Source of the DNA: Candidatus Woesebacteria bacterium
GTDB lineage: Bacteria > Patescibacteriota > Microgenomatia > UBA1400 > UBA12028
Assembly: GCA_018060955.1 (NCBI GenBank)
Contig: JAGOVC010000001.1
Coordinates: 5,558-69,557, forward strand
Direction of reading: 5' to 3'
DNA length: 64,000 bases
Part shown: positions 1 through 64,000 of the stretch, one piece after another
Numbering within the stretch: the stretch's first letter is position 1
Layout: the number at the start of each line of letters is the position of its first letter
Program-made: the position numbers and the translations under genes
The notes under the pieces: model-generated
What the model saw: only the letters and a program-made list of their open reading frames with translations
What the model was told of the DNA's origin: nothing
Databases searched by the model: none

Positions 1-1053
1 CTGCTTCTGTTAGCACTGTTTTATGGTGGGGCACTGTACACCAAAACTCCAGCGTTATTTGCAATTCCGAGTTTGGCATTGGCCCCTCTGCTTGCTTGGG
101 CAGTAGAATCAGATTTGGAACAACGGCGATTTGGTTTCAAGAAGATTATCGAGAGTATGGTGTACGTAGGAATCGGCGGATTTTTAGGTGGATGCCTCTT
201 CTTCTTTTTGCGCATTTCTCCCTTGTTTGGAGCGCTGTTCTCGCGTAGTCAGGATTTTACTTTTACATTCTTTGAGTTGTTAAATGGCGAACTTGACTAT
301 GTGATTTTGGAAAGTCTTCCCAGAGTCATCGGTTGGATTGCAACATACCTAACTTTGCCAGTATTTGTTATTCCATTTGTAGGACTTTTCTACGGTAGGC
401 ATCGAAAAACAATTGGAGTACTATTGCTGCAGGCTACCCTATTTGCACTTCCGTTAGTCGGATTCGGCAGGGTGTTGTGGCCTCGATACTTTCTTCCTGT
501 TGTTTTGTTTTGGACTCTCGCTTCGGTATTGTCATTTGAAACAATTTTGACTCAAACTCGGACCCGACTTTTTGGGATCGTAATGATTGGACTAACGCTC
601 ATTAGTAGTGCACTATTTATCTATCCTTCGTTATCTAATCCCGCTCTCATCCCATTTGTTCCTTCCGACAGAACGCAATATCTGACCGAATGGTCCGCAG
701 GATATGGAAATTATGAAATTGCACAATTCATTCGTTGGCGACAATCACTGTTACCCACAAACTCTCCAACCAAAATTGTTGTTTTAACTGAAGGATCCTT
801 CGGAACCCTTCCAGATGGACTAACGATGTATTTTCAAGGTGTAAATGCGCTGCCAAGGATTGAAATTCAGGGCATCGGGGTGTCAGTTCCGGTTATCCCT
901 CAAGAATATCTTTCCAGAGCTAATCAAGATGAAGTGTATTATGCAGTAAACAGTCATCGACTAGGTTTAACTAATCAGGACAATCTAACCAAGCTATTTG
1001 AATACAAACGCCCATCACCAGGTCCAAGTTTACTGTTCTATCAGATTCATTAA
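1..1053 (+). CDS. C-terminal portion of a polytopic membrane protein (5' truncated by the window edge) with a hydrophilic C-terminal domain. Likely another GT-C-like or membrane glycosylation paralog.
   Basis: Frame +1 is open from nt 1 with no stop until 1051-1053. The translation has multiple hydrophobic helices followed by a soluble C-terminal domain. The next gene starts 4 nt downstream. Confidence 0.6.
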   Translation: MLLLALFYGGALYTKTPALFAIPSLALAPLLAWAVESDLEQRRFGFKKIIESMVYVGIGGFLGGCLFFFLRISPLFGALFSRSQDFTFTFFELLNGELDYVILESLPRVIGWIATYLTLPVFVIPFVGLFYGRHRKTIGVLLLQATLFALPLVGFGRVLWPRYFLPVVLFWTLASVLSFETILTQTRTRLFGIVMIGLTLISSALFIYPSLSNPALIPFVPSDRTQYLTEWSAGYGNYEIAQFIRWRQSLLPTNSPTKIVVLTEGSFGTLPDGLTMYFQGVNALPRIEIQGIGVSVPVIPQEYLSRANQDEVYYAVNSHRLGLTNQDNLTKLFEYKRPSPGPSLLFYQIH

Positions 1054-1056
1054 CGT

Positions 1057-2745
1057 ATGCAGAAGTCTAATCTTTTTAAGTTGTTTGATAAATGGCTTGT
1101 TCTGCTGGTCGGAGTGTTGTGCGTATTCTTGACAAGTTTTGCACTTTTCCGGTCGGAGTTCTTTCGACCGCATGATTACACCCATGCAGCGCGGATCGTC
1201 GAGATGCAGCGAAGTATTCAAGCAGGAGAATTTCCAGTCCGCTGGTCAGAAAACTTTGGCTTCGGTTACGGAATGCCACTGTTTAACTTTTATGCGCCTT
1301 TTCCCTATTACTTGGCGCAAATTCCCAATGGAATATTTGGGGTCATCATTGCAATAAAATTCTTGTATCTGTTCAACGCAATCGTTGCCTTTATTGGAAT
1401 GTATCTTCTTGCAAGAGAATATTGGGGGAAATACGGCGCAATCCTAAGCGCGATTATTTTTTCTTTTTCAACTTACAGAGCACTCGATTTGTATGTCCGT
1501 GGTGCAGTGGGAGAAGTTTTTGCGATGGTAGCAATTCCGTTTGCATTGGTAGGAGTTGTGTATCTTGAGAAACAAAAGAAAGGTGGATTCTTTTGGCTTT
1601 CGATGAGTATTGCAATTACATTAACCTCGCATAACTTACTTGGACTATTGTTGGTTCCACTTGTAATCATTTTTGCAGGTACACTCGCAGCCATCTCCAC
1701 TAAAACACGAGAAGAGAAATTGCGGTACTTGAGGTCCGTTGGACTCTCGCTACTGATGGGAATTGGGTTGTGTGCGTTCTATGTTATCCCTGCGTATGCT
1801 GAAAAAGGATTTACTCGCGTTGAACAAACAATTACCACTGGGGATTTTGATTTTCATAATCATTTTGTAGCTCTTCGACAATTACTTTCAGGTACATGGG
1901 GCTATGGTGGCTCCATTCCAGGATTGGAAGATGGATTAAGCTTTGCACTTGGAACAGTTGCCCTGTTACTTGCTGCATCTGCAATCATGATGATTTGGCT
2001 TAAGGGAAGTGCTTTTTCAAAACGATTGTCTATTGTGTTGTTTTTCTTCTTTGCGCTATTTACATGGTTAACGACATCAAAAAGCCTTTGGATCTGGGAA
2101 CACGTATCAACTCTGCGCTTTCTCCAATTCCCTTGGAGACTATTAGCTTTTTCCCACGTGTTTCTGGCTTTATTGGGTGGCGGTTTGGTAGTCGGTGTGC
2201 ACAAACGGGTAGTCAGCGTGGTGATACTGAGTGCCGTGTTGATTTTCGGAGTAACGCAAGCAAAGCTGTTCGTCCCAGAAAAGTATTTACGAGACTACTC
2301 CATGTATTATCGTACGGACGAATCATTTATTCGTGAGACCTTAAGTTTAACGTTAAATGACTATTTGCCTCCTGAAGTTGTGGGGACAAACTATCCAGCC
2401 CCGCTAGAGAATAGGTTAGAGTTGATCTCAGGAGAAGGTACTATCAAGATTATTCAGGAAAAACCCGCTTCGCTCCTTTCGGAGGTTTTCTGCAACACTG
2501 GATGCAAGCTTCAAATAAATGTATTTTCATTTCCTGGATGGAGAGCGTACCTGAATGGAGTATCATTACCATTACTCCCTGATACGGCAACTGCCACCTA
2601 CAACGTAGAGATTCCAAAAGGGGAACATGAACTGTTGGTTCGACTCGAACGAACACCATTACGTGGATTATCAGAATTACTTTCTCTAGTAGCATGGGTT
2701 ATTTTCATCATTGGAGTAGTGCAGTTAAAAAGAATTAAAAAGTAG
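1057..2745 (+). CDS. Polytopic membrane protein of the PTPS-related/COG5617-like family; putative GT-C-type glycosyltransferase.
   Basis: 562 aa with many TM segments. The N-terminal motif HDYTHAARIVEMQRSIQAGEFPVRWSENFGFGYGMPLFNFYAPFPYY looks like the membrane 6-pyruvoyl-tetrahydropterin-synthase-related domain, recalled from memory. Confidence 0.7.
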   Translation: MQKSNLFKLFDKWLVLLVGVLCVFLTSFALFRSEFFRPHDYTHAARIVEMQRSIQAGEFPVRWSENFGFGYGMPLFNFYAPFPYYLAQIPNGIFGVIIAIKFLYLFNAIVAFIGMYLLAREYWGKYGAILSAIIFSFSTYRALDLYVRGAVGEVFAMVAIPFALVGVVYLEKQKKGGFFWLSMSIAITLTSHNLLGLLLVPLVIIFAGTLAAISTKTREEKLRYLRSVGLSLLMGIGLCAFYVIPAYAEKGFTRVEQTITTGDFDFHNHFVALRQLLSGTWGYGGSIPGLEDGLSFALGTVALLLAASAIMMIWLKGSAFSKRLSIVLFFFFALFTWLTTSKSLWIWEHVSTLRFLQFPWRLLAFSHVFLALLGGGLVVGVHKRVVSVVILSAVLIFGVTQAKLFVPEKYLRDYSMYYRTDESFIRETLSLTLNDYLPPEVVGTNYPAPLENRLELISGEGTIKIIQEKPASLLSEVFCNTGCKLQINVFSFPGWRAYLNGVSLPLLPDTATATYNVEIPKGEHELLVRLERTPLRGLSELLSLVAWVIFIIGVVQLKRIKK

Positions 2746-2749
2746 CAGT

Positions 2750-4252
2750 ATGAACTTTGCAAAAATAACACCTACGGATGAAAAGACCCCGTCGCTGACG
2801 ATCGATGAGGACGTGTTACAAGTTGAAGATATTAAAAAAAGATCAATGAATGGGGCGATTTCGTATGTACTACGCTCTCTCTTTCTTCAAGGGATAGGTG
2901 TCCTCTCATATTTTTTATTGTCCGCATTGTTGTCTACAGGAGATTTTGGAATATACGGAATTGTTGTTTCAATCAGTAGCTTCTTTACGATTATCTCTGA
3001 TATTGGATTAGCTGCCTCGTTAATTCAAAAGAAAGAAGCTCCAACGATTCGTGACCTACGAACTGTTTTCACAGTTCAACAAATCCTTGCTTGGGTGGTT
3101 TGTCTGTTAATCATCGCAACTGCCTGGTCACTTCATCTAAGTGGAAGATTGGAACTACCGGCAGTATTTCTTGCTGGAGCATTTGCGTTATCCTTTCCCA
3201 TCGTTTCTCTAAAAACTATTTCCTCAATTCTTCTTGAACGTCAGCTAGAATTTGGAAAGTTGGCGATGCCTGCGGTTGTAGAAGCAATCGTCTTTAATGG
3301 GATTGTGCTGTTTTTTGCCTGGCGAGGAATGGGGATCACCAGTTATTCAATAGCCGTACTCGCACGAGCAATCGTTGGCGTCATCATTATGCTTTCCATC
3401 AAACGCTGGCCAGTCGGTTTTGCGTTTTCAAAACCTGCCTTTTCTGACCTAATGAAAGTAGGGATCAAATTTCAAGCGAATGATGTCATCGCAAAAATTA
3501 AAGATGAGTTATTCACTGTGATCACAGTGTTTTTGCTATCAAAATCTGAATTAGGGTACATTACCTGGGCGAATCAGGCTTCTAGACTACCGTATCGCTT
3601 TGGAGTTGATAGTGTCATGGCGATTACATTCCCAACCTTTGCACGACTTCAACACGATGCCCACTTGCTGAAACGAGCTATTGAGAAGACTCTGTTTTTT
3701 GTAAGTTTAGCTGTTTTCCCACTTCTGGCAGGTTTTGCAGTCATGTTTATTCCATTAACATCCTTGATTCCAAAGTATGCTCAATGGCAACCTGCATTAC
3801 TCACCCTCGGTTTCATGTGTGTGAGTATCGCCTTTTCATCGATCTCCACGCCGCTCATCAATACCCTCAATGCCATTGGTAAAATCAACACCTCTCTGCG
3901 ATTCATGTTGATTTGGACGCTGCTGCAGTGGACACTTACACCCTTAGCAATTTGGCGATTCGGCTTTAATGGTGTCGCCATTGCTAGTGTGATCATTTCT
4001 TTTACGGTAATCTTTGTCGTGCGCGCATTGCAGCGTGAGGTGCAATTTGCATTTGTTGAGCAAATCTGGAGGCAATTAGTGGCCTCTTTGTGTATGGCAG
4101 TGTTTTTATTTCAGTTCATTCCACTCTGGAGTCAGTCGTTCCTGCTATTCTGTGCAGGTGTCTTATCAGGAGGTCTACTTTTCATTGGCTTGCTGGCACT
4201 ATTAGGATTTGAGAAGATACGAGGAGAGTTGCTCTCACTAGTTCGAAGATAA
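2750..4252 (+). CDS. wzx: Wzx-type polysaccharide/oligosaccharide flippase (MOP superfamily, PST family).
   Basis: 500 aa with about 12-14 TM segments. The N-terminus (RSLFLQGIGVLSYFLLSALL...DFGIYGIVVSISSFFTIISDIGLAASLIQKKE) is typical of O-antigen or teichoic-acid flippases. Confidence 0.8.
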   Translation: MNFAKITPTDEKTPSLTIDEDVLQVEDIKKRSMNGAISYVLRSLFLQGIGVLSYFLLSALLSTGDFGIYGIVVSISSFFTIISDIGLAASLIQKKEAPTIRDLRTVFTVQQILAWVVCLLIIATAWSLHLSGRLELPAVFLAGAFALSFPIVSLKTISSILLERQLEFGKLAMPAVVEAIVFNGIVLFFAWRGMGITSYSIAVLARAIVGVIIMLSIKRWPVGFAFSKPAFSDLMKVGIKFQANDVIAKIKDELFTVITVFLLSKSELGYITWANQASRLPYRFGVDSVMAITFPTFARLQHDAHLLKRAIEKTLFFVSLAVFPLLAGFAVMFIPLTSLIPKYAQWQPALLTLGFMCVSIAFSSISTPLINTLNAIGKINTSLRFMLIWTLLQWTLTPLAIWRFGFNGVAIASVIISFTVIFVVRALQREVQFAFVEQIWRQLVASLCMAVFLFQFIPLWSQSFLLFCAGVLSGGLLFIGLLALLGFEKIRGELLSLVRR

Positions 4253-4258
4253 AAATCT

Positions 4259-5182
4259 ATGCCAACCATTACCGCAGTTATCCATACAAAGAATTCACAA
4301 CGCACTCTAGAAGCATGTCTAGCTTCAGTCAACTGGTGTACTGAAGTCTTTGTAATTGATATGGAGAGTACAGATGACACTGTGCAGATTGCAACAAAGC
4401 ATAAGGCAAAAGTGTTTCATGTTAAAGGTAGTCATCGTTTTGCTGATCCTGTTCGCGATGAATTCTTAAAAAAGGTTAAAACCGATTGGACGTTGATTGT
4501 AGATAGCGACGAAGAGGTTCCAGTGACATTAGCCACAAAAATTCAAGAGGTGATGAAATTAGATGAGTTTGATGGCCACAATTTACCTCGGAAAAATCTT
4601 ATTTTTGGACGCTGGATAGAACACACTGGTTTTTGGCCAGATTATATTTTACGTCTGTTTAAGACAGGCAAAGGGAGTTATCCTCCCTACATCCATGCGC
4701 AGCCGAAAGTTGAAGGTGCAATCCATAACCTTGAAGCTAATGAAGACTATGCTCTGGTTCATCACCACTACGAATCCATCGAAGAATTTTTGTTGCGGCT
4801 AAATGTGTACACCTCTTTGGAGGCACAAAAGTATCACTCGTTAGTTCAGGCAAAAGAAGTAGAGCCAGTACAAAAATTTGATTTCATTCAAAGCTTCTTT
4901 GATCAGTTCTTTACACGATTTTTTGCTCAGCAGGGATACAAGGATGGCAAGTTTGGTTTAGTCCTGTCGCTATTGATGGCAGTATATTCAATGGTAGTCC
5001 AAATGAAAATTTGGGAAGGCGTAAAAGAAAAAGATTCTGCTCTGACACTATCTGACGTTGAACTGTCCGTAAACCAAGCATGCACAAACACAACGTATTG
5101 GGTTGCAAATGAAGAGATGACCCAGGAAACAAATCTGTTAAAGAAAATGCAATTAAAGCTTCGAAGAAAGTTATCAAGTTGA
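4259..5182 (+). CDS. Family 2 glycosyltransferase; paralog set A with a C-terminal KGYKDG-type motif.
   Basis: The N-terminus ITAVIHTKNSQRTLEACLASV...VFVIDMESTDDT has GT2 Rossmann and DxD-like features. The C-terminal YKDGKFGLVLSLLMAVY amphipathic/TM segment is shared with the genes at 6185 and 14869. Confidence 0.8.
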   Translation: MPTITAVIHTKNSQRTLEACLASVNWCTEVFVIDMESTDDTVQIATKHKAKVFHVKGSHRFADPVRDEFLKKVKTDWTLIVDSDEEVPVTLATKIQEVMKLDEFDGHNLPRKNLIFGRWIEHTGFWPDYILRLFKTGKGSYPPYIHAQPKVEGAIHNLEANEDYALVHHHYESIEEFLLRLNVYTSLEAQKYHSLVQAKEVEPVQKFDFIQSFFDQFFTRFFAQQGYKDGKFGLVLSLLMAVYSMVVQMKIWEGVKEKDSALTLSDVELSVNQACTNTTYWVANEEMTQETNLLKKMQLKLRRKLSS

Positions 5183-5183
5183 T

Positions 5184-6239
5184 ATGGCAACAGTTGCAAT
5201 CATCCTTATAAACTATAATTCCACACGCCTAACTAAAAAGTGTGTAAAGTCATTATTTTCTACAAAAGAAGATCAAGACACTTATCATGTCGTCATCTGG
5301 GACAATGCATCAAAGCAAGCTCCCACACCGGAAGATTTTCCTGATTGTAAGCTAGTGCTGTCGCCCACAAACGACGGCTTTGCAAAAGGAAATAATCTTG
5401 CAGTGAAAACCGCATTGAAGACGCAAAATCCTGATTACCTATTGATCCTGAATAATGATACTCGAGTTACTAAAGGGATGATTCGACAACTTATCACAAC
5501 CTACCAATCTGCTAGTGACATCGGTATCGTTTTGCCCAAGATTTATTTTGAAAAAGGTTATGAGTTTCATCAAAAGGATTATGACCACAGCAAGTTGGGG
5601 AAAATATTATGGTTTGCTGGTGGAGGTATCGATTGGCGCAACGCAATTTTATTTCACAAAGGTGCTGATGAGGTCGATCGAGGACAATTTGATCTTGATA
5701 CGAGCTCTCATGTCTTGCAACAACACAAAGATAGTTTGGGACAAAAAATTGAGCGGTTACTGTTCGAAGACACAGTGCTTCCTGAACCTATTGGGGGACA
5801 AGCAACCAAAGCTACGTCTTACGATTCCCATTTTGCCACCGGATGTTGCTTTCTTATTACCCCAGCATTATGGAAAAAACTTCAGGGATTTGATGAAAAG
5901 TATTTTATGTATTATGAAGATGCAGATTTTTCACTTCGCCTCAAAAAGTTACGAAAGAGAATTGTTTTCGAGCCTCAATCATCGCTCTATCATCTGAACG
6001 CGGGGTCTTCTGGAGGGAGTGGTTCCACACTGCATCTGTACTATCAGACAAGAAATCGATTGCGCTTTGGTTTAAAGTATGCTTCCCTTAAAACTAAGCT
6101 GTTGCTTCTTCTAGAAGCACGTAGACAGTTCAGTCAGGGGACAGAAGCAGTGAAGCTTGGTATACTCCATGCATTGGAGGGTCGATGGGGCAATCAAACA
6201 AAATACATTCCACAACACAGACACTTTCAGCAATCATAA
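5184..6239 (+). CDS. Family 2 glycosyltransferase, rhamnosyltransferase-like (WbbL-type); paralog set B.
   Basis: VAIILINYNS...VIWDNASKQ, LILNNDTRV and the YFMYYEDADFSLRL motif. The start is 2 nt after the upstream stop. Confidence 0.8.
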   Translation: MATVAIILINYNSTRLTKKCVKSLFSTKEDQDTYHVVIWDNASKQAPTPEDFPDCKLVLSPTNDGFAKGNNLAVKTALKTQNPDYLLILNNDTRVTKGMIRQLITTYQSASDIGIVLPKIYFEKGYEFHQKDYDHSKLGKILWFAGGGIDWRNAILFHKGADEVDRGQFDLDTSSHVLQQHKDSLGQKIERLLFEDTVLPEPIGGQATKATSYDSHFATGCCFLITPALWKKLQGFDEKYFMYYEDADFSLRLKKLRKRIVFEPQSSLYHLNAGSSGGSGSTLHLYYQTRNRLRFGLKYASLKTKLLLLLEARRQFSQGTEAVKLGILHALEGRWGNQTKYIPQHRHFQQS

Positions 6240-7027
6240 TCACCAAAAATGAAGAAACCATGATTGCAAACTGTGTGGCAGCGCTGCGCTTTTGTGACGA
6301 AGTCATCGTTGTTGATTCTGGATCTACCGATAGCACGATGGAACTTGCAAAGCGTGAGGGTGCAAGTATTGTGCAGGTTACAGACGGGACATTTAAGGAT
6401 TGGCGCAATAAAGGATTGGCAGAAGCATCGAGTGACTGGATTTTGTATATCGATGCCGATGAGCGTGTGACGCCCAAACTGGCAGGAGAAATTCAGGAAT
6501 CGATTCAATTTACTTCAATGGCAGCCTTTCAGCTGAAGAGAAACAATATCCATTTTGGTAAATGGATGGAATACGGTGGCTGGGAAACTGACGTGATTGT
6601 CCGTCTGTTTAAAAAAGATCATCTCCAGGGTTGGAGCGGTGATGTTCATGAGTCAGCAACTGTAGATGGAGTAACTGGACAGTTGAAAGAACCACTTGTA
6701 CACCTTAGTCATCGCAGTATCCGGGATGGATTACTAAAATCACACGCCTGGATTGATTTGGAAGCAAAGCTTTTCATTGAAGCCAAGGCAAAGCCAGTCA
6801 CAGCCTGGACCCTCGTTCGTAAGTTTGGGATGGAATTTATTCGTCGGCTAATTCTTAAAAAGGGGTACAAAGATGGCATGGAAGGCTGGATTGAAAGTTT
6901 TCAGCAAGCCGTGAACCGCTTCTTTGTGTATGCCCGTGTCTGGGAGCTTCAACAGAAGCCATCTCTGGATGAGAAATATTCACGGATCGAAAAAGAGATT
7001 TTCAAACTCTGGGAAAAGCAGTCATAG
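6185..7027 (+). CDS. Family 2 glycosyltransferase; paralog set A.
   Basis: LSAIIITKNEE...VIVVDSGSTDST...KKGYKDGMEGWIESF. The ORF-track start overlaps the upstream gene by 55 nt, so the true start may be an alternative codon further in. Confidence 0.75.
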   Translation: MGQSNKIHSTTQTLSAIIITKNEETMIANCVAALRFCDEVIVVDSGSTDSTMELAKREGASIVQVTDGTFKDWRNKGLAEASSDWILYIDADERVTPKLAGEIQESIQFTSMAAFQLKRNNIHFGKWMEYGGWETDVIVRLFKKDHLQGWSGDVHESATVDGVTGQLKEPLVHLSHRSIRDGLLKSHAWIDLEAKLFIEAKAKPVTAWTLVRKFGMEFIRRLILKKGYKDGMEGWIESFQQAVNRFFVYARVWELQQKPSLDEKYSRIEKEIFKLWEKQS

Positions 7028-7041
7028 CTTGGTGTTATCCT

Positions 7042-8136
7042 ATGAAAACTGTAGGTCTTTATTCACCCTATATTCCAAAGCACGCTGGTGGTGGAGAGCG
7101 CTATTTGTTGAGTATTGCCGAAGTATGCAGTCAGTATCACTCAACATATCTTCTTGTACCGGCAGATCTTGTAGTGGAAACACAACGAGCCCTACCTCGA
7201 TACTCAAAAATGTTTGGGTTGGATTTATCTGCAGTCAAAGTGAAGGCAAGCCTCATTGGAATTTCTAAATCTCCCATCACCACAGTAAAAGAAACGCAGG
7301 CCTTCCATTACCTTTTTGCCATGACAGACGGTAGTATCTTCCCCACACTTTGTCGTAATTCCTATCTAATCATGCAAGTTCCATGGAAGCGTCCATTAAA
7401 GGTCACGGAACGCGCAAAATTAATCTCGTGGAAAAAAATACTCGTGTATTCGGACTTCGTTGCAAAAGTGCTATCTCAAAGTTGGCATGTACGGAAGCTG
7501 GAAGTTCTTGCCCCCTACGTGGATCATAAAGATTTTGTTGCTGGGAAGAAAGAAAAGCTTATTGTGACAACCGGTCGCTTTTTTGCCCATTCTCAAAGTA
7601 ACAGTAAGCATCAAGATGTGCTGATCCAAGCATTTATAAAATGGATCGATCAAGATCATCCGAAGGGCTGGCATTTTGCAGTCGTGGGTAATGTTGATCC
7701 AAACCCTGATAGTCATGACTACGTCTCGAAATTAAAAGAGCTTTCAAGAGGGTATCCAATTAGTTTGCATCTCAATGTTTCTTTTGATGAACTACGCGCC
7801 TTTTATGCTCGAGCGCAGTTTTATTGGCATGCTGCAGGATTTAACGTTGACGAAAAGAAGCATCCTGAGAACACGGAGCACTTTGGGATCACTACTGTTG
7901 AAGCAATGGCCAGCGGGGCAATACCGATCGTAGTTCCCAAAGGAGGTCAAGTCGAAGTCGTTGGAGATCCGCAGCTGTACTGGAACTCTCCTCAAGAATT
8001 AGTGGATGCAATGCGAAAGCTAGTAAAGCAGTCGTCTGCACAACGCGACGATTTGCTAGAGAAGTTGCTACTACAATCTAAACGGTATTCAAAAGAGAAC
8101 TTTGAGCGATCCCTAAAAAAGTTACTGAATCTATGA
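7042..8136 (+). CDS. GT4-family (GT-B fold) glycosyltransferase.
   Basis: C-terminal EHFGITTVEAMASGAIPIV nucleotide-sugar-binding motif. It is a paralog of the gene at 61074. Confidence 0.8.
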   Translation: MKTVGLYSPYIPKHAGGGERYLLSIAEVCSQYHSTYLLVPADLVVETQRALPRYSKMFGLDLSAVKVKASLIGISKSPITTVKETQAFHYLFAMTDGSIFPTLCRNSYLIMQVPWKRPLKVTERAKLISWKKILVYSDFVAKVLSQSWHVRKLEVLAPYVDHKDFVAGKKEKLIVTTGRFFAHSQSNSKHQDVLIQAFIKWIDQDHPKGWHFAVVGNVDPNPDSHDYVSKLKELSRGYPISLHLNVSFDELRAFYARAQFYWHAAGFNVDEKKHPENTEHFGITTVEAMASGAIPIVVPKGGQVEVVGDPQLYWNSPQELVDAMRKLVKQSSAQRDDLLEKLLLQSKRYSKENFERSLKKLLNL

Positions 8137-9059
8137 CACACGTTTCCGTTATTATCCCTAGTTACAACGGTAGGCAACTTCTGGAAAAAAATCTGCCTGC
8201 GGTGATAGATGCTATTCAAGAGAATGATGAAATTGTCATTGTTGATGATGCAAGTTCAGACGACACGCTCGCATGGATGCAACAACAGTTTTCAGTGGTC
8301 TCTCAAGAAAGTAGTGTTAAGGAAACCTTGCTGTACACTAGCAAATTTAAAAACAGGTTGATAAAAGTGTTGATCAATCAATCTAATCAGCGTTTTGCCA
8401 TTTCTTGCAATCGAGGGGTGTCTATTGCTAACTATCCCATTCTTCTTTTGCTAAATAATGACGTCGTCCCAGAATCAGACTTTCTACGCCCTCTTCTGGA
8501 GCATTTTAAATCTCCAGAAGTCTTTGCTGTGGGTTGTAAAGAGATAGCGACTGCGGAAGGAAATAAAGCCTATGGACGGGCAGGGGGCAGCTTCCAGAGA
8601 GGCTTCCTAGTTCATTTTAGAGAACCAAACCAAGATGAACGCACCACACTTTGGGCAGCAGGTGGGAGTGCCGTATTTCGAAAATCAATGTGGGATGAGT
8701 TACACGGCTTTGATCCTGACTACCGACCAGCATACTGGGAAGATATTGATTTATCTTGGAGAGCAATCCAGCAAGGTTGGAAGATACTCTTTGAACCACT
8801 CTCAGTGGTGCATCACAATCATGAGTCCACAAATGCTTCAGTCTTTGGAAAACAACAGATGGAGGTAATGGCATATAAAAATTCCATTTTGTTTATGTGG
8901 AAAAATGCACGTGGACTTGATTTGGTCTCCCATCTGCTGTGGTTACCGTATCACATCATTTTTACTTCACTGCGATCGCACGGTCGCTTTCTACAAGGAT
9001 TGTGGATGGCCTGTAAAACCGTGTTTGGTCATCGCTTAACCAACACGAGTAGGGTATAA
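8133..9059 (+). CDS. Family 2 glycosyltransferase, rhamnosyltransferase-like; paralog set B.
   Basis: VSVIIPSYNG...IVIVDDASSDDT, LLLNNDVVP and AYWEDIDLSWR. The start has an ATGA overlap with the upstream stop. Confidence 0.8.
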   Translation: MTHVSVIIPSYNGRQLLEKNLPAVIDAIQENDEIVIVDDASSDDTLAWMQQQFSVVSQESSVKETLLYTSKFKNRLIKVLINQSNQRFAISCNRGVSIANYPILLLLNNDVVPESDFLRPLLEHFKSPEVFAVGCKEIATAEGNKAYGRAGGSFQRGFLVHFREPNQDERTTLWAAGGSAVFRKSMWDELHGFDPDYRPAYWEDIDLSWRAIQQGWKILFEPLSVVHHNHESTNASVFGKQQMEVMAYKNSILFMWKNARGLDLVSHLLWLPYHIIFTSLRSHGRFLQGLWMACKTVFGHRLTNTSRV

Positions 9060-9076
9060 GAAGGATCAAGGTTACT

Positions 9077-9544
9077 ATGCTCAAGCAAGATCCTACTATT
9101 CCCTTTACAAAGGAAGCCCATGAACAACTTGTCAAAGAGTTACATCGGTTAACGATCGAGCTCGAGGCGGTAAAAGAGCGTGTTCGAGTCGCTCGTGAAA
9201 TGGGAGACCTGTCGGAGAATGGGGCCTATCACTATGGGAAGTTCGAGTTGGGATCCATTTCTCGACAACTGCGTCAGATTCAGTATCAGTTAAAACATGG
9301 ATACATCTTATCTACGACCATGAGTGACAAGGTCAGAGTGGGAAATGTCGTCACGATCTCACAAGCTGGGGTGACCGTTGACTATCGAATCGTGAGTGCC
9401 TACGAAGCTGATCCTCGAAAAGGAAAAATTTCTCAGGAGAGTCCGATTGGCCAGGCGCTGTTGGGCAAGAAAGTAGGCGACACGATTACGATCATGCTTC
9501 CTGCTGGAGAAAAAACCTACAGTGTTGAAAAAATCACCGTGTAG
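9077..9544 (+). CDS. greA: Transcription elongation factor GreA.
   Basis: 155 aa. The N-terminal coiled-coil region (PFTKEAHEQLVKELHRLT...REMGDLSENGAYHYGK) and the C-terminal FKBP-like domain (PIGQALLGKKVGDTITI) are typical of GreA. Confidence 0.85.
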   Translation: MLKQDPTIPFTKEAHEQLVKELHRLTIELEAVKERVRVAREMGDLSENGAYHYGKFELGSISRQLRQIQYQLKHGYILSTTMSDKVRVGNVVTISQAGVTVDYRIVSAYEADPRKGKISQESPIGQALLGKKVGDTITIMLPAGEKTYSVEKITV

Positions 9545-9593
9545 TTTTCCTCAAGTCAGTTCATTGCGTTTCTCAAAATAACCCATGAGGGTC

Positions 9594-10196
9594 TTACAGA
9601 GCTAACCGTTTTTCAACTTCTGCCCAATTAATGACGTTAAAGAATGCCTTGATATACTCTGGTCGGCGATTTTGATACTTTAGATAATACGCGTGTTCCC
9701 AGACATCAATTCCCAATATAGGTGTACTTCCTTCCATATACGGCGAATCCTGATTTGCATAGGACTTAATAGCGAGTGTTCCGGAGGATGTTTTCACAAC
9801 CCATGCCCAGCCCGAGCCAAAATGGTTCGTCGCCGCAGTGGTGAACGTTTCAATGAAGTTTTCCCAACTGGTAAATGCTTCTGCAAATGCAGACTGTACT
9901 GCTTCACTAGGTTGACTACTTTCTGGTGATAACAGTTGCCAGAAGATGGAGTGGTTACTATGTCCACCTCCATGGTTTTTCACTGCGGTAGCAATGGACT
10001 CGGGTACTTGAGAAATGTTTTTTAATAACTCTTCTACAGTGTCAAATTGTACCGTTGGCTCCGATGCGAGGGCAGCGTTTAGCTTATCTACATAGGTTTG
10101 GTGATGCTTTGAATGGTGAATCTGCATCGTTTGCGCATCAATATGCGGTTCGAGTGACTCGATTGCATAGGGAAGTGGGGGTAGAGTAACAGTCAT
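9594..10196 (-). CDS. sodA: Fe/Mn-family superoxide dismutase with Mn-type signatures.
   Basis: PPLPYAIESLEPHIDAQTMQIHHSKHH, HGGGHSNHSIFW, FGSGWAWVV, ANQDSP and DVWEHAYYL. The GGGHxNH and NQD motifs favour the Mn type. A strong GGAGG sits 5 nt upstream of the ATG at 10196, so the ORF-track start at 10208 is probably an over-extension. Confidence 0.85.
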   Translation of the reverse strand: MTVTLPPLPYAIESLEPHIDAQTMQIHHSKHHQTYVDKLNAALASEPTVQFDTVEELLKNISQVPESIATAVKNHGGGHSNHSIFWQLLSPESSQPSEAVQSAFAEAFTSWENFIETFTTAATNHFGSGWAWVVKTSSGTLAIKSYANQDSPYMEGSTPILGIDVWEHAYYLKYQNRRPEYIKAFFNVINWAEVEKRLAL

Positions 10197-10201
10197 AGTG
10201 G

Positions 10202-10206
10202 CCTCC
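10202..10206 (-). promoter_or_regulatory. Shine-Dalgarno GGAGG for sodA.
   Basis: The minus strand reads AGTTGGAGGCCACTATG. Confidence 0.55.
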
Positions 10207-10284
10207 AACTAGTTCAGGTGAACCAATAGTCACGTTTTTAGCTGGAAATGTCAAGTGCAGGGAACGCAAGAAAGGTGTAAATGT

Positions 10285-10299
10285 CCCGCCAGTAGCGGG
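10285..10299. promoter_or_regulatory. Short GC stem-loop (CCCGC-N5-GCGGG) in the divergent sodA / GT39 intergenic region.
   Basis: Inverted repeat cccgccagtagcggg, flanked by duplicated ATGTCAA motifs at about 10246 and 10303. A TATACT -10-like hexamer lies at 10312-10317, just upstream of the GTG start at 10329. Confidence 0.3.
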
Positions 10300-10328
10300 A
10301 AGATGTCAACATATACTACAATAGCCTT

Positions 10329-11867
10329 GTGAAAACTACTGTAGCTTTTATCCTCATTTTGCTGATCGCGGGAGTGTTGCGACTATATCAGTTAGGCGTG
10401 TTCCCAAATGGACTAACATGGGATGAAGCGGCGATTGGCTATAACGCGTTTGGAATTGCAACCGTGCATAGAGATGAATGGTTACATCGAATGCCCATAG
10501 TCTTTCGTTCCTTTGGAGATTACAAATCACCTCTACTTATTTATGCAACATCGGTCATATTTCTATTGTTCAGTCCCACGGCATTTCTGATTCGATTACC
10601 AGTCGCACTCAGTGGGATAGGATTAGTTGTCGTTTCGTTCTTTCTCACACGAACTCTGTTGCGACGTTTTGGTGGGATTACAGAGTACAAGAAGTTACAG
10701 TTTTTAAGCTTGACGTCGATGCTCTTCGTGGCTGTTTCTCCGTGGGCAATTCATTTTTCCCGTATCGGTTTTGAATCGATGCTGGCAGCTTTTCTAGTGG
10801 CGTTGGGATGTCTAGCCTGGCTGTATGCAAAAACGAAACCGTATTATTGGATCGTCGGGTCTCTATCCTTTGCCTTATCGTTATATGCATACCATAGTGC
10901 GAAAGTTGTGGTTCCGTTATTTGTGGTTGTGTTGATTGCGGTGCTATTCAAAGATATCTTGAACTCTATTCGCTGGTTCTTGATGTCTGGTGTTATCGCT
11001 GGATGCATCTTACTTCCACTCGGTTATGCCTCATTTTTTGGAAAGGCAAATGATCGAGCCCTCAGTACAACCATCGTAGGAAAACCAGATGCAATGACGG
11101 GGTTCCTATCGCATTTGAAGGTGCAATATTCGCCATCCTATCTGGTTTTTGGTAATGACATCACCTACCGACATAGTACAAAAGAAGTCGGGGTACTGTA
11201 CCCAATCGAACTCGGGTTAATGCTGATCGGGGTTGGTAGTATTTTATTGCTTAAAGAATATAAAAAATTATGGTGGGTTCCAACTCTATTTGCTATCTCG
11301 GTCCTACCCGCTGCAATAGGTTTGGATGTTCCTCATGCAAATAGGGCAATTCTTGGTTTACCTTGGGCCCAAATATTAGCCGTGATTGGCTGTTCCAGTT
11401 TACTTTCTCAATTTAAACACCCAGTAACATCTCTGCGAAAAATTTCAGTTCCCATATTGATCGGAACTGCAATCATTACTATTTCTCTTCTATCGTGCGC
11501 TCGGTATTTGCAAATCTATGCCCGCACCTACTCATCCTCTATTGCTCTAAGTGAGTTTGGGTATGGATATAAAGAATTAATGGAATTTGTCCGGGCTAAA
11601 GAGTCAACAGTGGACAAAGTGTATTTCACCAACGCGTATGGGCAAGCATATATCTATCTCTTACTTTTTAAACAACTCGATCCAATTTCATATCGACAGG
11701 GAGCATTGGCAAACTACTCGATTTCCTCTACACCATTTGTAGACGCGCAAGGACAGAAAAAGGTGCTAGTCGTTGGTACTCCAAAAGATTTTCCACCAGG
11801 TGCAAACATCATCAAAGAGATTACCTATCCAGATGGCACAGCTGCGTTTCAAGTTGTGCAGCAATAA
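10329..11867 (+). CDS. GT39/GT83-type (ArnT/PMT-like) GT-C membrane glycosyltransferase; paralog 1 of a trio.
   Basis: GTG start. LRLYQLGVFPNGLTWDEAAIGYNAFGI has the aspartate-glutamate motif after TM1. There are about 11 TM segments and a C-terminal periplasmic domain (YGYKELMEFV...). Confidence 0.8.
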   Translation: MKTTVAFILILLIAGVLRLYQLGVFPNGLTWDEAAIGYNAFGIATVHRDEWLHRMPIVFRSFGDYKSPLLIYATSVIFLLFSPTAFLIRLPVALSGIGLVVVSFFLTRTLLRRFGGITEYKKLQFLSLTSMLFVAVSPWAIHFSRIGFESMLAAFLVALGCLAWLYAKTKPYYWIVGSLSFALSLYAYHSAKVVVPLFVVVLIAVLFKDILNSIRWFLMSGVIAGCILLPLGYASFFGKANDRALSTTIVGKPDAMTGFLSHLKVQYSPSYLVFGNDITYRHSTKEVGVLYPIELGLMLIGVGSILLLKEYKKLWWVPTLFAISVLPAAIGLDVPHANRAILGLPWAQILAVIGCSSLLSQFKHPVTSLRKISVPILIGTAIITISLLSCARYLQIYARTYSSSIALSEFGYGYKELMEFVRAKESTVDKVYFTNAYGQAYIYLLLFKQLDPISYRQGALANYSISSTPFVDAQGQKKVLVVGTPKDFPPGANIIKEITYPDGTAAFQVVQQ

Positions 11868-11871
11868 CTCT

Positions 11872-12099
11872 ATGTCAGCAGTACAAGTTGGAGGGATCTA
11901 TCGACATTACAAAGGCAAGCTGTATTATGTGTTAGCGCTTGCGACTCATACCGAGACGATGGAACGACTCGTGGTTTATGTGCCACTCAATGAGCCAAAA
12001 ACTGCAAGAGCTTGGGTGCGTCCGGAAACGATGTTTGTTGAAAATCTTCACATAGATGGAAAAGTAGTTCCACGTTTTTCTTATGAAAACAGCAGATGA
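11872..12099 (+). CDS. DUF1653-family small protein.
   Basis: GGIYRHYKGKLYYVLALATHTETMERLVVYVPL matches the DUF1653 core from memory. The ORF-track start at 11773 overlaps the upstream gene. The ATG at 11872 follows the upstream TAA directly. Confidence 0.6.
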   Translation: MSAVQVGGIYRHYKGKLYYVLALATHTETMERLVVYVPLNEPKTARAWVRPETMFVENLHIDGKVVPRFSYENSR

Positions 12100-12739
12100 T
12101 CCTTCCATTTTTCAACAATTTGCTAATCAAAGCGGCAAACAACTGGATGACTTTATCGCAAAAGATGTCAAGGTGTATGATTTTGCAGTTGAGCCTCCCT
12201 TTATTACTGTGGTTGGGAGACTCGATGCGTCTAGTGTTGGGAAAATTAAAGCGGTTCAGGAGCAGCTTGAATCTGCTGACCCAAATCAATTCTATTACCC
12301 GGTCTCCCTCTATCATTTGACCATATTGGGGCGGATTCCTTCAACTCTTGACCAAGCAACCTTATTTTCGACGCTCGATGAAGTGTTACGAGAGAAAATG
12401 ACTTTTCATCTAGAAGGAGTGGCAACCAATCAACTTACTTCTTCGGTTTCAGCCTACCCTCAAGATTTTTCGCTCTATCAACTTCGACAGTCAATTCGAC
12501 GGCAATTATCCATTGAGGGAGATGATTACGCAAAACATCTTGCCCCATACGAATATATGGGTTGGGTAAATTTGCTACGGTATCTCCAAGTACCAACCCA
12601 GTCCTTTATTGATACACTGAAAGCATATCGAACAACTGACTTTGGCACCCTGAAGATCTCCACCATTGAGGTGTATCTTCTCCAAAAAAGGATACTCGAT
12701 CCAGCATTCTCGACGTGTATACACACGATTCAATTATGA
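12083..12739 (+). CDS. Hypothetical protein with a possible degenerate 2H-phosphoesterase-like H-x-T-x motif.
   Basis: 218 aa soluble protein with a single HLTI motif and no second clear H-x-[ST] motif. Coding periodicity and tight packing support a real gene. Confidence 0.55.
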   Translation: MKTADDPSIFQQFANQSGKQLDDFIAKDVKVYDFAVEPPFITVVGRLDASSVGKIKAVQEQLESADPNQFYYPVSLYHLTILGRIPSTLDQATLFSTLDEVLREKMTFHLEGVATNQLTSSVSAYPQDFSLYQLRQSIRRQLSIEGDDYAKHLAPYEYMGWVNLLRYLQVPTQSFIDTLKAYRTTDFGTLKISTIEVYLLQKRILDPAFSTCIHTIQL

Positions 12740-14409
12740 AACGACTATCCATCACAACCCTACTACTTTTTATCATTCTCGGTATGTCGTCATTCCTACG
12801 GTTGTATAAATTGGATTCCATTCCGCCATCGTTGTATTGGGAAGAAGCGGCACTGGGTTACGATGCGTATTCGATTGCAAAAACTGGAAAAGATCATCAT
12901 GGGAATCCATTTCCTATTGTTGCATTCCCATCCTTTGGAGATTACAAACCGAGCGGATACTTTTATGCAATTGTTCCGTTCGTTTTTACCTTGGGGCTTA
13001 ATGTTTGGAGTGTGAGACTTCCTTCAGCTCTTGCAGGAATTGCAAGTGTATTGCTTGTGTACTTAATTTGCAAAGAACTTTTCAATTCAAAGTCAGCCTT
13101 GCTTGCGGCATTCTTGTTTGGAATTCAACCGTGGGCGATTCAATTCTCGCGAGGAGGATGGGAGGTAAACCTAGCACTCACTGTTATCTTGGCTGGTGCT
13201 TATTTCTTACTGAAATCCAGAAGAAAAGTAGAGTATATGATTCTCGCAGCGATTTGTTTGGGACTTTCAATGTATATCTACCATGCTGCTCGACTATTTG
13301 CTCCCATCATCGGAATGCTTGGAGGCTTATGGATCCTTCATGGATTCTGGGTGAAGAAGACGCTGAAGCAAAACTTACTTCCAGTGATTATTTCCTTAGT
13401 TGCTGCAATTCTTTTAGTAAGTCCATTTGTCTTACACCTGAATGATTCAGCAGTGTCCTCTAGGTTTTCGCAGACATCAATCTTTTCCGATATTCTCCCA
13501 ATTCAGAAGAGTAATGCCGCTATTCAAGCCGCTGGAAACACCGTCGTTTCCAGATTAACCTTTCATCGCTACCGCTTTTTTGCAGAAGTGATTATTCAAC
13601 AACTCTTCTCACATTTTTCGTTACCCTTTTTATTTTTCCGTGGGGATGGAAATTTACGTCACGGTACAGGGAATGGGGGATTACTTTATCCTATCGAAAG
13701 TGTTGGAATCGGAATTGCGTTATTGATTGGGATTGTCTATGAAGCAAAAAAGCTTCGCGTGCAATTACCACAACTTGTACTCAAAGTACTTGATAGTCGC
13801 GACTACGGTGCAGCCATTTGGGTTGTGGTGCTCTGGATTATTATTGCTGCCGTTGCCCCAGCGTTGGTAACACCGGCGCCGCATGCGTTACGTTTTTTGT
13901 TTGCTGCACCTGCATTTGCAGTCCTTTCAAGCATTGGTATTCTTCATCTTGTGGGTAAGCTTTCGAAAAACATGCAGAAGCTGGTTCTGCTTTTGTTAGT
14001 GGGAGGATACTTTTTCTTTGCTGCACGTTTTCTGAGTTGGTCGATCCTCGCCTACCCAGTGACGAGTGCAAATGACTGGCAATTTGGATACAAAGAACTG
14101 TTTTCCACTTTAGATAAACAGAAGAACGAAGGGGAGAAGGTTTTTGTCAGTAGGTATCAGGGAAGACCATCCATGTACTATCTGTTCTTTTCAAAATTTG
14201 ATCCTTCTTCACTTCAACAAATAGAACCCACCCTTTCCAAAGATCAATTAGAGTTACTTAATGTCGGTGACTATTATTTTATCGATGGAGTGGGAAACAG
14301 CCCTGGGCTTTACGCTACAAGTCCAGATGCAGTTCCACCCCAAGCACAGGTCAAAGCTTTCATTCGGCGTCCCGATACAACGACTGTATGGGTTATTTGG
14401 AGGCAGTAG
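12736..14409 (+). CDS. GT39/GT83-type GT-C membrane glycosyltransferase; paralog 2.
   Basis: LRLYKLDSIPPSLYWEEAALGYDAYSI, and a C-terminal domain (FGYKELFSTL...) like that of 10329. The ATG at 12736 forms an ATGA overlap with the upstream stop. Confidence 0.8.
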   Translation: MKRLSITTLLLFIILGMSSFLRLYKLDSIPPSLYWEEAALGYDAYSIAKTGKDHHGNPFPIVAFPSFGDYKPSGYFYAIVPFVFTLGLNVWSVRLPSALAGIASVLLVYLICKELFNSKSALLAAFLFGIQPWAIQFSRGGWEVNLALTVILAGAYFLLKSRRKVEYMILAAICLGLSMYIYHAARLFAPIIGMLGGLWILHGFWVKKTLKQNLLPVIISLVAAILLVSPFVLHLNDSAVSSRFSQTSIFSDILPIQKSNAAIQAAGNTVVSRLTFHRYRFFAEVIIQQLFSHFSLPFLFFRGDGNLRHGTGNGGLLYPIESVGIGIALLIGIVYEAKKLRVQLPQLVLKVLDSRDYGAAIWVVVLWIIIAAVAPALVTPAPHALRFLFAAPAFAVLSSIGILHLVGKLSKNMQKLVLLLLVGGYFFFAARFLSWSILAYPVTSANDWQFGYKELFSTLDKQKNEGEKVFVSRYQGRPSMYYLFFSKFDPSSLQQIEPTLSKDQLELLNVGDYYFIDGVGNSPGLYATSPDAVPPQAQVKAFIRRPDTTTVWVIWRQ

Positions 14410-14413
14410 TGAT

Positions 14414-14872
14414 ATGAAAAAGATCTCCCGCAAGATTGTTGCGGCATTGATACTGAGTACAGACCACAAACTATTAATGGTCAAAAAGAATCCGGCACAT
14501 GGGGGAGTGTATTTGAATACTTGGCATATCCCTGGTGGGGGAGTTGAACCGAATGAATCATTACCAGAAGCAATTGTTCGAGAAATTTTTGAAGAGACGG
14601 GACTGGTGTATCCAGTAACGGACGTTGTACTTGTGGATGATAAAGGAAGTAATGCTGCAACTAAAACCTTACCCTCTGGAGAGACCGTCTGGTGTGAAAT
14701 GCAGTTTTGGGTGTATGCAGTACAATTAACTCAAAGTGCGAGTGACATTGTTGTCCGGTTAAGCGAAGAGCATACAGAATATGTTTGGGCGGATGTAACA
14801 AAAATATATGACTATGAGCTGACCCCACCAAGCGTGGAATTATTTAAACGAGTGAACATCTCTAAACTATGA
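14414..14872 (+). CDS. NUDIX hydrolase.
   Basis: Nudix box GGGVEPNESLPEAIVREIFEETGL. Starting at the ATG at 14414, just after the upstream stop, gives about 152 aa, a typical Nudix size. The ORF-track extension to 14261 overlaps the upstream gene. Confidence 0.8.
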   Translation: MKKISRKIVAALILSTDHKLLMVKKNPAHGGVYLNTWHIPGGGVEPNESLPEAIVREIFEETGLVYPVTDVVLVDDKGSNAATKTLPSGETVWCEMQFWVYAVQLTQSASDIVVRLSEEHTEYVWADVTKIYDYELTPPSVELFKRVNISKL

Positions 14873-15768
14873 AGAAACGAGTACGCCTATCGGTAGTCAT
14901 TGCAACTCATAACGAGGAAGAAAACTTACCGCTATCATTACCGCCCTTAGTGGGTTTTGCCGATGAGATTTTAATTGCTGATGGGGAGAGCACCGACAAC
15001 ACCGTCAAGATTGCAAAAAGTTTTGGGGCTACCGTTATCCCAATGACCAACAAACGGATGTTTCATCATAACAAGCAGGCTGCAGGAGATCAGGCTAGCG
15101 GAGAATGGATACTGTATCTAGACGCAGATGAGATCGTTACCGATGCATTAAAAGAAGAAATCCTACAGATTCTAGATGGGAACCATCCTTCCTTACAAGG
15201 AGTTGCGACTGCTGACTATTTACCCACGACGGTTCGAAAAGCGTACCTTGCTCATCTTCATAATCTAGAAGTACGTGATCAGAAAAAGTTTCAAACCTCA
15301 CAACGGATCACTGCATACTTCATTGCCCGCAAGAATTGGTTTTTGGGCGCATATTTGATGCATGCTGGTGTATTTCCTGACGGAGTAATCCGATTAGTAA
15401 AAAAGGGAACAGCAGTGTGGCCATGCAAAGATGTGCATGAGACGATGGATGTGCAGGGAGGAGTTGGCTGGCTCATTGAACCCATGTTGCATCAAGCTGA
15501 TCCAACTTTTTCTCGGTATTTGATGCGTGCAAATCGTTACACGAATCTGACTGCAGATCAACTGACCTCTATGCATGTTCCGATTAGTTTTTCTTCGTGG
15601 ATCTACTACCTAATTTGGAAGCCTCTCAAAATATTTGTCCTACTTTTCTTTCGGCACAAAGGTTTCAAGGATGGTTTTAGTGGGTTCGTGTGGGCACTGA
15701 TGAGCGGACTTCACTGGCCGATCGCCTTTTTAAAATATGTAGAGTCTTCATATACACGAGGGCATTAA
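14869..15768 (+). CDS. Family 2 glycosyltransferase; paralog set A.
   Basis: LSVVIATHNEEENL...ILIADGESTDNT...HKGFKDGFSGFVWALMSG. ATGA overlap with the Nudix gene stop. Confidence 0.8.
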   Translation: MKKRVRLSVVIATHNEEENLPLSLPPLVGFADEILIADGESTDNTVKIAKSFGATVIPMTNKRMFHHNKQAAGDQASGEWILYLDADEIVTDALKEEILQILDGNHPSLQGVATADYLPTTVRKAYLAHLHNLEVRDQKKFQTSQRITAYFIARKNWFLGAYLMHAGVFPDGVIRLVKKGTAVWPCKDVHETMDVQGGVGWLIEPMLHQADPTFSRYLMRANRYTNLTADQLTSMHVPISFSSWIYYLIWKPLKIFVLLFFRHKGFKDGFSGFVWALMSGLHWPIAFLKYVESSYTRGH

Positions 15769-17489
15769 CGTACCGGAACTGGCGATGGAACAGGACTTGC
15801 TAGTGTATAGACTCTAAAAGAATCTGTAGAATTTACCCTCTTAATTGTTGCGACACTTTCTAGTGGACCGGTCGTTGAACATTCACCACGATCCACAAGT
15901 AGTGAGTGTGGTGTCATCTGACTGAGGATTTCTTCGGAGGGACAATTGTTTTTTGTAAAGTGAACATTTCCATACTCCGTCAAGCGAATATTCTTTTGGA
16001 ACTGACCTGCAAGGGATGCATCAAAGGTGTTGGAGTAGAACAAATAATAGAGAGGTTTAGCATCCTGTGGTAAATAGATTTGATCAAAACGATCCTTATT
16101 CTCTATTACATAACGGGCTAGTGCAGTCCGATCATCCCCTCGATGTGCAGTTTGTGAGGAGGGGGAGTGAACGATCCATTGATGCCAGAAATACACACTT
16201 TCTATTCCTACCAGAACCAACAGCAACGTGCGAAACGGAATGCCTTTCCAACCAATAGTTGAGATTTTTGCATAGGCATACGTTGTGAGAAGAACGAAGA
16301 ATACTGACATTGTGACAGTCCGATGAACATTGGGAACATCATCAAGTGTCAGAGAGCTAGGGATTGGAGAAATTGCAAAAAGCAGCAATAAGAAAAGAAA
16401 GGTTTTGGACTCTGTTGACCAATTCAGTTTCGATTTTTGCAGATTTGGAAGGAACGTTACGGAGAGGAAGGCTATCACGATAATGATTAAGTAGGAGTAG
16501 TAGAGTAACCCACTGTCATCTAAGCGATATCTTCCTGGTAATCCCCCTTCAGAGAAGAGCATTGGAAACGAAAAATATGACACGTATTGGTGTAAAAATT
16601 CACGACTGTAACCAACAATCTTATTATGAAAGATTCGAGCGCTGAGTACGTTCATTTGTCCTTCTCCAACTGCTAGTCCATCCAATCGCCCTTGAACAGT
16701 GTGGTTGAAATAGAAGATAGAGGTTTGTTGGAATCTCCCTTGTCCCCAATAGGTTCTTGAAATCGCAAAAGTGGTTATGAAGAAACACAAGGCAATCAGT
16801 GATAGTGTCAGTCGTTGCCTTTTATCTGCACCAAAGAAAATACTTAAAAAGACGGTAAGTGGAGTAACGATTCGATAGCCTGGGTAGAGCACGTATGTTA
16901 GCGCCAGGAAAAGTACCGCAAGAAGGATCGCGTAGGTCGAAGGTTTTTTCTCGTGTATCCACTTTAATAAAAAGTAGACTCCAGTAAAGTACACAGTGGT
17001 TGCCAAAATGTTTTCCGCTGTAGATCGAGATAAGATGATATGCCAGGGTGTAATTGCGATCAGAGTTGCGGCTAAAAGCGAGATTTTTGAATCTTTAAAA
17101 ATGTACTGAGCTATTCGATAGACAGGAAATACGATAACCGCACCGATGAGTGCAATTGGGAATCGAACAGCGAAGGCAGAAACTCCAAAAATGAACGTAA
17201 AAAAACCAGAGATATACATTGGAATTACATTTGGGTAGTCTCCAAAGTTATCAAAAAAGAGCAGAGGCCATTTGTTTGCGTAGAGGTCTTTACCATTAAG
17301 TAAGATAAATCTGCCGACATACCCATTCATCATTTCATCTTCATGGAGGCCAAATGGGACCTGTTCTAAATGAAAGAGCCGAAGGAAAAGTGCAAGTGCA
17401 AAAATCAGAAACAGATGGAGAGCTGGGGATCGCCATAACGGCAGATGTAAAAATTTCATATGTAAGAATACTTTTATTGTACACGGCAT
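15765..17489 (-). CDS. GT39/GT83-type GT-C membrane glycosyltransferase; paralog 3.
   Basis: HLEQVPFGLHEDEMMNGYVGRF and FDNFGDYPN. There are many TM segments and a C-terminal soluble domain. The stop overlaps the convergent GT2 stop by 4 nt. An alternative start lies at 17459. Confidence 0.8.
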   Translation of the reverse strand: MPCTIKVFLHMKFLHLPLWRSPALHLFLIFALALFLRLFHLEQVPFGLHEDEMMNGYVGRFILLNGKDLYANKWPLLFFDNFGDYPNVIPMYISGFFTFIFGVSAFAVRFPIALIGAVIVFPVYRIAQYIFKDSKISLLAATLIAITPWHIILSRSTAENILATTVYFTGVYFLLKWIHEKKPSTYAILLAVLFLALTYVLYPGYRIVTPLTVFLSIFFGADKRQRLTLSLIALCFFITTFAISRTYWGQGRFQQTSIFYFNHTVQGRLDGLAVGEGQMNVLSARIFHNKIVGYSREFLHQYVSYFSFPMLFSEGGLPGRYRLDDSGLLYYSYLIIIVIAFLSVTFLPNLQKSKLNWSTESKTFLFLLLLFAISPIPSSLTLDDVPNVHRTVTMSVFFVLLTTYAYAKISTIGWKGIPFRTLLLVLVGIESVYFWHQWIVHSPSSQTAHRGDDRTALARYVIENKDRFDQIYLPQDAKPLYYLFYSNTFDASLAGQFQKNIRLTEYGNVHFTKNNCPSEEILSQMTPHSLLVDRGECSTTGPLESVATIKRVNSTDSFRVYTLASPVPSPVPVR

Positions 17490-17521
17490 TTTGTGAGAAT
17501 AAGGGATTGAATGTTTTTAGA

Positions 17522-18589
17522 ATGGTGAGTAGAGTACAGTCAATGAACATTCTCATCGATACCACTCCACTCTCAAACGGTAGCGCCATTCGAGGAATCG
17601 GTCGATATACCGCCGAACTCCTACGAGCTCTCATTAACAATCCTGCATCACATCGAATTTACACCCCGGACACAGTGGAGAATCAGGGGGTAGACATTGT
17701 TCACTATCCTTTCTTTGATCTGTTTTTCCCAACTCTGCCGATCGGCAAACGAGCCAGAACGATTGTAACTATTCATGATGTAATCCCATTGTTATTTCCC
17801 AAGCACTATCCAAGAGGAATTAAAGGAACGCTTAATTTCTGGAAACAAAAGTTTGCCCTTCGATCCGTTTCTCATATCATCACCGATTCGGAAAGCTCAA
17901 AGCGGGATATTGTGGATCATCTCCATGTGCGATCCGATAAGATCTCTGTGGTGTATCTGGCAGCATCTCCAGATATCAAAAAACCTTCTCAAGGCATTTT
18001 GGACTCTGTGCGAAAGAAATACAGTCTTCCTCGGAATTTTGCCCTGTTTGTAGGTGATATCAATTACAATAAAAATTTGCCGTTTTTACTCAATGTCATT
18101 TCAAAAATTCCCAAACTCACCCTCGTTCTCGTCGGGAGAGCCATGAATAATCAAGCAATACCTGAAGGAAAAGCAATTCACCATACGATAGCAAAACTTG
18201 GATTAGAGAAACGGGTACTGATAATAGATACCCTTGGAGGGGATTCCGTTGAAGAGTTATCGAGTATCTATTCATTGGCAAGTTTTTACATTCAACCATC
18301 CCTCTATGAAGGATTTGGGTTACCAATCTTAGAGGCGATGCAGTGTAAGACACCCATAGTTTGTTCTCGTGCTGGTAGTTTACCTGAAGTTGCAGGTGAA
18401 GCGGCCGTCTATTTCCATCCAATGGAAGTAGATGATTGTCGACAAGCGATAGAGAAGGTACTGCGGTATTCAGACAAACAGTTACAGTCGATGGTAAAAA
18501 AAGGAGTTGAACAAGCAGCACGGTTCTCTTGGGAGAAGACAGCCAAAGAAACGATAAAGGTATATGAAAAGGTTGGTAGTTCTGTTTGA
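17522..18589 (+). CDS. GT4-family glycosyltransferase.
   Basis: EGFGLPILEAMQCKTPIVCSRAGSLPEVAG. The ORF-track start at 17354 overlaps the convergent minus-strand gene. The ATG at 17522 (or 17543) resolves this. Confidence 0.8.
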   Translation: MVSRVQSMNILIDTTPLSNGSAIRGIGRYTAELLRALINNPASHRIYTPDTVENQGVDIVHYPFFDLFFPTLPIGKRARTIVTIHDVIPLLFPKHYPRGIKGTLNFWKQKFALRSVSHIITDSESSKRDIVDHLHVRSDKISVVYLAASPDIKKPSQGILDSVRKKYSLPRNFALFVGDINYNKNLPFLLNVISKIPKLTLVLVGRAMNNQAIPEGKAIHHTIAKLGLEKRVLIIDTLGGDSVEELSSIYSLASFYIQPSLYEGFGLPILEAMQCKTPIVCSRAGSLPEVAGEAAVYFHPMEVDDCRQAIEKVLRYSDKQLQSMVKKGVEQAARFSWEKTAKETIKVYEKVGSSV

Positions 18590-20646
18590 TGTTTCAATGG
18601 TTGTACAATAGTTCTATGTTTGGACTTTCTGATCCCAGTCTCTGGCTCTGGGGACTCTTGTACTTTATCTCCGTACTCATTGTGTTTATCGTCCCTGGAT
18701 GGTTACTTTTAGAGAGACTTGATCTGAGGCTCTCTGCTTGGCAGAACATTGTGGTAATCCCTGTCACCGGAATGATCCTGTGGGGTATTCAAGGCTACAT
18801 CTTTGGATATGCGCACTTGCGATTCTTAACATATGCCTATGTTGCAGTAACTCTGTTGGCAGTACTTATTCGTCACAGAGACATAAAGAAAGGATTTAGT
18901 TTTTTGTTGCGAGGCATTCGACGCATGGATTGGAAGCTAGGTATTCTCCTATTAAGTGGAACACTTATCCAAGTAATGCAAATGATAGGAAGCGGAGTTA
19001 CAGATAAAGCAGGAATGCACTTTTATCGAGTGCATGGCCAAGATGGCATTTTCCATTTAGGACTCATTTCGAGTATTGTCCGACAATTCCCACCGATTGA
19101 ACCTGGTTCAGCTCACACCTCAGTAGTTAATTACCATTACTGGTCAGATTTAATCCTTGCGGAACAGGCGCGGATTTTTAACATTCCGATTCATCATTTG
19201 TTTTTTCAATTTACGCCAATTCTAATTTCATTGTTAACTGGTCTGACTTTAATCGTCTTGTTAGCGACAGTATCGCAAGATCAGCCGCGAAGTTTTCGGA
19301 AAAACCTGGTTAACTTCGGATTGTTTTTCCTCTACTTTGGTTCCGACCTAGCGTATCTTTTTATGCAGTGGCTTCATCAAACTTGGGGTTTTTATACCTC
19401 GGCTATAGATAATGGTGCGACCCAGTTTCTAAACATGCCGCATGCAATGGCTAAATTAGTCTTCTTGATACTCTTTCTCTTACTAGTTGTGTGGAGAAGA
19501 ACGAAAGGTTGGAAACTTGGACTGCTGATAGCAGTCCTTGGTGGCGTGCTGTTCGGAATTAAAGTGTATTTCGGACTATTATTTGCAGTGGGGTTCTTGC
19601 TTGTTTGGCTTACTGATCTCGTGGATCTAATCGTGAAGATATATTTGAAGATCAATGTTCAATCTCTTGTGTCGAAAAAATCATTCTTGCTGCAGGCATT
19701 CTTGATTGGCTGTGTGATGTTGGTTATTTCATTATTCGTATACTTACCTCCCAATCGAGGATCTGGAGGGCTAGGATATTACCCATTGGAATGGCCGAAA
19801 CTATTCATGGCTGAAGAAAATTTAGATTGGAGAGACTGGCGATACAAACGAGCCATCGTTGAATACTTTAAAAATACGCCAAAGATTATGATGTACGATG
19901 GAATTGCGATCGTCGTGACACTACTTTGTATCCATGGAACTCGATTATTGGGTTTCAATTTGGGAAAGAAAACACGTAGTCTGTTAGGAAGGAAACTGTT
20001 AGTTGGATTTATTCTTATTCCTTGTGGACTCTTTACCTTCTTGGGTCTTTATACCTTGCAGAAAAGTGGATCCTTTAACGTGTTTAATTTCTTTGCATCG
20101 AGTTTGACACTACTCTCTATTACTGCCGCGATTTTACTTGCAGAGTGGTGGTCATCAAAATCCTACATCCTCAAAGGAGTTACTATCGTTATTATCCTTG
20201 CCACCATCCCTAGAATTGCGTATGAGTCATTTAAAATTGTAACCTCCTATCAAAATCAAACGGATGATACGGTCATTTCCAGAGAGGAGATAGATGCATT
20301 GTCCTTTATTAATAGGACAGCAAACAAGGATGCGATCATTCAGTCGCATTATGCGAATACCTTGGATATGAACACCCCGTATACTTCCTATTTTGCGAAC
20401 CGATTTAATTACATGGCTGGCCAAAAGGTGCTAGAGACACACGCTCAGGAGACTCAATCAAGATATCTTGAAGTTCAACGACTGTTCGGATCTCATAACC
20501 CCGCTGACTACAGGGAAGCTTTCGCGCGCTGGAATATTTCCTATTTGTATTTACGGAATCAGGATGCGCTCCCATTTGATCCGTCTCTTGCTAACCTCAC
20601 ACTGGTATATCAGAATACGGAAGCTAAAGTGTATCAAATCAGGTGA
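18589..20646 (+). CDS. Large polytopic membrane protein with a C-terminal extracytoplasmic domain; function unknown. A GT-C-like transferase, polymerase or ligase are all possible.
   Basis: About 685 aa with at least 12 hydrophobic segments. The start ATG overlaps the upstream TGA (TGATG). Confidence 0.75.
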   Translation: MFQWLYNSSMFGLSDPSLWLWGLLYFISVLIVFIVPGWLLLERLDLRLSAWQNIVVIPVTGMILWGIQGYIFGYAHLRFLTYAYVAVTLLAVLIRHRDIKKGFSFLLRGIRRMDWKLGILLLSGTLIQVMQMIGSGVTDKAGMHFYRVHGQDGIFHLGLISSIVRQFPPIEPGSAHTSVVNYHYWSDLILAEQARIFNIPIHHLFFQFTPILISLLTGLTLIVLLATVSQDQPRSFRKNLVNFGLFFLYFGSDLAYLFMQWLHQTWGFYTSAIDNGATQFLNMPHAMAKLVFLILFLLLVVWRRTKGWKLGLLIAVLGGVLFGIKVYFGLLFAVGFLLVWLTDLVDLIVKIYLKINVQSLVSKKSFLLQAFLIGCVMLVISLFVYLPPNRGSGGLGYYPLEWPKLFMAEENLDWRDWRYKRAIVEYFKNTPKIMMYDGIAIVVTLLCIHGTRLLGFNLGKKTRSLLGRKLLVGFILIPCGLFTFLGLYTLQKSGSFNVFNFFASSLTLLSITAAILLAEWWSSKSYILKGVTIVIILATIPRIAYESFKIVTSYQNQTDDTVISREEIDALSFINRTANKDAIIQSHYANTLDMNTPYTSYFANRFNYMAGQKVLETHAQETQSRYLEVQRLFGSHNPADYREAFARWNISYLYLRNQDALPFDPSLANLTLVYQNTEAKVYQIR

Positions 20647-20666
20647 AGTAAATTGAAAGGATTCCT

Positions 20667-21566
20667 ATGAATATTCTTGTCACTGGGGGTAGTGGGTTTT
20701 TAGGTTCGCATTTATGCCGTTCGCTTCAAGAACATGGTCACACGGTCAGAGTACTAGATCGTCACATTAATCCAGAGTTTGAAACCATCCAGGGTGATGT
20801 CGGTGATCAAGCAACCGTTTCCAAGGCGCTACAAGGGATTGAAGCTGTGTTTCATTTAGCATCCTCCATTGAAGCAGGTGAGTCCGTGTTAAAACCCTAT
20901 GAATACACGCAAAACAATGTACTCGGAACAGTAGTGCTCCTGGAAGAGATGCGAAAAACTGGAGTCAAACAATTTATCTTTTCCTCAAGTGCAGCCATCT
21001 ACGGTGAACCTCTTCGTGTGCCTATTTTTGAAGACGATCGAACGATGCCCATTAATCCCTATGGAATGACAAAACTCGCCATGGAAGGATTAGCGTCATC
21101 GTATTCATATTCACACGGATTTACCTGTGTGGCACTGCGTTACTTTAATCTCTATGGTCCAGGTGAAAACCATCAGCCTGAAACACATGCGATTCCAAGG
21201 TTTATCTCTCAAATTAGAAAAGGTGAAGAAGTTACTGTATGGGGTACCGGTGAACATCAGCGGGATTTCGTGTACATTAGTGATATTGTCTCTGCCCATT
21301 TGAAAGCGCTGTCGTTAGAGCAAGGGAAATATCATTACTTTAACTTGTCCGGAAAGAACGCGACGAAAGTAAGTGATGTCATCAAATTATTAGAGAAGCA
21401 TTTGAATACTCCCGCACGTATTAAAAATTTCCCTCCAAGACCTGGAGATCCATTACTACTTTTTGCAGATAGTTCAAAAGCAAAAGAACTGCTGCAATGG
21501 GAATCAGAAGTTTCTCTGGAGGATGGGATAAAAATTACTGTCGACTGGTTTTTACAACAGGCTTAG
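20667..21566 (+). CDS. NAD-dependent epimerase/dehydratase (extended SDR; UDP-glucose-4-epimerase-like).
   Basis: MNILVTGGSGFLGSHL Rossmann motif and a YGMTKLAMEG YxxxK catalytic motif. Confidence 0.8.
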   Translation: MNILVTGGSGFLGSHLCRSLQEHGHTVRVLDRHINPEFETIQGDVGDQATVSKALQGIEAVFHLASSIEAGESVLKPYEYTQNNVLGTVVLLEEMRKTGVKQFIFSSSAAIYGEPLRVPIFEDDRTMPINPYGMTKLAMEGLASSYSYSHGFTCVALRYFNLYGPGENHQPETHAIPRFISQIRKGEEVTVWGTGEHQRDFVYISDIVSAHLKALSLEQGKYHYFNLSGKNATKVSDVIKLLEKHLNTPARIKNFPPRPGDPLLLFADSSKAKELLQWESEVSLEDGIKITVDWFLQQA

Positions 21567-21624
21567 AGTTAGCTAACAAGAATAACTACTTGACAGCACT
21601 TGTTGTGACAGATTCAATGAAAGA

Positions 21625-21780
21625 ATGAAATCAGTAAATAATGCTTCCCAACGACGGTTTATTATGGGAATTGTTGCGTTATCGTTGTTTGTAGTAGTTG
21701 GGCTATGCGCATTGTTGGTACAGTCTGCCTTTACTCCCAGAAGCCTGGATAATCGAACCTACGCGACCTCAAACCGATAA
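21625..21780 (+). CDS. Unannotated small ORF (51 aa) predicted to encode a single-pass membrane peptide.
   Basis: ATG...TAA in the largest non-coding gap. The translation is MKSVNNASQRRFIMGIVALSLFVVVGLCALLVQSAFTPRSLDNRTYATSNR, with a positive N-terminus and a hydrophobic core. A TTGACA lies at 21589-21594 upstream. Confidence 0.3.
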   Translation: MKSVNNASQRRFIMGIVALSLFVVVGLCALLVQSAFTPRSLDNRTYATSNR

Positions 21781-21854
21781 GATTCATTGAAAGTTCCATT
21801 TCCCACACATGATAGGGTAGTGTCTCTTACATTGATGACGTATCATACTTCTTC

Positions 21855-23642
21855 ATGCAAATTTCCACATTACTAGCATTGGGACGAAAAATTGTACGAT
21901 CCTCCGTCCTACTTACTTTTATTGTGTTTTTGTGTGGGTTAGCATTTCGGATCTATCGCTACGATTTGTATCCATTACAGTTTGACCAAATACAAATCCT
22001 TACTCATGCAGCACAAATCAGAATGGGGGATTTGAATTTTGTCGGCCCGCGTACAGGACCGGTCGAAATGTTTACTGGTCCGTTTGTGTATTACCTCACA
22101 GCATTCTTATCTTTTTTTATTTCGACCCCTTGGACTGTGGTTGGTATGGCGGTCGTTCTCTATATTTTGACCTTCTGGGTGATTAGATCGTTGTTTGTGT
22201 TCTACCGAATTGATAAACGAATTTCATTTTTCTTCTTACTTTTTTATGCAGTCTCGCTGTATCAAGTAACGTTGGATCGAATCCCCTGGAATCCTAACTT
22301 AATGATGCTTGCATCCACACTTGTATTTGTACCCATGCGTCAAATTATCTCGCATAAAAACGTTCGAATCCTGGATGCAATCTTCCTAGCCTTAGGGGTT
22401 TTCATAGGATATCAAGCCCACTTTTCAGGCCTCTTTCTAATCCTTTTTGTTCTTTGCATTGGATTTCTTCCTGTCCGAAACAAGAAGTATGCGATTCTTG
22501 CTGGTGTCCTCGGAAGTGTAACGACGTTGTTTCCCACCTTTATTTTCGATCTAAAACATCAGTGGCTTAATTTACATGGAGTCATGGATGTCTTGAAGAA
22601 CAATCACGGTACAGTTCCGACAAAGGAATTTTTTCTACTGCCATTTATTCGAGATATATTTGTAAGTTTGGAAAACATCGGAAAATTCCTAATTCCTCAG
22701 ACTGAGCAGTATTTAGCGATCGCTGCTGGAATTATCGTTGTCCTTTGGACAATCCAGTATGCCAGGCATCATAAAAACAGAGAGACTGCGTGGTTTCCAT
22801 TATTGTGGTTTTGTAGTATTAATCTACTCTTTTTTCCCTATAAAGGACCCAAACCGGAATATTACTTTTTGATTCAGTTTCCAGCAATTTTGTGGATGGT
22901 TGCAACGATGCTTTCACACATTAGAATTCCCGTCTCAAAACTGCTCTTTGCTATCGTGCTTTCATTTAGCACGATTCATTTTATTGGACTAGTATCCACA
23001 CTCAATTCGCAAAAAGAATTAATGATAGGAAGCCAAGTTGAAGCATCGAAAGTCGTTCGAGAAAAACTGCGTGAAAATCCAGATCTGCACGTGGCAATTG
23101 ACATTCAAACATTAAATCGAGCAGGACTAAATTATTTACTAAAAGATGTCCCAGAAGTTCGTACGCAAGATGAAACGCTAAACGTCGTCCATTTAATCTA
23201 TCCTGCAAATGATCGGACACCAACGACAAAACGTTTTGGCAGCTTGGTCTATTGGGAAGACCCAAGGAGAAACTCTCAGGAGAAATACCTTCTAGTAGAC
23301 AATGTCGTCATTGGTTCACCTCCTTCCTTGGAATTGTTTCGTGACGAGTATCCATCCAAAGAGTTCGACATGGCATCATCCCAATACGTCATTTTTAGAG
23401 AAGGAGAAAAAGTAGGCAGACTACTGCTGTTAGTTGACGATATTGATAATATACGTCGAAAAGATTTCTTAAAGCAGTTTGAAGAGGAATGGGGAGAAAC
23501 GGTCAGTGATTGGCAGCCTGTAGACTACAAGGGAGGAAAAGTGTATCTTCAAGCAAAGAAAAAAACTGTGTTCTTGCTTCAATTATTAACCGATGATGAA
23601 GCTAGCAAAAAAGACTCTTTTCAACTAAAGCTGTATCCCTGA
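21855..23642 (+). CDS. Polytopic membrane protein, GT-C-like; member of the 'GDLxxxGPxxS' paralog family.
   Basis: 595 aa. The N-terminal loop AAQIRMGDLNFVGPRTGPVEMFTGPFVYY is shared with the genes at 26410 (minus strand) and 52783 (minus strand). Confidence 0.75.
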   Translation: MQISTLLALGRKIVRSSVLLTFIVFLCGLAFRIYRYDLYPLQFDQIQILTHAAQIRMGDLNFVGPRTGPVEMFTGPFVYYLTAFLSFFISTPWTVVGMAVVLYILTFWVIRSLFVFYRIDKRISFFFLLFYAVSLYQVTLDRIPWNPNLMMLASTLVFVPMRQIISHKNVRILDAIFLALGVFIGYQAHFSGLFLILFVLCIGFLPVRNKKYAILAGVLGSVTTLFPTFIFDLKHQWLNLHGVMDVLKNNHGTVPTKEFFLLPFIRDIFVSLENIGKFLIPQTEQYLAIAAGIIVVLWTIQYARHHKNRETAWFPLLWFCSINLLFFPYKGPKPEYYFLIQFPAILWMVATMLSHIRIPVSKLLFAIVLSFSTIHFIGLVSTLNSQKELMIGSQVEASKVVREKLRENPDLHVAIDIQTLNRAGLNYLLKDVPEVRTQDETLNVVHLIYPANDRTPTTKRFGSLVYWEDPRRNSQEKYLLVDNVVIGSPPSLELFRDEYPSKEFDMASSQYVIFREGEKVGRLLLLVDDIDNIRRKDFLKQFEEEWGETVSDWQPVDYKGGKVYLQAKKKTVFLLQLLTDDEASKKDSFQLKLYP

Positions 23643-23737
23643 TAAGAAATTGCAAATGAGTGCAGTCAATACTTTTGGTTTGCCCTTGTGTGCACTGGGA
23701 ATGCAAGGTATAACAAGAATCAGCAAACTGGTGTTTT

Positions 23738-24394
23738 ATGAACGTCTTTATCATCATTCCCGGCCATAACGAGCAAGAGTATGTGTCGACAGTGCTTTCT
23801 AAAGTGAAAGCCATTCATTCTCAGGTTATTTTTGTCGATGACGGTTCAACGGACAACACTGCAGAACTAGCAAAAGCCCACACAAAACACGTACTTAGTC
23901 ATGAAACAAACCTCGGTAAAGGTGCCGCTTTAAAAACTGGGTGTGAGTACGCATTTTCTACCCTCAATGCAGATGCCGTTATTTTCATGGATGCAGACGA
24001 TCAACACGATCCTAAAGAAATTCCAAAATTTATCGCTCAGCTTGAAAACTTCGATGTGGTTTTTGGTGTTCGAAAAATGGGTGCAAATATGCCGTTATCG
24101 CGGTTTTTAGGGAATAAATTCGCTTCAGTGTTACTCAACGTGCTATATGGTGGGTATATACCAGATATTCCCTCAGGGTATAAAGCACTGACAAGTAAAG
24201 GGTACCGAAAAGTAAAATGGAAGTCATCTGGCTATGAAGTCGAAACAGAAATTGCGATGCGAGTGACAAAGGAGCATGTTCCTTACGCCGTAATTGAAAT
24301 TGAAGCGATTTATCACGATACCGATAAGGGGATGACGCTCATCGATGGAATACATATCTGTCGCTGTTTGCTAGAATGGAAAGTAGGATTATGA
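23738..24394 (+). CDS. Short GT2 polyprenyl-phosphate sugar synthase-like enzyme (DPM1/GtrB-like catalytic domain with no long C-terminal TM region).
   Basis: VFIIIPGHNEQEYV...VIFVDDGSTDNT...LGKGAALKTGCEYAF...MDADDQHDP. Confidence 0.75.
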   Translation: MNVFIIIPGHNEQEYVSTVLSKVKAIHSQVIFVDDGSTDNTAELAKAHTKHVLSHETNLGKGAALKTGCEYAFSTLNADAVIFMDADDQHDPKEIPKFIAQLENFDVVFGVRKMGANMPLSRFLGNKFASVLLNVLYGGYIPDIPSGYKALTSKGYRKVKWKSSGYEVETEIAMRVTKEHVPYAVIEIEAIYHDTDKGMTLIDGIHICRCLLEWKVGL

Positions 24395-24729
24395 GATTAC
24401 TTCAGATTGTTTCAGTATTGTTTGGTCTATTCATGATGTATACCGTGCGTATTCATCATCGAAAACAGCATATTGATAGCATGGAATATGGGATTTGGAT
24501 GGGACTTTGGGGAGTTTTTATTTTCTTGGCAATCTTCCCACAAACGGTGAATGGTGTCGTTCAAACTCTCAACATTGCGAGGGTATTTGATCTCCTTGTT
24601 ATTATTTCCTTGATGATCGTAGTATTTCTTACGTTTCTCAATCGAATTGAGCAAAAGCGAATGGATAAAAAAATAGAGCAGCTGGTTCGAAAGAAAGCTA
24701 TCGATGACACTAAAAAAGCCGCTGTTTAG
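24391..24729 (+). CDS. DUF2304-like small membrane protein, often partnered with DPM1-like GT2 enzymes.
   Basis: About 112 aa with three hydrophobic segments and a basic C-terminal tail (KRMDKKIEQLVRKKAIDDTKKAAV). Starting at the ATG at 24391 gives an ATGA overlap. The ORF-track start is 24376. Confidence 0.6.
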   Translation: MRLLQIVSVLFGLFMMYTVRIHHRKQHIDSMEYGIWMGLWGVFIFLAIFPQTVNGVVQTLNIARVFDLLVIISLMIVVFLTFLNRIEQKRMDKKIEQLVRKKAIDDTKKAAV

Positions 24730-25480
24730 CATTATTACTCCCAGCTACAATCAAGGCGTTTTCATCTCAACAACTGTAGAGAGTGTTTTGCATCAGGACG
24801 TTAAAGATGTTGAGCACATCATCATGGATGGTGGTTCTAATGACAGTACTCTAGATGTCTTGAAATCATTTGGTAAACGAATTGTTGTAGAGAGTAAACC
24901 TGACAACGGGCAAGCCCACGCCATAAATAAAGGCATGAAGATAGCCAACGGTCAGATTCTGGCATATTTGAATTCCGATGATTACTATTTGCCAGGTGCA
25001 TTACAAACGGTAGAAGCGATCTTTGAGGAGAATCCAAACGTCCAATGGGTAGTAGGGGATGCACAAATCGTCGATGCAAATGGCAATGAGATCCAATCAT
25101 TTGTGCGTGCCTATAAATCACTGTTACGAAAAATCTATTTTCCAAATTTGCTTGGTATCTTGAATCCAATCCCGCAGCCATCGGTGTTTTTTAGAGCCAG
25201 TGCGGTGAAGAAAATCGGCCTATTTAACGAATCACTTTCCTACACGATGGACTATGAATATTGGTGGAGACTGCAAAATCAGTTTGGTTCCCCCTATTTC
25301 GTAAATACAGCACTCTCTGCATTTAGAATTCATCAGAACTCAAAAGGAGGTAGCAGCTACAGAAAGCAGTTTGATGAAGAACAGCTTGTCGCATCTCGAT
25401 TTACGTCCTCAAGCTTGCTGCTTCACTTGCATGCCCTTCATAACCGTTGTATTCTTGCTGCGTACTCTATCCTAAAATAA
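24704..25480 (+). CDS. Family 2 glycosyltransferase; paralog set C.
   Basis: FSIITPSYNQGVFISTTVESVLHQ...IIMDGGSNDST...YLNSDDYY. It is a paralog of the gene at 38576. Confidence 0.8.
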   Translation: MTLKKPLFSIITPSYNQGVFISTTVESVLHQDVKDVEHIIMDGGSNDSTLDVLKSFGKRIVVESKPDNGQAHAINKGMKIANGQILAYLNSDDYYLPGALQTVEAIFEENPNVQWVVGDAQIVDANGNEIQSFVRAYKSLLRKIYFPNLLGILNPIPQPSVFFRASAVKKIGLFNESLSYTMDYEYWWRLQNQFGSPYFVNTALSAFRIHQNSKGGSSYRKQFDEEQLVASRFTSSSLLLHLHALHNRCILAAYSILK

Positions 25481-25483
25481 TGT

Positions 25484-26431
25484 ATGAAATTGAATAAAAA
25501 GAATATTGTTGTTACTGGAGGCGCGGGGTTTTTAGGAACCAATGTGGTGGCAGAACTGATCAAGCATGGAGCTGATCCTAAGAAAATTGTTGTTCCTCGC
25601 TCAAAAGATTTTGATCTACGTGAAAAAGAGGTTTGTGCCAGGGTAGTGACAGGGATGGATATTGTTATCCATTTGGCAGCTAACGTCGGTGGAATTGGAT
25701 ATAACCAACAGAATCCAGGTACTCTCTTTTACGATAATCTGCTGATGGGTGTCCATTTAATGGAAGAGGCGCGAAAAGCAGGAGTATCAAAGTTTGTTGG
25801 GGTTGGGACGATCTGTGCCTATCCAAAACACACTCCAGTTCCATTTAAAGAAGAGGAACTTTGGAATGGATATCCGGAAGAAACAAATGCACCCTATGGT
25901 TTAGCCAAGAAGATGATGCTTGTTCAAGCTCAAGCCTATAGAGCACAGTATGGCTTTAATTCCATCTATTTACTTCCAGTGAATTTATACGGTCCACAAG
26001 ATAACTTTAATCCGAATTCAAGTCATGTAATACCAGCGCTCATTAAGAAATTTGTGGATGCTGTTGAGAAAAAAAGTCCGGAAGTGATTGTCTGGGGTAC
26101 CGGCAAACCAACCCGAGAGTTTTTATTTGTGCAGGATGCCGCTCGCGCAATCGTCTTGGCAACTGAGAAGTATGACAAAGCGGATCCCGTTAATATCGGT
26201 AGTTCTTTTGAAATTAGTATCTACGATTTGGCGCACCTCGTCGGAAAGTTAACACAGTTTCATGGTGAGATACGGTTCGATTCTTCAAAGCCTGATGGAC
26301 AACCGCGACGCAAACTGGATGTGACACGGGCAAAAAAAGAATTCGATTTTGAGTCAGAAATCAACTTCGAGGAGGGTTTGAAATCCACAATCGAATGGTA
26401 TCTTGAACATTACTCACGCTTGAGCAAATAG
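25484..26431 (+). CDS. fcl: GDP-L-fucose synthase-like (GDP-4-keto-6-deoxy-D-mannose 3,5-epimerase/4-reductase family). It could instead be a ColC-type GDP-L-colitose synthase.
   Basis: [92 protein letters not shown] and [16 protein letters not shown] are highly characteristic Fcl-family motifs. Confidence 0.8.
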
Positions 26432-27660
26432 AGATAATAGTCGGTGTTAATCTTCCAAGTCTTTACCACAGTATGTGGTGTAAATGTATGTATTTCATAG
26501 GCAGAATTTGTGTTGAAATCAGCAGTGGTGTTCACAACGAAGAGAAAATCGTTTGTGCGATAATCTCTCGTAAATCCAGATATATTGTTTACAGTTAATA
26601 AGTAATACTGCACACTTGCGGTCGTATCGTAAGTCGGAGAAGCTACTGCAAAATTATCAAGTTTTTCATTTCTAATGATCTCAAAAACAGCGTTTTCATG
26701 TGTGTAGTTCCAGTTTTTTATCATGCCAAAGGCATGCGATGGGGCAGGCAGATAGATTCTTAGCGATACTAGAAATAGTACAACCATAGATATGGTGAGT
26801 AGTCTCTTTGAGATCTTTGGCGCAAGCATCACCGACAGAGCCATGAGTAGCAGAAAGACTGATCCCATGAAGTAATATTGTGCAAATCCGCCTCCGCTTG
26901 TAGAAGTGAGTTCTGGTAAATGATGGGCAAAAGTCCAGATTGTCTGTAACATATAGAAATTCGTTCGAAATTCATTCAGAATCATTGGAGAAAATCCAAA
27001 AATGGCTCCAAGTACAACAAGGCCATATGCTTTTAATGGAGGCCGTTGTACTGCAATCAAGTAGATAAGAACCAGCAAGAAGAAGAGCACTGCTTGGTAG
27101 TGAAATAGGAGTAAGAATCCCAATACCACCCCAACCCCTAAATACGCAACTTTCCGACCGGTTTTGTGCATAATCCCCAACATTAAAATGAACAACGGTA
27201 GGAAGGCAAGTTGAAAATTCGGATTCCACAAAAACGAGGTAAAGTTAACAAAGAAGGGTAAGAATGCATACAAACTACACCCAATCATCGCTGCTTTTTC
27301 GTTTTTGAGAAAATATAGCCCAATACCTAGTGGTATCAACATTCCGACAGAAAAGAGTGTGAATGCATACGAGGACGCGATTGGCTCAAAACCACCGAGA
27401 AGCAAGAAAAAAAGATAAACGTAGAAAATGACGGAACTTTGAAAAATTACTTTTCCTTGGTACTCAAAAGATGTTCGAGGTCCCACAAGGGTAATCTTTT
27501 TTTGGGTCCATAGTTCATGAGCTCGAAGACCAAACACACCCTGATCCGTTGAGAAGTTCACTCTATTTGGATAGTGTAGTGATCGGATGAGTATTGCACC
27601 CAGACCGATGCATACAAAGATTAGAACTGTGAAGTTTAGTTTCAAAAACACTTTTCTCAT
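26410..27660 (-). CDS. Polytopic membrane protein, GT-C-like; 'GDLxxxGPxxS' paralog family.
   Basis: [38 protein letters not shown]. The 3' end overlaps the fcl stop by 22 nt, convergent. Confidence 0.75.
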
Positions 27661-27665
27661 ACGTA

Positions 27666-29327
27666 TTAGGGATGGAATACACCATTTAGTCTTTTAGATT
27701 CATCCAACGAATAGGAATAGTTTGATAGTACTGAAGGATCAACAACACAAGGAAATAATGCTACTCCACATCGATCATCCCCGTACACTGGAGTGGTATA
27801 GGGTAATGGCGCGTCTGGACGCTGCTGATATGTCGCTGCCTTGTTGTAAATCGTTTCTACTGGATAAATAAGCTGACTTTTTCGTAATGGAGGGGAAAAC
27901 TCTTTTACAGAGGCAAGAAGAGCAAGCGAAAACAAAATAATTTGTAAAAAATACATTCCAATTTTTGGAATTCTAACTATTCGTTGAAATTGTGACAGAA
28001 TTGCTGCAACAAATAGCGCCAAAAAAGATAGAACCAGCGGCCAAAGGAGTCGAAAATCCGGAGCTGTCTTGTAGGCTGCAATAGTAATTGCAACTTGAGT
28101 CACTAGAGCGATGGTTTCTCTGGACATGATCGTCGACTGTGCTTTTTTTCTCTTTACTACCACTACCAAAATGCAAAGAAGTAGTATTGCCACAATAAGA
28201 ATAATCCAAATTTCAGTTGGAATGGTACGGATAAACATGGAGCTAAACCATACAGTTTCCGAATGAATTGATGGTTGATTAGGATTGTGCCGAGCCCAGG
28301 TATATACAGTGTCTGTATACTCAGCTACTTGGACTGGAGAGAGTGCATTTTGAACTGGCATGCAGGTCTGTTTAATCGGAAACAAAAAACATCCTGATAC
28401 AACAAATGAATAGGCAGACCAGATAATCATTGGGAGTAGAGTAGCGATCCGCGTACGTGGACGAGAGAAAAATGACGGAAGTTGATTTGAAAATAGATGC
28501 GTTCGATACAGTGACTCCAGGATACAAATAAGAGCGAAGGGAAAAAAGAGAACCATGGATATTTTGGTTGTAATACCGAGAAAAAATGCGAGCATGATCA
28601 AAAGACGCCGCTGCTCTAAAAATCCATAGAGGAGCAAGCTGGTCCATATAAAGAGAACAAGTTCTGGGGCTAGGGTAGAGAGGAGAGAAGTCTTCAAAAC
28701 GATGAATAGGAAAGTCAAGCTGAAGAACAGAAACAGCTGACTAGTGGATACAAATTCTTCTTGGTTCTTTTGGGAGTATTTTTCAAAAAAAACAACTAAT
28801 CCAAACATTATAACAAAAAAGACTGAAGGCAAATTAAAACTAGATAGTGTAGGAAGAGATGCTTGCAGAGTTGAAAATACAAATGGAAGACTGGTGGAGG
28901 CCAATCGAATATGCAGTAACGCAAGTCCAGAAACGATAGGGGATTGTGTGATGTTGATAACCGCAGGGATATGGTAGAGAAGAGAGTCATACCAGGTTGT
29001 GGGGAAACTACCAACATAGGCGATAGCGGCTGCAAAACATGATAGCAGTAGCAGTTTTAGGCCATTTTTCTCAACTAGAATTCTCAGTGACGTTGGATTG
29101 AGTAAATGTCGTTGAGAATAAAATAAAATAGTTGCTGGTAGAAGTATGATAAGTCCACTGCTCAAACCTGTAATTGGAATGAAAAAGTTTACAAACAGGA
29201 CCACAGAAAAAAGGAGTCCAATCCCAAGTAGTAATCGCTCAGTTTTGGGTAGTGTAGAATCAACCCAGGTTCCCATCGAAATGGCCGATGCAACCAAGAG
29301 CATTGATAGTATCCAAAGTACTAGCAT
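27666..29327 (-). CDS. Polytopic membrane protein, function unknown; a candidate Wzy-like polymerase, ligase or GT-C.
   Basis: 553 aa, extremely hydrophobic with at least 12 helices. It sits in an operon with the gene at 26410. Confidence 0.7.
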   Translation of the reverse strand: MLVLWILSMLLVASAISMGTWVDSTLPKTERLLLGIGLLFSVVLFVNFFIPITGLSSGLIILLPATILFYSQRHLLNPTSLRILVEKNGLKLLLLSCFAAAIAYVGSFPTTWYDSLLYHIPAVINITQSPIVSGLALLHIRLASTSLPFVFSTLQASLPTLSSFNLPSVFFVIMFGLVVFFEKYSQKNQEEFVSTSQLFLFFSLTFLFIVLKTSLLSTLAPELVLFIWTSLLLYGFLEQRRLLIMLAFFLGITTKISMVLFFPFALICILESLYRTHLFSNQLPSFFSRPRTRIATLLPMIIWSAYSFVVSGCFLFPIKQTCMPVQNALSPVQVAEYTDTVYTWARHNPNQPSIHSETVWFSSMFIRTIPTEIWIILIVAILLLCILVVVVKRKKAQSTIMSRETIALVTQVAITIAAYKTAPDFRLLWPLVLSFLALFVAAILSQFQRIVRIPKIGMYFLQIILFSLALLASVKEFSPPLRKSQLIYPVETIYNKAATYQQRPDAPLPYTTPVYGDDRCGVALFPCVVDPSVLSNYSYSLDESKRLNGVFHP

Positions 29328-29344
29328 GGGAGTTAGTATATCGT

Positions 29345-30280
29345 ATGAGTTTGCAATGGTTATGGAGAATTATTGCAGGAGCACTACTTGTCGTAGTCTG
29401 TCTCTGTGCCTTCTTTATTCCTCAAGTAAACTTTTTGTTGCTCTCTCTACTCTTTCTTATAATCGTTGTTGCGTTGGCAAATTCGAAGTTCTCTTCGACA
29501 ACACTATATTTTTTTGGTCTCGGTACGATTGGATTGATTCTAGCTCTATGCCTTCATTCTTTATTCCCTCAAATTCAATTGAGTAGATATTATCTAGTTT
29601 TCAAATTATATCGGTTTTACACTTTACCGTCCTGGTTCTGGACCTTTCAAGTTTTGATCTTCGTATTTCCAGGTGTCGACCGATGGAGAGAGTTAGCTTC
29701 AAAGGTCCACGCGACAATCTTTTTTAAACAACGAACACCGCTTACTCTCTTACTAGTCGGAATAGTAATTGCTCAACTATTGACGGTTGGATCTCAGTTA
29801 TTTTCGCAGGGCTTGTACACACTAGAACACCGAAGCTTGCTGCCTACACAACGGTATGCGATGCGAAGGTTCGGAGTTGGTGAGTCTGGTTGGTTTTACA
29901 ATGTTGGGCTGTTTTGGCAGAAGGTTATTCCTAAAACTGATAAAGTTACGATTGGAATACCCCCACAAGGGGATCCATGGATTAAGTCGGGAAATATTTA
30001 CTATGTTCAATATTTTGTATTTCCAAGAAAAGTGGAAATGCTTCAAAGAGATATTAAAGAGGTACCCTCAAATGTAACGCATATTGTCATCGCTCGTGGC
30101 GAAACGGATCAAGGCGATTTTGGATGGCCAACTATGGTCATTCCAAAGGAACAAATAGATTGGATAGATGTCTATAATCCCTTTACCAATGAGCAATGGA
30201 AAGTTGAAAATGATGATTACAATCCAGAAGTATTCAAGAGCTATTATGGAGTAATTCATCTGAAGAGGGGTGAACAATGA
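29345..30280 (+). CDS. Membrane-anchored protein with a C-terminal soluble domain; function unknown.
   Basis: Starts at the internal ATG at 29345 (MSLQWLWRII), which avoids overlapping the divergent minus-strand gene. About 5 TM segments are followed by a hydrophilic domain. Confidence 0.6.
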   Translation: MSLQWLWRIIAGALLVVVCLCAFFIPQVNFLLLSLLFLIIVVALANSKFSSTTLYFFGLGTIGLILALCLHSLFPQIQLSRYYLVFKLYRFYTLPSWFWTFQVLIFVFPGVDRWRELASKVHATIFFKQRTPLTLLLVGIVIAQLLTVGSQLFSQGLYTLEHRSLLPTQRYAMRRFGVGESGWFYNVGLFWQKVIPKTDKVTIGIPPQGDPWIKSGNIYYVQYFVFPRKVEMLQRDIKEVPSNVTHIVIARGETDQGDFGWPTMVIPKEQIDWIDVYNPFTNEQWKVENDDYNPEVFKSYYGVIHLKRGEQ

Positions 30281-31620
30281 CATTTCTGTCGTTTGTATTT
30301 CTAGCTTCATTGCATGGATTTGGATCAACAGTCTTAGGATTATTTCGAGTTCCTCAATCATTGCTTCGGTGTGCGGCTGCCTACTTAGTTGGATCTGCAT
30401 TTGCATCGCTGTTGTTTTTCGTAGCCCTAGTTTATGGCCTAGATATTTATCGATCATTTGGGTTGGTTCTAATCTTTGTCGGAGTAGGTGCAGTGTATTC
30501 CTGGGGATCAATAGTCTATTGGAGGGAGATTAAACAGTTGCTTGTAACCGTGCTACCTCGAAATCGAGCTGAGCAAACAGTGTTTTTCCTTATTGCAGCT
30601 CTACTGAGTTTTGTGATCGTAATGAATTATTTTTGGTCCCACACGGACTGGGATGCCATTACGTTGTATGACTATCGAGCACATGTCCTCTTAGAAGTTG
30701 GCTTTTTACGGCCGTTGTTTAAAACGATTCAAGACATTTACTTATTAAGTTACCCATGGCATACCTCTATTCTATTTCTACAGCAATACATGTTAGGAGC
30801 GTGGAATGGAATGGCAATGTTTTCATTATTACTAGTAAGCATGTTGTTTACATTCTTTAGTCTGATTGAGTCGACCATGGGAAGATTCCATGCCTATATT
30901 GCTAGTTTGGCCTTGTTGAGCGTGCCACTAATTTTTGCGCACACGATGATTGCCTACACAAATTTCCCATATATGGTGTACTGGGGTTTGGGAGTTTGTT
31001 GCTTACTTTCTTGGATTTCGAGTAGAAGATTTGAGAATGTGGCTGTGGGGTCGTTATTAATTGCTGGATCGATGTGGATTCGCCAAAGCGAGCCATTTTG
31101 GTTGATTGCAGTACTACTATTACTGTATGGCTGTGTCACATTGCTGCAATGGAAAGCAAGTCTGTGGCTTCTGCCAATTGTGGGGGTATGGAGGGGTTGG
31201 AATCTTTATGTTCATGGAATTCTTAAACAGGTCTTACCACCTACTTCTGCTGAGCTTGCAACCTATGAAAAAGGCGGAAGTATGATGAGCTCTTTATCTA
31301 CACTCCTAGATCTACATCGTTGGGGAAGTGTTTTGGAGCATCTTGTCCGCTATGCTGTTCCGATTTGGGGTCCTTGGGTGTTATTTTTCATCCTCTTGCT
31401 TCTCAGTCAACGGCGAAGCAAAGATCAACTTCCATTGATATTCTCTGTGTTAGCATCTGTAGGCGCGATTGTGTTGGGTACATATTTATTTGCCAATAAC
31501 ACTTATTGGAGCGAAATCGTTGATTCATTTCAGCGTCTTTTGTTATTTGCATTTCCTGTATTCATTTATTCAACGTTTAATGTAATTAAAAGTCCGAAGA
31601 ACACTTATGTTAAAAAATAA
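30277..31620 (+). CDS. Polytopic membrane protein, function unknown.
   Basis: 447 aa with many helices. ATGA overlap with the upstream stop. Confidence 0.7.
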   Translation: MTFLSFVFLASLHGFGSTVLGLFRVPQSLLRCAAAYLVGSAFASLLFFVALVYGLDIYRSFGLVLIFVGVGAVYSWGSIVYWREIKQLLVTVLPRNRAEQTVFFLIAALLSFVIVMNYFWSHTDWDAITLYDYRAHVLLEVGFLRPLFKTIQDIYLLSYPWHTSILFLQQYMLGAWNGMAMFSLLLVSMLFTFFSLIESTMGRFHAYIASLALLSVPLIFAHTMIAYTNFPYMVYWGLGVCCLLSWISSRRFENVAVGSLLIAGSMWIRQSEPFWLIAVLLLLYGCVTLLQWKASLWLLPIVGVWRGWNLYVHGILKQVLPPTSAELATYEKGGSMMSSLSTLLDLHRWGSVLEHLVRYAVPIWGPWVLFFILLLLSQRRSKDQLPLIFSVLASVGAIVLGTYLFANNTYWSEIVDSFQRLLLFAFPVFIYSTFNVIKSPKNTYVKK

Positions 31621-32449
31621 ATGTATTGTCTGCTTGAAGGTAAATGCACCTCTTCTGTTTGTCGCTAAAACTATTCCGTATTATTCCTGTTCACATTGTG
31701 GGCATATATTTTCTACCAGAGTTTTGGAGAAACCGTATGAAGATTATCAACATGTCGAAAAATATGAGAAGTGGAGAGAATACTTGGGAAACGTCTTTTC
31801 TCGACGGGTAACGGACATTCAGAAGTACGTAGAGAATGGGAAAGCGCTTGATGTAGGTTGTTCACTCGGATTCTTTCTAAATGTATTAAAAGCCCACGGG
31901 TTTCAAGCTGAAGGCTTGGAGCCCTCAGCGGATGCTGTGAAGCTTTGCAAGAAGCAGGGTTTGCGAGTCTATAAAGGCTATTTGGGAGATCCGTTGCCCA
32001 AGTCTGGGAACTATGATGTTGTGATTCTTAATCACGTAATGGAGCATTTAAAAGACCCTCGAAAAGGGTGTAGGGATATTTACAAGTATTTAAAACCAGG
32101 AGGTGTAGTGTTCATTGAGAGTCCCAATATAGCTTCGATAGAAGGCATTCTTGGAGGTAAAAATTGGAGATACTTATACCCAGAGGAACATTTTTCTCAG
32201 TTTTCGCCTTCATCACTATCGTACCTACTAACCGATACTGGTTTCCAGTTACTCTCGTGCAAAACATATGCAGCGCTATTTGACTTCTCGGATTTAAAGA
32301 AAGAATTGTTGCGATGTCTTCAAAAAGACCCCAAACGTTTACTTTTTTATGCATGGGAATTTCCGTTATCAGCATTGGAAATGTTGCTGCATCGAGGATC
32401 TGCAGTTTCTTGTATCGCTAGAAAGCCAGAGAAAAAGCTTAAACGTTAA
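31607..32449 (+). CDS. Class I SAM-dependent methyltransferase with an N-terminal CxxC...CxxC zinc ribbon.
   Basis: CIVCLK...CSHCGH, motif I LDVGCSLGFFL, and an acidic post-I residue context. Confidence 0.8.
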   Translation: MLKNKCIVCLKVNAPLLFVAKTIPYYSCSHCGHIFSTRVLEKPYEDYQHVEKYEKWREYLGNVFSRRVTDIQKYVENGKALDVGCSLGFFLNVLKAHGFQAEGLEPSADAVKLCKKQGLRVYKGYLGDPLPKSGNYDVVILNHVMEHLKDPRKGCRDIYKYLKPGGVVFIESPNIASIEGILGGKNWRYLYPEEHFSQFSPSSLSYLLTDTGFQLLSCKTYAALFDFSDLKKELLRCLQKDPKRLLFYAWEFPLSALEMLLHRGSAVSCIARKPEKKLKR

Positions 32450-33008
32450 GTTTCTTCACAATTTTGGCAGGGGATCCCACCGCAACACAAAAATCAGGAA
32501 CTGAGGTTCGAACCACGCTGTTTGCACCGACCACTGCATGTTTTCCAATGGTTACTCCAGGCAAGATAACGGAATTTGCGCCAACCCAGCACCCTTTCTT
32601 CAGACGCACAGGGTTACTTTTCGTAATCCCAGATCGCAGGATGGATTGGTCTAATTGAGTGGTTACATGTGAGTGATCTGAAATAATCACATTTGGAGAG
32701 AGTAAAACGTCCTCTTCTAAAACGACACTACTTGCCGCAGAGATGAAACAAAATCTACCAATATCACACCCATTCTGGATTTCAATGACTGGCTGGGTCT
32801 GGCTGCGTAGTGCATTTAACCAAACTCCAGTTTGGAGATGAATAGAATCGCCGAGGAGTATCGAAGATGCGTTTCGAACACGCACGTTGTCATCAATCGC
32901 CACTCGACTTCCAAATCCCGCATACCTATTCAAATAGCGATGAAGGACATACCGTAGAGCGTGCGAGAGAAGTTCAACTATTCTTTCCATATTTTCCCCA
33001 AGCCACAT
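32439..33008 (-). CDS. Left-handed beta-helix (hexapeptide-repeat) acyl/acetyltransferase.
   Basis: Repeated [LIV]GxxxxI hexapeptides, for example VGANSVILPGVTIGKHAVVGANSVV. Confidence 0.75.
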   Translation of the reverse strand: MWLGENMERIVELLSHALRYVLHRYLNRYAGFGSRVAIDDNVRVRNASSILLGDSIHLQTGVWLNALRSQTQPVIEIQNGCDIGRFCFISAASSVVLEEDVLLSPNVIISDHSHVTTQLDQSILRSGITKSNPVRLKKGCWVGANSVILPGVTIGKHAVVGANSVVRTSVPDFCVAVGSPAKIVKKLNV

Positions 33009-33792
33009 AGAGTGAGACTACACAGTAGTATAACCCCATGAAGAAGCAACTTTTCACTCCAATGAATCCTTGTGTTATTCCCCCGGAAAGTAGGCAAGCA
33101 AGAGTGTGATAGACCCCTAACGGGACTGCGCTAATTGGTGCGTATACCATCCACCGGTAATAATGGGGATAGAGACGTTTTCCAGACTTTGGGAACTGTT
33201 TGATGTCGTCGTGGCTTTTAAGATAATAACTAGCGTGTATCTTTGCCCACTTTTGCCACTTACTCCTAAAAGTATGAAGACTTAAATTATCATAGCCCGG
33301 TCGATGTTCTAGCTGATGAGGAAGATGCATTATGGAGCCGTTGACACGAACGGCTTCGTGCGGCGCACCCAAAAAGTCGATATCTTCAATCCGATAGAGA
33401 AAGAGCTTTCGTGGCCAGTGCCGCGTTGTATATCTAGTACCATCCCAGTAAGGCCAAATTGCAGTGTATGCGCTCACATGATCTTGAATCAGCGCAGGAA
33501 GGGCGCGCAGGAGATCGGTAGATAAAAACTCATCGGCATCAATCTGAAGACAGTATTCTGTTTTCACTTTTTCAAATAGCCATACACGATGTGGTTCGGC
33601 TTCTCCAATGAAATCTCGAGTAAACACGGTGCACCCATATTTTGCACAAATTTGTAGCGACGCATCAGAGCAGGGACCATCGTGAACAACGAGAATATTG
33701 TTTGTAACCTTCACCACACTATCCAAACAGCGCGCCAGAACTTGTTCTTCATCGTGAATCACTAAACACGCAGTAATTTTTGAGGTGAGCAT
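32974..33792 (-). CDS. Family 2 glycosyltransferase; paralog set D.
   Basis: MLTSKITACLVIHDEEQVLARCLDSV...VHDGPCSDASLQICAKYGC...IDADEFLS aligns with the paralog at 51956 (MRDQQSITACIVTHNDGHQIEKCLKSI...THDGPCSDNTLIIAKKYGC). The alignment supports the internal Met start. The ORF track extends to 33864. Confidence 0.75.
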   Translation of the reverse strand: MLTSKITACLVIHDEEQVLARCLDSVVKVTNNILVVHDGPCSDASLQICAKYGCTVFTRDFIGEAEPHRVWLFEKVKTEYCLQIDADEFLSTDLLRALPALIQDHVSAYTAIWPYWDGTRYTTRHWPRKLFLYRIEDIDFLGAPHEAVRVNGSIMHLPHQLEHRPGYDNLSLHTFRSKWQKWAKIHASYYLKSHDDIKQFPKSGKRLYPHYYRWMVYAPISAVPLGVYHTLACLLSGGITQGFIGVKSCFFMGLYYCVVSLYVAWGKYGKNS

Positions 33793-33883
33793 ATCTGATT
33801 CTTTTGAATATAACATGTTGACCAGGAGTATTGTGAGTTTGGTCAGCTCACGATACACTGTCAATGATTCAGCACGTTATCGT

Positions 33884-34951
33884 ATGGCAAGAATAGGATT
33901 AAACCTTTTATTTTTAGTTCCAAATCAGGTTGGGGGCACGGAGTACCTCACGAGAAACTTCATCAACCTGTTGAGAAACGACTCCGCAAATACGTACATT
34001 TTATTCTGTAACCAAGAAAACGCTCCTACATTTACCTTTTCTGCAAAGAATATCTCCAAAGTTGTGTGTTCGGTTCGGGCAAGTAATCGGATCATTCGCT
34101 TACTGTATGAGCAATTCATTCTTCCATTTCAAGTTGCAAACGCTAACTGTACATTGTTGCATTCATTCGGATATACAGCACCATTATTTTTGACATCTTC
34201 ATCGATTGTGACCGTGCACGACGCGAACTGGATAGATCATCCTGAAGATTTCACATTTTTCTCCAGAATGATGACGCACTTCTTAGTGTCGCTAGCATGT
34301 CTGAAAAGTAAAACTATTATCACTGATAGCGATTTTTCAAAACTGCGCCTGAGTACGCATCTGCCATGGGCAAAAAAGAAAATTAAAGTTGTGTCACCTT
34401 TCGTTCCATCAGAAGTCTGCAGTCCGCCGTTTGAACAGTTACCAAAGAAACTAGACGGAACAATATTTGCTTTATGTGTGAGTGCTCATTATCCACACAA
34501 ACAGATTCCATATCTTTTAAAGATGTGGAATCAAGTCCATGCCCTTCAGCCTACTGCGAAGTTAGTACTCGTAGGCCAGCATGGGAAAGATCATCCCAGT
34601 GTACTTAAGCTGATCGCTGACCAAGAATCAGTGATCTATTATCCAAAAGTGAGTTTCCCACTATTAAAGTCCTTGTACCATTTTGCTCATGTCTTTATTC
34701 ACCCGAGCATCTATGAAGGTTTTGGGTATCCTGTTTACGAAGCGGGTGCAAACAACTGTCCAGTGATTGTCGGAAAAAAATCCTTGTATCCCAGTAGAGT
34801 CGCATCGAGATTTCTGGAACTGACTTTTGATGAAAACCAGGATGCAAAGCAAATCATCCCTTATTTACAGTTACCTAGGAAATCTATCAATATTCCTCTA
34901 CCGGCAGCAAATGACTCGCTTAAAACTTTGCTTCAAGTCTATGAAAAATAG
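33884..34951 (+). CDS. GT4-family glycosyltransferase.
   Basis: HPSIYEGFGYPVYEAGANNCPVIV. The internal ATG at 33884 avoids overlap with the divergent GT2. Confidence 0.8.
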   Translation: MARIGLNLLFLVPNQVGGTEYLTRNFINLLRNDSANTYILFCNQENAPTFTFSAKNISKVVCSVRASNRIIRLLYEQFILPFQVANANCTLLHSFGYTAPLFLTSSSIVTVHDANWIDHPEDFTFFSRMMTHFLVSLACLKSKTIITDSDFSKLRLSTHLPWAKKKIKVVSPFVPSEVCSPPFEQLPKKLDGTIFALCVSAHYPHKQIPYLLKMWNQVHALQPTAKLVLVGQHGKDHPSVLKLIADQESVIYYPKVSFPLLKSLYHFAHVFIHPSIYEGFGYPVYEAGANNCPVIVGKKSLYPSRVASRFLELTFDENQDAKQIIPYLQLPRKSINIPLPAANDSLKTLLQVYEK

Positions 34952-36743
34952 AACGCATCCTTTTTCGATAGAGAATACTATTATCGCTGTGGGTTTGGTC
35001 CTGGTAGTACTTGCCTATGTACTTTCTGCTTTCTCCTTATTTCAAGTTGAAGTTCTTCGAGGGATCGGCCTCGCTATTGGAGTTTACTTTTTCATCCAAC
35101 TCGTCTTGCATCATCACAAAATATTGCATACCACTGCATTAAGAATATTTGCTGTGTTTGCACTTATCGCTTTTATTCAAGGTTCTTTTTCAGTTCCTAC
35201 AACGACCGATGCCCATAACTATCACATTCCTCGAGCAATCTATTGGTTACAGAACCATTCGGTATTTCAATCCGTCATCCACACTTCTCATGATTTCATG
35301 GGCCCGTTACCAAGTATTCTGTTATCCCTGATGTATAGTCTCACCAACTCGGATTTGTTGTTGTTTGTTCCGCAGTGGTTAGCCTATGTTGCGATCTTCT
35401 TCTTAATCGGTAGACTTGCAAAACTATTGGAGTACTCTTCAAGACAAATCCAGTCTGCCCAGTTGATATCGTTGAGTATTCCAATAGCGACACTACAGGC
35501 AAGTAGTGTTCAAAGTGATCTACTTGTTGCGGTGTGGGTACTTGTTTCGGTTATTTTTGCTGTTCGGTATCTGAAAGAACAGTCAAAGATTCATTTACTA
35601 TTATGTACACTTTCAGTCTTCCTTGGATTTTTGACGAAAGCCACCATGGTGATTTATGCCGTTATTCCGATCGGTTTGCTTAGTTGGCAGTTCCTCAGCC
35701 ATCGAGAGGACAGGGTCAATATGCTAAAGGTAGGAATGATCGGTTGTTTCATAGGTACTCTACTATGTCTACCGCATTTGCTTCAGAACAATGTACTGTT
35801 TCATTCGTACTTAGGTACCAGTTACACCGTGGATGGGAAGAGCATTCCATTTACCGTAAACAGTTTAAGTATTGCTGGGAGCATAGAAAATGTATATCGA
35901 AATATTTTCATGCACATTCCATTTTTGAGCTTTTCACCAATACTTGATTCGTTGGTAGATGGACTAAAGCCTGTCGGTATTTCAATCGACTTATCTGAGA
36001 CTTCATGGTTCAATTCTGAGTTTTTCCATGCAAGTTTGCCTATTCCACAAGAAGATATTGCGCCTGCTCCATTGCACATGTTGATAATCGGGGTAGCACT
36101 AGTAACCGTAATTCGAAGAAATAAAAAAATTCTCAACAATCAAACACTACTATTTGCGAGTAGTATTTGCGCATTTATCGTTTTTTGTATCGTGTTGCGT
36201 TGGCAGCCTTATCATATACGCCAACAGATGAGTATCATCTTTCTTCTGATAGTGTCAGGTATAGGAGTAATAAATCTCTCAAACAGAGCGTTAAACGTAT
36301 TGTGTACACTCTCTGTAGCAATTGGTCTCGTGGTGATCGTAAGCAACGTGTCACGTCCAATTATTTCGTATCAACCACTTCTTTCAAAGGTTGCAGTTGT
36401 GATACCAGAAGGTTTTTCTCCGCCAGAATCAGTTCTTCGAGGTCGAAATGTAGCCAATTACTTTTTGTCACGTCCGTATTGGCAACCTGCGTACATTGAA
36501 ATGACATCCTATCTGCATGAGAAGAACATCAACAAAGTGGGTTTTACGGGAAGAGAAGGTTACGTGTATCCCTTTATCAAAGTTGCATCTAAACAGAACA
36601 TCGTAGTTGTTCCAGCAGCCGATCCAACATCAAAAGTAAAGGTGGTAGCAGGATTAATTGAGGATCAACAGTTAGAAAAGGCACAATACTGTAGTCAAAC
36701 TGCCGATGCAAATAAAGTCATTTGCGTGTATTTTAATCCCTAG
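34941..36743 (+). CDS. Polytopic membrane protein, function unknown; a candidate polymerase, ligase or GT-C.
   Basis: About 600 aa with at least 12 helices. The internal ATG at 34941 overlaps the upstream stop by 11 nt. Confidence 0.7.
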   Translation: MKNRTHPFSIENTIIAVGLVLVVLAYVLSAFSLFQVEVLRGIGLAIGVYFFIQLVLHHHKILHTTALRIFAVFALIAFIQGSFSVPTTTDAHNYHIPRAIYWLQNHSVFQSVIHTSHDFMGPLPSILLSLMYSLTNSDLLLFVPQWLAYVAIFFLIGRLAKLLEYSSRQIQSAQLISLSIPIATLQASSVQSDLLVAVWVLVSVIFAVRYLKEQSKIHLLLCTLSVFLGFLTKATMVIYAVIPIGLLSWQFLSHREDRVNMLKVGMIGCFIGTLLCLPHLLQNNVLFHSYLGTSYTVDGKSIPFTVNSLSIAGSIENVYRNIFMHIPFLSFSPILDSLVDGLKPVGISIDLSETSWFNSEFFHASLPIPQEDIAPAPLHMLIIGVALVTVIRRNKKILNNQTLLFASSICAFIVFCIVLRWQPYHIRQQMSIIFLLIVSGIGVINLSNRALNVLCTLSVAIGLVVIVSNVSRPIISYQPLLSKVAVVIPEGFSPPESVLRGRNVANYFLSRPYWQPAYIEMTSYLHEKNINKVGFTGREGYVYPFIKVASKQNIVVVPAADPTSKVKVVAGLIEDQQLEKAQYCSQTADANKVICVYFNP

Positions 36744-36747
36744 AAGT

Positions 36748-37716
36748 ATGAAGCTCCAAAAAAAGCAAGCTAGTTGTATTTTTTATGTGATCGCCTTTGG
36801 GAAATCCGATCTAGTATCTCGATGCTTGGATTCATTATCCCGAGTTGTATCAAAAAGCAATATTGTTTTGATTGATAATGCATCAGTGGAATCCTTATCT
36901 GTTGTTGCAAAAAAGTATCAAATCCGTTTAATACGATTGAAGCAAAATAAAGGGTATGCGGGTGGATGTAATGCAGCTGTCGAGGATTTCTTGCACTCTT
37001 CTGCAGACTACATTTGTGTGATGAACAGTGATGTATTTGTCACCAAAGGATTTGTATCGGAATTACAAACCTGCTTTGACTCGGTTGACAATGATGCCTC
37101 AATAGCAATATTTCAACCAGAACTTTATTTCGATGCAGAGTATCAACGCGTCGAAAACACAGGGATTTTGTACTATAAAAGTGGTTTAGCATTTCAAGCA
37201 AATCATCAATCAGCGTACCAGTGCGTAAACGGGGCATGCATGTTCTTACGTCGTTCTGCAATCGAGTATCTTAAGCGAATTGACGGTTTTGTGTTTGAAG
37301 AACTGTATTGGAGTTACGCAGAAGATGTGGAATTATCATTGCGATTGCAGTCAAGAGGGTGGAAAACAGTGGTGTTTAGTTCGTTACAGGCAGTGCATTT
37401 ACAGTCAGCCTCATTTGGAAAACGATCGGCTCGCTCATTGTGGTATTACGCTCGTAATTTGCTTTGGACTCTTTTACTAACGCGTACTACCTCAGAGTTA
37501 ATCATCAGCTTGCCACTCATTCTTTTGGGTCAGATCCGGATTATTTTCGAATTTATTTTGCATGGTAGGCCAGACTACTACTTCTCACTCCTTTATGAGA
37601 CATATCGCAACCGAGACACCTTGCGATTAAAACGTAGACATTGGAAAACTAATCAGATGATTGAATTAGCACATACATATCAATTTGGAGCATTTCCACT
37701 ATGGAGGTTGCAATGA
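36748..37716 (+). CDS. Family 2 glycosyltransferase, rhamnosyltransferase-like; paralog set B.
   Basis: VLIDNASVES, CVMNSDVFV and WSYAEDVELSLRL. The start ATG follows the upstream TAG. Confidence 0.8.
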   Translation: MKLQKKQASCIFYVIAFGKSDLVSRCLDSLSRVVSKSNIVLIDNASVESLSVVAKKYQIRLIRLKQNKGYAGGCNAAVEDFLHSSADYICVMNSDVFVTKGFVSELQTCFDSVDNDASIAIFQPELYFDAEYQRVENTGILYYKSGLAFQANHQSAYQCVNGACMFLRRSAIEYLKRIDGFVFEELYWSYAEDVELSLRLQSRGWKTVVFSSLQAVHLQSASFGKRSARSLWYYARNLLWTLLLTRTTSELIISLPLILLGQIRIIFEFILHGRPDYYFSLLYETYRNRDTLRLKRRHWKTNQMIELAHTYQFGAFPLWRLQ

Positions 37717-38579
37717 ACGTTCACGAACGAGAAATGGAAAAGAAAAGAATGGTGTCCCAAGTATGGAATAAGAAACAGGACTACTATGACAAGACGCAAG
37801 GAGGGAATGAAGCGTTATTAAAGGGACCCCATTATCAACGCGTGTTACCGTATCTTCAGCAATCTGGAACTATTCTAGAAGTTGGATGTGGCGATGGAGG
37901 AGCACTCAAGACATTAGCTACCGTACTCCCAAAGAAGACACGTTTATTCGGGGTAGATATCAGTAGTCTTGCAATTCGCCTAGCCAAAAAGAATTTTCCA
38001 AGTGGTGAGTTCAAAGTTGCAGACGGTGATACTCTTCCCTATAAAGATAACTCCTTTGACTGTACCTGTAGTTTCTTTACCTTTGAGCATGTGATTGATC
38101 CGCAGGAAATTTTGATGGAAATGACTAGAGTTACAAAACCAGGTGGATTCATCATCATTATTTGTCCCAACTATGGATCTCCAATTTATCGATCCCCATG
38201 TGCCACAGATTCCGTCTTCTCAAGATTATGGCAGTCCATATACTCGAGGAGTAAACGTATTCATACATCACAATTCGGTTGGAAGCATGTGAAGCCAATC
38301 GCAGACCGATCTGATTTTCATGTGCCAGATCACGACACATTAATCGAGCCAGACCTATCACTATTTGTTGATGTCATTGAATCTCGAGCATTTCCAAAAT
38401 TAAGCCTTGTTGATGCTACTAGTTTGTGGGAGACGATTACACCACAATCTTCTATAAAGTACTATTTGGCAAGCCTTCCATTTCGAATTGCAGCACACGT
38501 ATTTGGGAGACCTTTTCTGTATTGGGGACAACTCTTTGTGGCGACCCTAAAGAAGTCGCCGGCTCGTAAAAAAGTATGA
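37713..38579 (+). CDS. Class I SAM-dependent methyltransferase.
   Basis: Motif I LEVGCGDGGAL, and motifs II/III ...GGFIIIICPN. A GGAGG lies 5 nt upstream of the ATG at 37713, which forms an ATGA overlap with the upstream stop. Confidence 0.8.
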   Translation: MNVHEREMEKKRMVSQVWNKKQDYYDKTQGGNEALLKGPHYQRVLPYLQQSGTILEVGCGDGGALKTLATVLPKKTRLFGVDISSLAIRLAKKNFPSGEFKVADGDTLPYKDNSFDCTCSFFTFEHVIDPQEILMEMTRVTKPGGFIIIICPNYGSPIYRSPCATDSVFSRLWQSIYSRSKRIHTSQFGWKHVKPIADRSDFHVPDHDTLIEPDLSLFVDVIESRAFPKLSLVDATSLWETITPQSSIKYYLASLPFRIAAHVFGRPFLYWGQLFVATLKKSPARKKV

Positions 38580-39388
38580 AGAAAACTAAAGTCTCAATAG
38601 TCACACCTAGCTACAACCAAGGTGAATTTATTCAAGACACTTTACAGAGTGTTCTTGCTCAGGTGGATGGTTCGTTTGAACTCGAATACATCATTCTAGA
38701 TTCTGTTTCAATGGATGATACAAAGCTGATAATTGAAAAATATCTTCCAAAACTGAGGCGGGCTGGGGTTGGCGTGACCTTTATATCAAAGAAGGATAAA
38801 GGGCAGACCAATGCCATCAATAATGGGCTGTCACTGGCGACTGGACAACTGTATACGTACTTAAACTCGGACGATTTTTATGAACCAGATGTGCTGCGAA
38901 AAGTTGTGAAGTACTTCGAGCAAAATTCTCAGATTCAGTGGGCATTTGGAGGCTGGAATTACGTTAACCGGGTGGGGAAAATCTATTCCGTCATTCAACC
39001 CTCGCTATTCTCATATAACAAGTTATTAGACTATTGTACGATAGGTCAACCGAGTTGCTTTTTTCGTAGCACAGTTTATCAAGAAGTAGGTCCGTTTGAT
39101 GAATCGCTGCAGTTAGGGATGGATTATGAGTATTGGTTACGATTGTCCCAGCACTACCCAGCAGGTGTTATCCCAGAGGTCATTTCAAACATGCGTTATT
39201 ACGGGGGAACGAAGAGTGCATCGAAGGCAAGTCAGCACTTAGTGGAAGCCTATAAGTTAGCTACACGATACACAGCACCGCTATCCTTCAAACGATTGGT
39301 GCAATTTTTCTTCTTCCTTCGTGGTTATGCAGTTATCCTTTTAGGAATTGATATCACACGACGGATTGAACGTAAAGAAATTACCTAG
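38576..39388 (+). CDS. Family 2 glycosyltransferase; paralog set C.
   Basis: VSIVTPSYNQGEFIQDTLQSVLAQ...YLNSDDFY. ATGA overlap. Confidence 0.8.
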   Translation: MKKTKVSIVTPSYNQGEFIQDTLQSVLAQVDGSFELEYIILDSVSMDDTKLIIEKYLPKLRRAGVGVTFISKKDKGQTNAINNGLSLATGQLYTYLNSDDFYEPDVLRKVVKYFEQNSQIQWAFGGWNYVNRVGKIYSVIQPSLFSYNKLLDYCTIGQPSCFFRSTVYQEVGPFDESLQLGMDYEYWLRLSQHYPAGVIPEVISNMRYYGGTKSASKASQHLVEAYKLATRYTAPLSFKRLVQFFFFLRGYAVILLGIDITRRIERKEIT

Positions 39389-41246
39389 CTTCAAAAAAGT
39401 TTTCATACCACTTTGAAAGCATGAAGAATTTCCACAGTTGCGCGGAATAATCGGCAACGCCCTGCTGATGATAAGCGTACATTTTCTTCGTGGTATCAAA
39501 GTTTAAAACTTCATACATGGGGTGATTGGAATTCTGAAAGGTTGCATCAAACTGCGGACGTAATGTCGATTTCATCCACTCATTCACTGGCAGTACAAAT
39601 CCCCGCTTGGGTAGATTTCGAATTGAGGGCGGAATTAAGTCGCTACATGCCTCTTTTAGAATCCACTTCGTTTCGTTATTGTGAAGTTTAAAATGTAGCG
39701 GCAGTGTGGCAGCAAACTCTACAACTCTATAATCTAGAAGAGGTGATCTGCCTTCCAACGCCCACTGCATACTTGCAATGTCCATTTTAGTCATTAGACC
39801 ATCGGGCAAAATGGTTGATAAATCCATGGTAAGAACTCGACTAATAGTATCTTCAGAGTTAGTGGGCAAATGTGAGCGGATTTCTGTATCCAAATGATTT
39901 GTCGCATCATTCCAAAGATCATTCATGTCAATTCCATTGGTATATCCACGTGCATATAGGCTATATCCATCTAGTGGCTGTTGTCCAAGCAAATGGGAAA
40001 CTCGAAGTATTCGTTGCAGAAGCGGATGGTGTAATGCCTGATCTGAAAACGGTCGTAAAATAGTATGTAGCAAACTTGCTGGAAGTCGAAGTGCTTGCAT
40101 GCGATTAATGAAGGCTAGAGTGGTATGGTTGCTGTACGCAAAAAAACTTTCATCACCCCCATCCCCGTTAAGTGCAACGGTTACATGCTTGCGTGCGAGT
40201 TGGCTAACAAAATAGGAGGGGATCGCGGAGGAATCTCCAAATGGTTCATCGTACGCATTTACTAGTGTTTTAATTAGATCGCTTGTTACTTTGGGCTTAA
40301 TTTCAAGTTCCGTGTGTTCTGTGTGGTGAAATTCGCTGGATAATTTTGCATCTGCACGCTCGTCCATCCCCCAGCGACTAGCACCGACTGTAAAGGTGCG
40401 AACCGGCTGAGTGCTTTGTTTGCTCATGATTCCAGTTACCACGCATGAATCAATTCCACCGGACAAGAAAGAGCCTAACGGGACATCTGCGATCATACGT
40501 AACGAGACCGACGATTCAAGTAAGCTACGCAGTGTCTCTTTGGATTCATCAATGGAAAGTGTTGAATTCGGATTTACGGTGACAGACCAGTATTGTTTAA
40601 TGGTGAGTTTTTTATTTTTCAGAGTTAAATAATGACCAGGTGGGAGCTTGAATATATCCTTAAATCCCGTCTTGGGAGAGGGGACAAAACCCCAATACAT
40701 ATAAGATGAAATTGCATCTTTATCTACCACTTTGGGAACTTCAGGCTGAGTGAAGAGTGCTTTAATTTCGGAAGCAAAAATGAACACATCAGCAGAGAGA
40801 AAGTACTTAAATGGTTTTTTACCTAATCTGTCCCGAGCTGCGAAAAGAGTTTGTTCTTTTCTATCAAAGATGGCAAACGCAAACATTCCATTAAAATATT
40901 GAACGCATTTTTCCTTGTAGTGTGCATACATTGCTAAAATGACTTCGGTGTCTGACTGTGAGTGGAAGCGATACCCTTTTGACACCAATCGGCTGCGAAG
41001 CTCTGAATAGTTGTAGATTTCCCCGTTAAAGGTAATCCAATAGCGTTTGGAGTCATAGCTCATTGGCTGGTGACCTTTCGGCGAAAGGTCAATAATTGCG
41101 AGCCGTCGCTGACCGAATCCAAAGCTACCAAATGATTCAATACCGTCGTCATCAGGTCCCCGATGCGATAGACTATCCGTCATTCGTTGGATGTCTGCTG
41201 ACAACACCGTACCGTTAAAAACAACTTTCCCCGAAATTCCGCACAT
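39381..41246 (-). CDS. asnB: Asparagine synthetase B-type glutamine amidotransferase; a likely sugar amidotransferase in this context.
   Basis: N-terminal MCGISG, where Cys2 is the class II glutamine amidotransferase nucleophile, so the start is the Met directly before Cys at 41246, not 41252. The PP-loop SGGIDSCVV is present. Confidence 0.85.
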   Translation of the reverse strand: MCGISGKVVFNGTVLSADIQRMTDSLSHRGPDDDGIESFGSFGFGQRRLAIIDLSPKGHQPMSYDSKRYWITFNGEIYNYSELRSRLVSKGYRFHSQSDTEVILAMYAHYKEKCVQYFNGMFAFAIFDRKEQTLFAARDRLGKKPFKYFLSADVFIFASEIKALFTQPEVPKVVDKDAISSYMYWGFVPSPKTGFKDIFKLPPGHYLTLKNKKLTIKQYWSVTVNPNSTLSIDESKETLRSLLESSVSLRMIADVPLGSFLSGGIDSCVVTGIMSKQSTQPVRTFTVGASRWGMDERADAKLSSEFHHTEHTELEIKPKVTSDLIKTLVNAYDEPFGDSSAIPSYFVSQLARKHVTVALNGDGGDESFFAYSNHTTLAFINRMQALRLPASLLHTILRPFSDQALHHPLLQRILRVSHLLGQQPLDGYSLYARGYTNGIDMNDLWNDATNHLDTEIRSHLPTNSEDTISRVLTMDLSTILPDGLMTKMDIASMQWALEGRSPLLDYRVVEFAATLPLHFKLHNNETKWILKEACSDLIPPSIRNLPKRGFVLPVNEWMKSTLRPQFDATFQNSNHPMYEVLNFDTTKKMYAYHQQGVADYSAQLWKFFMLSKWYENFFEAR

Positions 41247-41309
41247 GTTCAAAGAGTATCATATTTTTTCGCGTAGCGAGCAGGAAAGAATGGTATATGC
41301 TACAAGCCT

Positions 41310-42845
41310 ATGGAATCGAGTGGCGTGATCAGACAAAAAACCTGGATCGGTGGAATTATTTGTCTTCTAGCTAGCATTGGTTTTGCTTTTTATCTCTTTT
41401 CAGCCAGCTTATCGAACGCATTTTCACCCATTGATGATCACGAACTAGTGTTGCACCTTAGGGGACAAGAGAGACTATCCATTTCACAAGTAACTGCATT
41501 GTGGCAACGAGATCTTCAAGCGACTGGAAGATTTCGTCCTCTGTATAACATTCTTCGTCCGCTTGAGCTACTTCTATGGGGAAACCATCTAAATCTCTGG
41601 TACTTGGCTCGCGTCATTCTCTTTAGTCTATCGATGTTCTTGTGCTGGTTACTTTTGAAACACGCGGTCGGGATGCTCTTTGCATCTCTAATCAGCTCAT
41701 GGTTTTTTACATTTGCGTTTTGGGCAGACATTATTGGCAGGCTGGGGCCATCAGAGAGTTACAGTCTATTTGGCTTGCTTTGTTGGGCTTGCGGTCTTTA
41801 TGGGCTCTATGCGCGGTCACAACAAACTTCTGCATGGAGTTGGTTATTACTTTCTATCGGAAGTATCATTGCGATTCTTACCAAAGAGAACATGCTGATC
41901 ATCGTGCTTCCAACCATCGGAATCACTTTGCTTAATCGGTCGAAAGTATATTCAAAAGGTCTGTTGTTTCTTCCAGTAATTTCTAGTTTCTTGGCATCAT
42001 TTTTCGTTATCCGATATTTAGTAAGATTATCCTCTGTAGTAGGAGTTGATGTGTACGGCAATAGTCTAGGTGTGTCTAGAGTAAGCCTGCTACTGGATGT
42101 ATTTTTAGATAAAACAGTTCTAGGATTGCTACTTGGAAGTGCGATTTTACTTTGGTTTTCGATTTCTGTTCCCTCACCAAGCTGGCGAAGAGATTTTTCA
42201 CATCTTTGTTGGGCATGGATAACCGCCGTCTCTTTACTCATATCCCAGAGTTTCTTTTACAACGGCCAATGGCCAACAAATATTCGCTATGATTTCCCAG
42301 GAATGTTCTACAAGCTGATCATTGTCGTTAGTGTGATATTTCTTCTAAAGCGGGTTGTGATTGATCGTTTGGATAACCAGTCGGCACGAATAGTAACGCT
42401 GGTGCTGACATGCTTCCTTTTTCTAGGAGTCATACGTCGTTCGCAGATTTGGGTTTTGCGTTCTCGAGTCCAAGCCTATCATCAACTGACACGATCTTTT
42501 GCTTCAGGATTACAAGCTATCAAAGCGACGAGCCCTTCAATGGATATCATTTTAGAATCAACCTCGATAAATGATCTTGAAATTATTCACGCCATCCAAG
42601 TATCTCTTCGACAAAAATATCTAGCCAATGCCATCTATCTTCGTTTACACCATCAAAATACTAATGAAGAAGGGGCATTGGGAGGGCAACTGTATACAAG
42701 CCTGTTACAAACTCAAAACGATGGTACGGATGTTTTTATGCCACTAGCTAAAAGAGAAGCTGTGAAACCTTGCATCTCGATTTTCCTTGGGCAAGAAACT
42801 CAAACGGAGTGCACACCATCCAGCATTATTGCAGTGACATGGTAG
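41310..42845 (+). CDS. Polytopic membrane protein, function unknown.
   Basis: 511 aa, with many helices in the N-terminal two-thirds and a soluble C-terminal domain. Confidence 0.7.
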   Translation: MESSGVIRQKTWIGGIICLLASIGFAFYLFSASLSNAFSPIDDHELVLHLRGQERLSISQVTALWQRDLQATGRFRPLYNILRPLELLLWGNHLNLWYLARVILFSLSMFLCWLLLKHAVGMLFASLISSWFFTFAFWADIIGRLGPSESYSLFGLLCWACGLYGLYARSQQTSAWSWLLLSIGSIIAILTKENMLIIVLPTIGITLLNRSKVYSKGLLFLPVISSFLASFFVIRYLVRLSSVVGVDVYGNSLGVSRVSLLLDVFLDKTVLGLLLGSAILLWFSISVPSPSWRRDFSHLCWAWITAVSLLISQSFFYNGQWPTNIRYDFPGMFYKLIIVVSVIFLLKRVVIDRLDNQSARIVTLVLTCFLFLGVIRRSQIWVLRSRVQAYHQLTRSFASGLQAIKATSPSMDIILESTSINDLEIIHAIQVSLRQKYLANAIYLRLHHQNTNEEGALGGQLYTSLLQTQNDGTDVFMPLAKREAVKPCISIFLGQETQTECTPSSIIAVTW

Positions 42846-42866
42846 AGTAGAAATGACAAACCCTCT

Positions 42867-43979
42867 ATGTTAAATCTTTCAAGAATTATAGATTTTCTCG
42901 ACACAAAAGTAGTAGAGAATGTGACACATACACATGCACAAAAATCATGTCTCCTTTCGTACATCACGTATCCATTTCTTTTCCCGTTTAAACCGCAACC
43001 TCATCAAAGTCACTGGCAAGTTAAAGCAATCGCACAAACAGTTCATGAACAGGGCTATCGCGTCGATGTTGTTAATTACGCAGCCAACTATCAGCTGAAA
43101 AGACACTATGACATGGTTATAGATATTCATCCCACAAAGAATAAGCCGTATTGGAATCACTTAAAGGAAAACGCCAAAAGAATCATGTTCTACACCGGAA
43201 GTTATCCAGACTTTCAAAATTCAGCCGAACGCAAACGACTTGAAGAGTTACATCATCGACGAGGTGTGCAGCTGCAGCCTAGAAGACAGGTAGAGGTACT
43301 AGAACGAAGCATTATTGAAAAGTTTCATACAATACTTCTTATCGGTAATGAGCAGACACAACGGACTTTCCCATCGACAAAAACACCATTGTATCTGTTA
43401 CCAAATACTGTGGATGAATCACTTGGTGCTCTCTCAACGCTTACAAAGAATCCAGCAAGCTTTCTTTTCTTAGGTAGTGGAGGACAAGTACATAAAGGCC
43501 TCGATTTAGTTCTAGAAGTTTTTAGTCGTCATCCTGAGCTAACACTGATGGTATGTAGCCCTTTTGCACGGGAAGAAGACTTTGTGAATGCATATCGGTT
43601 AGAGTTATATGACACAACGAACATTAGACCTCTAGGATTCATTGATCCTCATAGCGCAACTTTTAAAGAGAACGCAGCGAGCTGTGCCTGGATGATTTAT
43701 CCCTCAGCGTCAGAAGGGATGGCAGGAAGTGTGTTAACAGCAATGTCTGCTGGAATCATTCCCATTGTGAGTAAAGAATCTGGTGTTAGTCACGAAGTAG
43801 AGATACTTGATTCAAACAGTCTGGATTCAATCGAGAAAAAAGTGATGAAACTGAGTAAGTCTACGCAAAAAGAACTGCAAAAAAAGAGAGAAGAAATGAT
43901 GAATTCGTTAGATAAGTATTATTCTCAGCAAGCATTTATTACATCCCTACACAATGCATTGAGACAGCAGCTTACTTAA
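42867..43979 (+). CDS. GT-B fold (GT4-like) glycosyltransferase.
   Basis: FLFLGSGGQVHKGLDLVLEVF and IYPSASEGMAGSVLTAMSAGIIPIVSKESG. Confidence 0.7.
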   Translation: MLNLSRIIDFLDTKVVENVTHTHAQKSCLLSYITYPFLFPFKPQPHQSHWQVKAIAQTVHEQGYRVDVVNYAANYQLKRHYDMVIDIHPTKNKPYWNHLKENAKRIMFYTGSYPDFQNSAERKRLEELHHRRGVQLQPRRQVEVLERSIIEKFHTILLIGNEQTQRTFPSTKTPLYLLPNTVDESLGALSTLTKNPASFLFLGSGGQVHKGLDLVLEVFSRHPELTLMVCSPFAREEDFVNAYRLELYDTTNIRPLGFIDPHSATFKENAASCAWMIYPSASEGMAGSVLTAMSAGIIPIVSKESGVSHEVEILDSNSLDSIEKKVMKLSKSTQKELQKKREEMMNSLDKYYSQQAFITSLHNALRQQLT

Positions 43980-45193
43980 GCATTCTTAAAGATAGTATCC
44001 ATATCCTTTGCGTAGTGGGACCAAGAAATATTCTTTAGAACAAATGTATGACCAGCCTTGGCGATAGAATTTCGAAGTTTTGCGTCTGTAATAATTCTTT
44101 CAAGTTGCTTGGCTAAATGAGAGGGATTTTTGGGCTCAATAAAGAGAGCATTCTTTCCATCCGTAAGTACATCATGTGCACCAGCTGTTTTGCTTACAAG
44201 GACTGCACATCCACGTAAGCATGCCTCGAATACGGAAAGTCCCCAGGTTTGATTGTGATTTGGAAACACAAAGACATCTGCCTCCCGGTATTCACGTTCA
44301 AGCTCAGCCTCACTCACTTTTCCTAAGAACTTTACGTATGATCCTAGTCCATATTCTTTTACCAACTGCTCGATTAGCTGGAAATAACCCATATCTGGTG
44401 CAGGATCTCCAACGATATGAAAGTCTACGTTTTTCACTTTGTATTGATGAATGAGTATGTTTGCAGCTTCGATTAAGTCTTCGTATCGCCGGTGGCGAAA
44501 GAAAATATTGGTTGTGAGTAATTGGATTTTCTTGTGTTTCTTTTTGACTAGAAATTGTTTTAAATCATTTGGTATCGAGAGCCCGCTTTTAACAATCATG
44601 GCTGACTTTTTGAAATGGCGTTGGACAATATCTTTATTCCGCTCATCGAGAACTACGATGGTATCCATGTGTACGAGAGCCCGATTTGTACGAATCCTTT
44701 CGATCCATGCTAGAACCCTCATGAGAGTGGTTTGTGCATATTCTGATGCACCTTTCTCTTTCGCATCAATAAATGAAGGAGGATCGTTCATCATCCAGAC
44801 ATTTTTTACAGTAGGGAAACGTGACGTTAATCGGTACACGCCATGATCATGATAGTTGATCACATCGTACTGTTTCTTTTTGTGATGGATCTCAATTTGA
44901 TCGCCTATAGCTCGTACTTGCTGTAGCTGCACCCATTCATTTCGGATGAAGGCTCGGATTCGCTTCAAGATAGGATCTGACTGGTTATAGAATTCCTGCG
45001 AAATTTTGATTGGACGGGCTGCAATGACATTAACTTCATTGATAAATTCAGGAAAACATTTTGCTTTGTCGACACGATACGCAAAGATATCTACATGATG
45101 ACCTTGTTTTTGAAGGTAGCGTGCTTCTTCTAGGATTTGTCGAATTGAACCACCGTAGGTGTCAAGTTGCCAGATCACAAGCGCAATAGTCAT
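43976..45193 (-). CDS. GT4-family glycosyltransferase.
   Basis: N-terminal YGGSIRQILEEARYL, and C-terminal VFVFPNHNQTWGLSVFEACLRGCAVLVSK. Its stop overlaps the convergent GT stop. Confidence 0.8.
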   Translation of the reverse strand: MTIALVIWQLDTYGGSIRQILEEARYLQKQGHHVDIFAYRVDKAKCFPEFINEVNVIAARPIKISQEFYNQSDPILKRIRAFIRNEWVQLQQVRAIGDQIEIHHKKKQYDVINYHDHGVYRLTSRFPTVKNVWMMNDPPSFIDAKEKGASEYAQTTLMRVLAWIERIRTNRALVHMDTIVVLDERNKDIVQRHFKKSAMIVKSGLSIPNDLKQFLVKKKHKKIQLLTTNIFFRHRRYEDLIEAANILIHQYKVKNVDFHIVGDPAPDMGYFQLIEQLVKEYGLGSYVKFLGKVSEAELEREYREADVFVFPNHNQTWGLSVFEACLRGCAVLVSKTAGAHDVLTDGKNALFIEPKNPSHLAKQLERIITDAKLRNSIAKAGHTFVLKNISWSHYAKDMDTIFKNA

Positions 45194-45201
45194 ACTCTAG
45201 A

Positions 45202-46380
45202 TTATTCCGTTCTAAAGGCGCTAATTAGATACTCAATCTCGCTTGCGGTGAGCTCTGGATTATTTGCAAAGTAAAAACCTTGTGTAAAGACTAACCTTGA
45301 GACTGGGATGTCGTACGCTATGTCGATATGTTTCTTAAAAAATGGTTGATCTGCCATTACCCCTCCGACAATCGGCCGAACTTCGATTCCAAGTTTTTCA
45401 CATCGTGAACAGTACTCATCCTTTACTTGTTCAGATTTAAAGACTAATGGCATTGCAAAATTACTGACAAAATCCATCTTGATATCAAGCGGATACACGT
45501 CTGAACAAACCTCGTAGATTTTTAGAAAGGTTTGGAAATTTTCTTGTCGTTTTTGAATTGTTTCATTAATGAACTGCAGTTGGTACTTTCCTAGAAACCC
45601 TGTGATCTCATTTGGGCGCAGATTGTAGGCTAAATCGTAAAAGGTATATTTTGCAAAGAAGTCGGAGATTGCATGCTCTTTTCGAAGAGATTGTTGTTGT
45701 TTTTCACTTAAGTGCCGGTCCCACCCATGAGAACGAGCCATTCGTAACTGTTTATCCAGTTCTTTGTCATCGGTACACACCATTCCACCTTCGATTGCTG
45801 ACATGTGATGACCAACGAAGAATGAGAACGTTGAGGCAAAGCCAAAATTTCCCAGCTTTTTTCCTGAAGTTACACTTCCCATCGACTCACAGTTATCTTC
45901 TAGCAGCAAAATGCCCTCGCGAGTACAGTACTGTTTAATTTTTTTAAGATCATCTGAAAATCCCAACAGATTTGTAATAAATAAACAGTCTAAGGGATAC
46001 TTGGTATGGGCCTGCTCCAGCGTATGGCTTGAGACATTTAAGGTATCCAGCTCGATATCTACAGGGATGGGGTCTAATCCAAGCTGCATTAGGGGCATGA
46101 CATTTGTTGCCCAAGTGATTCCAGAGAAACCGACTTTCATACCTGGCTTAAGTTTCCCCATGTTTAATAATGCCTGAATTAAGGCTAAGTTCGCAGAACT
46201 GCCACTGTTAAAGAGAATGGAGTATTTTCTACCTTGCCAAGCGGAGAACTCTGACTCAAAGGAAGCACATTGGGCTCCTATCGAGAGTTGCTTTGCATTC
46301 TGAATGAAATCGCACAGTGCGTTTTTTGTCTCCGTTTCATTATAGAAAGAAGATTTGATCAATTTAATTTTATAATCCAT
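45202..46380 (-). CDS. colD: PMP-dependent NDP-4-keto-6-deoxyhexose 3-dehydratase of the ColD/E1 (DdhC) type within the DegT/DnrJ/EryC1 fold. The catalytic Lys is replaced by His.
   Basis: 392 aa. NSGSSANLALIQALL and LLEDNCESMG are present. The segment STFSFFVGHHMSAIEGG places His191-His192 where aminotransferases carry the PLP lysine. The genuine aminotransferase at 50817 has [16 protein letters not shown] in the same place. RSHGWDR follows. The size and motifs match ColD as I recall it. Confidence 0.8.
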   Translation of the reverse strand: MDYKIKLIKSSFYNETETKNALCDFIQNAKQLSIGAQCASFESEFSAWQGRKYSILFNSGSSANLALIQALLNMGKLKPGMKVGFSGITWATNVMPLMQLGLDPIPVDIELDTLNVSSHTLEQAHTKYPLDCLFITNLLGFSDDLKKIKQYCTREGILLLEDNCESMGSVTSGKKLGNFGFASTFSFFVGHHMSAIEGGMVCTDDKELDKQLRMARSHGWDRHLSEKQQQSLRKEHAISDFFAKYTFYDLAYNLRPNEITGFLGKYQLQFINETIQKRQENFQTFLKIYEVCSDVYPLDIKMDFVSNFAMPLVFKSEQVKDEYCSRCEKLGIEVRPIVGGVMADQPFFKKHIDIAYDIPVSRLVFTQGFYFANNPELTASEIEYLISAFRTE

Positions 46381-46388
46381 GAAAGCCC

Positions 46389-47771
46389 TTACTTTGTTCG
46401 AAAAGATAACTCTTTAAAAGAAATAGTCCGAGTGACGAATAAAAGCAAGAGGTAAATTAGTCCCATAAAGAATGCAGCAAAGATCCAGTTGGGTTTAAGT
46501 AGTAGCGCTACCAGAGCAGAAACGGTAATACACAGTGCTGGAGCAACAATTGCACGTAGTGGAAGTGAGTGCCCAACAAAATGCCGAAGGAAGAAAAATC
46601 CAATGAGTTCACACAGAAGTGTGGCTAGTGCCGCTCCTTCAACTCCGAATACAGGAATTAACAAGAGATTTAATCCAATATTGAGAATTGTGAGAAAAGC
46701 AAGCACTTTGGTATGGATTTTTTCTTTTCTTCCGGTGTACATAAAATACGACAGCGGTGCATTCAAATACAACACTATAATTGTCAATCCAAAAAGCTGG
46801 AGAACAGGTGCTGCGCTGGCATAGTCAGAGCCAAATGCTGTTAACATCACTTCTTTTGCAAAAAGAAGACAACAGGCAGCAATGTAAAACGCCACGACGG
46901 ATAAGTATCGAGTGGCCAAGAATAGTGAACGGGTGAGCTTTTCATCTTCCTTATCCGCGTAGAGTTTGGTCAATGTCGGAACGGAGACTGCAAGAATAAT
47001 TCCAGGAAGAATTACAGCCGCATCCATCAATCGATACGCTGTACTGTACGGAGCAACCGCAGCGACTCCCAGTAAATGACGAATGATTAACATGTCGACA
47101 CGAAAATATAAGATTCCAAAGACACTTAACATGAAAAGTGGGAGTGATTTTGAAATGACCTGGACTGACTTTTTTAGGTCAAATTTCGGAGGTTTGAAAC
47201 CTCCTGTCCAGATATTTGACAAGGCTATCGCAACGATTTTTCCGATAATGAACAGGACAAATACCATCAGGAGTTTACCTCCCAGTAGAAGCACTGCAAT
47301 TCCACCCACATAGGCTACTGCTTTTTCACTGCCATCAATGATTGCGGTCAAATGGAACCGATCTCTAGCAGAGAGAAACATTTTATTAAGTTGCAGATAT
47401 CCGTCCAGGAGAAAGTACACATAGGCCAAAAGAAACTCTAAACTGACAAAACGATCGATAAAGAAAACGTAGATGAACAATAAAATACTCACTGGGATTG
47501 TTAATAGGATCCGTGTGCCCAGCAAAAGCTGTCGTTCTTTCTCGAAATCTTCAGGATTGGTGCTCCAGTGCCGTAAAAAATAGGTCGGAATGCCTAATTC
47601 AATAAAAAGATTGACAATGACTAAAGTGGAGAAGATGTAACTGTATACTCCAAACTCAAATTGGCTTGTGGCCTTAATGAGTACGACCGTAAAGACAAAC
47701 CCTAAAATGTTTGAGACAATCTGATAGACCGTTTGGACACCTGCGTTGCGTACAATAAGCTGTTTGTTCAT
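46389..47771 (-). CDS. wzx: Wzx-type flippase (MOP/PST family).
   Basis: 460 aa with about 12 TM segments. The N-terminus VRNAGVQTVYQIVSNILGFVFTVVLIKA...FGVYSYIFS is typical. Confidence 0.8.
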   Translation of the reverse strand: MNKQLIVRNAGVQTVYQIVSNILGFVFTVVLIKATSQFEFGVYSYIFSTLVIVNLFIELGIPTYFLRHWSTNPEDFEKERQLLLGTRILLTIPVSILLFIYVFFIDRFVSLEFLLAYVYFLLDGYLQLNKMFLSARDRFHLTAIIDGSEKAVAYVGGIAVLLLGGKLLMVFVLFIIGKIVAIALSNIWTGGFKPPKFDLKKSVQVISKSLPLFMLSVFGILYFRVDMLIIRHLLGVAAVAPYSTAYRLMDAAVILPGIILAVSVPTLTKLYADKEDEKLTRSLFLATRYLSVVAFYIAACCLLFAKEVMLTAFGSDYASAAPVLQLFGLTIIVLYLNAPLSYFMYTGRKEKIHTKVLAFLTILNIGLNLLLIPVFGVEGAALATLLCELIGFFFLRHFVGHSLPLRAIVAPALCITVSALVALLLKPNWIFAAFFMGLIYLLLLFVTRTISFKELSFRTK

Positions 47772-47812
47772 CTGGAGTCATTATAGCGAAGATCAATACC
47801 ATTCTAAAGACC

Positions 47813-49117
47813 ATGAATACGAAGTCTGTTATACCAATTGGTGTTTTGTTAATTGTCGATAAATTGGATTTAGGGGGTGGCGCCCGAAGAATCAAAGTTT
47901 ATGCGGACATGCTTGACCGATCACACTATACCCCAGTGGTGGTGTTTCGGACATCGGTCATTCATCGAGATGTTGACTCCGTGATTGGGAAAGACACTCC
48001 ACGACTGCACTCATCGGACCCAAAGCAAATTGCTCAATTTGCTGCGAAGCATGCAGTGAAGGTTGCGTACTGTTGGTATGACGGAAAGTTTCATCAGGAT
48101 TTATTTGACCTGCTGATGCAACTCAAAAGAAACAAGATTGCTGTGGTAGCAAACAATGTGTTCTCCTACGTAGACACCCGCATGGATAGTTTGTGTGATG
48201 TGGTCGTCTTTCAAACAAAATTCATGATGTATAAATTTGTACGTCAACTAGATAAGAAACCACGTCAACTCAAGAAATATGTGGTGCTACCAAATCCTGT
48301 TCATGATGTGTACAGCGGACAATTTGCCTTAAATTCTCAACAACTGCAAACAAAACGATCGAGCTTAGGATTTAGTGAGAAGGATGTGGTATTTGGAAGA
48401 TTCGGTCGTAATGATATCGTCAAATGGGGTGATAGCTTGACAGGGGCTATGCTGTCTCATTTGCATCATCCTTCGGTTAAATTTTTGATAGTTGGAATGC
48501 CACGCTCCCGACGATGGCTATTCGCATTTCTTCGTTTCTTGGATCCTACCATTAGTCAGTCGATCAAAATTCTGCCTCCTACTTCCAGTGACAGAGAGCT
48601 CTTTGAGCTTATGCAGTGTACCGATGTCATTGCCCATAGCGTCAAAATCGGAGAAGGTTGCTCCAACGCAATTAACGAAGGAATGTACTGGGGTAAAGCA
48701 GTAATCACTAATCCGACACCGCACTGTGATAACGGACAGGTTGAACAAGTAGCCCATGAGCAGTTTGGATTAATTGTTAGAGGGATGTCTGAATGGAATT
48801 CTGCTATTGAAAAGTTAGCAGCGGATGAACGGCTTCGAAAGCAATTCGGACGACATGCAAATGAAAATGTACTCTCGCAGATCACCGCAGAAAAGATTGT
48901 AAAGAAATTTGAAATGATTCTCGACCTTGCTCTTGGAGGGCATATTTCAAAGACGCTGATCTCACCTGACTCTGTAGAGTACAAAAAATTCGTGGAAAAT
49001 TATACTGAAAATGCCAGACTTTCTGGTTCTGTGCTTCCAGTTTCTTTACTAGGAAAACTAGGATCATTTCTACTTCGTGGATTTGCATACCTTGAGTTTA
49101 AATTCTTTAATGGATAG
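47813..49117 (+). CDS. Divergent GT-B fold glycosyltransferase-like protein.
   Basis: N-terminal LDLGGGARRIKVYADML resembles a GT4 G-rich loop. C-terminal IAHSVKIGEGCSNAINEGMYWGKAVI. Weak assignment. Confidence 0.6.
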   Translation: MNTKSVIPIGVLLIVDKLDLGGGARRIKVYADMLDRSHYTPVVVFRTSVIHRDVDSVIGKDTPRLHSSDPKQIAQFAAKHAVKVAYCWYDGKFHQDLFDLLMQLKRNKIAVVANNVFSYVDTRMDSLCDVVVFQTKFMMYKFVRQLDKKPRQLKKYVVLPNPVHDVYSGQFALNSQQLQTKRSSLGFSEKDVVFGRFGRNDIVKWGDSLTGAMLSHLHHPSVKFLIVGMPRSRRWLFAFLRFLDPTISQSIKILPPTSSDRELFELMQCTDVIAHSVKIGEGCSNAINEGMYWGKAVITNPTPHCDNGQVEQVAHEQFGLIVRGMSEWNSAIEKLAADERLRKQFGRHANENVLSQITAEKIVKKFEMILDLALGGHISKTLISPDSVEYKKFVENYTENARLSGSVLPVSLLGKLGSFLLRGFAYLEFKFFNG

Positions 49118-49167
49118 TTGATTGCCTCTTTGCAAATACACTGTCGAGTACTACACTTCAAGAACTT

Positions 49168-50166
49168 ATGAAGTCTATCGGCATCGTAGGAGTAGGATAT
49201 TGGGGGCCAAATTATGCTCGAATTCTTTCTGCGATGGACAACATACATTTCTCCTGGTGCGCTGACCTAAATGCGAATGCTCTTTCCAAAATGCAAAAAA
49301 ATTATCCTGATGTGAAGGTAACAACCTCAGTATCAGATCTTTTGAATGATGAAAGCCTAGATGCAGTGATCATCGTTACTCCGGCTCAGACTCATTTTGA
49401 ACTTGTCAAGCAATTTTTAATTGCTGGAAAAGATGTCTTAGTTGAAAAGCCCCTTACCACAACATCCAAAGATGGAGCAGAACTAGTAGCTTTAGCAAAG
49501 AAACATAAGCGGATTCTCATGGTGGATCATACGTTTGTCTTCAATCGCTCTGTGCAAGCTCTTAAAGCTGCAATCGATGCAGGGAGCCTAGGGAAACTAC
49601 TTTATGCGCATGGTCAATACAATGCGCTTGGCCCAATCCGTTACGATGTATCCGCAATGTGGGATTTGCCACACTTGATCTATGTGGCTCAATACTTGTT
49701 CGGTGCACAAGCAAAACGAGTGTCTGCGGTTGGGAAATCCTACTATCAGAAGGATAAAGAAGACGTTGTTTTCCTGACGATGGAATTTCCAAATAAAATT
49801 CTCTTTAATCTCTCGTGCTCCTGGATTGATCCAGTTAAAGTTCGAAAGCTGACATTAGTTGGTGATAAGAAAATGGCATCTTTCGACGACATGCTGTCGG
49901 AGAAACTTACTTTTTTTGACAAGGGTGTGCAAACGCAAACGGATCCAAATTTTGCAAAGTTACAGTTAGTCGTACGCAATGGCGATATCACCACTCCATA
50001 CATTCCTCCCAATGAGCCGTTAAAGGATGCAGTTCTCTGCTTTCTCTCTGCATTAGAATCCAGAAAACTTGAACAGTCTACTGCTTTGGATGGTGTCAAA
50101 TTAGTTAGAGTCCTAGAAGCTGCACAAGAATCGTTATCACATTCTGGGGCTAGTATCGAAATATAA
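49168..50166 (+). CDS. Gfo/Idh/MocA-family NAD(P)-dependent oxidoreductase (WbpB-like sugar 3-dehydrogenase candidate).
   Basis: IGIVGVGYWGPNYARIL and the EKP signature (VLVEKPLTTT). Confidence 0.8.
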   Translation: MKSIGIVGVGYWGPNYARILSAMDNIHFSWCADLNANALSKMQKNYPDVKVTTSVSDLLNDESLDAVIIVTPAQTHFELVKQFLIAGKDVLVEKPLTTTSKDGAELVALAKKHKRILMVDHTFVFNRSVQALKAAIDAGSLGKLLYAHGQYNALGPIRYDVSAMWDLPHLIYVAQYLFGAQAKRVSAVGKSYYQKDKEDVVFLTMEFPNKILFNLSCSWIDPVKVRKLTLVGDKKMASFDDMLSEKLTFFDKGVQTQTDPNFAKLQLVVRNGDITTPYIPPNEPLKDAVLCFLSALESRKLEQSTALDGVKLVRVLEAAQESLSHSGASIEI

Positions 50167-50170
50167 CCAT

Positions 50171-50839
50171 ATGGACTCAGTAATTTATCAAAACGTTGTG
50201 ATCGGAAAGGGAGCCGTTCTTGAAGAGGGAGTAGTGATCGGGCGGCCACCGCATGGCAAAAAAGATGGGGAACTACCAACCATCATTGGAGAAAATGCAG
50301 TCATTCGAGCCTACACCATTATTTGTGCAGGTGTAACAATTGGCAACAATTTCCAAACCGGACCGCATGTGTTTATTCGTGAACAAAACACAATTGGAGA
50401 CAATGTCTGTATTTGGGCGAATGCTGTAATCAACTATGACAACCATATAGGTAATGATGTTCGACTCCATGTTGGATCATTTATTGAGAAGACCAAAATT
50501 GGCAATCATGTCTTTTTCGGTCCACATGCCGTGTGTACGGATGATCCACACCCGGTAATGCCTCCTGATTATTCTCAATGTTGGAAGGGTGCAACGATTG
50601 GTGACGGAGCGATCATTGGCGCAAACAGCACAATCTTGCCACATGTCACTATTGGGAATGGCGCTGTTATTGGAGCTGGTAGCGTGGTTACTAAACCTAT
50701 CCCTGAATTTACTGTGGCAGTGGGTAACCCTGCAAAAGTGATGAAGTTTGTAGAAGAAATTGTCTGCTCACGTTGTGGAAAGAAACATAAACCATATGAA
50801 CACTACAGGAGTACCTATGCAAATGATTCCATTCGTTGA
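50171..50839 (+). CDS. Hexapeptide-repeat N-acetyltransferase (WbpD/PglD-like candidate).
   Basis: Tandem [LIV]G hexapeptides ([15 protein letters not shown]...[31 protein letters not shown]). There is a C-terminal [14 protein letters not shown] tail. Confidence 0.8.
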
Positions 50840-51929
50840 TTTAAAGGCACAGTACCAAACCATAAAGAAAGACATGGATCAGGCTATTCTTGATCTAGTA
50901 GGATCAACTCAATTTATACTTGGCAGTGATGTGGCAGCTTTCGAACAAGAATTCTCAGCTTATTGCTCAGTGAAGCATACCGTTGCCGTCTCATCTGGAA
51001 CTGAAGCGCTTATATTAGCGTTGCGGGCACTGGAAATTGGACCAGGTGACGAAGTGATTGTCCCTGCAAACACCTTCATTGCAACTGCTCTGGCTGTATC
51101 GTATGTAGGAGCAAAACCAGTTTTAGTAGATGCGGATGATCAAAACTACAACATGGATCCAGAACATGTAGTCCGTGCCATTACATCTCAGACAAAAGCA
51201 ATCATGCCAGTCCATTTATATGGTCAGCCAGCAGATATGACACCTCTGCTTAAAATTGCAAAAGAACACAAGCTGTACGTCATTGAGGATGCATGTCAAG
51301 CTCATGGGGCTGAGTACAAAGGTAAACGAGTTGGAGGAATCGGAGATATTGCTGCATTTAGCTTTTATCCCGGAAAGAACTTGGGAGCCTATGGGGACGG
51401 TGGTGCGGTCACGACCAACAACAAGAAACTGTTTGACCGGGTTACACTTTTGCACAATTATGGCCAGAAGGTAAAGTACCATCACGAAGTCAAAGGAACG
51501 AACAGCAGACTCGATACAATCCAGGCAGCAGTCTTACGTGTAAAGTTACCACATCTTGATGCTTGGAACTCCAAACGACAAGAAATTGCACAGCAGTATG
51601 CTCAAGGGTTGGCAAACCTTCCGATCACTCTTCCGGCCATCGATAAAAATCGCACCCATGTGTTTCATATTTATGCGATTATGACGACCAAACGCGACAA
51701 GCTGCAACAACACCTCCATGAAAAAGGGATTAGCGCTCAGATCCATTATCCAGTCCCAATTCATTTACAAAAGGCGTACGCAGAGCTACAGCACGGCAAA
51801 GGGGACTTTCCGGTGAGTGAATATCTGGCCAGCCATGAATTAAGTTTACCAATGTATGCAGAAATGACAGAAAAGCAGGTTCACACTGTGATTGAAGGGA
51901 TTCGTTCATTCTTTTCAGCAAATGCGTAA
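50817..51929 (+). CDS. DegT/DnrJ/EryC1/StrS-family PLP-dependent sugar aminotransferase (WbpE-like candidate).
   Basis: AGGAG 6 nt upstream of the ATG at 50817. [14 protein letters not shown], and [18 protein letters not shown] with the Schiff-base Lys intact. Confidence 0.8.
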
Positions 51930-51955
51930 CGCTGTCACCCAACTATCAACTCGTT

Positions 51956-52771
51956 ATGCGTGATCAACAGAGTATTACTGCCTGTATCGTGACTCATAAT
52001 GATGGCCATCAAATCGAGAAGTGCCTGAAAAGTATCGTTAAAGTCTGTGATGAAATTCTCCTCACGCACGACGGTCCATGTTCGGATAATACCCTTATAA
52101 TCGCTAAAAAATATGGCTGTGTGATCACACAGGCCAAGGCTTTAGGATTTGCAGAGCCACATCGTGCGACGCAATTTAAAAAGGCCAAAGGGGCTTGGAT
52201 CCTTGTGATTGACCCCGATGAGTATCTTTCCGATGAACTACAAAAGAATTTGAAAAGACTGGTGAAGTCTGATGCAGCGGATGCATATTTCTTCTTATGG
52301 AGATTTTGGGATGGCAAACGCAATATCACCAAGAAGTGGCCACATCGAATTGGCGTGGTGAAGAAGACTTGCATGCGATATCTAGGCATTCAGCATACGG
52401 ATTGGACTCCCAGAGGACGATTGAAGCTGGTTGACTATGAGTTGTGCCACCGGCCGACGTACGATAACAATACTTGGAAAACATTCACAACTAAACATAC
52501 GAAGTGGCTCTCAATTCATGCAAAGCAAATCTTAACTCCAGTAGATCAGATTCCACAGTTTCAGTGGAATAGTACGCTGCTTCCAAAGCATCTCGAGTGG
52601 ATTAAGCGCTATGACCTGTGGATTGCGCCGTTTATCTTTATTTACTTTATAGCTGGCGCTTTGATACTATCCTTTAGAACTGAAGGATTTAGACTTTGGA
52701 AATGGGCGTTTTTTCAAGCATTCTATTACTTTCTATTGTGTTTTGAAGTGAGTCGTTTAAAGCGGTCTTAG
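51956..52771 (+). CDS. Family 2 glycosyltransferase; paralog set D, with a C-terminal TM segment.
   Basis: See the alignment with 32974. VIDPDEYLSD. Confidence 0.8.
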   Translation: MRDQQSITACIVTHNDGHQIEKCLKSIVKVCDEILLTHDGPCSDNTLIIAKKYGCVITQAKALGFAEPHRATQFKKAKGAWILVIDPDEYLSDELQKNLKRLVKSDAADAYFFLWRFWDGKRNITKKWPHRIGVVKKTCMRYLGIQHTDWTPRGRLKLVDYELCHRPTYDNNTWKTFTTKHTKWLSIHAKQILTPVDQIPQFQWNSTLLPKHLEWIKRYDLWIAPFIFIYFIAGALILSFRTEGFRLWKWAFFQAFYYFLLCFEVSRLKRS

Positions 52772-52782
52772 CAAAAAGTTTC

Positions 52783-54258
52783 TTATCGTGTGAGTCGATA
52801 AACAGCCACAACACCATGATTGGTCTGTACCTTTTCGAGCAGCTCCTTTTTAGTTGCTCCAAACTGTGTTGTTTCCCAATTTGTAGAAACTAACGGGTCT
52901 TTGGTACCCTCCTCTTGAATGTAGTAGAGGACTTGAGCTTTTTCATAGGACTGTTCAAATACTGGTTGGTATCCTGCCTTTTCTAGCAAAAAACGATATT
53001 CATATCCGATACCAGTTAGCCTGTCTGAACTATCTTTAAAAATCGTAAAGGAAGTTGGCTGAGTTGAATCAATATCTGCCCTGATTCGATCTACAACAAA
53101 CTGAATATTTTCCTGCGTTCGAAAGATTTCAGGAAAACGAAGATTCCTCCATTGCGATAACGTAAGGAGGAGGATCACCACTACAATTAGAAAACGCGGT
53201 CGAACTTGTGACGCAACGGCAGCAGTCCACAATAAAAACAGTGTCATCGGTATCAACAGGTAGTAATCATATAAATATCCACTATATAAAAGAAGCATGA
53301 TGATACTTCCAAGCGCTGAAAGCGACAGAGTAAAGATAGTTACGTTAGCAAAAAGTGAACTTCTCTTAATTCGCATTCCAATTCCGAGAAGGCCTAATAA
53401 AACGATCGAAAGCAATTTGTTTTGAAGAGTGAAACTTACGATACGATCAAGTTTTTCAATGAAGGATAAATGCGGATGATTGGCTGCAATACCTTTTCCT
53501 GCAGCTGAATCCAACAAATACTGGAGGAAGGCCTTGGATGTAATAAAGTGATGACTGATGTCAAACACAATCAACGGACTGATCATCACGATGATTCCTG
53601 TTGCAAACAGCACAGCCGCGATAATCTTGCGCTGAAAAGTACCTCGTGTCTGATATAGCAACAACAGCCCAACGGCAGGTAGAAGCAGTAGTGCACTGAA
53701 GTGAACATGAAAGAATAATCCAAAGACTAAACCAGCAATAAAAAACCATCGATACTGCTGTCGTTTGATTGCTTCCAAATACACTCCAAAAAAAAGAACA
53801 GTGACAAGCGGCATCATGGGTTGATTTGTCGCTGTTCGACTTGCAACTACAAGTGCAGGGTGAGTACTAGCAAGTAGAGCAAAAAGAATTCCTGCAAATG
53901 CAGAAAGGTGTCGGCGAAGCACAAGATATCCAACTACAACCGTGAAAACGCCCATCAAGATAAACGTGAGAACCATCATCGGCGGGTGCAACCCAAACAG
54001 TAGGTACACGACAGCGATACCGTAAAAGTAGAGGGGGGCTAAATAGAAGCCTCCAACACTAGCTTGAGGACCAAGCAGGGTTAGATCACCGCGCATGATT
54101 CGGAGTGCAAAGAGTGAGTCTCTGCCAAAATCGCTATCAAATGCAATCGAATTTGCAAAGTTCTGAGATCTAAAATATAGGGCAGCGATAGTAAACAGCA
54201 GTACAAGGAAAATATCTCTGCGTTGCACCTTCGAAAGTATGTCTCTAAATATTCTCAT
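52783..54258 (-). CDS. Polytopic membrane protein, GT-C-like; 'GDLxxxGPxxS' paralog family.
   Basis: FDSDFGRDSLFALRIMRGDLTLLGPQASVGGFYLAPLYFY is shared with the genes at 21855 and 26410. Confidence 0.75.
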   Translation of the reverse strand: MRIFRDILSKVQRRDIFLVLLFTIAALYFRSQNFANSIAFDSDFGRDSLFALRIMRGDLTLLGPQASVGGFYLAPLYFYGIAVVYLLFGLHPPMMVLTFILMGVFTVVVGYLVLRRHLSAFAGILFALLASTHPALVVASRTATNQPMMPLVTVLFFGVYLEAIKRQQYRWFFIAGLVFGLFFHVHFSALLLLPAVGLLLLYQTRGTFQRKIIAAVLFATGIIVMISPLIVFDISHHFITSKAFLQYLLDSAAGKGIAANHPHLSFIEKLDRIVSFTLQNKLLSIVLLGLLGIGMRIKRSSLFANVTIFTLSLSALGSIIMLLLYSGYLYDYYLLIPMTLFLLWTAAVASQVRPRFLIVVVILLLTLSQWRNLRFPEIFRTQENIQFVVDRIRADIDSTQPTSFTIFKDSSDRLTGIGYEYRFLLEKAGYQPVFEQSYEKAQVLYYIQEEGTKDPLVSTNWETTQFGATKKELLEKVQTNHGVVAVYRLTR

Positions 54259-55210
54259 ACAAATCTTTGTGATCTAGATACCATTCCACAAACTGATTCA
54301 GCCCTCTTTCAAGAGAAAAATTAGGCTGATATCCTAAACGACGTTGTGATTTTGTTAAATCCGCCCATGTTCGATCCACATCCCCGACGCGTTTTGGAGT
54401 GATGTTAAGAATAGCCTCTTTTCCTAAAAGTCTTGACAGAGTATTGATAAAAGTTTGAAGCGAGCTCGGCTGATTATTTCCTAAGTTGTATATTTCAAAT
54501 GAATCTTGAACATCGATTGCTGCGATGAGTCCAGCAATAACATCATCCACATAGGTGTAATCGCGTTGTGTATCCGTAGATCCAAAAACTGAAATCGGTT
54601 TGCCTTGATCGATTGCACGGGTAAAAAGAACGGGTGCCATATCCGGCCTTCCTGAAGGACCGTACACTGTAAAGAAACGAAACAACTGCAGTGGTAAACC
54701 ATAAACTCGATGATAGGTTTTACAGACGACTTCCATTGCACGTTTACTACCTGCGTAGGGTGACACTTGATTTTCAACTCGGTCAGATTCTTTAAAGGGA
54801 ACTTTAGTATTACTTCCATACACGGAGGAACTGGAAGCTATTAGAACTTTGCTCACATTAAATTTACTTGCTGCATGTAACACATGTTGGGTTCCGAGAA
54901 TATTTGTTTGGAGGTACTCTAATGGATGTTCGACACTGTTACGGACACCAGCTTTAGCCGCTAAATGAAAAATAATGTCAGGATGCAATTTCGAAACCGC
55001 TTGAAGCACTGCGGCCGTATCGCAGATATCTGCTCGTATGCACTCGTGCAATCCCTTGTGTTGTAACAAGGAAAGGTTATACTCCTTTAGCATTACAGGG
55101 TAATAGGGATCAAAGTTATCCAGAATTGAGACGGAGTGACCCAACTCAATCAACGCTGATGATAGATGAGAGCCGATAAAACCAGCTCCTCCTGTAACCA
55201 TGATACGCAT
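54245..55210 (-). CDS. NAD-dependent nucleotide-sugar epimerase (UDP-glucuronate 4-epimerase-like).
   Basis: MRIMVTGGAGFIGSHL, NFDPYYPVMLKEYNL, YAGSKRAMEV and the hallmark RFFTVYGPSGRPDMA. The start is at the internal Met (plus-strand CAT 55208-55210). The ORF-track N-terminal extension to 55303 would overlap the divergent gene. Confidence 0.8.
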   Translation of the reverse strand: MRIMVTGGAGFIGSHLSSALIELGHSVSILDNFDPYYPVMLKEYNLSLLQHKGLHECIRADICDTAAVLQAVSKLHPDIIFHLAAKAGVRNSVEHPLEYLQTNILGTQHVLHAASKFNVSKVLIASSSSVYGSNTKVPFKESDRVENQVSPYAGSKRAMEVVCKTYHRVYGLPLQLFRFFTVYGPSGRPDMAPVLFTRAIDQGKPISVFGSTDTQRDYTYVDDVIAGLIAAIDVQDSFEIYNLGNNQPSSLQTFINTLSRLLGKEAILNITPKRVGDVDRTWADLTKSQRRLGYQPNFSLERGLNQFVEWYLDHKDLYENI

Positions 55211-55256
55211 GATGTGAGTGATCATATCATTAATTAGATTGACGATGCACAGTGTT

Positions 55257-56216
55257 ATGAAGCAGAAGTCTATTACTGTCTCAGTGATCATTCCGGCATA
55301 CAACGAAGCTGGAAATCTCCCGGTTTTGATCCCGCTGGTTGTGAGTGAATTAAAGAAGTCATTACGAAAAAACGAAACCTACGAGCTATTAGTGATCGAT
55401 GATGGGAGTATTGATGAAACGCCCAAACAGTTGAAAACGTTGCAACAAAAGTATAAAGAATTGTATTCGATCAGATTTTCACGAAACTTTGGCCATCAGT
55501 CTGCATTAATGGCTGGACTTGAACTCGCAGTTGGAGAATGTGTGATAAGTATGGATGCAGATTTACAACATCCTCCTAAGTTGCTTAGTACTCTGCTATT
55601 GCACTGGCGAAAAGGGAAAAAAGTAGTCTATACGGTGCGGCGAGATCCGGATTCAGCATCGATCCTCAAACGGTTTTCCTCAAGGTTCTTTTATATAGTC
55701 TTTCGATTCTTATCAGGAGTGAGTTTAGATCCTGGTGTTGCAGATTTTAGGCTCCTTGATCGAAAAGTTGTAGATGTGGTAAAGACAATGAGTGAGTCAA
55801 CAATGTTTTTACGAGGAATCATTGCGTGGGCAGGATTTGATTCTGTTGCAGTGCCCTACATAGCTTCCAAAAGATTTAGAGGAACATCACAATATACCAT
55901 CATAAAGATGTTAAAACTTGCCGTAGGTGGAATCACATCCTTTAGTGTGCGTCCACTGTATATGATGGTAGTTTGTGGAATTTTGTTATCTGTAGTTTCA
56001 GGAATGTATGGAGTCTACGCAGTAATCATGTTTTTGCTGTATGGAAAGTTTGTTTTGCCCGGCTGGGCTTCAATCATTTCTAGTGTCTTATTTATTGGTG
56101 GCGTACAACTGATCTTGCTGGGAGTTGTGGGCATCTACATTGGTAATATCTATATCGAAACTAAGAGGCGTCCGCGATATATCATTGATAGCATCAATGC
56201 AAAGAAGGTAAAGTGA
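55257..56216 (+). CDS. Polyprenyl-phosphate glycosyltransferase (ArnC/GtrB/DPM1-like GT2 with C-terminal TM helices).
   Basis: VSVIIPAYNEAGNL, LLVIDDGSIDET, FSRNFGHQSALMAGL, MDADLQHPP, and two C-terminal TM helices. The start is at the ATG at 55257 (the ORF track shows a GTG at 55218). Confidence 0.8.
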   Translation: MKQKSITVSVIIPAYNEAGNLPVLIPLVVSELKKSLRKNETYELLVIDDGSIDETPKQLKTLQQKYKELYSIRFSRNFGHQSALMAGLELAVGECVISMDADLQHPPKLLSTLLLHWRKGKKVVYTVRRDPDSASILKRFSSRFFYIVFRFLSGVSLDPGVADFRLLDRKVVDVVKTMSESTMFLRGIIAWAGFDSVAVPYIASKRFRGTSQYTIIKMLKLAVGGITSFSVRPLYMMVVCGILLSVVSGMYGVYAVIMFLLYGKFVLPGWASIISSVLFIGGVQLILLGVVGIYIGNIYIETKRRPRYIIDSINAKKVK

Positions 56217-56220
56217 ATGT

Positions 56221-56562
56221 ATGTCTATTTTATTTGTGGGAATCTACGCTGTATTAAGTTCCATTGGCCTAGCGTTACTGCGACGTGAGTTTAGTGCTGT
56301 TGCCGGACAATCAATCTTAACTGTGCTTTTTCATCCATGGTTTTGGATGGGAGGATTTTTGTATGGGATAGGGTTTCTTATGTGGCTCTTTTTACTGTCC
56401 AAAAACGACCTCTCCTTTATCTTCCCCATCGCAGCAGGAAGTCTAGTAGTATCGACTATGCTCCTTGGGTCATTTTTTCTAAAAGAAACTATCCCACCAG
56501 TGCGTCTAGTTGCCGCTGGGTTTATCTTAATTGGAATCGTTTTGGCAAACCTGAAGAAATAA
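56221..56562 (+). CDS. Small four-TM DMT/SMR-like protein (EamA-type; ArnE/ArnF-like lipid-linked sugar flippase candidate).
   Basis: 113 aa with four hydrophobic helices, 4 nt downstream of the ArnC-like gene. Confidence 0.65.
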   Translation: MSILFVGIYAVLSSIGLALLRREFSAVAGQSILTVLFHPWFWMGGFLYGIGFLMWLFLLSKNDLSFIFPIAAGSLVVSTMLLGSFFLKETIPPVRLVAAGFILIGIVLANLKK

Positions 56563-56572
56563 TTACGACCAA

Positions 56573-58384
56573 CTATCGATAGAGTCGATAGTGCATATTC
56601 TCAAAAACTTTTGTTCTAGTTTCTGTAACTTCCATCGGCATTTCTTTGTTTTCAAGAATATAGCTAACCTTTGAATCTCTCCCACACGCTGTGTAACAAA
56701 CTTCAACCTGAGCATGAAGGACATTAGCAATGCGATGTTGCAACTCCTGAGTATTCGTTTGGATCCCAACAACCGATGTGTGTGAAGGGATGTGTTCAAC
56801 GACGTCTCGAAGCGCTGGATCACTCACGATCCAATCTTGCTGAACTCCTACAAATTGGGATGTGAGAAAAAAGTAAAAAGGAGACAGAAATCCTAGTACG
56901 AGCATCGCTCCTATAATGGCACGTGGCAAGGCTTTCCATTCTTTTGAAAAAGTGAACAGACAAAGCGGAACTATTAAAAACAATGGACGCAATAATTTTG
57001 TGAATGCGAGATCATCGGCATCTGCACCGGGAGTTCGCGCAAAGTAGATCCAGAGTGGGAACAGCAAGAGGATTGTGAATAACCAAGGATTGGATAGTTT
57101 CTTTTTGAAAAAAGCGAGTGTAATAGTACCGATTCCCAAGAAACCCAGGTATTTCCAAAATTCCAATTTATTAACAGATGCATAGGCAAAACGCGAAGCC
57201 GCTGATTCGCTAATCGAAAGATCTAAATAGACGACCCCCCAAGAATGGAGTGGTCGAAGGATAGGAAGGTTTTTCCCTACTGCCCCTGCCAGAATCAGCA
57301 AAGTAAAAAATAATCCAATCAGCATATAGAGAACAGTTCGTTGTCTGGATGATAGCAATCGGAACAGATAAAAAACTCCAGTTATAACTCCAAAAACAAG
57401 AAACGCTAGACAAAAAGCTCGGTTTATTAACCATAAACTTAGTGTACTAAATATCGCCAGCAGCAAAACGTTTCGAAAAGTTGACAGGCTTGTAGGCGTT
57501 TTTTTCAAGAGATTTCGTAATAAGTCCTTTTCGTTTACCAACGACAGTTGAACCAGTAGAGAAAGCACTACAAAGAAGGTAAGACCATGCCAGGTAAGAC
57601 CAGCGTATTCAAACAGAATTGGAGTATGTAACTGTGGAAATGAGAAACCGCGAAGGACATTGTCACTAAATGAATCGAATAACAAGAGACTGGGCCCCAG
57701 GATAAAACCTACTCCGATGAAAACACTACTAGAAAAGTCTGAGACTGAAAAATATTTGGCTAGCAACTTAGAAAGAACGAACGGTGCAGGAATAAACAAA
57801 CTTAACTTGATAATATCTAGCGATTTTTCAACACTCAAATTCGTTACTGCTTTAAGAGCAATGACTGGAAAGTATAGTCCGACATGATATCCGTCAATCT
57901 TGCTACCAATTCGATAGGGCTCCAATAACGGGTAGGTTGGGGCTTCAAAGAATAGTTTGATATTCGCGTGATGATAGTATTCGTCATGTAACCCGTTCTG
58001 GTACGTGAGGTTGTAGAGGAAGAAAGACCCCACCAGAGTGACAAAGAGTACCACCATCAAAAACAAGTTTGGTTTTTTGAGTGCAGATACGAGTCTCTTT
58101 CCAATCAGAAGATATCCTCCTATACTCAAGGTTATAAACACACAAGTGATTGCTTGAATAACAAATAGTGGTTTTGGAAGTATCCGTAGCAAAACTTCAA
58201 CGATTATTACGAATGCCGAAACAGAGAGGTAGGGGAAGGCAAAGCGAAAGAGTGAGTTACGGACCCAAGGGAGAAGTAACGATACTCCACCTAGGGCTAA
58301 GATTGTAAGGACTGCATAAAATCCGTCTACAACGAAATGGGGGAAGATAACTGAATAATGCGACAGCAGTGCATCCATAGCCAA
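56573..58384 (-). CDS. Large polytopic membrane protein, function unknown (GT-C-like candidate).
   Basis: 603 aa with at least 12 helices and a soluble C-terminal domain. Confidence 0.7.
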   Translation of the reverse strand: MAMDALLSHYSVIFPHFVVDGFYAVLTILALGGVSLLLPWVRNSLFRFAFPYLSVSAFVIIVEVLLRILPKPLFVIQAITCVFITLSIGGYLLIGKRLVSALKKPNLFLMVVLFVTLVGSFFLYNLTYQNGLHDEYYHHANIKLFFEAPTYPLLEPYRIGSKIDGYHVGLYFPVIALKAVTNLSVEKSLDIIKLSLFIPAPFVLSKLLAKYFSVSDFSSSVFIGVGFILGPSLLLFDSFSDNVLRGFSFPQLHTPILFEYAGLTWHGLTFFVVLSLLVQLSLVNEKDLLRNLLKKTPTSLSTFRNVLLLAIFSTLSLWLINRAFCLAFLVFGVITGVFYLFRLLSSRQRTVLYMLIGLFFTLLILAGAVGKNLPILRPLHSWGVVYLDLSISESAASRFAYASVNKLEFWKYLGFLGIGTITLAFFKKKLSNPWLFTILLLFPLWIYFARTPGADADDLAFTKLLRPLFLIVPLCLFTFSKEWKALPRAIIGAMLVLGFLSPFYFFLTSQFVGVQQDWIVSDPALRDVVEHIPSHTSVVGIQTNTQELQHRIANVLHAQVEVCYTACGRDSKVSYILENKEMPMEVTETRTKVFENMHYRLYR

Positions 58385-58406
58385 AGTCTACGACCTAAAG
58401 CCGATT

Positions 58407-60092
58407 ATGACAACTAAAGTACAACTACAATCAATCATCTTTCCGATACTGTTTACTTTTGGAGTCATCCTTTTTCTGTTTCGTTCACTTCTTTTTCAAT
58501 TTGACAGAGCTCTCTTGGATGGCATTGATTATCCATTGTATGCATGGATTCTTCAGACTGGAATTGCCAATGTAGGCAAGTTGTTTTCGCAAGGGCTATT
58601 TTTTGGGAATGCGTTTTATCCCTCCATGCAAGCACTACTCTTTTCTGACACTTTTTATCCCCTAAGTTTTCTATTGCTTCCTCTTTCGTTGCTCACGCAG
58701 TCTCCATTCATCATCCTCAATACAGGAGTCTTGGTTACATTATTTCTGAATGTAGTTAGTGCCGCTGTACTTACCCGCAATTTCACCTCCAAACGTGGAG
58801 CGCATACCCTATTAACACTCATCTTCTCTGTCTCACCCTATTTTTTCACGCAGATCCCTCATTTACAGATGTTGTCATTCTGGCCTAGCTATTTAATGAT
58901 CCATGTACTGTTCATCGCGAAACGTCCCAGATCATTTCTGGCGGTTGCAATGCTTCTATCGATGCAATGGTATCTATCGGTGTACTTAGGGACGATGGCA
59001 CTAGTAATAGCAAGTGTCTGGTGGCTTGTTTCCTTTTTCGGCAATAACACTAGACGAGACTTGGTTCGTAACGTACTCTTGTCCGGTTTCGTTTTTCTAT
59101 TGCTAACTGGACCATTACTCATTGCCTACCGCAATATTCGAAATGTATATCAAGCAACTCCAGATGCAGGAATGTTTGTTGATTATGCTGCGCAACCAAC
59201 AGATTATTTCTTTAGCAGAGGAGAGCCTACAGTACTTGCGCTGATGTCTCCGTTTAAGCTCTGGAACACACTCAATCATCGCGGAGCTGGAGAACCGGCA
59301 CGATGGATCGGTTTTGCTGTGCTCTTTCTTGGCACTTGTGGAATTATCATGTGGCGAAAGAGTGAAGATGTAATGACAAAAAAAGCAGGATGGTTTGCGA
59401 TCATCTTAGCTGTAGTGGGTCTGGTTTTCTCGTTTGGGACGCGTTTGACACTGAATGGAACCTATACGGGATTCCCATTACCATATCTGCTCGTACTAAA
59501 AAGTTTCCCAATCCTTAGCTTTTTCCGATCACCCTCACGTTGGTACTTCTTGTTTGTACTGGGATGGTGCGTATTTTCAGCGTTGGGTGTCCAGAGACTA
59601 TTGAAGACAGCAAAGAGTCGACAGTGGATTATTGCATTGGGAATTGTGTACGCAGCAGAAATGTTTCCTATGCAAATTCCTGTTACGACAATCTCGAAGC
59701 CAGATTATGTAGAGTGGCTATCAAACACCTGTAGACCAGGGGACGTAGTACTTAGTCTGCCCATCTTTTCACATTATGGTGCAGGTACAGTTGCCTTGAA
59801 TCCGTCCCCGACCTCTCAACTAATGATGTGGACGGTTAACAGTCAATGTCGGTTACTAAACGGCTATAGTGGAATACTGCCATCTTCCCTCAAGGAGCTT
59901 GATCAGCGAGCTAAACTAAAACTAGATTCCGACTTCGTGAGGATAGCAAGAGAGCGAGGGGTCACGCTTCTTTTGATGCATCAAGTTCCATTAGAGACGG
60001 TAGCTAGTTTCTCGACAGTTCCTGACGTACAATTAATAGATCAGGATCACACTTCCAGCCTATGGCGCCTACTCCCAAATCAAAAAAACTAG
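58407..60092 (+). CDS. Large polytopic membrane protein with a C-terminal extracytoplasmic domain, function unknown.
   Basis: 561 aa. The N-terminal half has many helices. The C-terminal roughly 150 aa are hydrophilic. Confidence 0.7.
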   Translation: MTTKVQLQSIIFPILFTFGVILFLFRSLLFQFDRALLDGIDYPLYAWILQTGIANVGKLFSQGLFFGNAFYPSMQALLFSDTFYPLSFLLLPLSLLTQSPFIILNTGVLVTLFLNVVSAAVLTRNFTSKRGAHTLLTLIFSVSPYFFTQIPHLQMLSFWPSYLMIHVLFIAKRPRSFLAVAMLLSMQWYLSVYLGTMALVIASVWWLVSFFGNNTRRDLVRNVLLSGFVFLLLTGPLLIAYRNIRNVYQATPDAGMFVDYAAQPTDYFFSRGEPTVLALMSPFKLWNTLNHRGAGEPARWIGFAVLFLGTCGIIMWRKSEDVMTKKAGWFAIILAVVGLVFSFGTRLTLNGTYTGFPLPYLLVLKSFPILSFFRSPSRWYFLFVLGWCVFSALGVQRLLKTAKSRQWIIALGIVYAAEMFPMQIPVTTISKPDYVEWLSNTCRPGDVVLSLPIFSHYGAGTVALNPSPTSQLMMWTVNSQCRLLNGYSGILPSSLKELDQRAKLKLDSDFVRIARERGVTLLLMHQVPLETVASFSTVPDVQLIDQDHTSSLWRLLPNQKN

Positions 60093-61090
60093 ATGCATCC
60101 ATTATTATTGTTAACTTTAATGGAAAATCTCTGCTAGGTGCCTGTTTAAAGTCACTTCAAACGCAATCGACTTCCCACACGTTTGAAATCATTGTTGTCG
60201 ATAATGCGTCAACCGACGGATCCGTAGACTATCTCTTTGCACAGTTTCCCGATGTGATCGTTGTTCAAGAGAATCAAAATTCTGGATTTGGTCGGGCGAA
60301 TAATTTGGGAGCATCCCGTGCAACTGGAGAGTATCTGATCTTCCTGAATGCTGACACAGAAGTAGAGCCGACATGGTTATTCGAAATGTTAACTGTCGCA
60401 CAGTCAAACCCGAAAATTGCTGCTGTATCACCCCGAGTGTATTTGTACGCAACAAAAGGAAATCAAAAGAAAGTTCAAAATGCGGGGATCCTGGTGTTTA
60501 AGCAGGGATTTGCAACCGATCGGGGTGTCTTTTATCGCAATGGTGTTTCAGACTATGAACTCGATAGTAAATTCTATGATCAACCAACTACACTTCCTGC
60601 CTGTTGTGGGGTGAGTTTGCTCGTTAAAACAGACGCTTTTACTAGCATTGGTGGTTTTGATCATGATTATTTTATGTATTACGAAGACGTGGATCTCTCG
60701 TTACGGTTACGTCAACGAGGATATCTATGCGAATATGCTCCTAAAGCGATAGTCTGGCATCATCACGGAGCATCCAGCCAGATTGCTTCTCCTTTTTTCA
60801 TCTTTCATACCGAGCGAAGTAGAATACTATTTGTCGCAAAACACTTTCCTTTAAGCACTCTACTAACAACAGTGTTTTTCTATCTCGGATTCATTTCCGT
60901 TGCTTTTGCTCGTGCAGTTTCAATGTTGCTGCAATCAGATTTTTCACAGATGAATCGATGGTTAGAAATAACTAGACTTCGTTGTAGCGTCCTGTTACAA
61001 GTAGTCGTGAAGATCCCTCAAATTATCGTGCGTACCCGTACCAAGCCCACATGGATAGCTGCAATGAACTTGTATGAAACATTCCTCTAA
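60062..61090 (+). CDS. Family 2 glycosyltransferase, rhamnosyltransferase-like; paralog set B.
   Basis: IIIVNFNGKS, IIVVDNASTDGS, IFLNADTEV and YFMYYEDVDLSLRL. Confidence 0.8.
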   Translation: MAPTPKSKKLDASIIIVNFNGKSLLGACLKSLQTQSTSHTFEIIVVDNASTDGSVDYLFAQFPDVIVVQENQNSGFGRANNLGASRATGEYLIFLNADTEVEPTWLFEMLTVAQSNPKIAAVSPRVYLYATKGNQKKVQNAGILVFKQGFATDRGVFYRNGVSDYELDSKFYDQPTTLPACCGVSLLVKTDAFTSIGGFDHDYFMYYEDVDLSLRLRQRGYLCEYAPKAIVWHHHGASSQIASPFFIFHTERSRILFVAKHFPLSTLLTTVFFYLGFISVAFARAVSMLLQSDFSQMNRWLEITRLRCSVLLQVVVKIPQIIVRTRTKPTWIAAMNLYETFL

Positions 61091-62603
61091 TATCCATACC
61101 ATTGCTGTGTATGATCGCTGGTTCTTTAGAATGGGCGGAGGCGAGCGCATGGTGTGTGAGTTACTTCGCAGTTTAAACTCGCAGGGATATGAAGTTACTC
61201 TAATCTCACAAATAGAGATTGATATTGAAAAGGCGTCAAGGGAATTTGGAATTGAGCTTCAATTTGTAAAAACGCTCCTAGTCTCAGATATCAATGAAGA
61301 ACAATTGGGATCGATTTCGAAAGGATATGATCTTTTTATCAACGCCTCTCATCTGGATATCGTTCCTAATCAAGCACAACGAGGTGTAATACTTCCGTTT
61401 TTCCCAGCAAAGCAGGCAAACTCGATGAAGGATAAAATTAAGCTGGGTGTAGTTATTCCATTACTGCGAGCCTTGCTTGTTTATCCAAAGAGAATGATTG
61501 GATTCACGGGTGATTTCCTACTTTCATCACGATCCATCATCACATTTTCACAGCAGAAACTTTCCCAAGTTGGATTGGTGCTTTCCGTTCCACAGTTTTC
61601 GGCTTCTTTTATAGAATCTGTCCAGTTTTTTTGTGGGGATACACAACTATTCCCTACAACCAGAGCAAACGTTGTTCAAAAGAAAATCAGTTATCAGTTT
61701 GAAGACCTTGATCTATTACGAGACAACGGAATTCGTATTCAAATCCCAAACGGAGTTTTACATGAGAACGTACGATTGGAGTCAATAGAGATTCCATCAC
61801 TTCGCTTTAGTCTCTGGAAAATATTTTCAGGACTTTTCCCTGAAGCCTCCGTTCGACTAACTGGTGGAGCAAGTTTGAATTTTTTGGATCGTGTCTCTAC
61901 CTATCAGCAAATCTGGGCAATCTCCTTGTATACGCAACAATGGATTCAAACGTACTGGGGAAAAGAATCAGAGATACTTTTCCCACCGGTTAACGTTCAT
62001 TCCTTTTCTTCTGCAGCTCACAAGTCAAACAGAATTATTCATATCGGACGATTCTTTTCCGGGGGACACAGTAAAAAACAACTCGAACTAGTGACTGCAT
62101 TTCGACAGATGGTTGATGAAGGTTTAGCGGATTGGGAACTTCATTTGGTAGGCAAACCTGCAGGAGAATCGATCCATCAAAAATACTTCCAACACATTCA
62201 AACATTGGCGCAAGGTTATCCTATTATTTTCCACTCCGATGCTGATACAAAAACACTTCAAAAACTTCTTTCAGAATCAAAGATTTATTGGCATGCGACG
62301 GGATATCAAGAGGATCTGACTACACACCCAGAAGCGGCCGAGCATTTCGGAATATCTACCGTAGAAGCAATGGCTTCGGGATGTGTGCCAGTTGTCTATG
62401 CAGCGGGAGGTCAGAAAGAAATTGTAGGCAACAACGAGGGACACACATGGACAACAATCGAGGAGCTTAAGAGCATCACAAAAAACCTCATTGAAGATCC
62501 AAAGCAACTTGCTACACTATCCTCACAAGCGATGGTCAAGGCTAGGGACTACGACACGGCGCAATTTGAAGTAAGATTAAATGATCTAGTGAATAAATTA
62601 TGA
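61074..62603 (+). CDS. GT4-family glycosyltransferase with a long N-terminal extension.
   Basis: EHFGISTVEAMASGCVPVVYAAGGQKEIV. It is a paralog of the gene at 7042. Confidence 0.8.
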   Translation: MKHSSNIHTIAVYDRWFFRMGGGERMVCELLRSLNSQGYEVTLISQIEIDIEKASREFGIELQFVKTLLVSDINEEQLGSISKGYDLFINASHLDIVPNQAQRGVILPFFPAKQANSMKDKIKLGVVIPLLRALLVYPKRMIGFTGDFLLSSRSIITFSQQKLSQVGLVLSVPQFSASFIESVQFFCGDTQLFPTTRANVVQKKISYQFEDLDLLRDNGIRIQIPNGVLHENVRLESIEIPSLRFSLWKIFSGLFPEASVRLTGGASLNFLDRVSTYQQIWAISLYTQQWIQTYWGKESEILFPPVNVHSFSSAAHKSNRIIHIGRFFSGGHSKKQLELVTAFRQMVDEGLADWELHLVGKPAGESIHQKYFQHIQTLAQGYPIIFHSDADTKTLQKLLSESKIYWHATGYQEDLTTHPEAAEHFGISTVEAMASGCVPVVYAAGGQKEIVGNNEGHTWTTIEELKSITKNLIEDPKQLATLSSQAMVKARDYDTAQFEVRLNDLVNKL

Positions 62604-64000
62604 AAAATCCAGTGCGTAATTTCTTTCTTCGTCACTGGTTATTCTGGATTACACTCCTAGGATTCACATTGCTCCTAGCAAGGAACCCATTCTCCGAGCG
62701 CACTCTGATCGCGAACTTCGAACCGTATCCTGACTCTTTTCACTATATTTTGCCTGCACGAAATCTGCTGATGGGGAAGGGGTTTTCCATGGATCGTCTG
62801 GGAAAAATTGTTCCTGGTGTTCCACCTTTTTACTCCCTCGTATTCGTTCCATTCTTTGCGATACTCAATGATCCGAGAATGGTATACGTAGCCAACGTGC
62901 TCCTTTCATTGTTGTCCTTGGTTATCTTCTATGCGCTAGTCCGAAAATTCTTTTCGGCAGGAATACTCCAACTATTCTTGTGTCTGCTGTTTGTTACCCA
63001 TCCAATTTTGGTTTGGTATCCAACCTTAGCGATGGCTGAAAATTTACAGTTACTACTTACTTTGCTTGGACTGTATATGCTCTGTACGCGACCTACCAGT
63101 AAAAAGTATTTTCTAGGTGGGGCGCTAACAATTTCATATTACGCAACCAAATTCGCCAGTATTCCAGTCAGTGCAGTATATGGGCTGGTATTTTTTGCAA
63201 AGAGCATCGTGCACTCTATTCAAGAAAAGAGTTGGAAACCTGTTGTCCTATTTATTGCAGGCGCCCTTGTGTGTCTGACCCTCTATCTGTCTATGGAGTA
63301 TTCAATTCGACAGACGACAGAGTTGCATATGATCGCTAATGTATTATTTCCTAAACCTGCACAGATCTCCGGAACTGCCGGTGATGCTCCCGCGGTTCCT
63401 GATCAAACATTCTTTTCAGTTGTGTATGTCAAAGACCATGCCCCGCAGTACTTGCGTTGGCTTACTGGTGAATCTCTTCCACTCTTGTGGAAGCAGGAGG
63501 TATTACTTCCACGGTATCTAGCTGTCTTAAGTCTGGTGGGAATTGGAATCGGATTTTTTGATAAAAAATATCGACTCTTTTCCCTCACCGCCGTGGGAAT
63601 GTATGTTGCAACCATTGGCTTCATGAGTATGTTTTATGTTGTTGATGCTCGGTATTTCTACCACGCGATCCCTGTTGCGTTGCTCGGGGTAGGTATTGCA
63701 GGAACAAAACTCTATGAACTCGCCAAATCACGCTCGCTGTGGGTGGGAATTGGGATAGCGGGTCTGCTGCTGTTCTATTTGATGACAAACTTTTCCCGGT
63801 TAAAATTTCAACTATCCTTAAATCTAAAGTATGCGGAAAGTCCTTGGTACTATGTTTCCGTTCGCAAAGTTGATGCGTATTTGTCAACCCAACAATTTGA
63901 AAAAGAGCCAGTGGTAATCTCACCGGTACCTCCATTTTTATTTGATTTTTATGCAAAGTCTCCAATGATCATGCTTCCATTACACAAAGAACAGGAGTTT
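62600..64000 (+). CDS. Polytopic membrane protein, 3' truncated by the window edge; GT-C-like candidate.
   Basis: The ATG at 62600 forms an ATGA overlap with the upstream TGA. The frame stays open for 467 codons to the window end. Hydrophobic helices alternate with short loops. Confidence 0.7.
   Translation, partial: MKNPVRNFFLRHWLFWITLLGFTLLLARNPFSERTLIANFEPYPDSFHYILPARNLLMGKGFSMDRLGKIVPGVPPFYSLVFVPFFAILNDPRMVYVANVLLSLLSLVIFYALVRKFFSAGILQLFLCLLFVTHPILVWYPTLAMAENLQLLLTLLGLYMLCTRPTSKKYFLGGALTISYYATKFASIPVSAVYGLVFFAKSIVHSIQEKSWKPVVLFIAGALVCLTLYLSMEYSIRQTTELHMIANVLFPKPAQISGTAGDAPAVPDQTFFSVVYVKDHAPQYLRWLTGESLPLLWKQEVLLPRYLAVLSLVGIGIGFFDKKYRLFSLTAVGMYVATIGFMSMFYVVDARYFYHAIPVALLGVGIAGTKLYELAKSRSLWVGIGIAGLLLFYLMTNFSRLKFQLSLNLKYAESPWYYVSVRKVDAYLSTQQFEKEPVVISPVPPFLFDFYAKSPMIMLPLHKEQEF

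Follow-up and report, generated by a model that had tools for sequence, protein, structure and literature searches.

Three probable GT-C glycosyltransferase paralogues of a PMT_2-superfamily clade in a Patescibacteria genome

Until now, the closest described systems follow a framework in which a GT-A enzyme, a flippase and a GT-C enzyme of the PMT_2 type act together (PMC8035078), the GT-C members being GtlB, GttB, GtcC, YkcB, CsdD/F, GtsC and GacL. Also, in Streptococcus mutans, surface adhesins are glycosylated by PgfS together with an epimerase and a pair of GT-C proteins in the membrane (PMC5856776, PMC12041528). In solved GT-C enzymes, the proposed catalytic Asp sits after the first transmembrane helix, TM1 (PMC11127046). 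Here we describe three genes in a 64-kb stretch of DNA from a Candidatus Woesebacteria bacterium, the whole of which we call the window. With a probability of roughly 80%, their products A, B and C are paralogous inner-membrane GT-C (GT-C_A, ArnT/PMT-like) glycosyltransferases that form one clade of the PMT_2 superfamily, abundant in Patescibacteria (CPR). This clade is a genuine if ordinary new subfamily within the known GT-C enzymes; it adds no new enzyme type and leaves the understanding of GT-C enzymology unchanged. Protein A (21855-23642, plus strand; 595 aa) represents a 'FDQVQI...TLIGPRTGPA.MFTGPLIYY' branch and carries a larger, beta-rich C-terminal domain (residues ~410-595). Protein B (26410-27660, minus strand; 416 aa), of a 'NFSTDQG...ITLVGP..S' branch, is the smallest and rarest of the three, only 10 homologues being found. 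Protein C (52783-54258, minus strand; 491 aa) belongs to a 'D.GRD...TLLGP..SVGGFYLGPLYFY' branch and consists of a membrane domain (residues ~1-375) and an alpha/beta C-terminal domain (~380-491), the latter homologous to the C-terminal domain of B.

The surroundings of C recall the described systems. Directly upstream lies a gene for an NAD-dependent sugar-nucleotide epimerase/dehydratase of the SDR type (54245-55303, minus strand; Pfam Epimerase, 195 bits), whose 3' end runs 14 nt into the start of C and whose best NCBIfam matches, dTDP-glucose 4,6-dehydratase and GalE, both score below cutoff. Divergent from this SDR-C operon is a GT2 of the polyprenyl-phosphate type (55218-56216, plus strand), which resembles PgfS (NCBIfam, 249 bits over 2-307/308, equivalog cutoff 500 bits) and ArnC (154 bits over 7-312/316), neither score reaching its equivalog cutoff; we propose that it makes the lipid-linked donor for C. 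A gene for a 113-aa membrane protein of four helices begins 5 nt past the GT2 stop (56221-56562, plus strand), and this protein, with sub-threshold matches to Pfam TMEM234 (21.9 bits) and EamA (20.5 bits), is a weak candidate for an ArnE/F-like, half-EamA flippase. The SDR-C arrangement is kept in two other loci (L001 and L002), where a PgfS/ArnC-like GT2 and a small 4-TM ORF accompany the C orthologues too. Like the S. mutans Pgf set (PgfS, PgfM1, PgfE, PgfM2), the C module brings together a PgfS-like GT2 aligned over its full length, an SDR of the epimerase family and, in the membrane, a GT-C. The likeness is one of module content; gene order differs, and the PgfS score stays below cutoff. 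Shared with GtlB/GttB-type systems (PMC8035078) are the gene logic, in which a GT-A enzyme making polyprenyl-phosphate sugars stands beside the GT-C gene, a similar size and, in C and B, the same Pfam domain as in the PMT_2 GT-Cs named above, a likeness judged by domain, gene context and size. Unlike those enzymes, A (at E<=1) and its 86 relatives among the top matches have no PMT_2 match.

The gene of A is followed, 96 nt downstream, by that of a short GT2 (23738-24394, plus strand; 218 aa) of the polyprenyl-phosphate sugar synthase type (PpgS/AglJ/Dol-P-hexose transferase-like), with NCBIfam scores of 100 bits for AglJ and 98 bits for PpgS (2-216/226), both below cutoff, and 91 bits for Pfam Glycos_transf_2. 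A small DUF2304 membrane protein (24376-24729, plus strand; 64.5 bits, cutoff 25.5) is flanked by this and a second GT2 gene. Convergent with B, and overlapping it at the 3' end, is an SDR gene resembling GDP-L-fucose synthase (25484-26431, plus strand; NCBIfam Fcl, 278 bits over 2-306/308, cutoff 500). All GT2 and SDR names around the trio are below the NCBIfam equivalog cutoffs. A GT2 of the polyprenyl-phosphate type is adjacent to C and A; B has no adjacent GT2, the nearest one (24704-25480) not being of the polyprenyl-phosphate type, and at other loci (L082-L084) the homologues of A and B have no neighbouring GT2. In a sister branch with the motif 'DEGRD' (72 loci), the usual order is one or two SDRs, a GT2 of ~380 aa and the GT-C gene, all co-directional, and the GT2 lies immediately upstream of the GT-C gene in most loci; one SDR, in locus L017, scores as Gmd (453 bits, above cutoff). 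The clade also contains proteins in which GT2 and GT-C are fused (P0095, P0134, P0185, P0212 and P0064).

The initial annotation proposed that A, B and C share their first extracytoplasmic loop, and the peptides and open reading frames it quoted are indeed present at those positions. Each protein has 3-5 K/R residues before TM1, and from this N-terminus and the secondary structure of the models we place the N-terminus in the cytoplasm and the loop outside the membrane. The loop of C (54022-54132, minus strand; residues 43-79; DFGRDSLFALRIMRGDLTLLGPQASVGGFYLAPLYFY) starts at D43, runs through a helix (42-55) and a hairpin, TLLGP...GGFY, and reaches PLYFY, where the next helix starts. That of A (21984-22094, plus strand; residues 44-80) reads DQIQILTHAAQIRMGDLNFVGPRTGPVEMFTGPFVYY, and that of B (27421-27546, minus strand; residues 39-80) has a hairpin insertion of 4 residues and 'QSS' in place of 'GP' before YY. 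The common plan is an Asp right after TM1, at the membrane surface, an amphipathic juxtamembrane helix ('A..I..GD'), a beta-hairpin 'TL[LIV]GP....F' and 'GP.YYY' where the next helix begins. Invariant are D43, G45, R46, D47, I54, T60, G63, S67, G69, G70, L73, P75 and Y79 in the C family (36 sequences), and D44, Q45, Q47, I55, G64, P65, G75, P76, Y79 and Y80 in the A family (73 sequences). The single acidic residue conserved across the three families is the first of the loop (D43 in C, D44 in A, D39 in B); its position is at least 90% conserved in an alignment of 66 sequences, and among 134 further relatives (new top matches of the merged profile) 131 have an Asp at the head of the motif. A suggestion that the loop holds catalytic acids, with 'FDSDFGRD' of C as the example, stands in so far as D43 occupies the position of the proposed GT-C catalytic Asp. 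Of these acids D43 alone is conserved clade-wide; D47 occurs only in the C branch, and D41 varies. This acidic residue opening the loop after TM1 is consistent with a GT-C_A assignment, as is the polytopic membrane domain, which in predicted structure can be superposed on GT-C enzymes of solved structure.

Could the loop be a chance local similarity among proteins from unrelated established families, as the initial annotation itself allowed? Plain BLASTP among the three is weak (8e-5, 0.004 and, for B-C, 0.23), and HMMs built from the loop only, searched against the 274 window ORFs, are marginal (A to C, 9.6e-4; C to B, 0.012; A to B, 0.027) or give no significant match (C to A and B to A); moreover, the consensus string as originally typed matches none of the three proteins literally. 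Against this, profile-profile comparison of the orthologue sets (hhalign) gives E-values of 2e-36 for C-A (383 columns), 2e-30 for C-B (402 columns, full length) and 1e-21 for A-B (237 columns), with the loops in register in all three, which confirms the shared loop as real. Against single sequences, the C-family profile gives 5e-18 for A over 329 columns and 2e-16 for B over 386, compared with 1e-10 over 214 columns for the protein at 12715, which belongs to another GT-C family of the window. When 17 large membrane proteins encoded in the window are searched with leave-one-out HMMs, the profile of any trio member ranks the other two next. Beyond the loop, the trio has in common H186, SP.I.FD.RH.F (residues ~227-237) and YY332/333, and the two proteins that were modelled have the same predicted fold and order of secondary structure. 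The profile-profile E-values and the reciprocal ranking rule out chance similarity, to which we give practically no weight; given the marginal loop-only HMMs, the family rests on the whole transmembrane domain and not on the loop alone. That the trio has a GT-C fold and no glycosyltransferase role, as a non-catalytic scaffold (PIG-U/GAB1-like) or as another enzyme of lipid-linked substrates, seems quite improbable to us.

NCBI already names C a 'glycosyltransferase family 39 protein' and its relatives 'ArnT family glycosyltransferase', as if the trio were orthologues of true GT39 protein O-mannosyltransferases or of ArnT (GT83) aminoarabinose transferases, which we consider very unlikely. None of A, B and C matches Pfam PMT (PF02366), which finds 1 of 66 clade members, weakly (8e-4), and the Asp-Glu dipeptide and the MIR and PMT_4TMC domains of eukaryotic/actinobacterial GT39 enzymes are absent from the three. 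The family profiles retrieve no PDB chain (ArnT, PMT or other solved GT-C) at E<=1 or E<=10. Identity to ArnT (Cupriavidus metallidurans 5EZM/5F15, E. coli b2257) is 12%, and the hhalign match to E. coli ArnT is weak (probability 9%), setting D43 on the D of 'PDETRY', 'GD' on 'GDW' and 'GP.YYY' on 'EKPIAGYW'; at the K of 'EKP' the aligned residue is L, T or S, then G/A/S-P. Where ArnT has 'D-E', the loop Asp is followed by F in C and by Q in A and B, and the TL[LIV]GP hairpin and 'GP.YYY' stand where ArnT has 'YFEKP..YW', so that the Lys binding UndP-phosphate appears to be lost. The loop was earlier not recognised as the classical PMT/ArnT motif; judging from the weak ArnT match, it seems to follow the plan of the ArnT loop in modified form, and it looks unfamiliar because the Pfam PMT_2 model, spanning residues 74-231 of C, begins directly past it. 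No ArnB-, ArnD- or formyltransferase-like genes lie adjacent, and the host is a CPR bacterium, a group not known to have lipid A, which counts against ArnT orthology. As to the acceptor, it is possible, if doubtful, that the clade O-glycosylates large surface proteins or pilins in a Pgf-like manner, and not wall polymers or lipids. The GT2 beside C scores best as PgfS, whose system acts on surface adhesins (PMC5856776, PMC12041528), and homologues of A and B adjoin giant surface proteins in L082 and L084; however, such neighbourhoods number only two, teichoic acids or polysaccharides are the targets of many PMT_2 GT-Cs (PMC8035078), and the window resembles a polysaccharide locus, with membrane proteins of Wzx-like flippase size and many GT2/GT4 genes.

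Against the Pfam PMT_2 (PF13231) threshold of 26.1 bits, C scores 48.3 and B 26.6, barely above, and 53 of 66 clade members match (E<=0.01). The idea of a distinct GT-C subfamily holds for a clade of its own, one lying inside the known PMT_2 superfamily, of which we found no solved or characterised member. A merged profile retrieves, at E<=1e-30, 3,625 clusters (50% identity), a lower bound for the size of the clade. All organism-specific labels on genomic matches are Patescibacteria; about 30 genomic matches are titled uncultured Gammaproteobacteria/Pseudomonadales, titles that we suspect to be placeholders. Protein A has no Pfam or NCBIfam match at all, and its branch, invisible to both, is annotated 'hypothetical'. 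The signature of Asp, helix, TL[LIV]GP and GP.YYY, with H186 and SP.I.FD.RH.F, can serve annotators, and for the study of CPR cell-surface glycans the genes and their cognate GT2 and SDR partners are well-delimited candidates.

The neighbouring GT2s, the sugar-nucleotide SDRs and the GT2-GT-C fusions point to extracytoplasmic glycosylation dependent on a polyprenyl-phosphate-sugar. The computations show the homology, the predicted fold, the conservation and the adjacency and fusion of genes; catalysis, the role of the Asp, the type of donor and the acceptor, be it a polymer of the cell wall, a lipid or a surface protein, are proposed by analogy. Following ArnT, PMT and PglB, a nucleotide sugar would be tailored by the neighbouring SDR and loaded onto polyprenyl phosphate at the cytoplasmic face by the neighbouring GT2 (PgfS/ArnC-like for C, PpgS-like for A). 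The lipid-linked sugar would then be flipped, possibly by the 113-aa protein, and moved by the GT-C enzyme to an acceptor outside the membrane, which the loop Asp may activate or position. The donor phosphate would probably be bound by residues of the H186 and SP.I.FD.RH.F motifs, and the C-terminal soluble domains probably aid acceptor binding. A more far-reaching and, in our opinion, unlikely proposal is that the clade ('D.GRD', 'FDQVQI' and 'STDQG' branches) is a CAZy GT-C family of its own, in which the 'TLxGP' beta-hairpin and the 'FD.RH' helix would bind the donor instead of the Lys/Arg of ArnT and whose members would O-glycosylate giant surface proteins or pili used by CPR for host attachment; if true, such glycosylation would explain the expansion into many paralogs in Microgenomates.

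About 17 large, polytopic membrane proteins are encoded in the window, and many of these are GT-C-like. As CPR/Patescibacteria genomes are tiny, surface glycosylation is evidently a major investment for these episymbionts. Protein D (62600-64000, plus strand), a GT-C-like membrane protein cut by the window end, had been said to resemble the trio more weakly, and it does: it lies outside the clade, scores 17 bits with the C-family HMM and non-significantly with those of A (~1 bit, E 0.11) and B (-16 bits), and its loop 'PDSFHYILPARNLLMGKGF...PPFY' has no TLxGP hairpin. As a partial protein, it reaches 24.7 bits with NCBIfam LA_3751/LA_3752 (NF047440), below the cutoff of 200. Another GT-C paralog family of the window (10329-11867, 12715-14409 and 15765-17489) belongs to the same superfamily and scores well below the trio members in the leave-one-out searches. 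Its loop is classical, 'W[DE]EA..GY.A.SI..TG.D..G...P....FGDYKP..YFY', with an acidic pair and Lys-Pro. The C-family profile aligns with the protein at 12715 over about the first 230 residues (E 1.2e-10, probability 97%, 214 columns), the similarity ending past the PMT_2 domain, and this protein and the C family have an 'SR..W..N' motif in common.

Three genes of the window, A (21855-23642, plus strand, 595 aa), B (26410-27660, minus strand, 416 aa) and C (52783-54258, minus strand, 491 aa), constitute a genuine paralog group, as follows from the ranking in leave-one-out searches and from profile E-values. Run on the window's 17 large membrane proteins, BLASTP gave weak pairs (A-C 8e-5, A-B 0.004, B-C 0.23), no better than that of C with gene 12715 (6e-5), a member of another GT-C family, so that pairwise similarity alone would leave their kinship unsettled. 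We therefore rely on orthologues gathered and aligned per protein (44 for C, 21 for A and 10 for B). Profile-profile comparison joined C to A over 383 columns (E 2e-36), C to B over 402 columns reaching through the C-terminal domain (E 2e-30) and A to B over 237 columns (E 1e-21). The initial annotation had considered that the first loop after TM1, on which it grouped these genes, might be a chance similarity; these E-values (2e-36 to 1e-21), with the loops in register in every pair, argue against it. When leave-one-out HMMs were run on the window membrane proteins, the C profile scored A at 102.9 bits, B at 77.6 and 12715 at 58.0; the A profile scored C at 87.5 and B at 39.5 (next 9.6), and the B profile scored C at 48.9 and A at 24.9 (next 18.8). 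Against single sequences, the C profile gave 5e-18 for A (329 columns), 2e-16 for B (386) and 1e-10 for 12715 (214). The gene starting at 62600 on the plus strand, cut by the window end and described as of weaker resemblance, is indeed only a distant relative, with 17.0 bits to the C profile, below 12715.

The loop lies at 21984-22094 (plus strand, residues 44-80) in A, 27421-27546 (minus strand, residues 39-80) in B and 54022-54132 (minus strand, residues 43-79) in C, and is among the best-conserved segments within each orthologue set. All the peptides quoted earlier for the three proteins are found in the sequence, and the consensus string as it was typed matches none of the three. Invariant loop residues in the C family are D43, G45, R46, D47, I54, T60, G63, S67, G69, G70, L73, P75 and Y79; conserved ones are D44, Q45, Q47, I48, A52, I55, G64, P65, F73, T74, G75, P76, Y79 and Y80 in the A family, and N35, F36, S37, Q40, L58, G60, P61, S64, Q74 and Y80 in the B family. 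Clade-wide, the sole conserved acidic residue is an Asp (D43 in C, D44 in A, D39 in B), about a dozen residues past TM1 at the start of a juxtamembrane helix. In solved GT-C enzymes, the proposed catalytic Asp sits in the same region (PMC11127046). By the merged alignment, the three also have in common R30, G63, Y79, G180, H186 (invariant), P228, F232 and Y332/Y333, together with a motif 'SP.I.FD.RH.F' around residues 227-237. HMMs of the loop only, searched across families in a six-frame set of 274 ORFs, scored no better than marginally, A to C at 9.6e-4, C to B at 0.012 and A to B at 0.027, the remaining pairings in that set giving no significance. Judged from these alignments, the group is marked by the loop but defined by the whole membrane domain. 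'WNPN' was dropped as a clade-specific motif, since 12715 carries an aligned 'SRGGWEVN', making it a general PMT_2 feature.

The three proteins belong to the GT-C fold class, and B and C also to Pfam PMT_2 (PF13231; 26.6 and 48.3 bits, cutoff 26.1). NCBI lists a protein of 100% identity to C under the name 'glycosyltransferase family 39 protein [Candidatus Woesebacteria bacterium]', and one identical to A, from the same organism, as 'hypothetical protein KBD71_00130'. A had no match in Pfam or NCBIfam, and nothing significant was found in NCBIfam for any of the three. PMT_2 is matched by 53 of 66 clade members and the classical PMT model by one. In C the PMT_2 model spans residues 74-231, beginning directly after the loop, and thus the loop is absent from the familiar signature. 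AlphaFold2 gave confident models for C (pLDDT 93.8, pTM 0.92, 66-sequence alignment) and A (pLDDT 90.6, pTM 0.88, 73-sequence alignment), the latter scoring 20.6 with ALG12, 20.3 with Pmt4, 19.6 with AftA, 19.0 with AglB and 18.3 with ArnT. The order of elements is equal in both models: a K/R-rich N-terminus leads into TM1 (residues 13-30 of C, 17-33 of A), after which come a helix (42-55 in C, 43-56 in A), two short strands (at 65 and 72 in C; 66-67 and 72-73 in A) and a helix beginning at the 'GP.YYY' segment. The 3-5 Lys/Arg ahead of TM1 place the loop on the extracytoplasmic side. Searching the PDB by sequence with each family profile returned no solved structure; the sole match, of the A-type loop profile to residues 97-138 of the periplasmic substrate-binding protein 3lop_A ('LPLVGPATGASSMTTDPLVF'; 12.9 bits, E 0.29), was judged spurious and due to chance.

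The loop had been proposed to fall outside the classical motif; it is instead a variant of a loop layout already known. In the window's other GT-C family (genes 10329, 12715 and 15765) the loop is of the classical form, an acidic pair followed by '...FGDYKP..YFY', and 'SR..W..N' is common to this family and to A, B and C. In contrast, the clade of A, B and C has lost the second acid and carries G/A-P instead of K-P. Peculiar to it are a TL[LIV]GP hairpin, an FD.RH helix and a similarity that continues through the second half of the membrane domain, and B and C have a C-terminal alpha/beta domain in common. Compared with GT39/PMT proper, the three proteins lack a PF02366 match and the DE pair; compared with ArnT/GT83, they lack the EKP lysine; and they have no sequence match to solved members of either. 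Alignment of the merged profile with E. coli ArnT by hhalign was too weak (probability 9%, E 0.0036) to prove which residues correspond; within this weak alignment the clade Asp is paired with the D of 'PDETRY', 'GD' with 'GDW', 'TLLGP' with 'HLLGLR' and 'FLGPLYYY' with 'FEKPIAGYW', a pairing that may be taken as a hint consistent with the fold result. The proteins are predicted to work like ArnT- or PMT_2-type GT-C enzymes. The clade is thus a new subfamily of the known ArnT/PMT-like GT-C enzymes: the suggestion of a distinct, uncharacterised subfamily stands in part, in that the clade is distinct, uncharacterised, largely CPR and has one unannotated branch, but its place is within a known superfamily. 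Literature searches on GT-C, GT39 and ArnT in Patescibacteria turned up no paper that treats it.

When the merged alignment of 66 sequences was turned into a profile and run against 1.84 billion cluster representatives, the matches numbered 36,200 at E<=1e-3, 9,662 at E<=1e-10 and 3,625 at E<=1e-30. Among the best 150 matches were 134 new proteins. Of these, 131 have the motif; 86 belong to the A type, with the signature 'FDQVQI...TLIGPRTGPA.MFTGPLIYY' and a median length of 579 aa, and 47 to the C type, with 'D[EQ]GRD...TLLGP..S.G..YLGP.YYY' and a median of 505 aa. The B type is rare (10 homologues). A pattern drawn from the C-set orthologue alignment (A1), scanned over one genome for each GTDB species, yielded 354 confirmed loci. 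In the best 80 of these, every group-specific title is patescibacterial (Curtiss-, Levy-, Roizman-, Chisholm-, Gottesman- and Collierbacteria, Paceibacterota and Saccharimonadales), and about 30 are titled 'uncultured Gammaproteobacteria/Pseudomonadales'. Homologues in Saccharimonadales are those of L024 and L075. The records with the gammaproteobacterial titles, which also bear the word 'binchicken' (L001, L002, L011, L014, L016, L017 and others), hold proteins with as much as 77% identity to that of the Woesebacteria, the value for L001, and we suspect that such titles are placeholders or mislabels. No match to P0077, a protein of the sister 'DEGRD' branch, was found by tblastn in 72,556 plasmids.

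Upstream of C, an SDR epimerase/dehydratase gene (54245-55303) overlaps it by 14 nt and is translationally coupled. Divergent from C lies a GT2 gene (55218-56216, plus strand, 332 aa), whose product aligns end to end with the polyprenyl-phosphate glycosyltransferases PgfS (249 bits) and ArnC (154 bits). Starting 5 nt beyond this GT2 gene is a membrane ORF of 113 aa and four helices (56221-56562, plus strand) with sub-threshold EamA/TMEM234 similarity, which from its sequence may be an ArnE/F-like candidate flippase for a lipid-linked sugar. The orthologous loci L001 and L002 retain the GT2-SDR-C arrangement. Downstream of A, a 218-aa GT2 resembles PpgS, AglJ and Dol-P-hexose transferases, and its end is overlapped by the start of a gene for a DUF2304 small membrane protein (24376-24729, plus strand, 64.5 bits), which is followed by a second GT2 and an Fcl-like SDR. 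Five metagenomic clade members (P0095, P0134, P0185, P0212 and P0064; ~710-740 aa) are natural fusions of an N-terminal GT2 with a motif-carrying GT-C, and constitute a Rosetta-stone link from donor synthesis to transfer. In the 'DEGRD' branch (72 loci, L009-L080), the operon is strongly conserved: usually one or two SDRs precede a GT2 of ~380 aa and the GT-C, all co-directional, often with a GT2 of ~250 aa as well; its genes are found ~700-4000 upstream of the matched position, as at L017:908-4001. One of the SDRs of L017 scores as GDP-mannose 4,6-dehydratase (Gmd; 453 bits, above cutoff), which suggests a polyprenyl-phosphate 6-deoxyhexose as putative donor of this branch.

The gene pattern around the clade is one also seen in multi-component transmembrane glycosylation systems (PMC8035078), in the Arn pathway and in the Pgf machinery for protein glycosylation (PMC5856776). 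In this sense, a nucleotide sugar would be tailored, moved onto polyprenyl phosphate and flipped across the membrane as a lipid-linked sugar, and the GT-C enzyme would transfer it outside. The GT2 and SDR name assignments score below equivalog cutoffs, and hence the sugar is left unnamed. As for the acceptor, homologues of A and B adjoin giant surface proteins at L082:1-3758 and L084:6417-11263, one of 1,843 aa (Big_5/MG2/A2M/Hint) and the other of more than 2,297 aa (Big_13/fn3/PQQ/CarboxypepD_reg); these are possible acceptors and hint at protein glycosylation, but the cases are only two, and the window itself has the look of a polysaccharide locus.

The window encodes seven more large polytopic membrane proteins (1057-2745, 18586-20646, 27666-29327, 30277-31620, 41310-42845, 56573-58384 and 58407-60092). 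None has significant similarity to the profiles of A, B and C; six had no significant Pfam match, and that at 1057-2745, compared with NCBIfam only, had none there. At another locus, L083, six genes for membrane proteins of ~575-610 aa form an array, only one product being an A-type clade member. Its ~575-aa neighbours were checked as tandem clade paralogs and are not, PMT/PMT_2 matches being absent or weak in the other proteins of the array. Diverse GT-C-like genes are stacked in Microgenomates, in L083 as in the window.

What the first reader, a model, noticed from the sequence alone, without database searches (positions are those of the whole stretch)
23738..24729. Lipid-linked monosaccharide donor module 1: a short DPM1-like GT2 plus a DUF2304 membrane partner.
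The GT2 at 23738-24394 has the DPM1/GtrB catalytic motifs (DDGSTDNT, DADDQHDP) but lacks the C-terminal TM anchor. It overlaps a small three-helix membrane protein with a basic tail whose organisation resembles DUF2304. That family is recurrently paired with anchor-less DPM1-like synthases. The pair lies directly downstream of a GT-C-like gene (21855-23642). This is the expected logic for making polyprenyl-P-sugar as the donor for GT-C transferases.
Basis: partly seen in the sequence, partly recalled or inferred. Interest (0 to 1): 0.55.

Follow-up and report, generated by a model that had tools for sequence, protein, structure and literature searches.

The report
Two-part lipid-linked sugar synthase
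This is a gene pair from an uncultured Woesebacteria (candidate phyla radiation) genome: an anchor-less glycosyltransferase and its small DUF2304 membrane partner, a new example of the already characterised GacI/GacJ-type enzyme that loads a sugar onto a membrane lipid carrier for cell-surface glycosylation.

Summary
23738-24394 encodes a 218-aa GT2 with no TM segment. The next gene is a true DUF2304 protein (PF10066, 64.5 bits against a cutoff of 25.5) with 3 TM helices and a charged tail. Its likely start is 24391, which gives a 4-nt ATGA overlap with the GT2 stop.

The pair is conserved. In 80 related loci from one-genome-per-species contigs, DUF2304 lies directly downstream in 73 of the 77 loci where this can be judged, and 50 share the same ATGA junction.

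The upstream 595-aa gene is GT-C by predicted fold and by profile comparison, but it is a lineage-specific insert. Some GT-C-like gene lies within 6 kb in 47 of 64 bacterial loci. In DPANN archaea the pair sits directly after AglB/STT3 in 14 of 16 loci.

This architecture is already published and biochemically characterised (GacI/GacJ, WpsA/WpsB, PpgS/Rv3632, EpaI/EpaJ), so this is a new member of a known kind.

One refinement: a second GT2 (24704-25480) is tightly coupled downstream, and in one relative it is fused to DUF2304. The lipid-linked sugar may therefore be extended before transfer rather than serving only as a monosaccharide donor.

The parts
23738..24394 (+). GT2a: a 218-aa GT-A/GT2 catalytic subunit with no TM segment, predicted to be a polyprenyl-phosphate sugar synthase. 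The DxDxQH motif is D85/D87/Q89/H90. R112 and R122 correspond to the lipid-phosphate-binding R117 and R131 of PfDPMS. The C-terminal helix 201-217 corresponds to interface helix IFH2.
24391..24729 (+). DUF2304 membrane subunit (112 aa; an alternative upstream ATG at 24376 would give 117 aa). It has three TM helices and a conserved charged C-terminal helix (K94, E96, R100 invariant). It is predicted to anchor and activate GT2a, like GacJ, WpsB and Rv3632.
   Evidence: PF10066 64.5 bits against GA 25.5. Source-contig gene call of 112 aa. Topology and tail composition. Invariant columns. Directly downstream of GT2a in 73 of 80 loci. 1026 representative clusters in the family, almost all stand-alone proteins of about 110 aa.
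24391..24394 (+). ATGA junction: the GT2a stop codon (TGA) overlaps the DUF2304 start codon (ATG). This arrangement is typical of translational coupling.
   Evidence: Sequence read directly. The same 4-nt overlap occurs in 50 of 73 orthologous pairs, and 4 more have a 10-nt overlap.
24704..25480 (+). GT2b: a 258-aa soluble GT2 whose start overlaps the DUF2304 3' end by 26 nt. It is a candidate second glycosyltransferase that extends the lipid-linked sugar (the WpsC-like position).
   Evidence: Pfam PF00535 E=1e-24. Follows DUF2304 at -21 to +41 nt in 37 related loci. A natural DUF2304::GT2b fusion, P0196, is 50% identical (E 9e-78) and sits in the same gene context. The wpsA-wpsB-wpsC precedent is in PMC10821137.
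21855..23642 (+). GT-C-fold membrane glycosyltransferase (595 aa) with a C-terminal beta-rich extracytoplasmic domain. It is a candidate consumer of the lipid-linked sugar and a lineage-specific insert between the GalE-like gene and GT2a.
   Evidence: No Pfam hit. AF2 model pLDDT 80.7. Foldseek hits: ArnT 1.1e-4 (TM about 0.5), then PglB, EmbB, AftD, AftB, ALG6, Pmt4 and PimE. hhalign against the PMT_2 protein at 52783-54258: 99.8%, E 1.2e-27. Sequence relatives in only 2 of 80 loci.
20667..21566 (+). GalE-like UDP-hexose 4-epimerase (299 aa). In most bacterial relatives it is the gene directly upstream of GT2a, so it is the candidate supplier of the nucleotide-sugar donor (UDP-Gal or UDP-GalNAc; inferred).
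   Evidence: NCBIfam GalE TIGR01179 228.5 bits, just below the 262.3 cutoff. The GalE-GT2a-DUF2304 order is the commonest arrangement.
25484..26431 (+). Fcl-like SDR (315 aa, GDP-L-fucose-synthase-like) at the end of the conserved block GT2a-DUF2304-GT2b-SDR. It probably supplies a 6-deoxyhexose donor for GT2b (inferred).
   Evidence: NCBIfam GDPFucSynFcl 278 bits, below the 500 cutoff. Present in 58 of 80 loci at a median 64% identity.

Best explanation
GT2a (23738-24394) and the DUF2304 protein (24391-24729) are translated from overlapping genes. They most likely assemble into a two-subunit, membrane-associated polyprenyl-phosphate glycosyltransferase of the GacI/GacJ (WpsA/WpsB, PpgS/Rv3632) type.

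Proposed mechanism: the soluble GT-A subunit binds a nucleotide sugar through its DxDxQH-metal site. The three-helix partner and GT2a's own two hydrophobic interface helices hold it at the cytoplasmic face of the membrane. It transfers the sugar to the phosphate of undecaprenyl (polyprenyl) phosphate, giving polyprenyl-P-sugar. The donor is probably a UDP-hexose or UDP-HexNAc, possibly UDP-Gal or UDP-GalNAc from the conserved GalE-like neighbour.

That glycolipid then feeds extracytoplasmic glycosylation by GT-C enzymes, which are abundant in this locus. It may do so directly after flipping, or after extension by the coupled GT2b.

Shown here: the domain identities, the missing anchor, the conserved pairing and junction, the fold, and the GT-C context.

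Inferred: complex formation, the lipid acceptor, the identity of the sugar, and the downstream fate.
For: Family identity: PF00535 and PF10066 both above gathering scores.

Catalytic and lipid-phosphate residues are conserved and invariant in the family: D85/D87/Q89/H90, R112, and R122 as R or K.

The protein ends where the PfDPMS TM domain begins. PfDPMS lacking residues 230-352 is still active and membrane-bound, so the short form is catalytically plausible.

Pairing: DUF2304 lies downstream in 73 of 77 evaluable loci across Patescibacteria and DPANN archaea, with the ATGA overlap in 50 of 73.

[quoted passage not shown] WpsA has no TM segment, and WpsB has 3 TM helices plus a C-terminal helix that contacts WpsA.

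Context: GT-C genes lie nearby in 47 of 64 bacterial loci, AglB/STT3 is directly upstream in 14 of 16 archaeal loci, and the window holds four PMT_2-type GT-C genes and two Wzx-type flippase genes.
Against: There is no biochemical evidence for this protein, and all equivalog cutoffs are missed by a wide margin (PpgS 98 against 370, AglJ 100 against 325). The sugar and even the acceptor therefore rest on analogy.

Two PfDPMS lipid-phosphate ligands are not conserved (S135 becomes N126, K178 becomes E167).

The hydrophobic moments of the putative interface helices are modest.

I could not co-fold the pair. No Wzx-like flippase lies within 6 kb of the pair in any of the 80 loci.
Confidence: 0.8

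Rival explanations
1. The enzymology is the same, but the role differs. The polyprenyl-P-sugar is mainly a primer, not a monosaccharide donor. GT2b, and perhaps other cytoplasmic GTs, extend it to a lipid-monophosphate-linked oligosaccharide. That product is flipped and transferred en bloc by a GT-C enzyme, as in Lactococcus PSP synthesis (WpsA/B then WpsC) and in archaeal AglJ-initiated N-glycosylation. This refines the best explanation rather than excluding it.
For: GT2b overlaps the DUF2304 gene by 26 nt in the window and follows it at -21 to +41 nt in 37 related loci. A DUF2304::GT2b fusion sits in the same context. The gene order is identical to wpsA-wpsB-wpsC, where WpsC extends GlcNAc-P-C55. 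In archaeal loci the pair sits between AglB, which transfers oligosaccharides, and soluble GT4/GT9 genes. The best NCBIfam hit is AglJ. An Fcl-like sugar-nucleotide enzyme is conserved right after GT2b.
Against: GT2b is missing from about half of the loci, including most archaeal ones, while the pair persists. The GacI/J and PpgS/Rv3632 precedents are monosaccharide donors. The nearby PMT_2/ArnT-like GT-C enzymes typically use lipid-P-monosaccharides (established knowledge of the families). The fusion is seen on a single contig and could be a lost stop codon or an assembly error.
Confidence: 0.4
2. GT2a is a membrane-tethered GT that acts on a different membrane acceptor, such as a lipid-PP-linked glycan, a glycolipid, or a diacylglycerol or teichoic-acid-type anchor, rather than on polyprenyl phosphate. 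DUF2304 would then be only a tether.
For: GT2 is a very broad family, and every specific equivalog cutoff is missed. Two DPMS phosphate ligands differ.
Against: Full-length similarity is to lipid-monophosphate GTs (PfDPMS, ArnC, PpgS, AglJ), not to GT2s that act on lipid-PP-glycans. R112 and R122, the counterparts of the Dol-P phosphate ligands, are conserved. Every characterised DUF2304-partnered GT2 makes a polyprenyl-P-HexNAc.
Confidence: 0.08
3. GT2a is a soluble GpgS/MpgS-like enzyme that makes a compatible-solute precursor, glycosylating 3-phosphoglycerate. The adjacent small membrane gene would be functionally unrelated.
Against: Sequence similarity to GpgS is weak and limited to the N-terminal nucleotide-binding half (PDB 7.5e-5 over residues 3-102; NCBIfam 35 bits over 2-100 against a cutoff of 262). 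The obligate, translationally coupled membrane partner is conserved across two domains of life. The genomic context is entirely surface glycosylation.
Confidence: 0.03
4. DUF2304 is not only an activator and anchor. It also helps translocate the newly made lipid-linked sugar across the membrane, as a detached counterpart of the PfDPMS TM domain that was recently proposed to flip Dol-P-Man.
For: No Wzx-like gene lies within 6 kb of the pair in any of the 80 loci. The minimal archaeal operon is AglB-GT2a-DUF2304 with no obvious flippase. The PfDPMS TM domain is dispensable for catalysis and binds a flipped product.
Against: There is no sequence or structural link between DUF2304 and the PfDPMS TM domain or GtrA (one search finds nothing). 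In S. pyogenes and Lactococcus a separate Wzx flippase (GacK, WpsG) is assigned. The window has two Wzx-type genes and an EamA-like small transporter elsewhere. Flippases are often encoded at a distance.
Confidence: 0.08

Closest known systems
GacI/GacJ of Streptococcus pyogenes, with the homologous EpaI/EpaJ of Enterococcus faecalis and WpsA/WpsB of Lactococcus
   Different: The lineage is different (Patescibacteria/Woesebacteria and DPANN archaea rather than Firmicutes). The sugar is unknown; the conserved GalE-like neighbour hints at a galacto-configured donor rather than GlcNAc. The acceptor glycan is unknown, and no rhamnan genes were identified. I could not compare sequences directly with GacI or WpsA because those sequences were not retrievable with these tools.
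PpgS (Rv3631) / Rv3632 / Rv3779 of Mycobacterium tuberculosis
   Same: A short GT2 polyprenyl-P-GalNAc synthase is co-transcribed with a small DUF2304-type membrane protein that stimulates it, and its product is used by a GT-C enzyme. The NCBIfam PpgS model aligns over essentially the full length of GT2a (2-216 of 226; E 5e-28).
   Different: The score is far below the equivalog cutoff (98 against 370 bits), so GT2a is not a PpgS orthologue. The target glycan, arabinogalactan, does not exist in this organism group.
Eukaryotic type-II dolichyl-phosphate mannose synthase (DPM1 with DPM2/DPM3)
   Same: The logic is the same: a catalytic GT2 subunit without its own TM anchor is held at the membrane by small membrane subunits (for the classification; DPM3 acting as the tether is from established knowledge).
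   Different: DUF2304 has no detected homology to DPM2 or DPM3. GT2a fails the DPMS signature at two lipid-phosphate ligands (N126 in place of Ser, E167 in place of Lys) and has DADDQHDP rather than DADxQHPP.
TM-anchored polyprenyl-phosphate GT2s: PfDPMS (type III), GtrB, ArnC, AglJ
   Same: They share the GT-A core, the DxDxQ metal site, the arginines for the lipid phosphate and the two interface helices. They are the best sequence and fold matches.
   Different: Those enzymes carry 2-4 C-terminal TM helices in the same polypeptide, whereas here the membrane part is a separate, unrelated DUF2304 gene. The window also encodes a classic anchored enzyme of this type at 55218-56216.

Membership tests
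GacI/GacJ-type two-subunit polyprenyl-P-sugar synthase (WpsA/WpsB, EpaI/EpaJ, PpgS/Rv3632) | The catalytic subunit is a GT2/GT-A enzyme with a DxD(xQ) metal motif | tested here: met
   PF00535 E=8e-26. DADDQH at residues 85-90 is invariant in 26 relatives and aligns to PfDPMS 89-DADLQH-94. The WpsA equivalents are D96/D98/Q100.
GacI/GacJ-type two-subunit polyprenyl-P-sugar synthase (WpsA/WpsB, EpaI/EpaJ, PpgS/Rv3632) | The catalytic subunit has no transmembrane segment | tested here: met
   No hydrophobic 19-mer above threshold. The AF2 model is a compact GT-A fold that ends in one helix at 201-217. All relatives are about 218 aa. WpsA is described in the same way.
GacI/GacJ-type two-subunit polyprenyl-P-sugar synthase (WpsA/WpsB, EpaI/EpaJ, PpgS/Rv3632) | The gene immediately downstream encodes a DUF2304 (PF10066) protein with three TM helices | tested here: met
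   PF10066 64.5 bits against GA 25.5. Three TM helices plus a charged tail. The pairing is conserved in 73 of 77 evaluable loci.
GacI/GacJ-type two-subunit polyprenyl-P-sugar synthase (WpsA/WpsB, EpaI/EpaJ, PpgS/Rv3632) | The two proteins form a complex and the small subunit stimulates activity | not testable with these tools
   Only single-chain prediction was available. Indirect support comes from translational coupling (ATGA in 50 of 73 pairs), invariant residues in the DUF2304 C-terminal helix (K94, E96, R100), and invariant residues in GT2a 51-76, which is the region equivalent to the WpsA contact segment 58-87 if no indels are assumed.
GacI/GacJ-type two-subunit polyprenyl-P-sugar synthase (WpsA/WpsB, EpaI/EpaJ, PpgS/Rv3632) | The product is a polyprenyl-monophosphate sugar (GlcNAc or GalNAc in the characterised cases) | not testable with these tools
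   Inferred from homology only. The lipid-phosphate arginines R112 and R122 are conserved.
GacI/GacJ-type two-subunit polyprenyl-P-sugar synthase (WpsA/WpsB, EpaI/EpaJ, PpgS/Rv3632) | It operates with a GT-C transferase and a flippase encoded in the same locus | tested here: met
   A GT-C-fold gene lies directly upstream. PMT_2 GT-C genes are at 12715-14409, 15765-17489, 26410-27660 and 52783-54258. Wzx-type genes are at 2750-4252 and 46389-47771. No specific pairing of any of these with the synthase has been shown.
PpgS equivalog (NCBIfam NF058614, polyprenyl-phospho-N-acetylgalactosaminyl synthase) | Score at or above the curated equivalog cutoff of 370 bits | tested here: not met
   98 bits, E 5.1e-28, full-length alignment. 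GT2a is related to PpgS but is not an orthologue.
AglJ equivalog (TIGR04182) | Score at or above the 325-bit cutoff, with a full-length match that includes the C-terminal region | tested here: not met
   100 bits, and only model positions 1-211 of 293 are matched.
Type-III dolichyl-phosphate mannose synthase (PfDPMS-like) | The DADxQHPP motif, R117/R131/S135/K178, and a four-helix TM domain with a polar pocket (definition in PMC12992685) | tested here: not met
   The motif is DADDQHDP. The R117 and R131 equivalents are present, but S135 is N126 and K178 is E167. There is no TM domain.
Glucosyl-3-phosphoglycerate synthase (GpgS, NF010496) | Full-length sequence match at or above the 262-bit cutoff | tested here: not met
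GT-C glycosyltransferase superfamily (for the upstream gene 21855-23642) | A polytopic N-terminal TM module homologous to known GT-C enzymes, with a conserved acidic residue in the first extracytoplasmic loop | tested here: met
   Foldseek top hits are almost all GT-C enzymes (ArnT 1.1e-4). hhalign gives 99.8% against a PMT_2 protein. D44 is nearly invariant just after TM1. The catalytic role of D44 is inferred.

The most novel reading that the evidence does not exclude
DUF2304 may be more than an activator of one enzyme. It could be a small membrane scaffold that docks both the initiating lipid-phosphate glycosyltransferase (GT2a) and the next glycosyltransferase (GT2b), forming a minimal membrane-bound assembly line. 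Candidate-phyla-radiation bacteria and DPANN archaea would share this system through inter-domain transfer, and in DPANN it would sit directly after AglB as the initiating step of N-glycosylation. A still bolder version is that DUF2304 also assists flipping of the product.
Probability: 0.2. Interest if true: 0.5.

Novelty: new member of a known kind. Interest (0 to 1): 0.3.

Why it matters
The finding assigns a concrete, testable function to a very common gene pair in Patescibacteria and DPANN archaea, where surface glycosylation is almost unstudied. More than 7,700 GT2a relatives scored at E <= 1e-5, and DUF2304 has about 1,000 representative clusters. It points to where lipid-linked sugars enter the unusually GT-C-rich glycosylation loci of these episymbionts. 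The AglB-GT2a-DUF2304 operon offers a candidate initiating enzyme for DPANN N-glycosylation. The enzyme architecture and mechanism have been published and biochemically characterised since 2010-2023, so nothing here changes how the system is understood.

Tried and rejected
- **Promoter and terminator scan of 17000-27000:** promoter-like sites were fewer than in shuffles (11 against 24.9), so the scan gave no usable operon boundaries.
- **tRNA and Rfam scans of the window:** nothing found.
- **PDB sequence search with DUF2304:** no meaningful match, so there is no solved structure for the partner.
- **afdb50 fold search:** the library was unavailable, so I could not retrieve AlphaFold models of GacI, PpgS or WpsA for direct comparison.
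- **Direct sequence comparison with GacI/GacJ, WpsA/WpsB or Rv3631/Rv3632:** not possible. I used the NCBIfam PpgS model and Pfam PF10066 as proxies.
- **Hydrophobic-moment analysis of the putative interface helices:** the values were unremarkable (muH 0.15-0.31). I do not rely on amphipathicity, only on these helices being the most hydrophobic in the protein and aligning with IFH1 and IFH2.
- **TM686 (18586-20646) as the conserved GT-C of the block:** rejected, because hhalign probabilities against the GT-C profiles were below 4%. Its profile contains only 4 homologues, so this negative result is weak.
- **GpgS-like soluble enzyme:** considered because of the fold scores and rejected on sequence coverage and context.
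Full report
**Observation.** The two ORFs are present as described. The first (23738-24394, 218 aa) carries VDDGSTDNT and DADDQHDP, matches Pfam Glycos_transf_2 (E=8e-26) and has no TM-grade hydrophobic segment. The second matches PF10066 DUF2304 across almost the whole model (64.5 bits, gathering cutoff 25.5). It has three hydrophobic helices and a 27-residue tail with 9 K/R and 5 D/E. The mechanical ORF begins at 24376. An in-frame ATG at 24391 overlaps the GT2 stop as ATGA and is the start chosen by the gene caller on the source contig, giving 112 aa.

**Source organism.** The source is NCBI assembly GCA_020049755.1, contig JAHZTO010000492.1. The neighbouring protein is deposited as a hypothetical protein of Candidatus Woesebacteria, which belongs to the Patescibacteria/Microgenomates group.

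**Is the pair conserved?** GT2a has thousands of relatives: 7,789 scored at E<=1e-5, and the best 120 are almost all 214-246 aa. An alignment of 26 of them shows no C-terminal extension and 38 invariant residues. I scanned one genome per species with this alignment and obtained 80 loci at 41-94% identity. An HMM built from DUF2304 homologues finds a DUF2304 gene immediately downstream on the same strand in 73 of them.

The seven exceptions break down as follows:
- In three (L004, L016, L040) the contig ends at the GT2.
- In one (L017) an AbiEii-containing insertion follows the GT2 and the contig ends soon after. The same ~200-aa upstream ORF of that insertion sits between GT2a and DUF2304 in L020 and L025.
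- In two (L051, L057) GT2a is followed directly by a polytopic membrane protein instead of DUF2304.

The 4-nt ATGA overlap occurs in 50 of 73 pairs, and 4 more have a 10-nt overlap.

**What is GT2a?** The best NCBIfam hits are AglJ (1.2e-28) and PpgS (5.1e-28). The PpgS match spans 2-216 of a 226-position model, so PpgS has the same short architecture, but both scores are far below the equivalog cutoffs. The best matches among solved structures are ArnC (5.9e-12) and Pyrococcus DPMS (9e-12, aligned over residues 1-215), followed by GtrB.

I mapped the PfDPMS functional residues (PMC5526996) through the alignment:
- D89/D91/Q93/H94 correspond to D85/D87/Q89/H90.
- R117 corresponds to R112 and R131 to R122.
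- The gate residue F177 corresponds to Y166.
- S135 is replaced by N126 and K178 by E167.

GT2a ends exactly at the end of interface helix IFH2, where the PfDPMS TM domain starts. A PfDPMS variant lacking residues 230-352 is still membrane-targeted and active.

**What is the partner?** DUF2304 is the family of GacJ. The S. pyogenes work shows that GacJ forms a stable complex with GacI, a GlcNAc-P-undecaprenol synthase, and stimulates it. It also reports that the M. tuberculosis homologue Rv3632 stimulates PpgS, and that DUF2304 is fused to GacI homologues in some Deltaproteobacteria. EpaI/EpaJ and the lactococcal pair have the same organisation.

The lactococcal study states that WpsA has no TM segment. 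WpsB has three TM helices plus a long C-terminal helix that contacts WpsA residues 58-87 in an AF2 model, and a WpsB-WpsA fusion is active. In the present family the DUF2304 tail has invariant K94, E96 and R100. The GT2a segment equivalent to the WpsA contact region (about 47-76) is the most conserved part of the protein. This fits the same interface but does not demonstrate it.

A profile search of 1.84 billion representatives finds 1,026 DUF2304 clusters at E<=1e-3, nearly all stand-alone proteins of about 110 aa. No solved structure exists.

**GT-C context.** The 595-aa upstream gene has no Pfam match even at E<=1. Its family is small, with 19 strong homologues. Its AF2 model (pLDDT 80.7) hits almost only GT-C enzymes: ArnT first (E 1.1e-4, TM about 0.5 over 577 columns), then PglB, EmbB, AftD, AftB, ALG6, Pmt4 and PimE. 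Its profile aligns to the window's PMT_2 protein at 52783-54258 with 99.8% probability (E 1.2e-27, 335 columns). 'GT-C-like' is therefore supported.

That gene has sequence relatives in only 2 of the 80 loci, so it is an insertion between the GalE-like gene and GT2a.

The recurrent bacterial block is GT2(299)-GT4-polytopic protein-GalE-like-GT2a-DUF2304-GT2b-Fcl-like SDR. The polytopic protein in many relatives (o1057-like) is itself GT-C-like (96.4%, E 1e-9). A GT-C-like homologue lies within 6 kb in 47 of 64 bacterial loci.

In the 16 loci labelled as DPANN archaea only the pair is shared with the window. In 14 of those 16, an STT3/AglB oligosaccharyltransferase lies directly upstream on the same strand, and soluble GT4/GT9 genes follow in the two loci where the downstream gene was checked. 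The archaeal GT2a sequences form one clade.

**A refinement.** GT2b (24704-25480) overlaps the DUF2304 gene by 26 nt and follows DUF2304 at -21 to +41 nt in 37 related loci. One representative protein, P0196, is a DUF2304::GT2b fusion. It is 50% identical to GT2b (E 9e-78) and lies in the same gene context, GT2a - fusion - SDR.

This matches the wpsA-wpsB-wpsC order, in which WpsC extends GlcNAc-P-C55 before flipping. It also matches the archaeal logic in which an AglJ-type enzyme primes a Dol-P-linked glycan. The product of the pair may therefore be a primer as well as, or instead of, a monosaccharide donor. The fusion is a single observation and could be an artefact.

**Sugar identity.** This is not determined. 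The GalE-like gene (228.5 bits against a cutoff of 262.3) is the commonest immediate upstream neighbour. That hints at UDP-Gal or UDP-GalNAc as the donor, which is also the donor of PpgS. This is inference only.

**Verdict.** The architecture is that of the published GacI/GacJ, WpsA/WpsB and PpgS/Rv3632 systems, so this is a new member of a known kind in a lineage where it has not been discussed. A full-text search for DUF2304 returned three papers, all on Gram-positive cocci. Complex formation, the lipid acceptor, the sugar and the downstream fate are inferred. Interest is modest at 0.3.

Noticed in passing
L048, L054, L056, L061, L062, L064, L066-L069, L072, L073, L076, L078 (for example L064:2483-7015): In 14 of the 16 DPANN-archaeal loci, the GT2a-DUF2304 pair lies directly downstream of an STT3/AglB oligosaccharyltransferase on the same strand (gaps of -79 to +117 nt). 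In L064 and L076, where the next gene was checked, a soluble GT9 or GT4 follows. The archaeal GT2a sequences form one clade at a median 42% identity to the bacterial ones. This suggests a single inter-domain transfer and a candidate initiating enzyme for DPANN N-glycosylation.
   Followed up: partly
L082:2944-4092 (protein P0196); compare window 24391-25480: A 382-aa protein fuses DUF2304 (residues 1-108) to a GT2b-type glycosyltransferase that is 50% identical to window 24704-25480. It sits in the same context, GT2a - fusion - SDR. It is seen on a single Logan contig, so it could be a true fusion or a lost stop codon.
   Followed up: partly
L017:6695-7751, L020:6696-7169, L025:5007-5606: A ~200-aa ORF with no Pfam hit is inserted between GT2a and DUF2304 in L020 and L025. 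In L017 it follows GT2a and is itself followed by an AbiEii-type nucleotidyltransferase toxin (PF08843, E 1e-14). This looks like a toxin-antitoxin cassette that landed in the coupling junction and partly decayed.
   Followed up: partly
L051:6669-7847, L057:6590-7868: In two relatives GT2a is followed, with overlap, by an ~390-aa protein with 8 TM helices and no Pfam hit (motif WGNFDGVVFM) instead of DUF2304. In L057 that gene appears fragmented. It may be a direct GT2-to-membrane-transferase coupling that replaces the small partner.
   Followed up: partly
window 55218-56562: This is a second lipid-sugar module of the classical type. A 332-aa GT2 with C-terminal TM helices (PgfS-like 249 bits, ArnC-like 154 bits) is followed by a 113-aa protein with 4 TM helices and weak EamA/TMEM234 similarity, which is a possible small flippase.
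   Followed up: partly
window 1057-2745, 10329-11867, 12715-14409, 15765-17489, 21855-23642, 26410-27660, 52783-54258: The window holds at least seven GT-C-like genes, identified by Pfam PMT_2 or by profile comparison, together with many GT2 and GT4 genes and two Wzx-type flippases (2750-4252, 46389-47771). That is an unusually dense surface-glycosylation island for a small-genome organism.
   Followed up: partly
window 18586-20646, 27666-29327, 56573-58384: These are large polytopic membrane proteins (686, 553 and 603 aa, 11-12 TM helices) with no Pfam match in my scans and no profile similarity to the GT-C families in the window. The source-contig annotation lists DUF8201 for the 27666-29327 product. 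Their function is unknown.
   Followed up: partly
L002 and many other loci (CAZ... 'binchicken' records): Contigs labelled 'uncultured Pseudomonadales', 'Gammaproteobacteria' or 'Methanosarcinales archaeon' carry this Patescibacteria/DPANN-type locus. L002 is 94% identical to the window's GT2a and has the same gene order. These organism labels look like placeholders or errors.
   Followed up: no
window 21625-21780: A 51-aa ORF with one hydrophobic helix lies in the 288-nt gap between the GalE-like gene and the GT-C-like gene. I did not check whether it is conserved.
   Followed up: no

Follow-up and report, generated by a model that had tools for sequence, protein, structure and literature searches.

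The GDP-L-fucose synthases (Fcl, WcaG or GFS), with solved structures from E. coli (1bws), Brucella (8du0) and human (FX), are the closest described counterparts of the protein considered here. A related enzyme, the GDP-L-colitose synthase ColC, has the same Fcl-family fold and the same catalytic residues; for the Y. pseudotuberculosis enzyme the source is Alam et al. (2004), as cited in the review PMC8987622. In E. coli O55:H7 the genes colD, of the DegT family, and colC, annotated as a 'GDP-L-fucose synthase family protein', are neighbours on the far side of gnd, with the O-antigen gmd about 10 kb away. A further point of comparison is found in S. pyogenes, where GacI, stimulated by the DUF2304 protein GacJ, makes sugar-phosphate-undecaprenol and a GT-C enzyme then moves the sugar outside the membrane (bioRxiv 10.1101/180810). 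In both the GacI/GacJ/GacL system and PpgS/Rv3632 of M. tuberculosis, a polyprenyl-phosphate-type GT2 is followed by a DUF2304 protein, with GT-C transferases nearby; these systems use UDP-GlcNAc or UDP-GalNAc and have no Fcl.

The locus described here can be set against each of these systems. It is part of a 64-kb stretch of Candidatus Woesebacteria DNA, the whole of which we call the window. The sole Fcl-family gene of the window, at 25484–26431 on the forward strand, encodes 315 residues from an ATG start and begins 3 nt past the stop codon of an upstream GT2 gene. Within a known family this gene is unremarkable, and NCBI already names the identical protein 'GDP-L-fucose synthase [Candidatus Woesebacteria bacterium]'; its context is unusual but typical of the lineage. 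Judged by its sequence and its relatives, its product is probably an orthodox GDP-L-fucose synthase (Fcl) of CPR Woesebacteria, a bifunctional GDP-4-keto-6-deoxy-D-mannose 3,5-epimerase/4-reductase. Its surroundings are of moderate interest, with a conserved GacI/GacJ-like–GT2–Fcl cassette and a ColD-type dehydratase in one island.

The Fcl-family protein and its place among its relatives

The protein matches the Pfam Epimerase family (1.8e-54), and its top PDB matches are all GDP-L-fucose synthases, with E-values of about 1e-60 for the Brucella and E. coli structures and 1e-48 for the human enzyme. Residues 3–312 align with 8du0, 1bws and 4e5y over this range of E-values, at 35–40% identity to the solved structures over the full length, and the protein is of the same length as these enzymes. 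Like them it is an extended SDR, with the N-terminal GxxGxxG motif present as GGAGFLG (residues 12–18). Alignment places T109, C111, Y138, K142 and H181 at the positions of S107, C109, Y136, K140 and H179 in E. coli Fcl; the Ser/Thr-Tyr-Lys triad of the SDR enzymes (S107/Y136/K140 in E. coli numbering) and the Cys/His acid-base pair for epimerisation (C109/H179) are thus all matched. The textbook Fcl motifs that had been claimed from the sequence alone are therefore real, the five catalytic residues being accompanied by full-length matches to Fcl models and structures.

The best NCBIfam model, by far, is that for GDP-L-fucose synthase (NF047922), which is matched end to end; its score of 278 bits nevertheless falls below the equivalog cut-off of 500 bits. 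Divergence from the E. coli enzyme is considerable, with 35% identity (211 bits) to K-12 Fcl, and is greater from ColC of E. coli O55 (WP_000698393.1; 31% identity, 160 bits). The two E. coli proteins are themselves 39% identical.

Relatives of the protein were drawn from GTDB species genomes (80 loci, 56–91% identity). Of these, 28 carry gmd, two of the copies being truncated at contig ends; in most of the 28, gmd immediately precedes an Fcl gene whose product is 57–66% identical to that of the window. Most of the 28 lie outside the CPR, in cyanobacteria, Planctomycetes, Chloroflexi and archaea. Many of the records among the relatives (L003–L014 and other loci) are TPA MAGs that, by their gene content and nearest named relatives, are clearly Patescibacteria and yet are titled, for example, 'uncultured Pseudomonadales bacterium'; these titles appear to be mislabelled.

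With K-12 gmd and fcl and the O55:H7 colitose genes as E. coli references, O55 providing the only ColC reference, a neighbour-joining tree of 102 Fcl-family sequences (100 bootstraps) has three supported groups. Clade A (bootstrap 85) contains only ColD-adjacent genes. Clade B (86) contains K-12 Fcl, O55 ColC and several ColD-adjacent genes, and clade C (80) contains the window Fcl, the CPR cassette genes and six ColD-adjacent genes, and is dominated by Fcl genes that adjoin gmd; resolution within clade C is poor. This comparison with the Fcl and ColC clades, which the sequence-only reading had named as a check, places the window protein clearly among Fcl enzymes and apart from O55 ColC. The ColD-adjacent Fcl-like genes are polyphyletic, falling in all three clades, with some of them 54–65% identical to the window Fcl; on the evidence of this tree, they have arisen from Fcl on several occasions. 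Six signature columns of clade C separate the gmd-only Fcl proteins, conserved there to 85% or more, from the ColD-adjacent members, and at five of the six the window Fcl has the canonical residue (A64, G87, N126, P135 and P163).

gmd in the window and in related genomes

In tblastn searches of the 64 kb with E. coli Gmd, ManC and ManB, and with the Gmd proteins of a Microgenomates MAG (L020) and of a metagenome contig whose taxon is not known (L095), gmd, manC and manB were all absent. The best Gmd matches reach 62–74 bits at 22–25% identity, and lie only on two other SDR genes. One, at 20667–21566 on the forward strand, encodes a GalE-like UDP-hexose 4-epimerase (NCBIfam galE, 228 bits; best PDB match T. 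maritima GalE, 4zrm) with the motif SSSAAIYG; in close relatives its orthologues precede the cassette. The other, at 54245–55303 on the reverse strand, encodes a UDP-glucuronate 4-epimerase-like SDR (best PDB matches 5u4q and the B. cereus UDP-GlcA epimerase 6zl6); in this protein SSSSVYG takes the place of the acidic catalytic residues of dehydratases, the dehydratase Asp/Glu being absent, and its true start is probably near residue 32. We considered both as cryptic 4,6-dehydratases and rejected them, on their epimerase-type SSS..YG motifs and their best matches to GalE and UDP-GlcA 4-epimerase.

The sequence-only reading was thus correct that the 64 kb hold no Gmd (at most 74 bits with three Gmd queries), that gmd does not adjoin fcl and must lie elsewhere, and that the two other SDRs are GalE-like and UDP-GlcA-4-epimerase-like. 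Its list of GDP-sugar enzymes stands for the Fcl-like and ColD-like proteins and fails for a Nudix hydrolase (14261–14872, forward strand), the similarity of which is generic. This protein scores 47 bits with NudI and 33 bits with E. coli Gmm, the latter match being confined to the Nudix box, and we found no Gmm signal by which to keep it as a candidate Gmm. It is also not conserved with the cassette at 40% identity or above.

The missing neighbour had further been read as consistent with a split colitose or fucose pathway, and here the wider comparison gives a different picture. The gene order GT2 (GacI/PpgS-like), DUF2304, GT2, Fcl, with Fcl as the last gene, is conserved in 21 CPR loci, named as Woesebacteria, Pacebacteria, Daviesbacteria, Paceibacterota or Patescibacteria, and gmd is found within 10 kb of fcl in none of the 21. 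Only L020 and L024 among the CPR relatives have gmd close to fcl, at 2–3.5 kb. The L020 Gmd, used as a query, finds thousands of close homologues, of which several are named Woesebacteria (73–77% identity), and the complete Woesebacteria genome CP058602.1 carries gmd in an island of glycosyltransferase genes comparable to this one, where no fcl occurs within 10 kb of it. The gene gmd is common in the CPR and is usually unlinked to fcl, and the arrangement in the window is typical of the lineage and no evidence of a special pathway. Among the papers that our literature search covered, none matched on CPR fucose pathways.

If the protein is an orthodox Fcl, Gmd encoded elsewhere in the genome would supply GDP-4-keto-6-deoxymannose, and Fcl, with NADPH, is predicted to convert this to GDP-L-fucose.

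A ColD-like dehydratase and the alternatives to a plain fucose synthase

An enzyme resembling ColD had been noted some 19 kb from fcl, and this proves well founded. The gene at 45202–46380 on the reverse strand, 18.8 kb from fcl and on the opposite strand, encodes a candidate ColD-type PMP-dependent GDP-4-keto-6-deoxymannose 3-dehydratase of 392 residues (Pfam DegT, 2e-54). Its top PDB match is ColD (2gms), end to end with 180 bits, compared with 134 bits for E1, and inspection of the sequence showed no CxC motif of the E1 Fe-S type. Where ColD has His188, this protein too has a histidine, in the motif GHHMSAIEGG (GHH against S187-H188-H189 of ColD), whereas the second DegT protein of the window (50760–51929) has the usual lysine. 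This Lys-to-His change is a hallmark of sugar 3-dehydratases (review PMC8987622). The gene is the middle member of a flippase–ColD–GT4 unit on the reverse strand, with a Wzx-like flippase (46389–47771; Pfam Polysacc_synt, MurJ) directly upstream and a GT4 glycosyltransferase (43976–45193; Pfam Glycos_transf_1; NCBIfam EpsE-like, 99 bits) directly downstream.

Relatives of the ColD-like protein were found at 37 loci in a metagenome scan, and the histidine is kept in every one whose aligned region covers the active site. Five loci (L091, L095, L097, L098 and L099) have gmd-colD-fcl operons, with ColD relatives 50–58% identical to the ColD-like protein of the window; the order is gmd-fcl-colD in L105 and fcl-colD in L100 and L101. 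In L096 (Ga0172375_10000376, 10007–12283), a single ORF of 758 residues comprises a ColD-type domain (13–386) and a full Gmd domain (414–742); a linker of some 20 residues joins the two, uninterrupted by any stop codon. Because its relatives occur in gmd-colD-fcl operons and in L096 are fused to Gmd, the ColD-like family is therefore predicted to act on the Gmd product. To our knowledge, 3,6-dideoxyhexoses have so far been known mainly from Gram-negative O antigens; the gmd-colD-fcl operons and the ColD–Gmd fusion suggest that 3,6-dideoxyhexose synthesis may be widespread in uncultured bacteria and archaea.

Other features of these relatives deserve mention. The L096 ORF is a Rosetta-stone fusion joining two consecutive steps of the colitose pathway, and an SDR gene at 9111–10010 overlaps its start. 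In L122 (about 8093–10594 of Ga0222653_1000192) and L123 (about 1084–3585 of Ga0222676_1000074), the ColD-like gene is split within its catalytic motif (FGHSM and STIEGG) by an insertion of about 430 residues, which matches Pfam Intein_splicing and LAGLIDADG and ends in HN before the Ser, an intein in a sugar 3-dehydratase; an Fcl-like gene lies just 5' of it in both. A GacI/PpgS-like GT2 directly follows the closest ColD-like relatives in L087 (1634–2065), L089 (11163–12717), L092 (2223–2843) and L104 (11187–11753); in some of these, a Nudix resembling Gmm, or an SDR that is Fcl-like but very diverged, stands between the ColD-like gene and the GT2. Such an order hints at polyprenyl phosphate as the carrier onto which the ColD-derived sugar is loaded.

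What, then, reduces the product of the ColD-like enzyme in the window? A ColD-type enzyme needs a 4-reductase, and the window has a single Fcl-family gene. Because the island holds a ColD-type dehydratase without a dedicated reductase, GDP-fucose may not be the sole product; the case for an orthodox Fcl is further weakened by the sub-cut-off NCBIfam score, by the poor resolution of the tree within clade C, by the purely generic matches of the adjacent GT2 enzymes and by the lack of gmd, manC and manB in the 64 kb. It is possible, if on balance doubtful, that a canonical-type Fcl acts here also as ColC, carrying out the C5 epimerisation and C4 reduction of GDP-4-keto-3,6-dideoxymannose, the product of the ColD-like enzyme; GDP-L-fucose and GDP-L-colitose would then both come from this island, an outcome compatible with the protein being a plain Fcl. 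The dehydratase is of the His type, and its family is linked with gmd and with Fcl-family genes, being usually paired with one of the latter. Five CPR loci, the window and L018, L019, L025 and L055 (= L094), have a ColD-like gene at 7–19 kb from the Fcl of the cassette (7–9 kb downstream in the last four), and no second Fcl-family gene was seen in any of the five. ColC activity seems easily reached from Fcl, given the 39% identity of the two E. coli enzymes, and the scatter of ColD-adjacent Fcl-like genes over all three clades, some of them fairly close to the window protein, is in keeping with this. Yet fcl and the ColD-like gene belong to separate operons on opposite strands, 18.8 kb apart, and in 17 of the 21 cassette loci no ColD-like gene is seen within 10 kb. 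The window protein is moreover canonical at five of the six columns where the ColD-adjacent members of clade C diverge, and it shows none of their changes. Co-location is itself weak evidence, because small genomes gather nearly all their glycan genes in one island, and a dedicated reductase could sit elsewhere, as suggested by the very diverged Fcl-like SDR that follows ColD in L089.

The original suggestion, that the protein may be the ColC partner of the ColD-like enzyme, is partly supported: the dehydratase is truly of the ColD type, and no other Fcl-family gene is present in the window, but the protein is not in the clade of the characterised ColC and is just 31% identical to it. That it should be a GDP-L-colitose synthase proper, in a genome making no GDP-fucose, is extremely unlikely, even though the window holds a ColD-type enzyme and the catalytic Cys and His that ColC requires are both present. 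Its clade and signature residues are shared with gmd-adjacent, canonical Fcl genes, and it is a partner of the cassette, in which orthologues of 67–91% identity are widespread in genomes that have no ColD-like gene within 10 kb (one is found at this distance in only four of the 21 loci). Action of an Fcl-like reductase on some other 4-keto sugar nucleotide, independently of Gmd, as for GDP-6-deoxyheptose in Campylobacter, would account for the lack of gmd near most of the CPR relatives and for the score below the Fcl cut-off, and structures annotated as Fcl that we take to be Campylobacter heptose reductases (7anh, 7m13 and 7cxt) do appear among the weaker PDB matches. These score 108–138 bits and cover only part of the protein, however, compared with 208 bits for true Fcl structures; clade members at about 60% identity are classic gmd-fcl pairs, the CPR relatives L020 and L024 do have gmd at close range, and no heptose-pathway genes were noticed among the annotated ORFs of the window (its long ORFs, of 120 residues or more). 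We regard this reading as very unlikely.

We therefore retain the orthodox GDP-L-fucose synthase as the preferred reading. More tentatively than for the window gene itself, and with considerable doubt, we propose that in CPR of the Microgenomates type a single canonical-type Fcl could serve as both fucose and colitose synthase, with both sugars (colitose where ColD has been acquired) entering a GacI/GacJ-like route from which GT-C enzymes would decorate the surface. Were Fcl to have this double function, a 3,6-dideoxyhexose would be present on CPR cells, ColC activity would be latent in ordinary Fcl enzymes, and the recognition of colitose pathways in genomes would become simpler.

The cassette and the surrounding glycosylation island

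The cassette that ends in fcl, a position that sets this gene apart from the usual Fcl, runs on the forward strand. Its first gene (23738–24394) encodes a GT2 polyprenyl-phosphate glycosyltransferase of 218 residues (Pfam GT2), resembling GacI, PpgS and AglJ, with NCBIfam scores of 100 bits for AglJ and 98 bits for PpgS, each below the cut-off. The next (24376–24729) encodes a small DUF2304 membrane protein of the GacJ/Rv3632 type (Pfam DUF2304, 1.2e-17). Both are conserved with the cassette, and the window adds to the arrangement known from S. pyogenes and M. tuberculosis a second GT2 together with Fcl. This second GT2 (24704–25480, 258 residues; Pfam Glycos_transf_2), the stop codon of which lies 3 nt before the start of fcl, has an orthologue directly 5' of fcl in most cassette loci. 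It matches only generic GT2 proteins, and identification as a WcaE-type fucosyltransferase was not kept, TuaG (81 bits) scoring above WcaE (31% identity, 48–67 bits). Further upstream, the 21 cassette loci often share GT2, GT4 and GalE-like genes as well. On the other side, a GT-C (PMT_2-like) membrane glycosyltransferase gene at 26410–27660 on the reverse strand (Pfam PMT_2) is convergent with fcl, with a 22-nt overlap; its orthologue is found in L003.

This context suggests how the product of an orthodox Fcl might be used. The translationally coupled GT2 and the GacI/GacJ-like pair are the predicted users of the sugar, and these neighbouring GT2 enzymes would take GDP-L-fucose, probably to load the sugar on a lipid-linked intermediate. 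Transfer of sugars outside the membrane would then fall to the island's numerous GT-C (PMT_2) enzymes, on the model of GacI/GacJ/GacL, a scheme which the PMT_2 proteins flanking the cassette would fit.

The window as a whole is one large glycosylation island. It encodes about 20 glycosyltransferases of the GT2 and GT4 families, six or more membrane proteins of the GT-C (PMT_2) type and a pair of Wzx-like flippases, besides methyltransferases, acetyltransferases, an asparagine-synthase-like amidotransferase and two DegT-family proteins. More than 60 kb of a CPR genome of roughly 1 Mb are thus given over to glycosylation. The GacI/PpgS-like GT2 and DUF2304 genes (23738–24729, forward strand) stand amid many PMT_2-type GT-C genes, among them those at 12715–14409, 15765–17489, 26410–27660, 34827–36743 and 52783–54258, and this combination suggests that a CPR bacterium glycosylates extensively outside the cytoplasm, with lipid-phosphate sugars as the source.

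Several other groups of genes in the island may be mentioned. Adjoining the ColD-like unit, consecutive genes at 49168–51929 (forward strand) encode a GFO/IDH/MocA oxidoreductase (UDP-GlcNAc 3-dehydrogenase-like), a hexapeptide acetyltransferase and the Lys-type DegT aminotransferase, a trio that resembles the WbpB/WbpD/WbpE route to 2,3-diacetamido sugars. The asparagine-synthase-like glutamine amidotransferase at 39381–41252 (reverse strand) has the XrtA/PEP-CTERM amidotransferase as its best NCBIfam model (515 bits, below the cut-off) and, given the UDP-GlcA 4-epimerase-like gene at 54245–55303, may amidate a uronic acid. Finally, two adjacent proteins of 330 and 447 residues, encoded at 29288–31620 (forward strand), have no Pfam match; in L018, L019, L025 and L055 homologues, at times duplicated, are found again in the interval that separates the ColD-like gene from the Fcl cassette. 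In L025, the homologue of the 447-residue protein runs in frame into the ColD-like gene, which also has an internal stop.

What the first reader, a model, noticed from the sequence alone, without database searches (positions are those of the whole stretch)
45202..46380. A ColD/E1-type 3-dehydratase with His-His in place of the PLP lysine suggests a 3,6-dideoxyhexose (colitose-like) branch.
This protein has the DegT-fold motifs NSGSSANLALIQALL, LLEDNCESMG and RSHGWDR. At the position of the Schiff-base lysine it has FSFFVGHHMSAIEGG, with His191-His192. The bona fide aminotransferase at 50817 in the same window has [16 protein letters not shown] there. Replacement of Lys by His is the defining feature of the PMP-dependent 3-dehydratases ColD and E1 (DdhC). 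The protein's size, about 390 aa with no C-terminal Fe-S extension, fits ColD better than E1. It sits in a minus-strand operon with a Wzx flippase (46389-47771) and a GT4 (43976-45193). Colitose and related 3,6-dideoxyhexoses are classically known from Gram-negative O-antigens. Finding this chemistry next to GT-C-rich machinery is notable.
Basis: partly seen in the sequence, partly recalled or inferred. Interest (0 to 1): 0.75.

Follow-up and report, generated by a model that had tools for sequence, protein, structure and literature searches.

The report
ColD-type sugar 3-dehydratase in a Woesebacterium
This gene in an uncultured Candidatus Woesebacteria genome encodes an enzyme of the ColD type, which removes the 3-hydroxyl from an activated sugar on the way to rare 3,6-dideoxy sugars such as colitose; it is a divergent but otherwise ordinary member of a large, uncharacterised family that public databases label as an aminotransferase.

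Summary
ORF 45202-46380 (-) encodes a 392-aa DegT-fold protein. Its His191-His192 sits exactly where aminotransferases carry the Schiff-base lysine. His191 aligns with ColD His188, with E1 His220, and with the Lys of the window's own aminotransferase.

ColD is the best match by both sequence and fold. The E1 iron-sulfur cysteine motif is absent. The His-His pair is invariant in all relatives examined.

Identity to E. coli ColD is only 31-33%, so this is a separate clade. That clade is present in at least 583 species-representative genomes, mostly CPR bacteria, plus DPANN archaea and some cultured bacteria.

Gene context supports a GDP-mannose-derived substrate:
- 34 of 86 related loci have a true gmd within 10 kb.
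- 51 of 86 have an Fcl-family epimerase/reductase.
- The commonest layout is a tight gmd, colD-like, fcl-family operon.

The window has such an Fcl-family gene (25484-26431) but no gmd or manC. The final sugar, colitose or a stereoisomer, is inferred rather than shown. A conserved, tightly coupled GT4 gene downstream is unexplained.

Verdict: a new, divergent member of a known enzyme kind, of moderate interest.

The parts
45202..46380 (-). ColD-type (His-type, Fe-S-free) DegT-fold NDP-hexose 3-dehydratase, 392 aa. NCBI record MBP9699691.1, annotated there as 'DegT/DnrJ/EryC1/StrS family aminotransferase'.
   Evidence: Pfam PF01041 at 2e-54. Best PDB sequence match is ColD 2gms, E 7e-52 over the full length. 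AF2 model pLDDT 90.5. The Foldseek top 12 hits are all ColD chains, TM 0.87-0.91. Organism and accession.
45805..45810 (-). Codons for His191-His192. His191 occupies the position of the aminotransferase Schiff-base Lys and of ColD His188 / E1 His220, the catalytic acid/base.
   Evidence: Translation and alignment. The ColD mutant chains H188K and H188N fix which His is residue 188. Invariant in 121/121 and 82/82 relatives.
46389..47771 (-). Wzx-type polysaccharide flippase, first gene of the wzx, colD-like, GT4 unit.
   Evidence: PF01943, PF13440 and MurJ hits. 8-nt gap to the dehydratase start. The same wzx, colD-like, GT4 order occurs in L002.
43976..45193 (-). GT4 glycosyltransferase (405 aa) starting 8 nt after the dehydratase stop. 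A conserved partner in this subclade; donor and acceptor unknown.
   Evidence: PF00534, PF13692 and PF13524 hits. Orthologs at 38-51% identity lie immediately downstream of the ColD-like gene in L002, L003 and L010, and one at 37% in L061. Gap sequence.
25484..26431 (+). Fcl-family SDR (315 aa), the candidate GDP-4-keto-(3,)6-deoxymannose epimerase/4-reductase that would finish the pathway. It could play a ColC-like role, an Fcl role, or both.
   Evidence: NCBIfam Fcl model 278 bits, below the cutoff of 500; E. coli ColC scores 304 and E. coli Fcl 551. E about 1e-60 to solved GDP-fucose synthases. 56-67% identical to SDRs next to gmd and ColD-like genes in L002, L006 and L008, and 59% to the one in L016. 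Catalytic S/T107, C109, Y136, K140 and H179 are kept.

Best explanation
The gene encodes a ColD-type, PMP-dependent nucleotide-sugar 3-dehydratase from a divergent clade. The proposed mechanism follows ColD. PMP forms a ketimine with the C4 keto group of GDP-4-keto-6-deoxy-D-mannose. His191 abstracts the PMP C4' proton, and the C3 hydroxyl is expelled. Hydrolysis then releases GDP-4-keto-3,6-dideoxy-D-mannose and ammonia, and PMP is regenerated from PLP with L-glutamate. No iron-sulfur cluster or reductase partner is involved. An Fcl-family epimerase/reductase, most likely the one at 25484-26431, would convert the product to a GDP-3,6-dideoxy-L-hexose such as GDP-L-colitose. That sugar would enter a Wzx-flipped surface glycan, possibly through the tightly coupled GT4 encoded directly downstream. 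What is shown: the fold, the His-for-Lys replacement, the absence of the E1 Cys motif, and the family-wide linkage to gmd and fcl-family genes. What is inferred: the substrate in this particular genome, the glutamate-dependent turnover, the stereochemistry of the final sugar, and the role of the GT4.
For: ColD is the best solved relative by sequence (E 7e-52, residues 12-386 on 12-386) and by fold (TM about 0.9 for the top 12 hits). His191 aligns with ColD H188, E1 H220 and the Lys of a true aminotransferase, and is invariant in relatives. Residues shared with ColD are invariant: D162, S186, E197, R222, N253, R255, E333 and R335. The E1 insertion CYCAPGCDNTC is absent. Of 86 related loci, 34 have a Gmd within 10 kb, 51 have an Fcl-family SDR and 57 have either. 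The commonest layout is gmd, about 20 bp, colD-like, about 40 bp, fcl-family. The two Gmd neighbours scored against NCBIfam pass the cutoff (535 and 573 bits against 415). GT11, the family of the E. coli O55 colitosyltransferase gene, is adjacent in five loci. The window's GT4-coupled subclade is nested among Gmd-linked members. Locus L061 combines the GT4 partner, a window-type SDR and a Gmd. The window itself carries an Fcl-family SDR, a second enzyme that needs the Gmd product.
Against: Identity to E. coli ColD is only 31-33%, about the same as to E1 at 30%. Characterised ColD-type enzymes are 62-67% identical to each other (PMC10440746). No gmd, manC or manB lies in the 64-kb window, or within 10 kb in the closest GT4-coupled relatives L002, L003 and L010. 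The window-type SDR is not a ColC ortholog (31% to ColC, 36% to Fcl). In L072 that SDR type sits next to gmd while a different Fcl-family SDR abuts the ColD-like gene, so it may be a plain Fcl. ColD Ser187 is Gly190 here. No member of this clade has been studied biochemically, as far as my searches show.
Confidence: 0.75

Rival explanations
1. The chemistry is the same but the substrate differs. In the GT4-coupled subclade (window, L002, L003, L010) the enzyme would deoxygenate another nucleotide-activated keto sugar. Candidates are a GDP-heptose as in Campylobacter jejuni, a UDP- or dTDP-4-keto-6-deoxyhexose, or an intermediate of the neighbouring Gfo / aminotransferase / acetyltransferase branch. 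The adjacent GT4 would then use the product.
For: No gmd lies in the window or within 10 kb in L002, L003 and L010. The GT4 gene is conserved directly downstream with gaps of 0 to 8 nt. In L010 the ColD-like gene lies on the same strand as, and directly after, the Gfo, acetyltransferase and DegT genes. ColD relatives are known to accept GDP-6-deoxy-4-keto-heptose (PMC10440746). L003 carries a distant Gmd-like 4,6-dehydratase (193 bits) and an RmlD-like SDR instead of a canonical Gmd.
Against: The subclade is nested among Gmd-linked members at 54-63% identity, with the same invariant active-site residues. L061 has the GT4 partner together with a Gmd and a window-type SDR. The window and L002 both carry the Fcl-family SDR, which itself needs the Gmd product. 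The Gfo plus Lys-DegT pair is near a ColD-like gene in only 4 of 86 loci, against 57 of 86 for Gmd or Fcl-family genes.
Confidence: 0.14
2. It is an E1 / RfbH / DdhC-type CDP-6-deoxy-4-hexulose 3-dehydrase that works with an E3 reductase to make CDP-linked abequose, paratose or tyvelose-type sugars. JGI annotates several homologs this way.
For: The best NCBIfam hit is the RfbH model. JGI names homologs 'CDP-6-deoxy-D-xylo-4-hexulose-3-dehydrase' or 'E1'. The catalytic His is shared with E1.
Against: The RfbH score of 182.6 bits is far below the cutoff of 423, and E. coli ColD itself scores higher on that model (263 bits). The E1 Cys-rich insertion is absent, and only one of the four ligand positions is a Cys; ColD has that Cys too. 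E1 is a weaker match than ColD by sequence and by fold. Pfam found no nucleotidyltransferase or ferredoxin-reductase-type gene in the window. Neighbours in relatives are GDP-mannose pathway genes.
Confidence: 0.03
3. It is a genuine sugar aminotransferase, as in the NCBI annotation, that transfers an amino group to a keto sugar.
For: It has the DegT fold and a Pfam DegT_DnrJ_EryC1 hit. NCBI names it 'DegT/DnrJ/EryC1/StrS family aminotransferase'. The His-type enzyme SpnQ shows side aminotransferase activity under some conditions (PMC8987622).
Against: There is no lysine at or near the Schiff-base position, and His-His is invariant there. All characterised enzymes with this substitution are 3-dehydratases, and wild-type ColD and E1 show no transaminase activity (PMC8987622). 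PGAP gives the biochemically proven E. coli O55 ColD the same generic name, so the label carries no functional information.
Confidence: 0.02

Closest known systems
ColD / WbdK, GDP-4-keto-6-deoxy-D-mannose 3-dehydratase of E. coli O55 and Yersinia pseudotuberculosis (PDB 2gms, 3b8x, 2r0t, 3gr9)
   Same: Same fold (TM about 0.9) and nearly the same length (392 against 388 aa). His-His sits at the Lys position. Shared residues include D162/D159, S186/S183, R222/R219, E333/E329 and R335/R331. Neither has an Fe-S motif. Both families are linked to gmd and an Fcl-family reductase, and in some loci to a GT11 transferase.
   Different: Identity is only 31-33%, so this is a separate clade. It has Gly190 where ColD has Ser187, and family-specific conserved cysteines C38, C152 and C202 that ColD lacks. 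In this genome it is coupled to wzx and a GT4 rather than to gmd, colC or manC. The host is a CPR bacterium, a group I know as lacking LPS, and not a Gram-negative O-antigen producer.
C. jejuni HS:5 / HS:11 GDP-6-deoxy-4-keto-heptose C3-dehydratases
   Same: PLP- and L-glutamate-dependent, GDP-linked C3 deoxygenation (PMC10440746). They show that ColD-type enzymes can serve other GDP-sugars.
   Different: Those enzymes are 62-67% identical to E. coli ColD, so they belong to the canonical clade. They act on heptoses and pair with a separate C5-epimerase and C4-reductase. No heptose pathway genes were seen here.
E1 (DdhC / RfbH / AscC), CDP-6-deoxy-L-threo-D-glycero-4-hexulose 3-dehydrase (PDB 3bcx)
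   Same: DegT fold, with a catalytic His replacing the Lys, and PMP-dependent elimination of the C3 hydroxyl.
   Different: E1 has a [2Fe-2S] cluster bound by a Cys-rich insertion and needs the E3 reductase. The insertion is absent here. E1 is 437 aa, 30% identical, and acts on a CDP-linked substrate.
ColC (GDP-L-colitose synthase) and Fcl (GDP-L-fucose synthase), compared with the SDR at 25484-26431
   Same: Same SDR family with the same catalytic residues: S/T107, C109, Y136, K140 and H179. Like ColC, it scores below threshold on NCBI's Fcl model.
   Different: It belongs to a deep separate clade, 31% identical to ColC and 36% to Fcl. Whether it makes fucose, colitose or both cannot be decided from sequence.

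Membership tests
ColD-type 3-dehydratases (His-type, Fe-S-free, PLP/PMP plus glutamate) | Fold-type I / DegT aminotransferase fold | tested here: met
   PF01041 at 2e-54. AF2 model pLDDT 90.5. Foldseek TM 0.87-0.91 to ColD chains.
ColD-type 3-dehydratases (His-type, Fe-S-free, PLP/PMP plus glutamate) | Catalytic His in place of the Schiff-base Lys | tested here: met
   H191 aligns with ColD H188, E1 H220 and the Lys of the window's own DegT. Invariant in 121/121 and 82/82 relatives.
ColD-type 3-dehydratases (His-type, Fe-S-free, PLP/PMP plus glutamate) | Cofactor- and diphosphate-binding residues conserved (ColD D159, S183, R219, E329, R331; the roles are from my own knowledge of the ColD structures) | tested here: met
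   D162, S186, R222, E333 and R335 align with these residues and are invariant in the family.
ColD-type 3-dehydratases (His-type, Fe-S-free, PLP/PMP plus glutamate) | Absence of the [2Fe-2S] four-Cys motif | tested here: met
   The E1 insertion CYCAPGCDNTC has no counterpart. Only C164 matches a ligand position, and ColD has that Cys too. The review states that E1 and SpnQ carry the motif and ColD does not.
ColD-type 3-dehydratases (His-type, Fe-S-free, PLP/PMP plus glutamate) | Substrate is GDP-4-keto-6-deoxy-D-mannose (the gmd product) | tested here: inconclusive
   Family-wide linkage to gmd (34/86 loci) and to Fcl-family genes (51/86), often as a three-gene operon. There is no gmd in this window. 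No biochemistry.
ColD-type 3-dehydratases (His-type, Fe-S-free, PLP/PMP plus glutamate) | Close sequence relationship to characterised ColD enzymes, which are 62-67% identical to each other | tested here: inconclusive
   ColD is the best solved relative, but identity is only 31-33%, similar to the distance to E1. It is a distinct clade, and orthology is not established.
ColD-type 3-dehydratases (His-type, Fe-S-free, PLP/PMP plus glutamate) | Glutamate-dependent PMP regeneration with release of ammonia | not testable with these tools
   Needs an enzyme assay.
E1 / RfbH / DdhC CDP-hexulose 3-dehydrase | [2Fe-2S] motif C-X57-C-X1-C-X7-C (spacing from my own knowledge; presence of a four-Cys motif from PMC8987622) | tested here: not met
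   The insertion and three of the four Cys are absent.
E1 / RfbH / DdhC CDP-hexulose 3-dehydrase | Score above the NCBIfam RfbH equivalog cutoff (423 bits) | tested here: not met
   182.6 bits.
E1 / RfbH / DdhC CDP-hexulose 3-dehydrase | Company of CDP-glucose pathway genes and an E3 reductase | tested here: not met
   No nucleotidyltransferase, CDP-glucose 4,6-dehydratase or ferredoxin-reductase-type hit among the window ORFs of at least 150 aa. Not surveyed in the related loci.
DegT-family sugar aminotransferases (functional sense) | Schiff-base Lys after the small residue in the S-F-x-x-x-K motif | tested here: not met
   His191 occupies the position, with no Lys between residues 176 and 205.
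Complete GDP-L-colitose pathway (ManC/ManB, Gmd, ColD, ColC) | Gmd encoded with the dehydratase | tested here: not met
   The best TIGR01472 score among the window SDRs is about 54 bits against a cutoff of 415. tblastn with three Gmd proteins finds only 24-26% SDR paralogs. The rest of the MAG could not be searched.
Complete GDP-L-colitose pathway (ManC/ManB, Gmd, ColD, ColC) | ColC-type C5-epimerase/C4-reductase | tested here: inconclusive
   An Fcl-family SDR at 25484-26431 is catalytically complete. It is neither a ColC ortholog nor a threshold-passing Fcl.

The most novel reading that the evidence does not exclude
The wzx, colD-like, GT4 subclade (window, L002, L003, L010) has left the gmd operon because it now deoxygenates a different activated keto sugar. 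The tightly coupled GT4 would use the product directly. CPR bacteria would then carry a deoxy sugar that has not yet been described. A linked point is that the family's conserved cysteines (C38, C152, C164, C202) could form a metal or redox site unlike that of E1.
Probability: 0.1. Interest if true: 0.6.

Novelty: new member of a known kind. Interest (0 to 1): 0.35.

Why it matters
The finding predicts that many CPR bacteria and DPANN archaea can make a GDP-linked 3,6-dideoxyhexose for their surface glycans. These are tiny episymbionts, and CPR bacteria lack classical LPS as far as I know. Colitose-type sugars are so far associated with Gram-negative O-antigens, and no paper in the searched library links colitose with these lineages. 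Surface glycans are plausible factors in host attachment for such organisms.

There is also an annotation problem. The whole clade, present in at least 583 species-representative genomes, is labelled either 'aminotransferase' (NCBI) or 'CDP-... E1' (JGI). NCBI's pipeline even names the proven E. coli O55 ColD generically. A dedicated profile model would correct thousands of records. The chemistry itself is not new.

Tried and rejected
- Contig ends. I tried to read the 5.5 kb and 1.8 kb of the contig outside the window, to look for gmd or manC, by exact-protein look-ups of two left-end ORFs. Both failed, probably because the public gene calls use other start codons.
- ColD and E1 structure papers. 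PMC2533848 and PMC2782820 are not held. Residue roles therefore rest on the review PMC8987622 and on my own knowledge.
- ColC orthology of the SDR at 25484-26431. Rejected: it is 31% identical to ColC and 36% to Fcl, and it falls in a separate deep clade.
- A role for the ColD-like enzyme in the neighbouring Gfo / acetyltransferase / Lys-DegT branch. Unlikely: that pair is near a ColD-like gene in only 4 of 86 loci.
- The window NUDIX protein (14261-14872) as a GDP-mannose mannosyl hydrolase. No support: tblastn with E. coli Gmm found nothing, and the best NCBIfam hit is NudI at 47 bits.
- Spatial clustering of the conserved cysteines. Not possible, because the model coordinates are not exposed.
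- The GT4 partner. It has no informative relatives; the best are generic GT4 structures and an EpsE-like model far below cutoff.
Full report
**Observation**

The minus-strand ORF 45202-46380 is intact and encodes 392 aa. His191-His192 are encoded at 45805-45810. The comparison gene at 50760/50817-51929 is a normal Lys-type DegT aminotransferase (PF01041, 6e-130) with [10 protein letters not shown]. The coordinate 50817 is the start used in the public gene call. Wzx (46389-47771) and a GT4 (43976-45193) flank the gene on the same strand, each with an 8-nt gap. The contig is JAHZTO010000492.1 of GCA_020049755.1. NCBI assigns it to Candidatus Woesebacteria and calls the protein a 'DegT/DnrJ/EryC1/StrS family aminotransferase'.

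**What the protein is**

Among solved structures the best sequence matches are the ColD entries (2gms, E 7e-52, residues 12-386 aligned to 12-386). E1 follows at 6e-38 and true aminotransferases at 1e-22 or weaker. In that alignment FSFFVGHHMSAIEGG pairs with ColD FSSFYSHHIATMEGG. The ColD mutant chains (H188K 'SKH', H188N 'SNH') show that the first His is residue 188, so His191 corresponds to ColD His188.

A four-way MAFFT alignment puts His191, ColD His188, E1 His220 and the Lys of the window's own aminotransferase in one column. The nearest lysines in the query are K175 and K206. E1's Cys-rich insertion (CYCAPGCDNTC) has no counterpart in the query or in ColD. The review PMC8987622 states that E1 and SpnQ carry a four-Cys [2Fe-2S] motif that ColD lacks, and that the His-for-Lys change is what distinguishes 3-dehydratases from aminotransferases.

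An AlphaFold2 model (pLDDT 90.5, pTM 0.89) gives ColD chains as its 12 best Foldseek hits (TM 0.87-0.91). E1 comes next (0.81-0.87), then PseC, perosamine synthase and ArnB. His191 and His192 are invariant in 121/121 database homologs and in 82/82 ColD-like proteins from fetched loci. So are D162, S186, E197, R222, N253, R255, E333 and R335, all of which are identical in E. coli ColD.

**How far it is from ColD**

I retrieved the genuine ColD, ColC, Gmd, ManC, Gmm and the GT11 transferase, together with the colanic-acid Fcl, from E. coli O55:H7 CB9615. The query is 31.5% identical to ColD by BLASTP and 33% in the MAFFT alignment. It is 30% identical to E1, and ColD and E1 are themselves 33% identical. 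Characterised ColD-type enzymes are 62-67% identical to each other (PMC10440746).

The Woesebacteria protein therefore belongs to a distinct clade of His-type, Fe-S-free dehydratases and is not a ColD ortholog. NCBIfam has no ColD model. The RfbH model gives 183 bits for the query and 263 bits for E. coli ColD, against a cutoff of 423. PGAP names E. coli ColD only as a DegT-family aminotransferase.

**Distribution**

The word-indexed protein search found 7,938 homologs at E <= 1e-20. All named top hits are CPR/Patescibacteria. The best 80 (49-58% identity) cover the following groups:
- many CPR phyla;
- DPANN archaea (Woese-, Pace- and Nanoarchaeota);
- other bacteria, including Streptomyces sp. 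NPDC093261, Chitinophaga sp. SYP-B3965, Reichenbachiella, Bdellovibrio, Curvibacter and Chthoniobacter.

**Substrate, from gene context**

In 86 non-redundant loci I looked for pathway genes within 10 kb of the ColD-like gene:

| Gene within 10 kb | Loci (of 86) |
|---|---|
| Gmd | 34 |
| Fcl-family SDR | 51 |
| Either | 57 |
| Both | 28 |

The commonest layout is gmd, about 20 bp, colD-like, about 40 bp, fcl-family. Examples are L016, L022, L038, L058, L065, L067, L071 and L080-L082. The two Gmd neighbours that I scored with NCBIfam pass the equivalog cutoff (535 and 573 bits against 415). GT11, the family of the E. coli O55 gene annotated as alpha-1,2-fucosyltransferase, lies near the ColD-like gene in five loci. 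From my own knowledge that O55 gene is the colitosyltransferase WbgN. This is the gene set of the GDP-colitose pathway (Gmd, ColD, ColC; PMC8987622).

**The window itself**

No ORF of at least 150 aa in the window is a Gmd, a nucleotidyltransferase or a phosphomannomutase. I could not read the contig ends or the rest of the MAG.

The window does contain an Fcl-family SDR at 25484-26431. It scores 278 bits on the Fcl model, where the cutoff is 500, E. coli ColC scores 304 and E. coli Fcl scores 551. It matches solved GDP-fucose synthases at about 1e-60. It is 56-67% identical to the SDRs that sit beside gmd and/or ColD-like genes in L002, L006 and L008, and 59% identical to the one in L016. It keeps S/T107, C109, Y136, K140 and H179 in E. 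coli Fcl numbering. From my own knowledge, C109 and H179 are the epimerisation acid/base pair. Because this SDR also needs the Gmd product, a gmd elsewhere in the genome is the economical expectation.

The SDR's exact role is open. It is not a ColC ortholog (31% to ColC, 36% to Fcl) and it falls in a deep separate clade. In L072 an SDR of this clade sits next to gmd while a second Fcl-family SDR overlaps the ColD-like gene. In L016 the order is gmd, colD-like, then this SDR type as a single operon.

**The GT4 coupling**

The window, L002, L003 and L010 form a small clade nested among Gmd-linked members. In each, an orthologous GT4 of about 405 aa (38-51% identity) starts 0 to 8 nt after the dehydratase stop. 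L061 has the same pairing together with a window-type SDR 1.8 kb upstream and a Gmd 4.3 kb downstream. The GT4 has no informative characterised relative. It may transfer the dideoxyhexose, but this is not shown.

A rival reading is that this subclade has changed substrate. Its nesting within Gmd-linked members, L061, and the presence of the Fcl-family SDR all argue against that. The neighbouring Gfo / acetyltransferase / Lys-DegT genes co-occur with ColD-like genes in only 4 of 86 loci.

**Mechanism proposed**

The steps follow ColD as described in PMC8987622 and PMC10440746:
1. PMP forms a ketimine at C4 of GDP-4-keto-6-deoxy-D-mannose.
2. His191 abstracts the C4' proton, and the C3 hydroxyl leaves.
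3. Hydrolysis gives GDP-4-keto-3,6-dideoxy-D-mannose and ammonia.
4. L-glutamate regenerates PMP.

The fold, the catalytic His, the lack of an Fe-S motif and the family-level gmd linkage are shown here. Substrate use in this organism, glutamate dependence, the final sugar and the transferase are inferred.

**Novelty and score**

No paper in the searched library mentions colitose together with Patescibacteria, CPR, Saccharibacteria or DPANN. No structure exists for this clade. The chemistry and pathway logic are nevertheless those of a known enzyme kind, and the family is very common. I rate it a new, divergent member of a known kind, with interest 0.35. Its main value is the prediction of 3,6-dideoxyhexose surface glycans in CPR and DPANN organisms, and the correction of widespread misannotation.

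Noticed in passing
window 49168-51929 (+): Three consecutive genes look like a pathway for a 3-acetamido-3-deoxy sugar, similar to WbpB/WbpD/WbpE or GnnA/GnnB. They are a Gfo/Idh/MocA oxidoreductase (best NCBIfam hit the archaeal UDP-GlcNAc 3-dehydrogenase model, 147 bits), a hexapeptide N-acetyltransferase (best PDB relatives QdtC and WlbB), and a Lys-type DegT aminotransferase. An AsnB-type amidotransferase at 39381-41252 could amidate a uronic acid. The same set recurs in L002 and L010.
   Followed up: partly
window 23738-26431 (+): The Fcl-family SDR is the last gene of a GT2 (218 aa), DUF2304-like membrane protein (24376-24729, 54% identical to the PF10066 protein of L002), GT2 (258 aa), SDR unit that is syntenic with L002. 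From my own knowledge, a GT2 plus DUF2304 pair resembles the mycobacterial polyprenyl-phosphate sugar synthase PpgS/Rv3632, which feeds a GT-C enzyme. With at least five PMT_2 (GT-C) genes in the window, the deoxyhexose might be routed through a lipid-phosphate carrier to GT-C transferases acting outside the membrane.
   Followed up: partly
window 45202-46380 (-), residues C38, C152, C164, C202: The family has two invariant cysteines (C152, C164) and two nearly invariant ones (C38, C202). E. coli ColD shares only C164. They do not match the E1 Fe-S motif.
   Followed up: partly
L072 4575-11173 (Candidatus Saganbacteria): One locus carries gmd plus a window-type Fcl-family SDR as an adjacent pair, and 2.5 kb further on a second, E. 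coli-Fcl-like SDR that overlaps the start of the ColD-like gene. This suggests parallel GDP-fucose and GDP-colitose branches with separate reductases.
   Followed up: partly
L057, L070, L079 (DPANN archaea); L062 (Streptomyces); L068 (Chitinophaga): Proteins 51-57% identical to the Woesebacteria enzyme occur in DPANN archaea and in distant cultured bacteria. In L057 and L062 they come with gmd and fcl-family genes; in L079 only a gmd was found, and in L070 neither (its downstream flank is only 2 bases). This suggests horizontal spread of the cassette. The cultured strains would allow direct sugar analysis.
   Followed up: no
L014 7701-8867 (E. coli O55:H7 ColD) and database names: Public annotation is uninformative or wrong for this enzyme class. 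PGAP names the proven ColD a 'DegT/DnrJ/EryC1/StrS family aminotransferase'. JGI names CPR homologs 'CDP-4-dehydro-6-deoxyglucose reductase, E1'. NCBIfam has no ColD model.
   Followed up: yes
window 1057-2745, 10329-11867, 18586-20646, 21855-23642, 27666-29327, 29288-31620, 41310-42845, 56573-60092: About ten long ORFs (330-690 aa) in this glycosylation island have no Pfam hit at 1e-5. They are interleaved with GT2, GT4 and PMT_2 genes and may be divergent GT-C enzymes, polymerases or other membrane proteins.
   Followed up: no
window 14261-14872 (+): A NUDIX protein lies among the glycosyltransferase genes. A NUDIX gene also follows the ColD-like gene in L008, and E. coli O55 has the GDP-mannose mannosyl hydrolase Gmm next to gmd. 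The window protein shows no detectable similarity to E. coli Gmm, and its best hit is NudI at 47 bits.
   Followed up: partly
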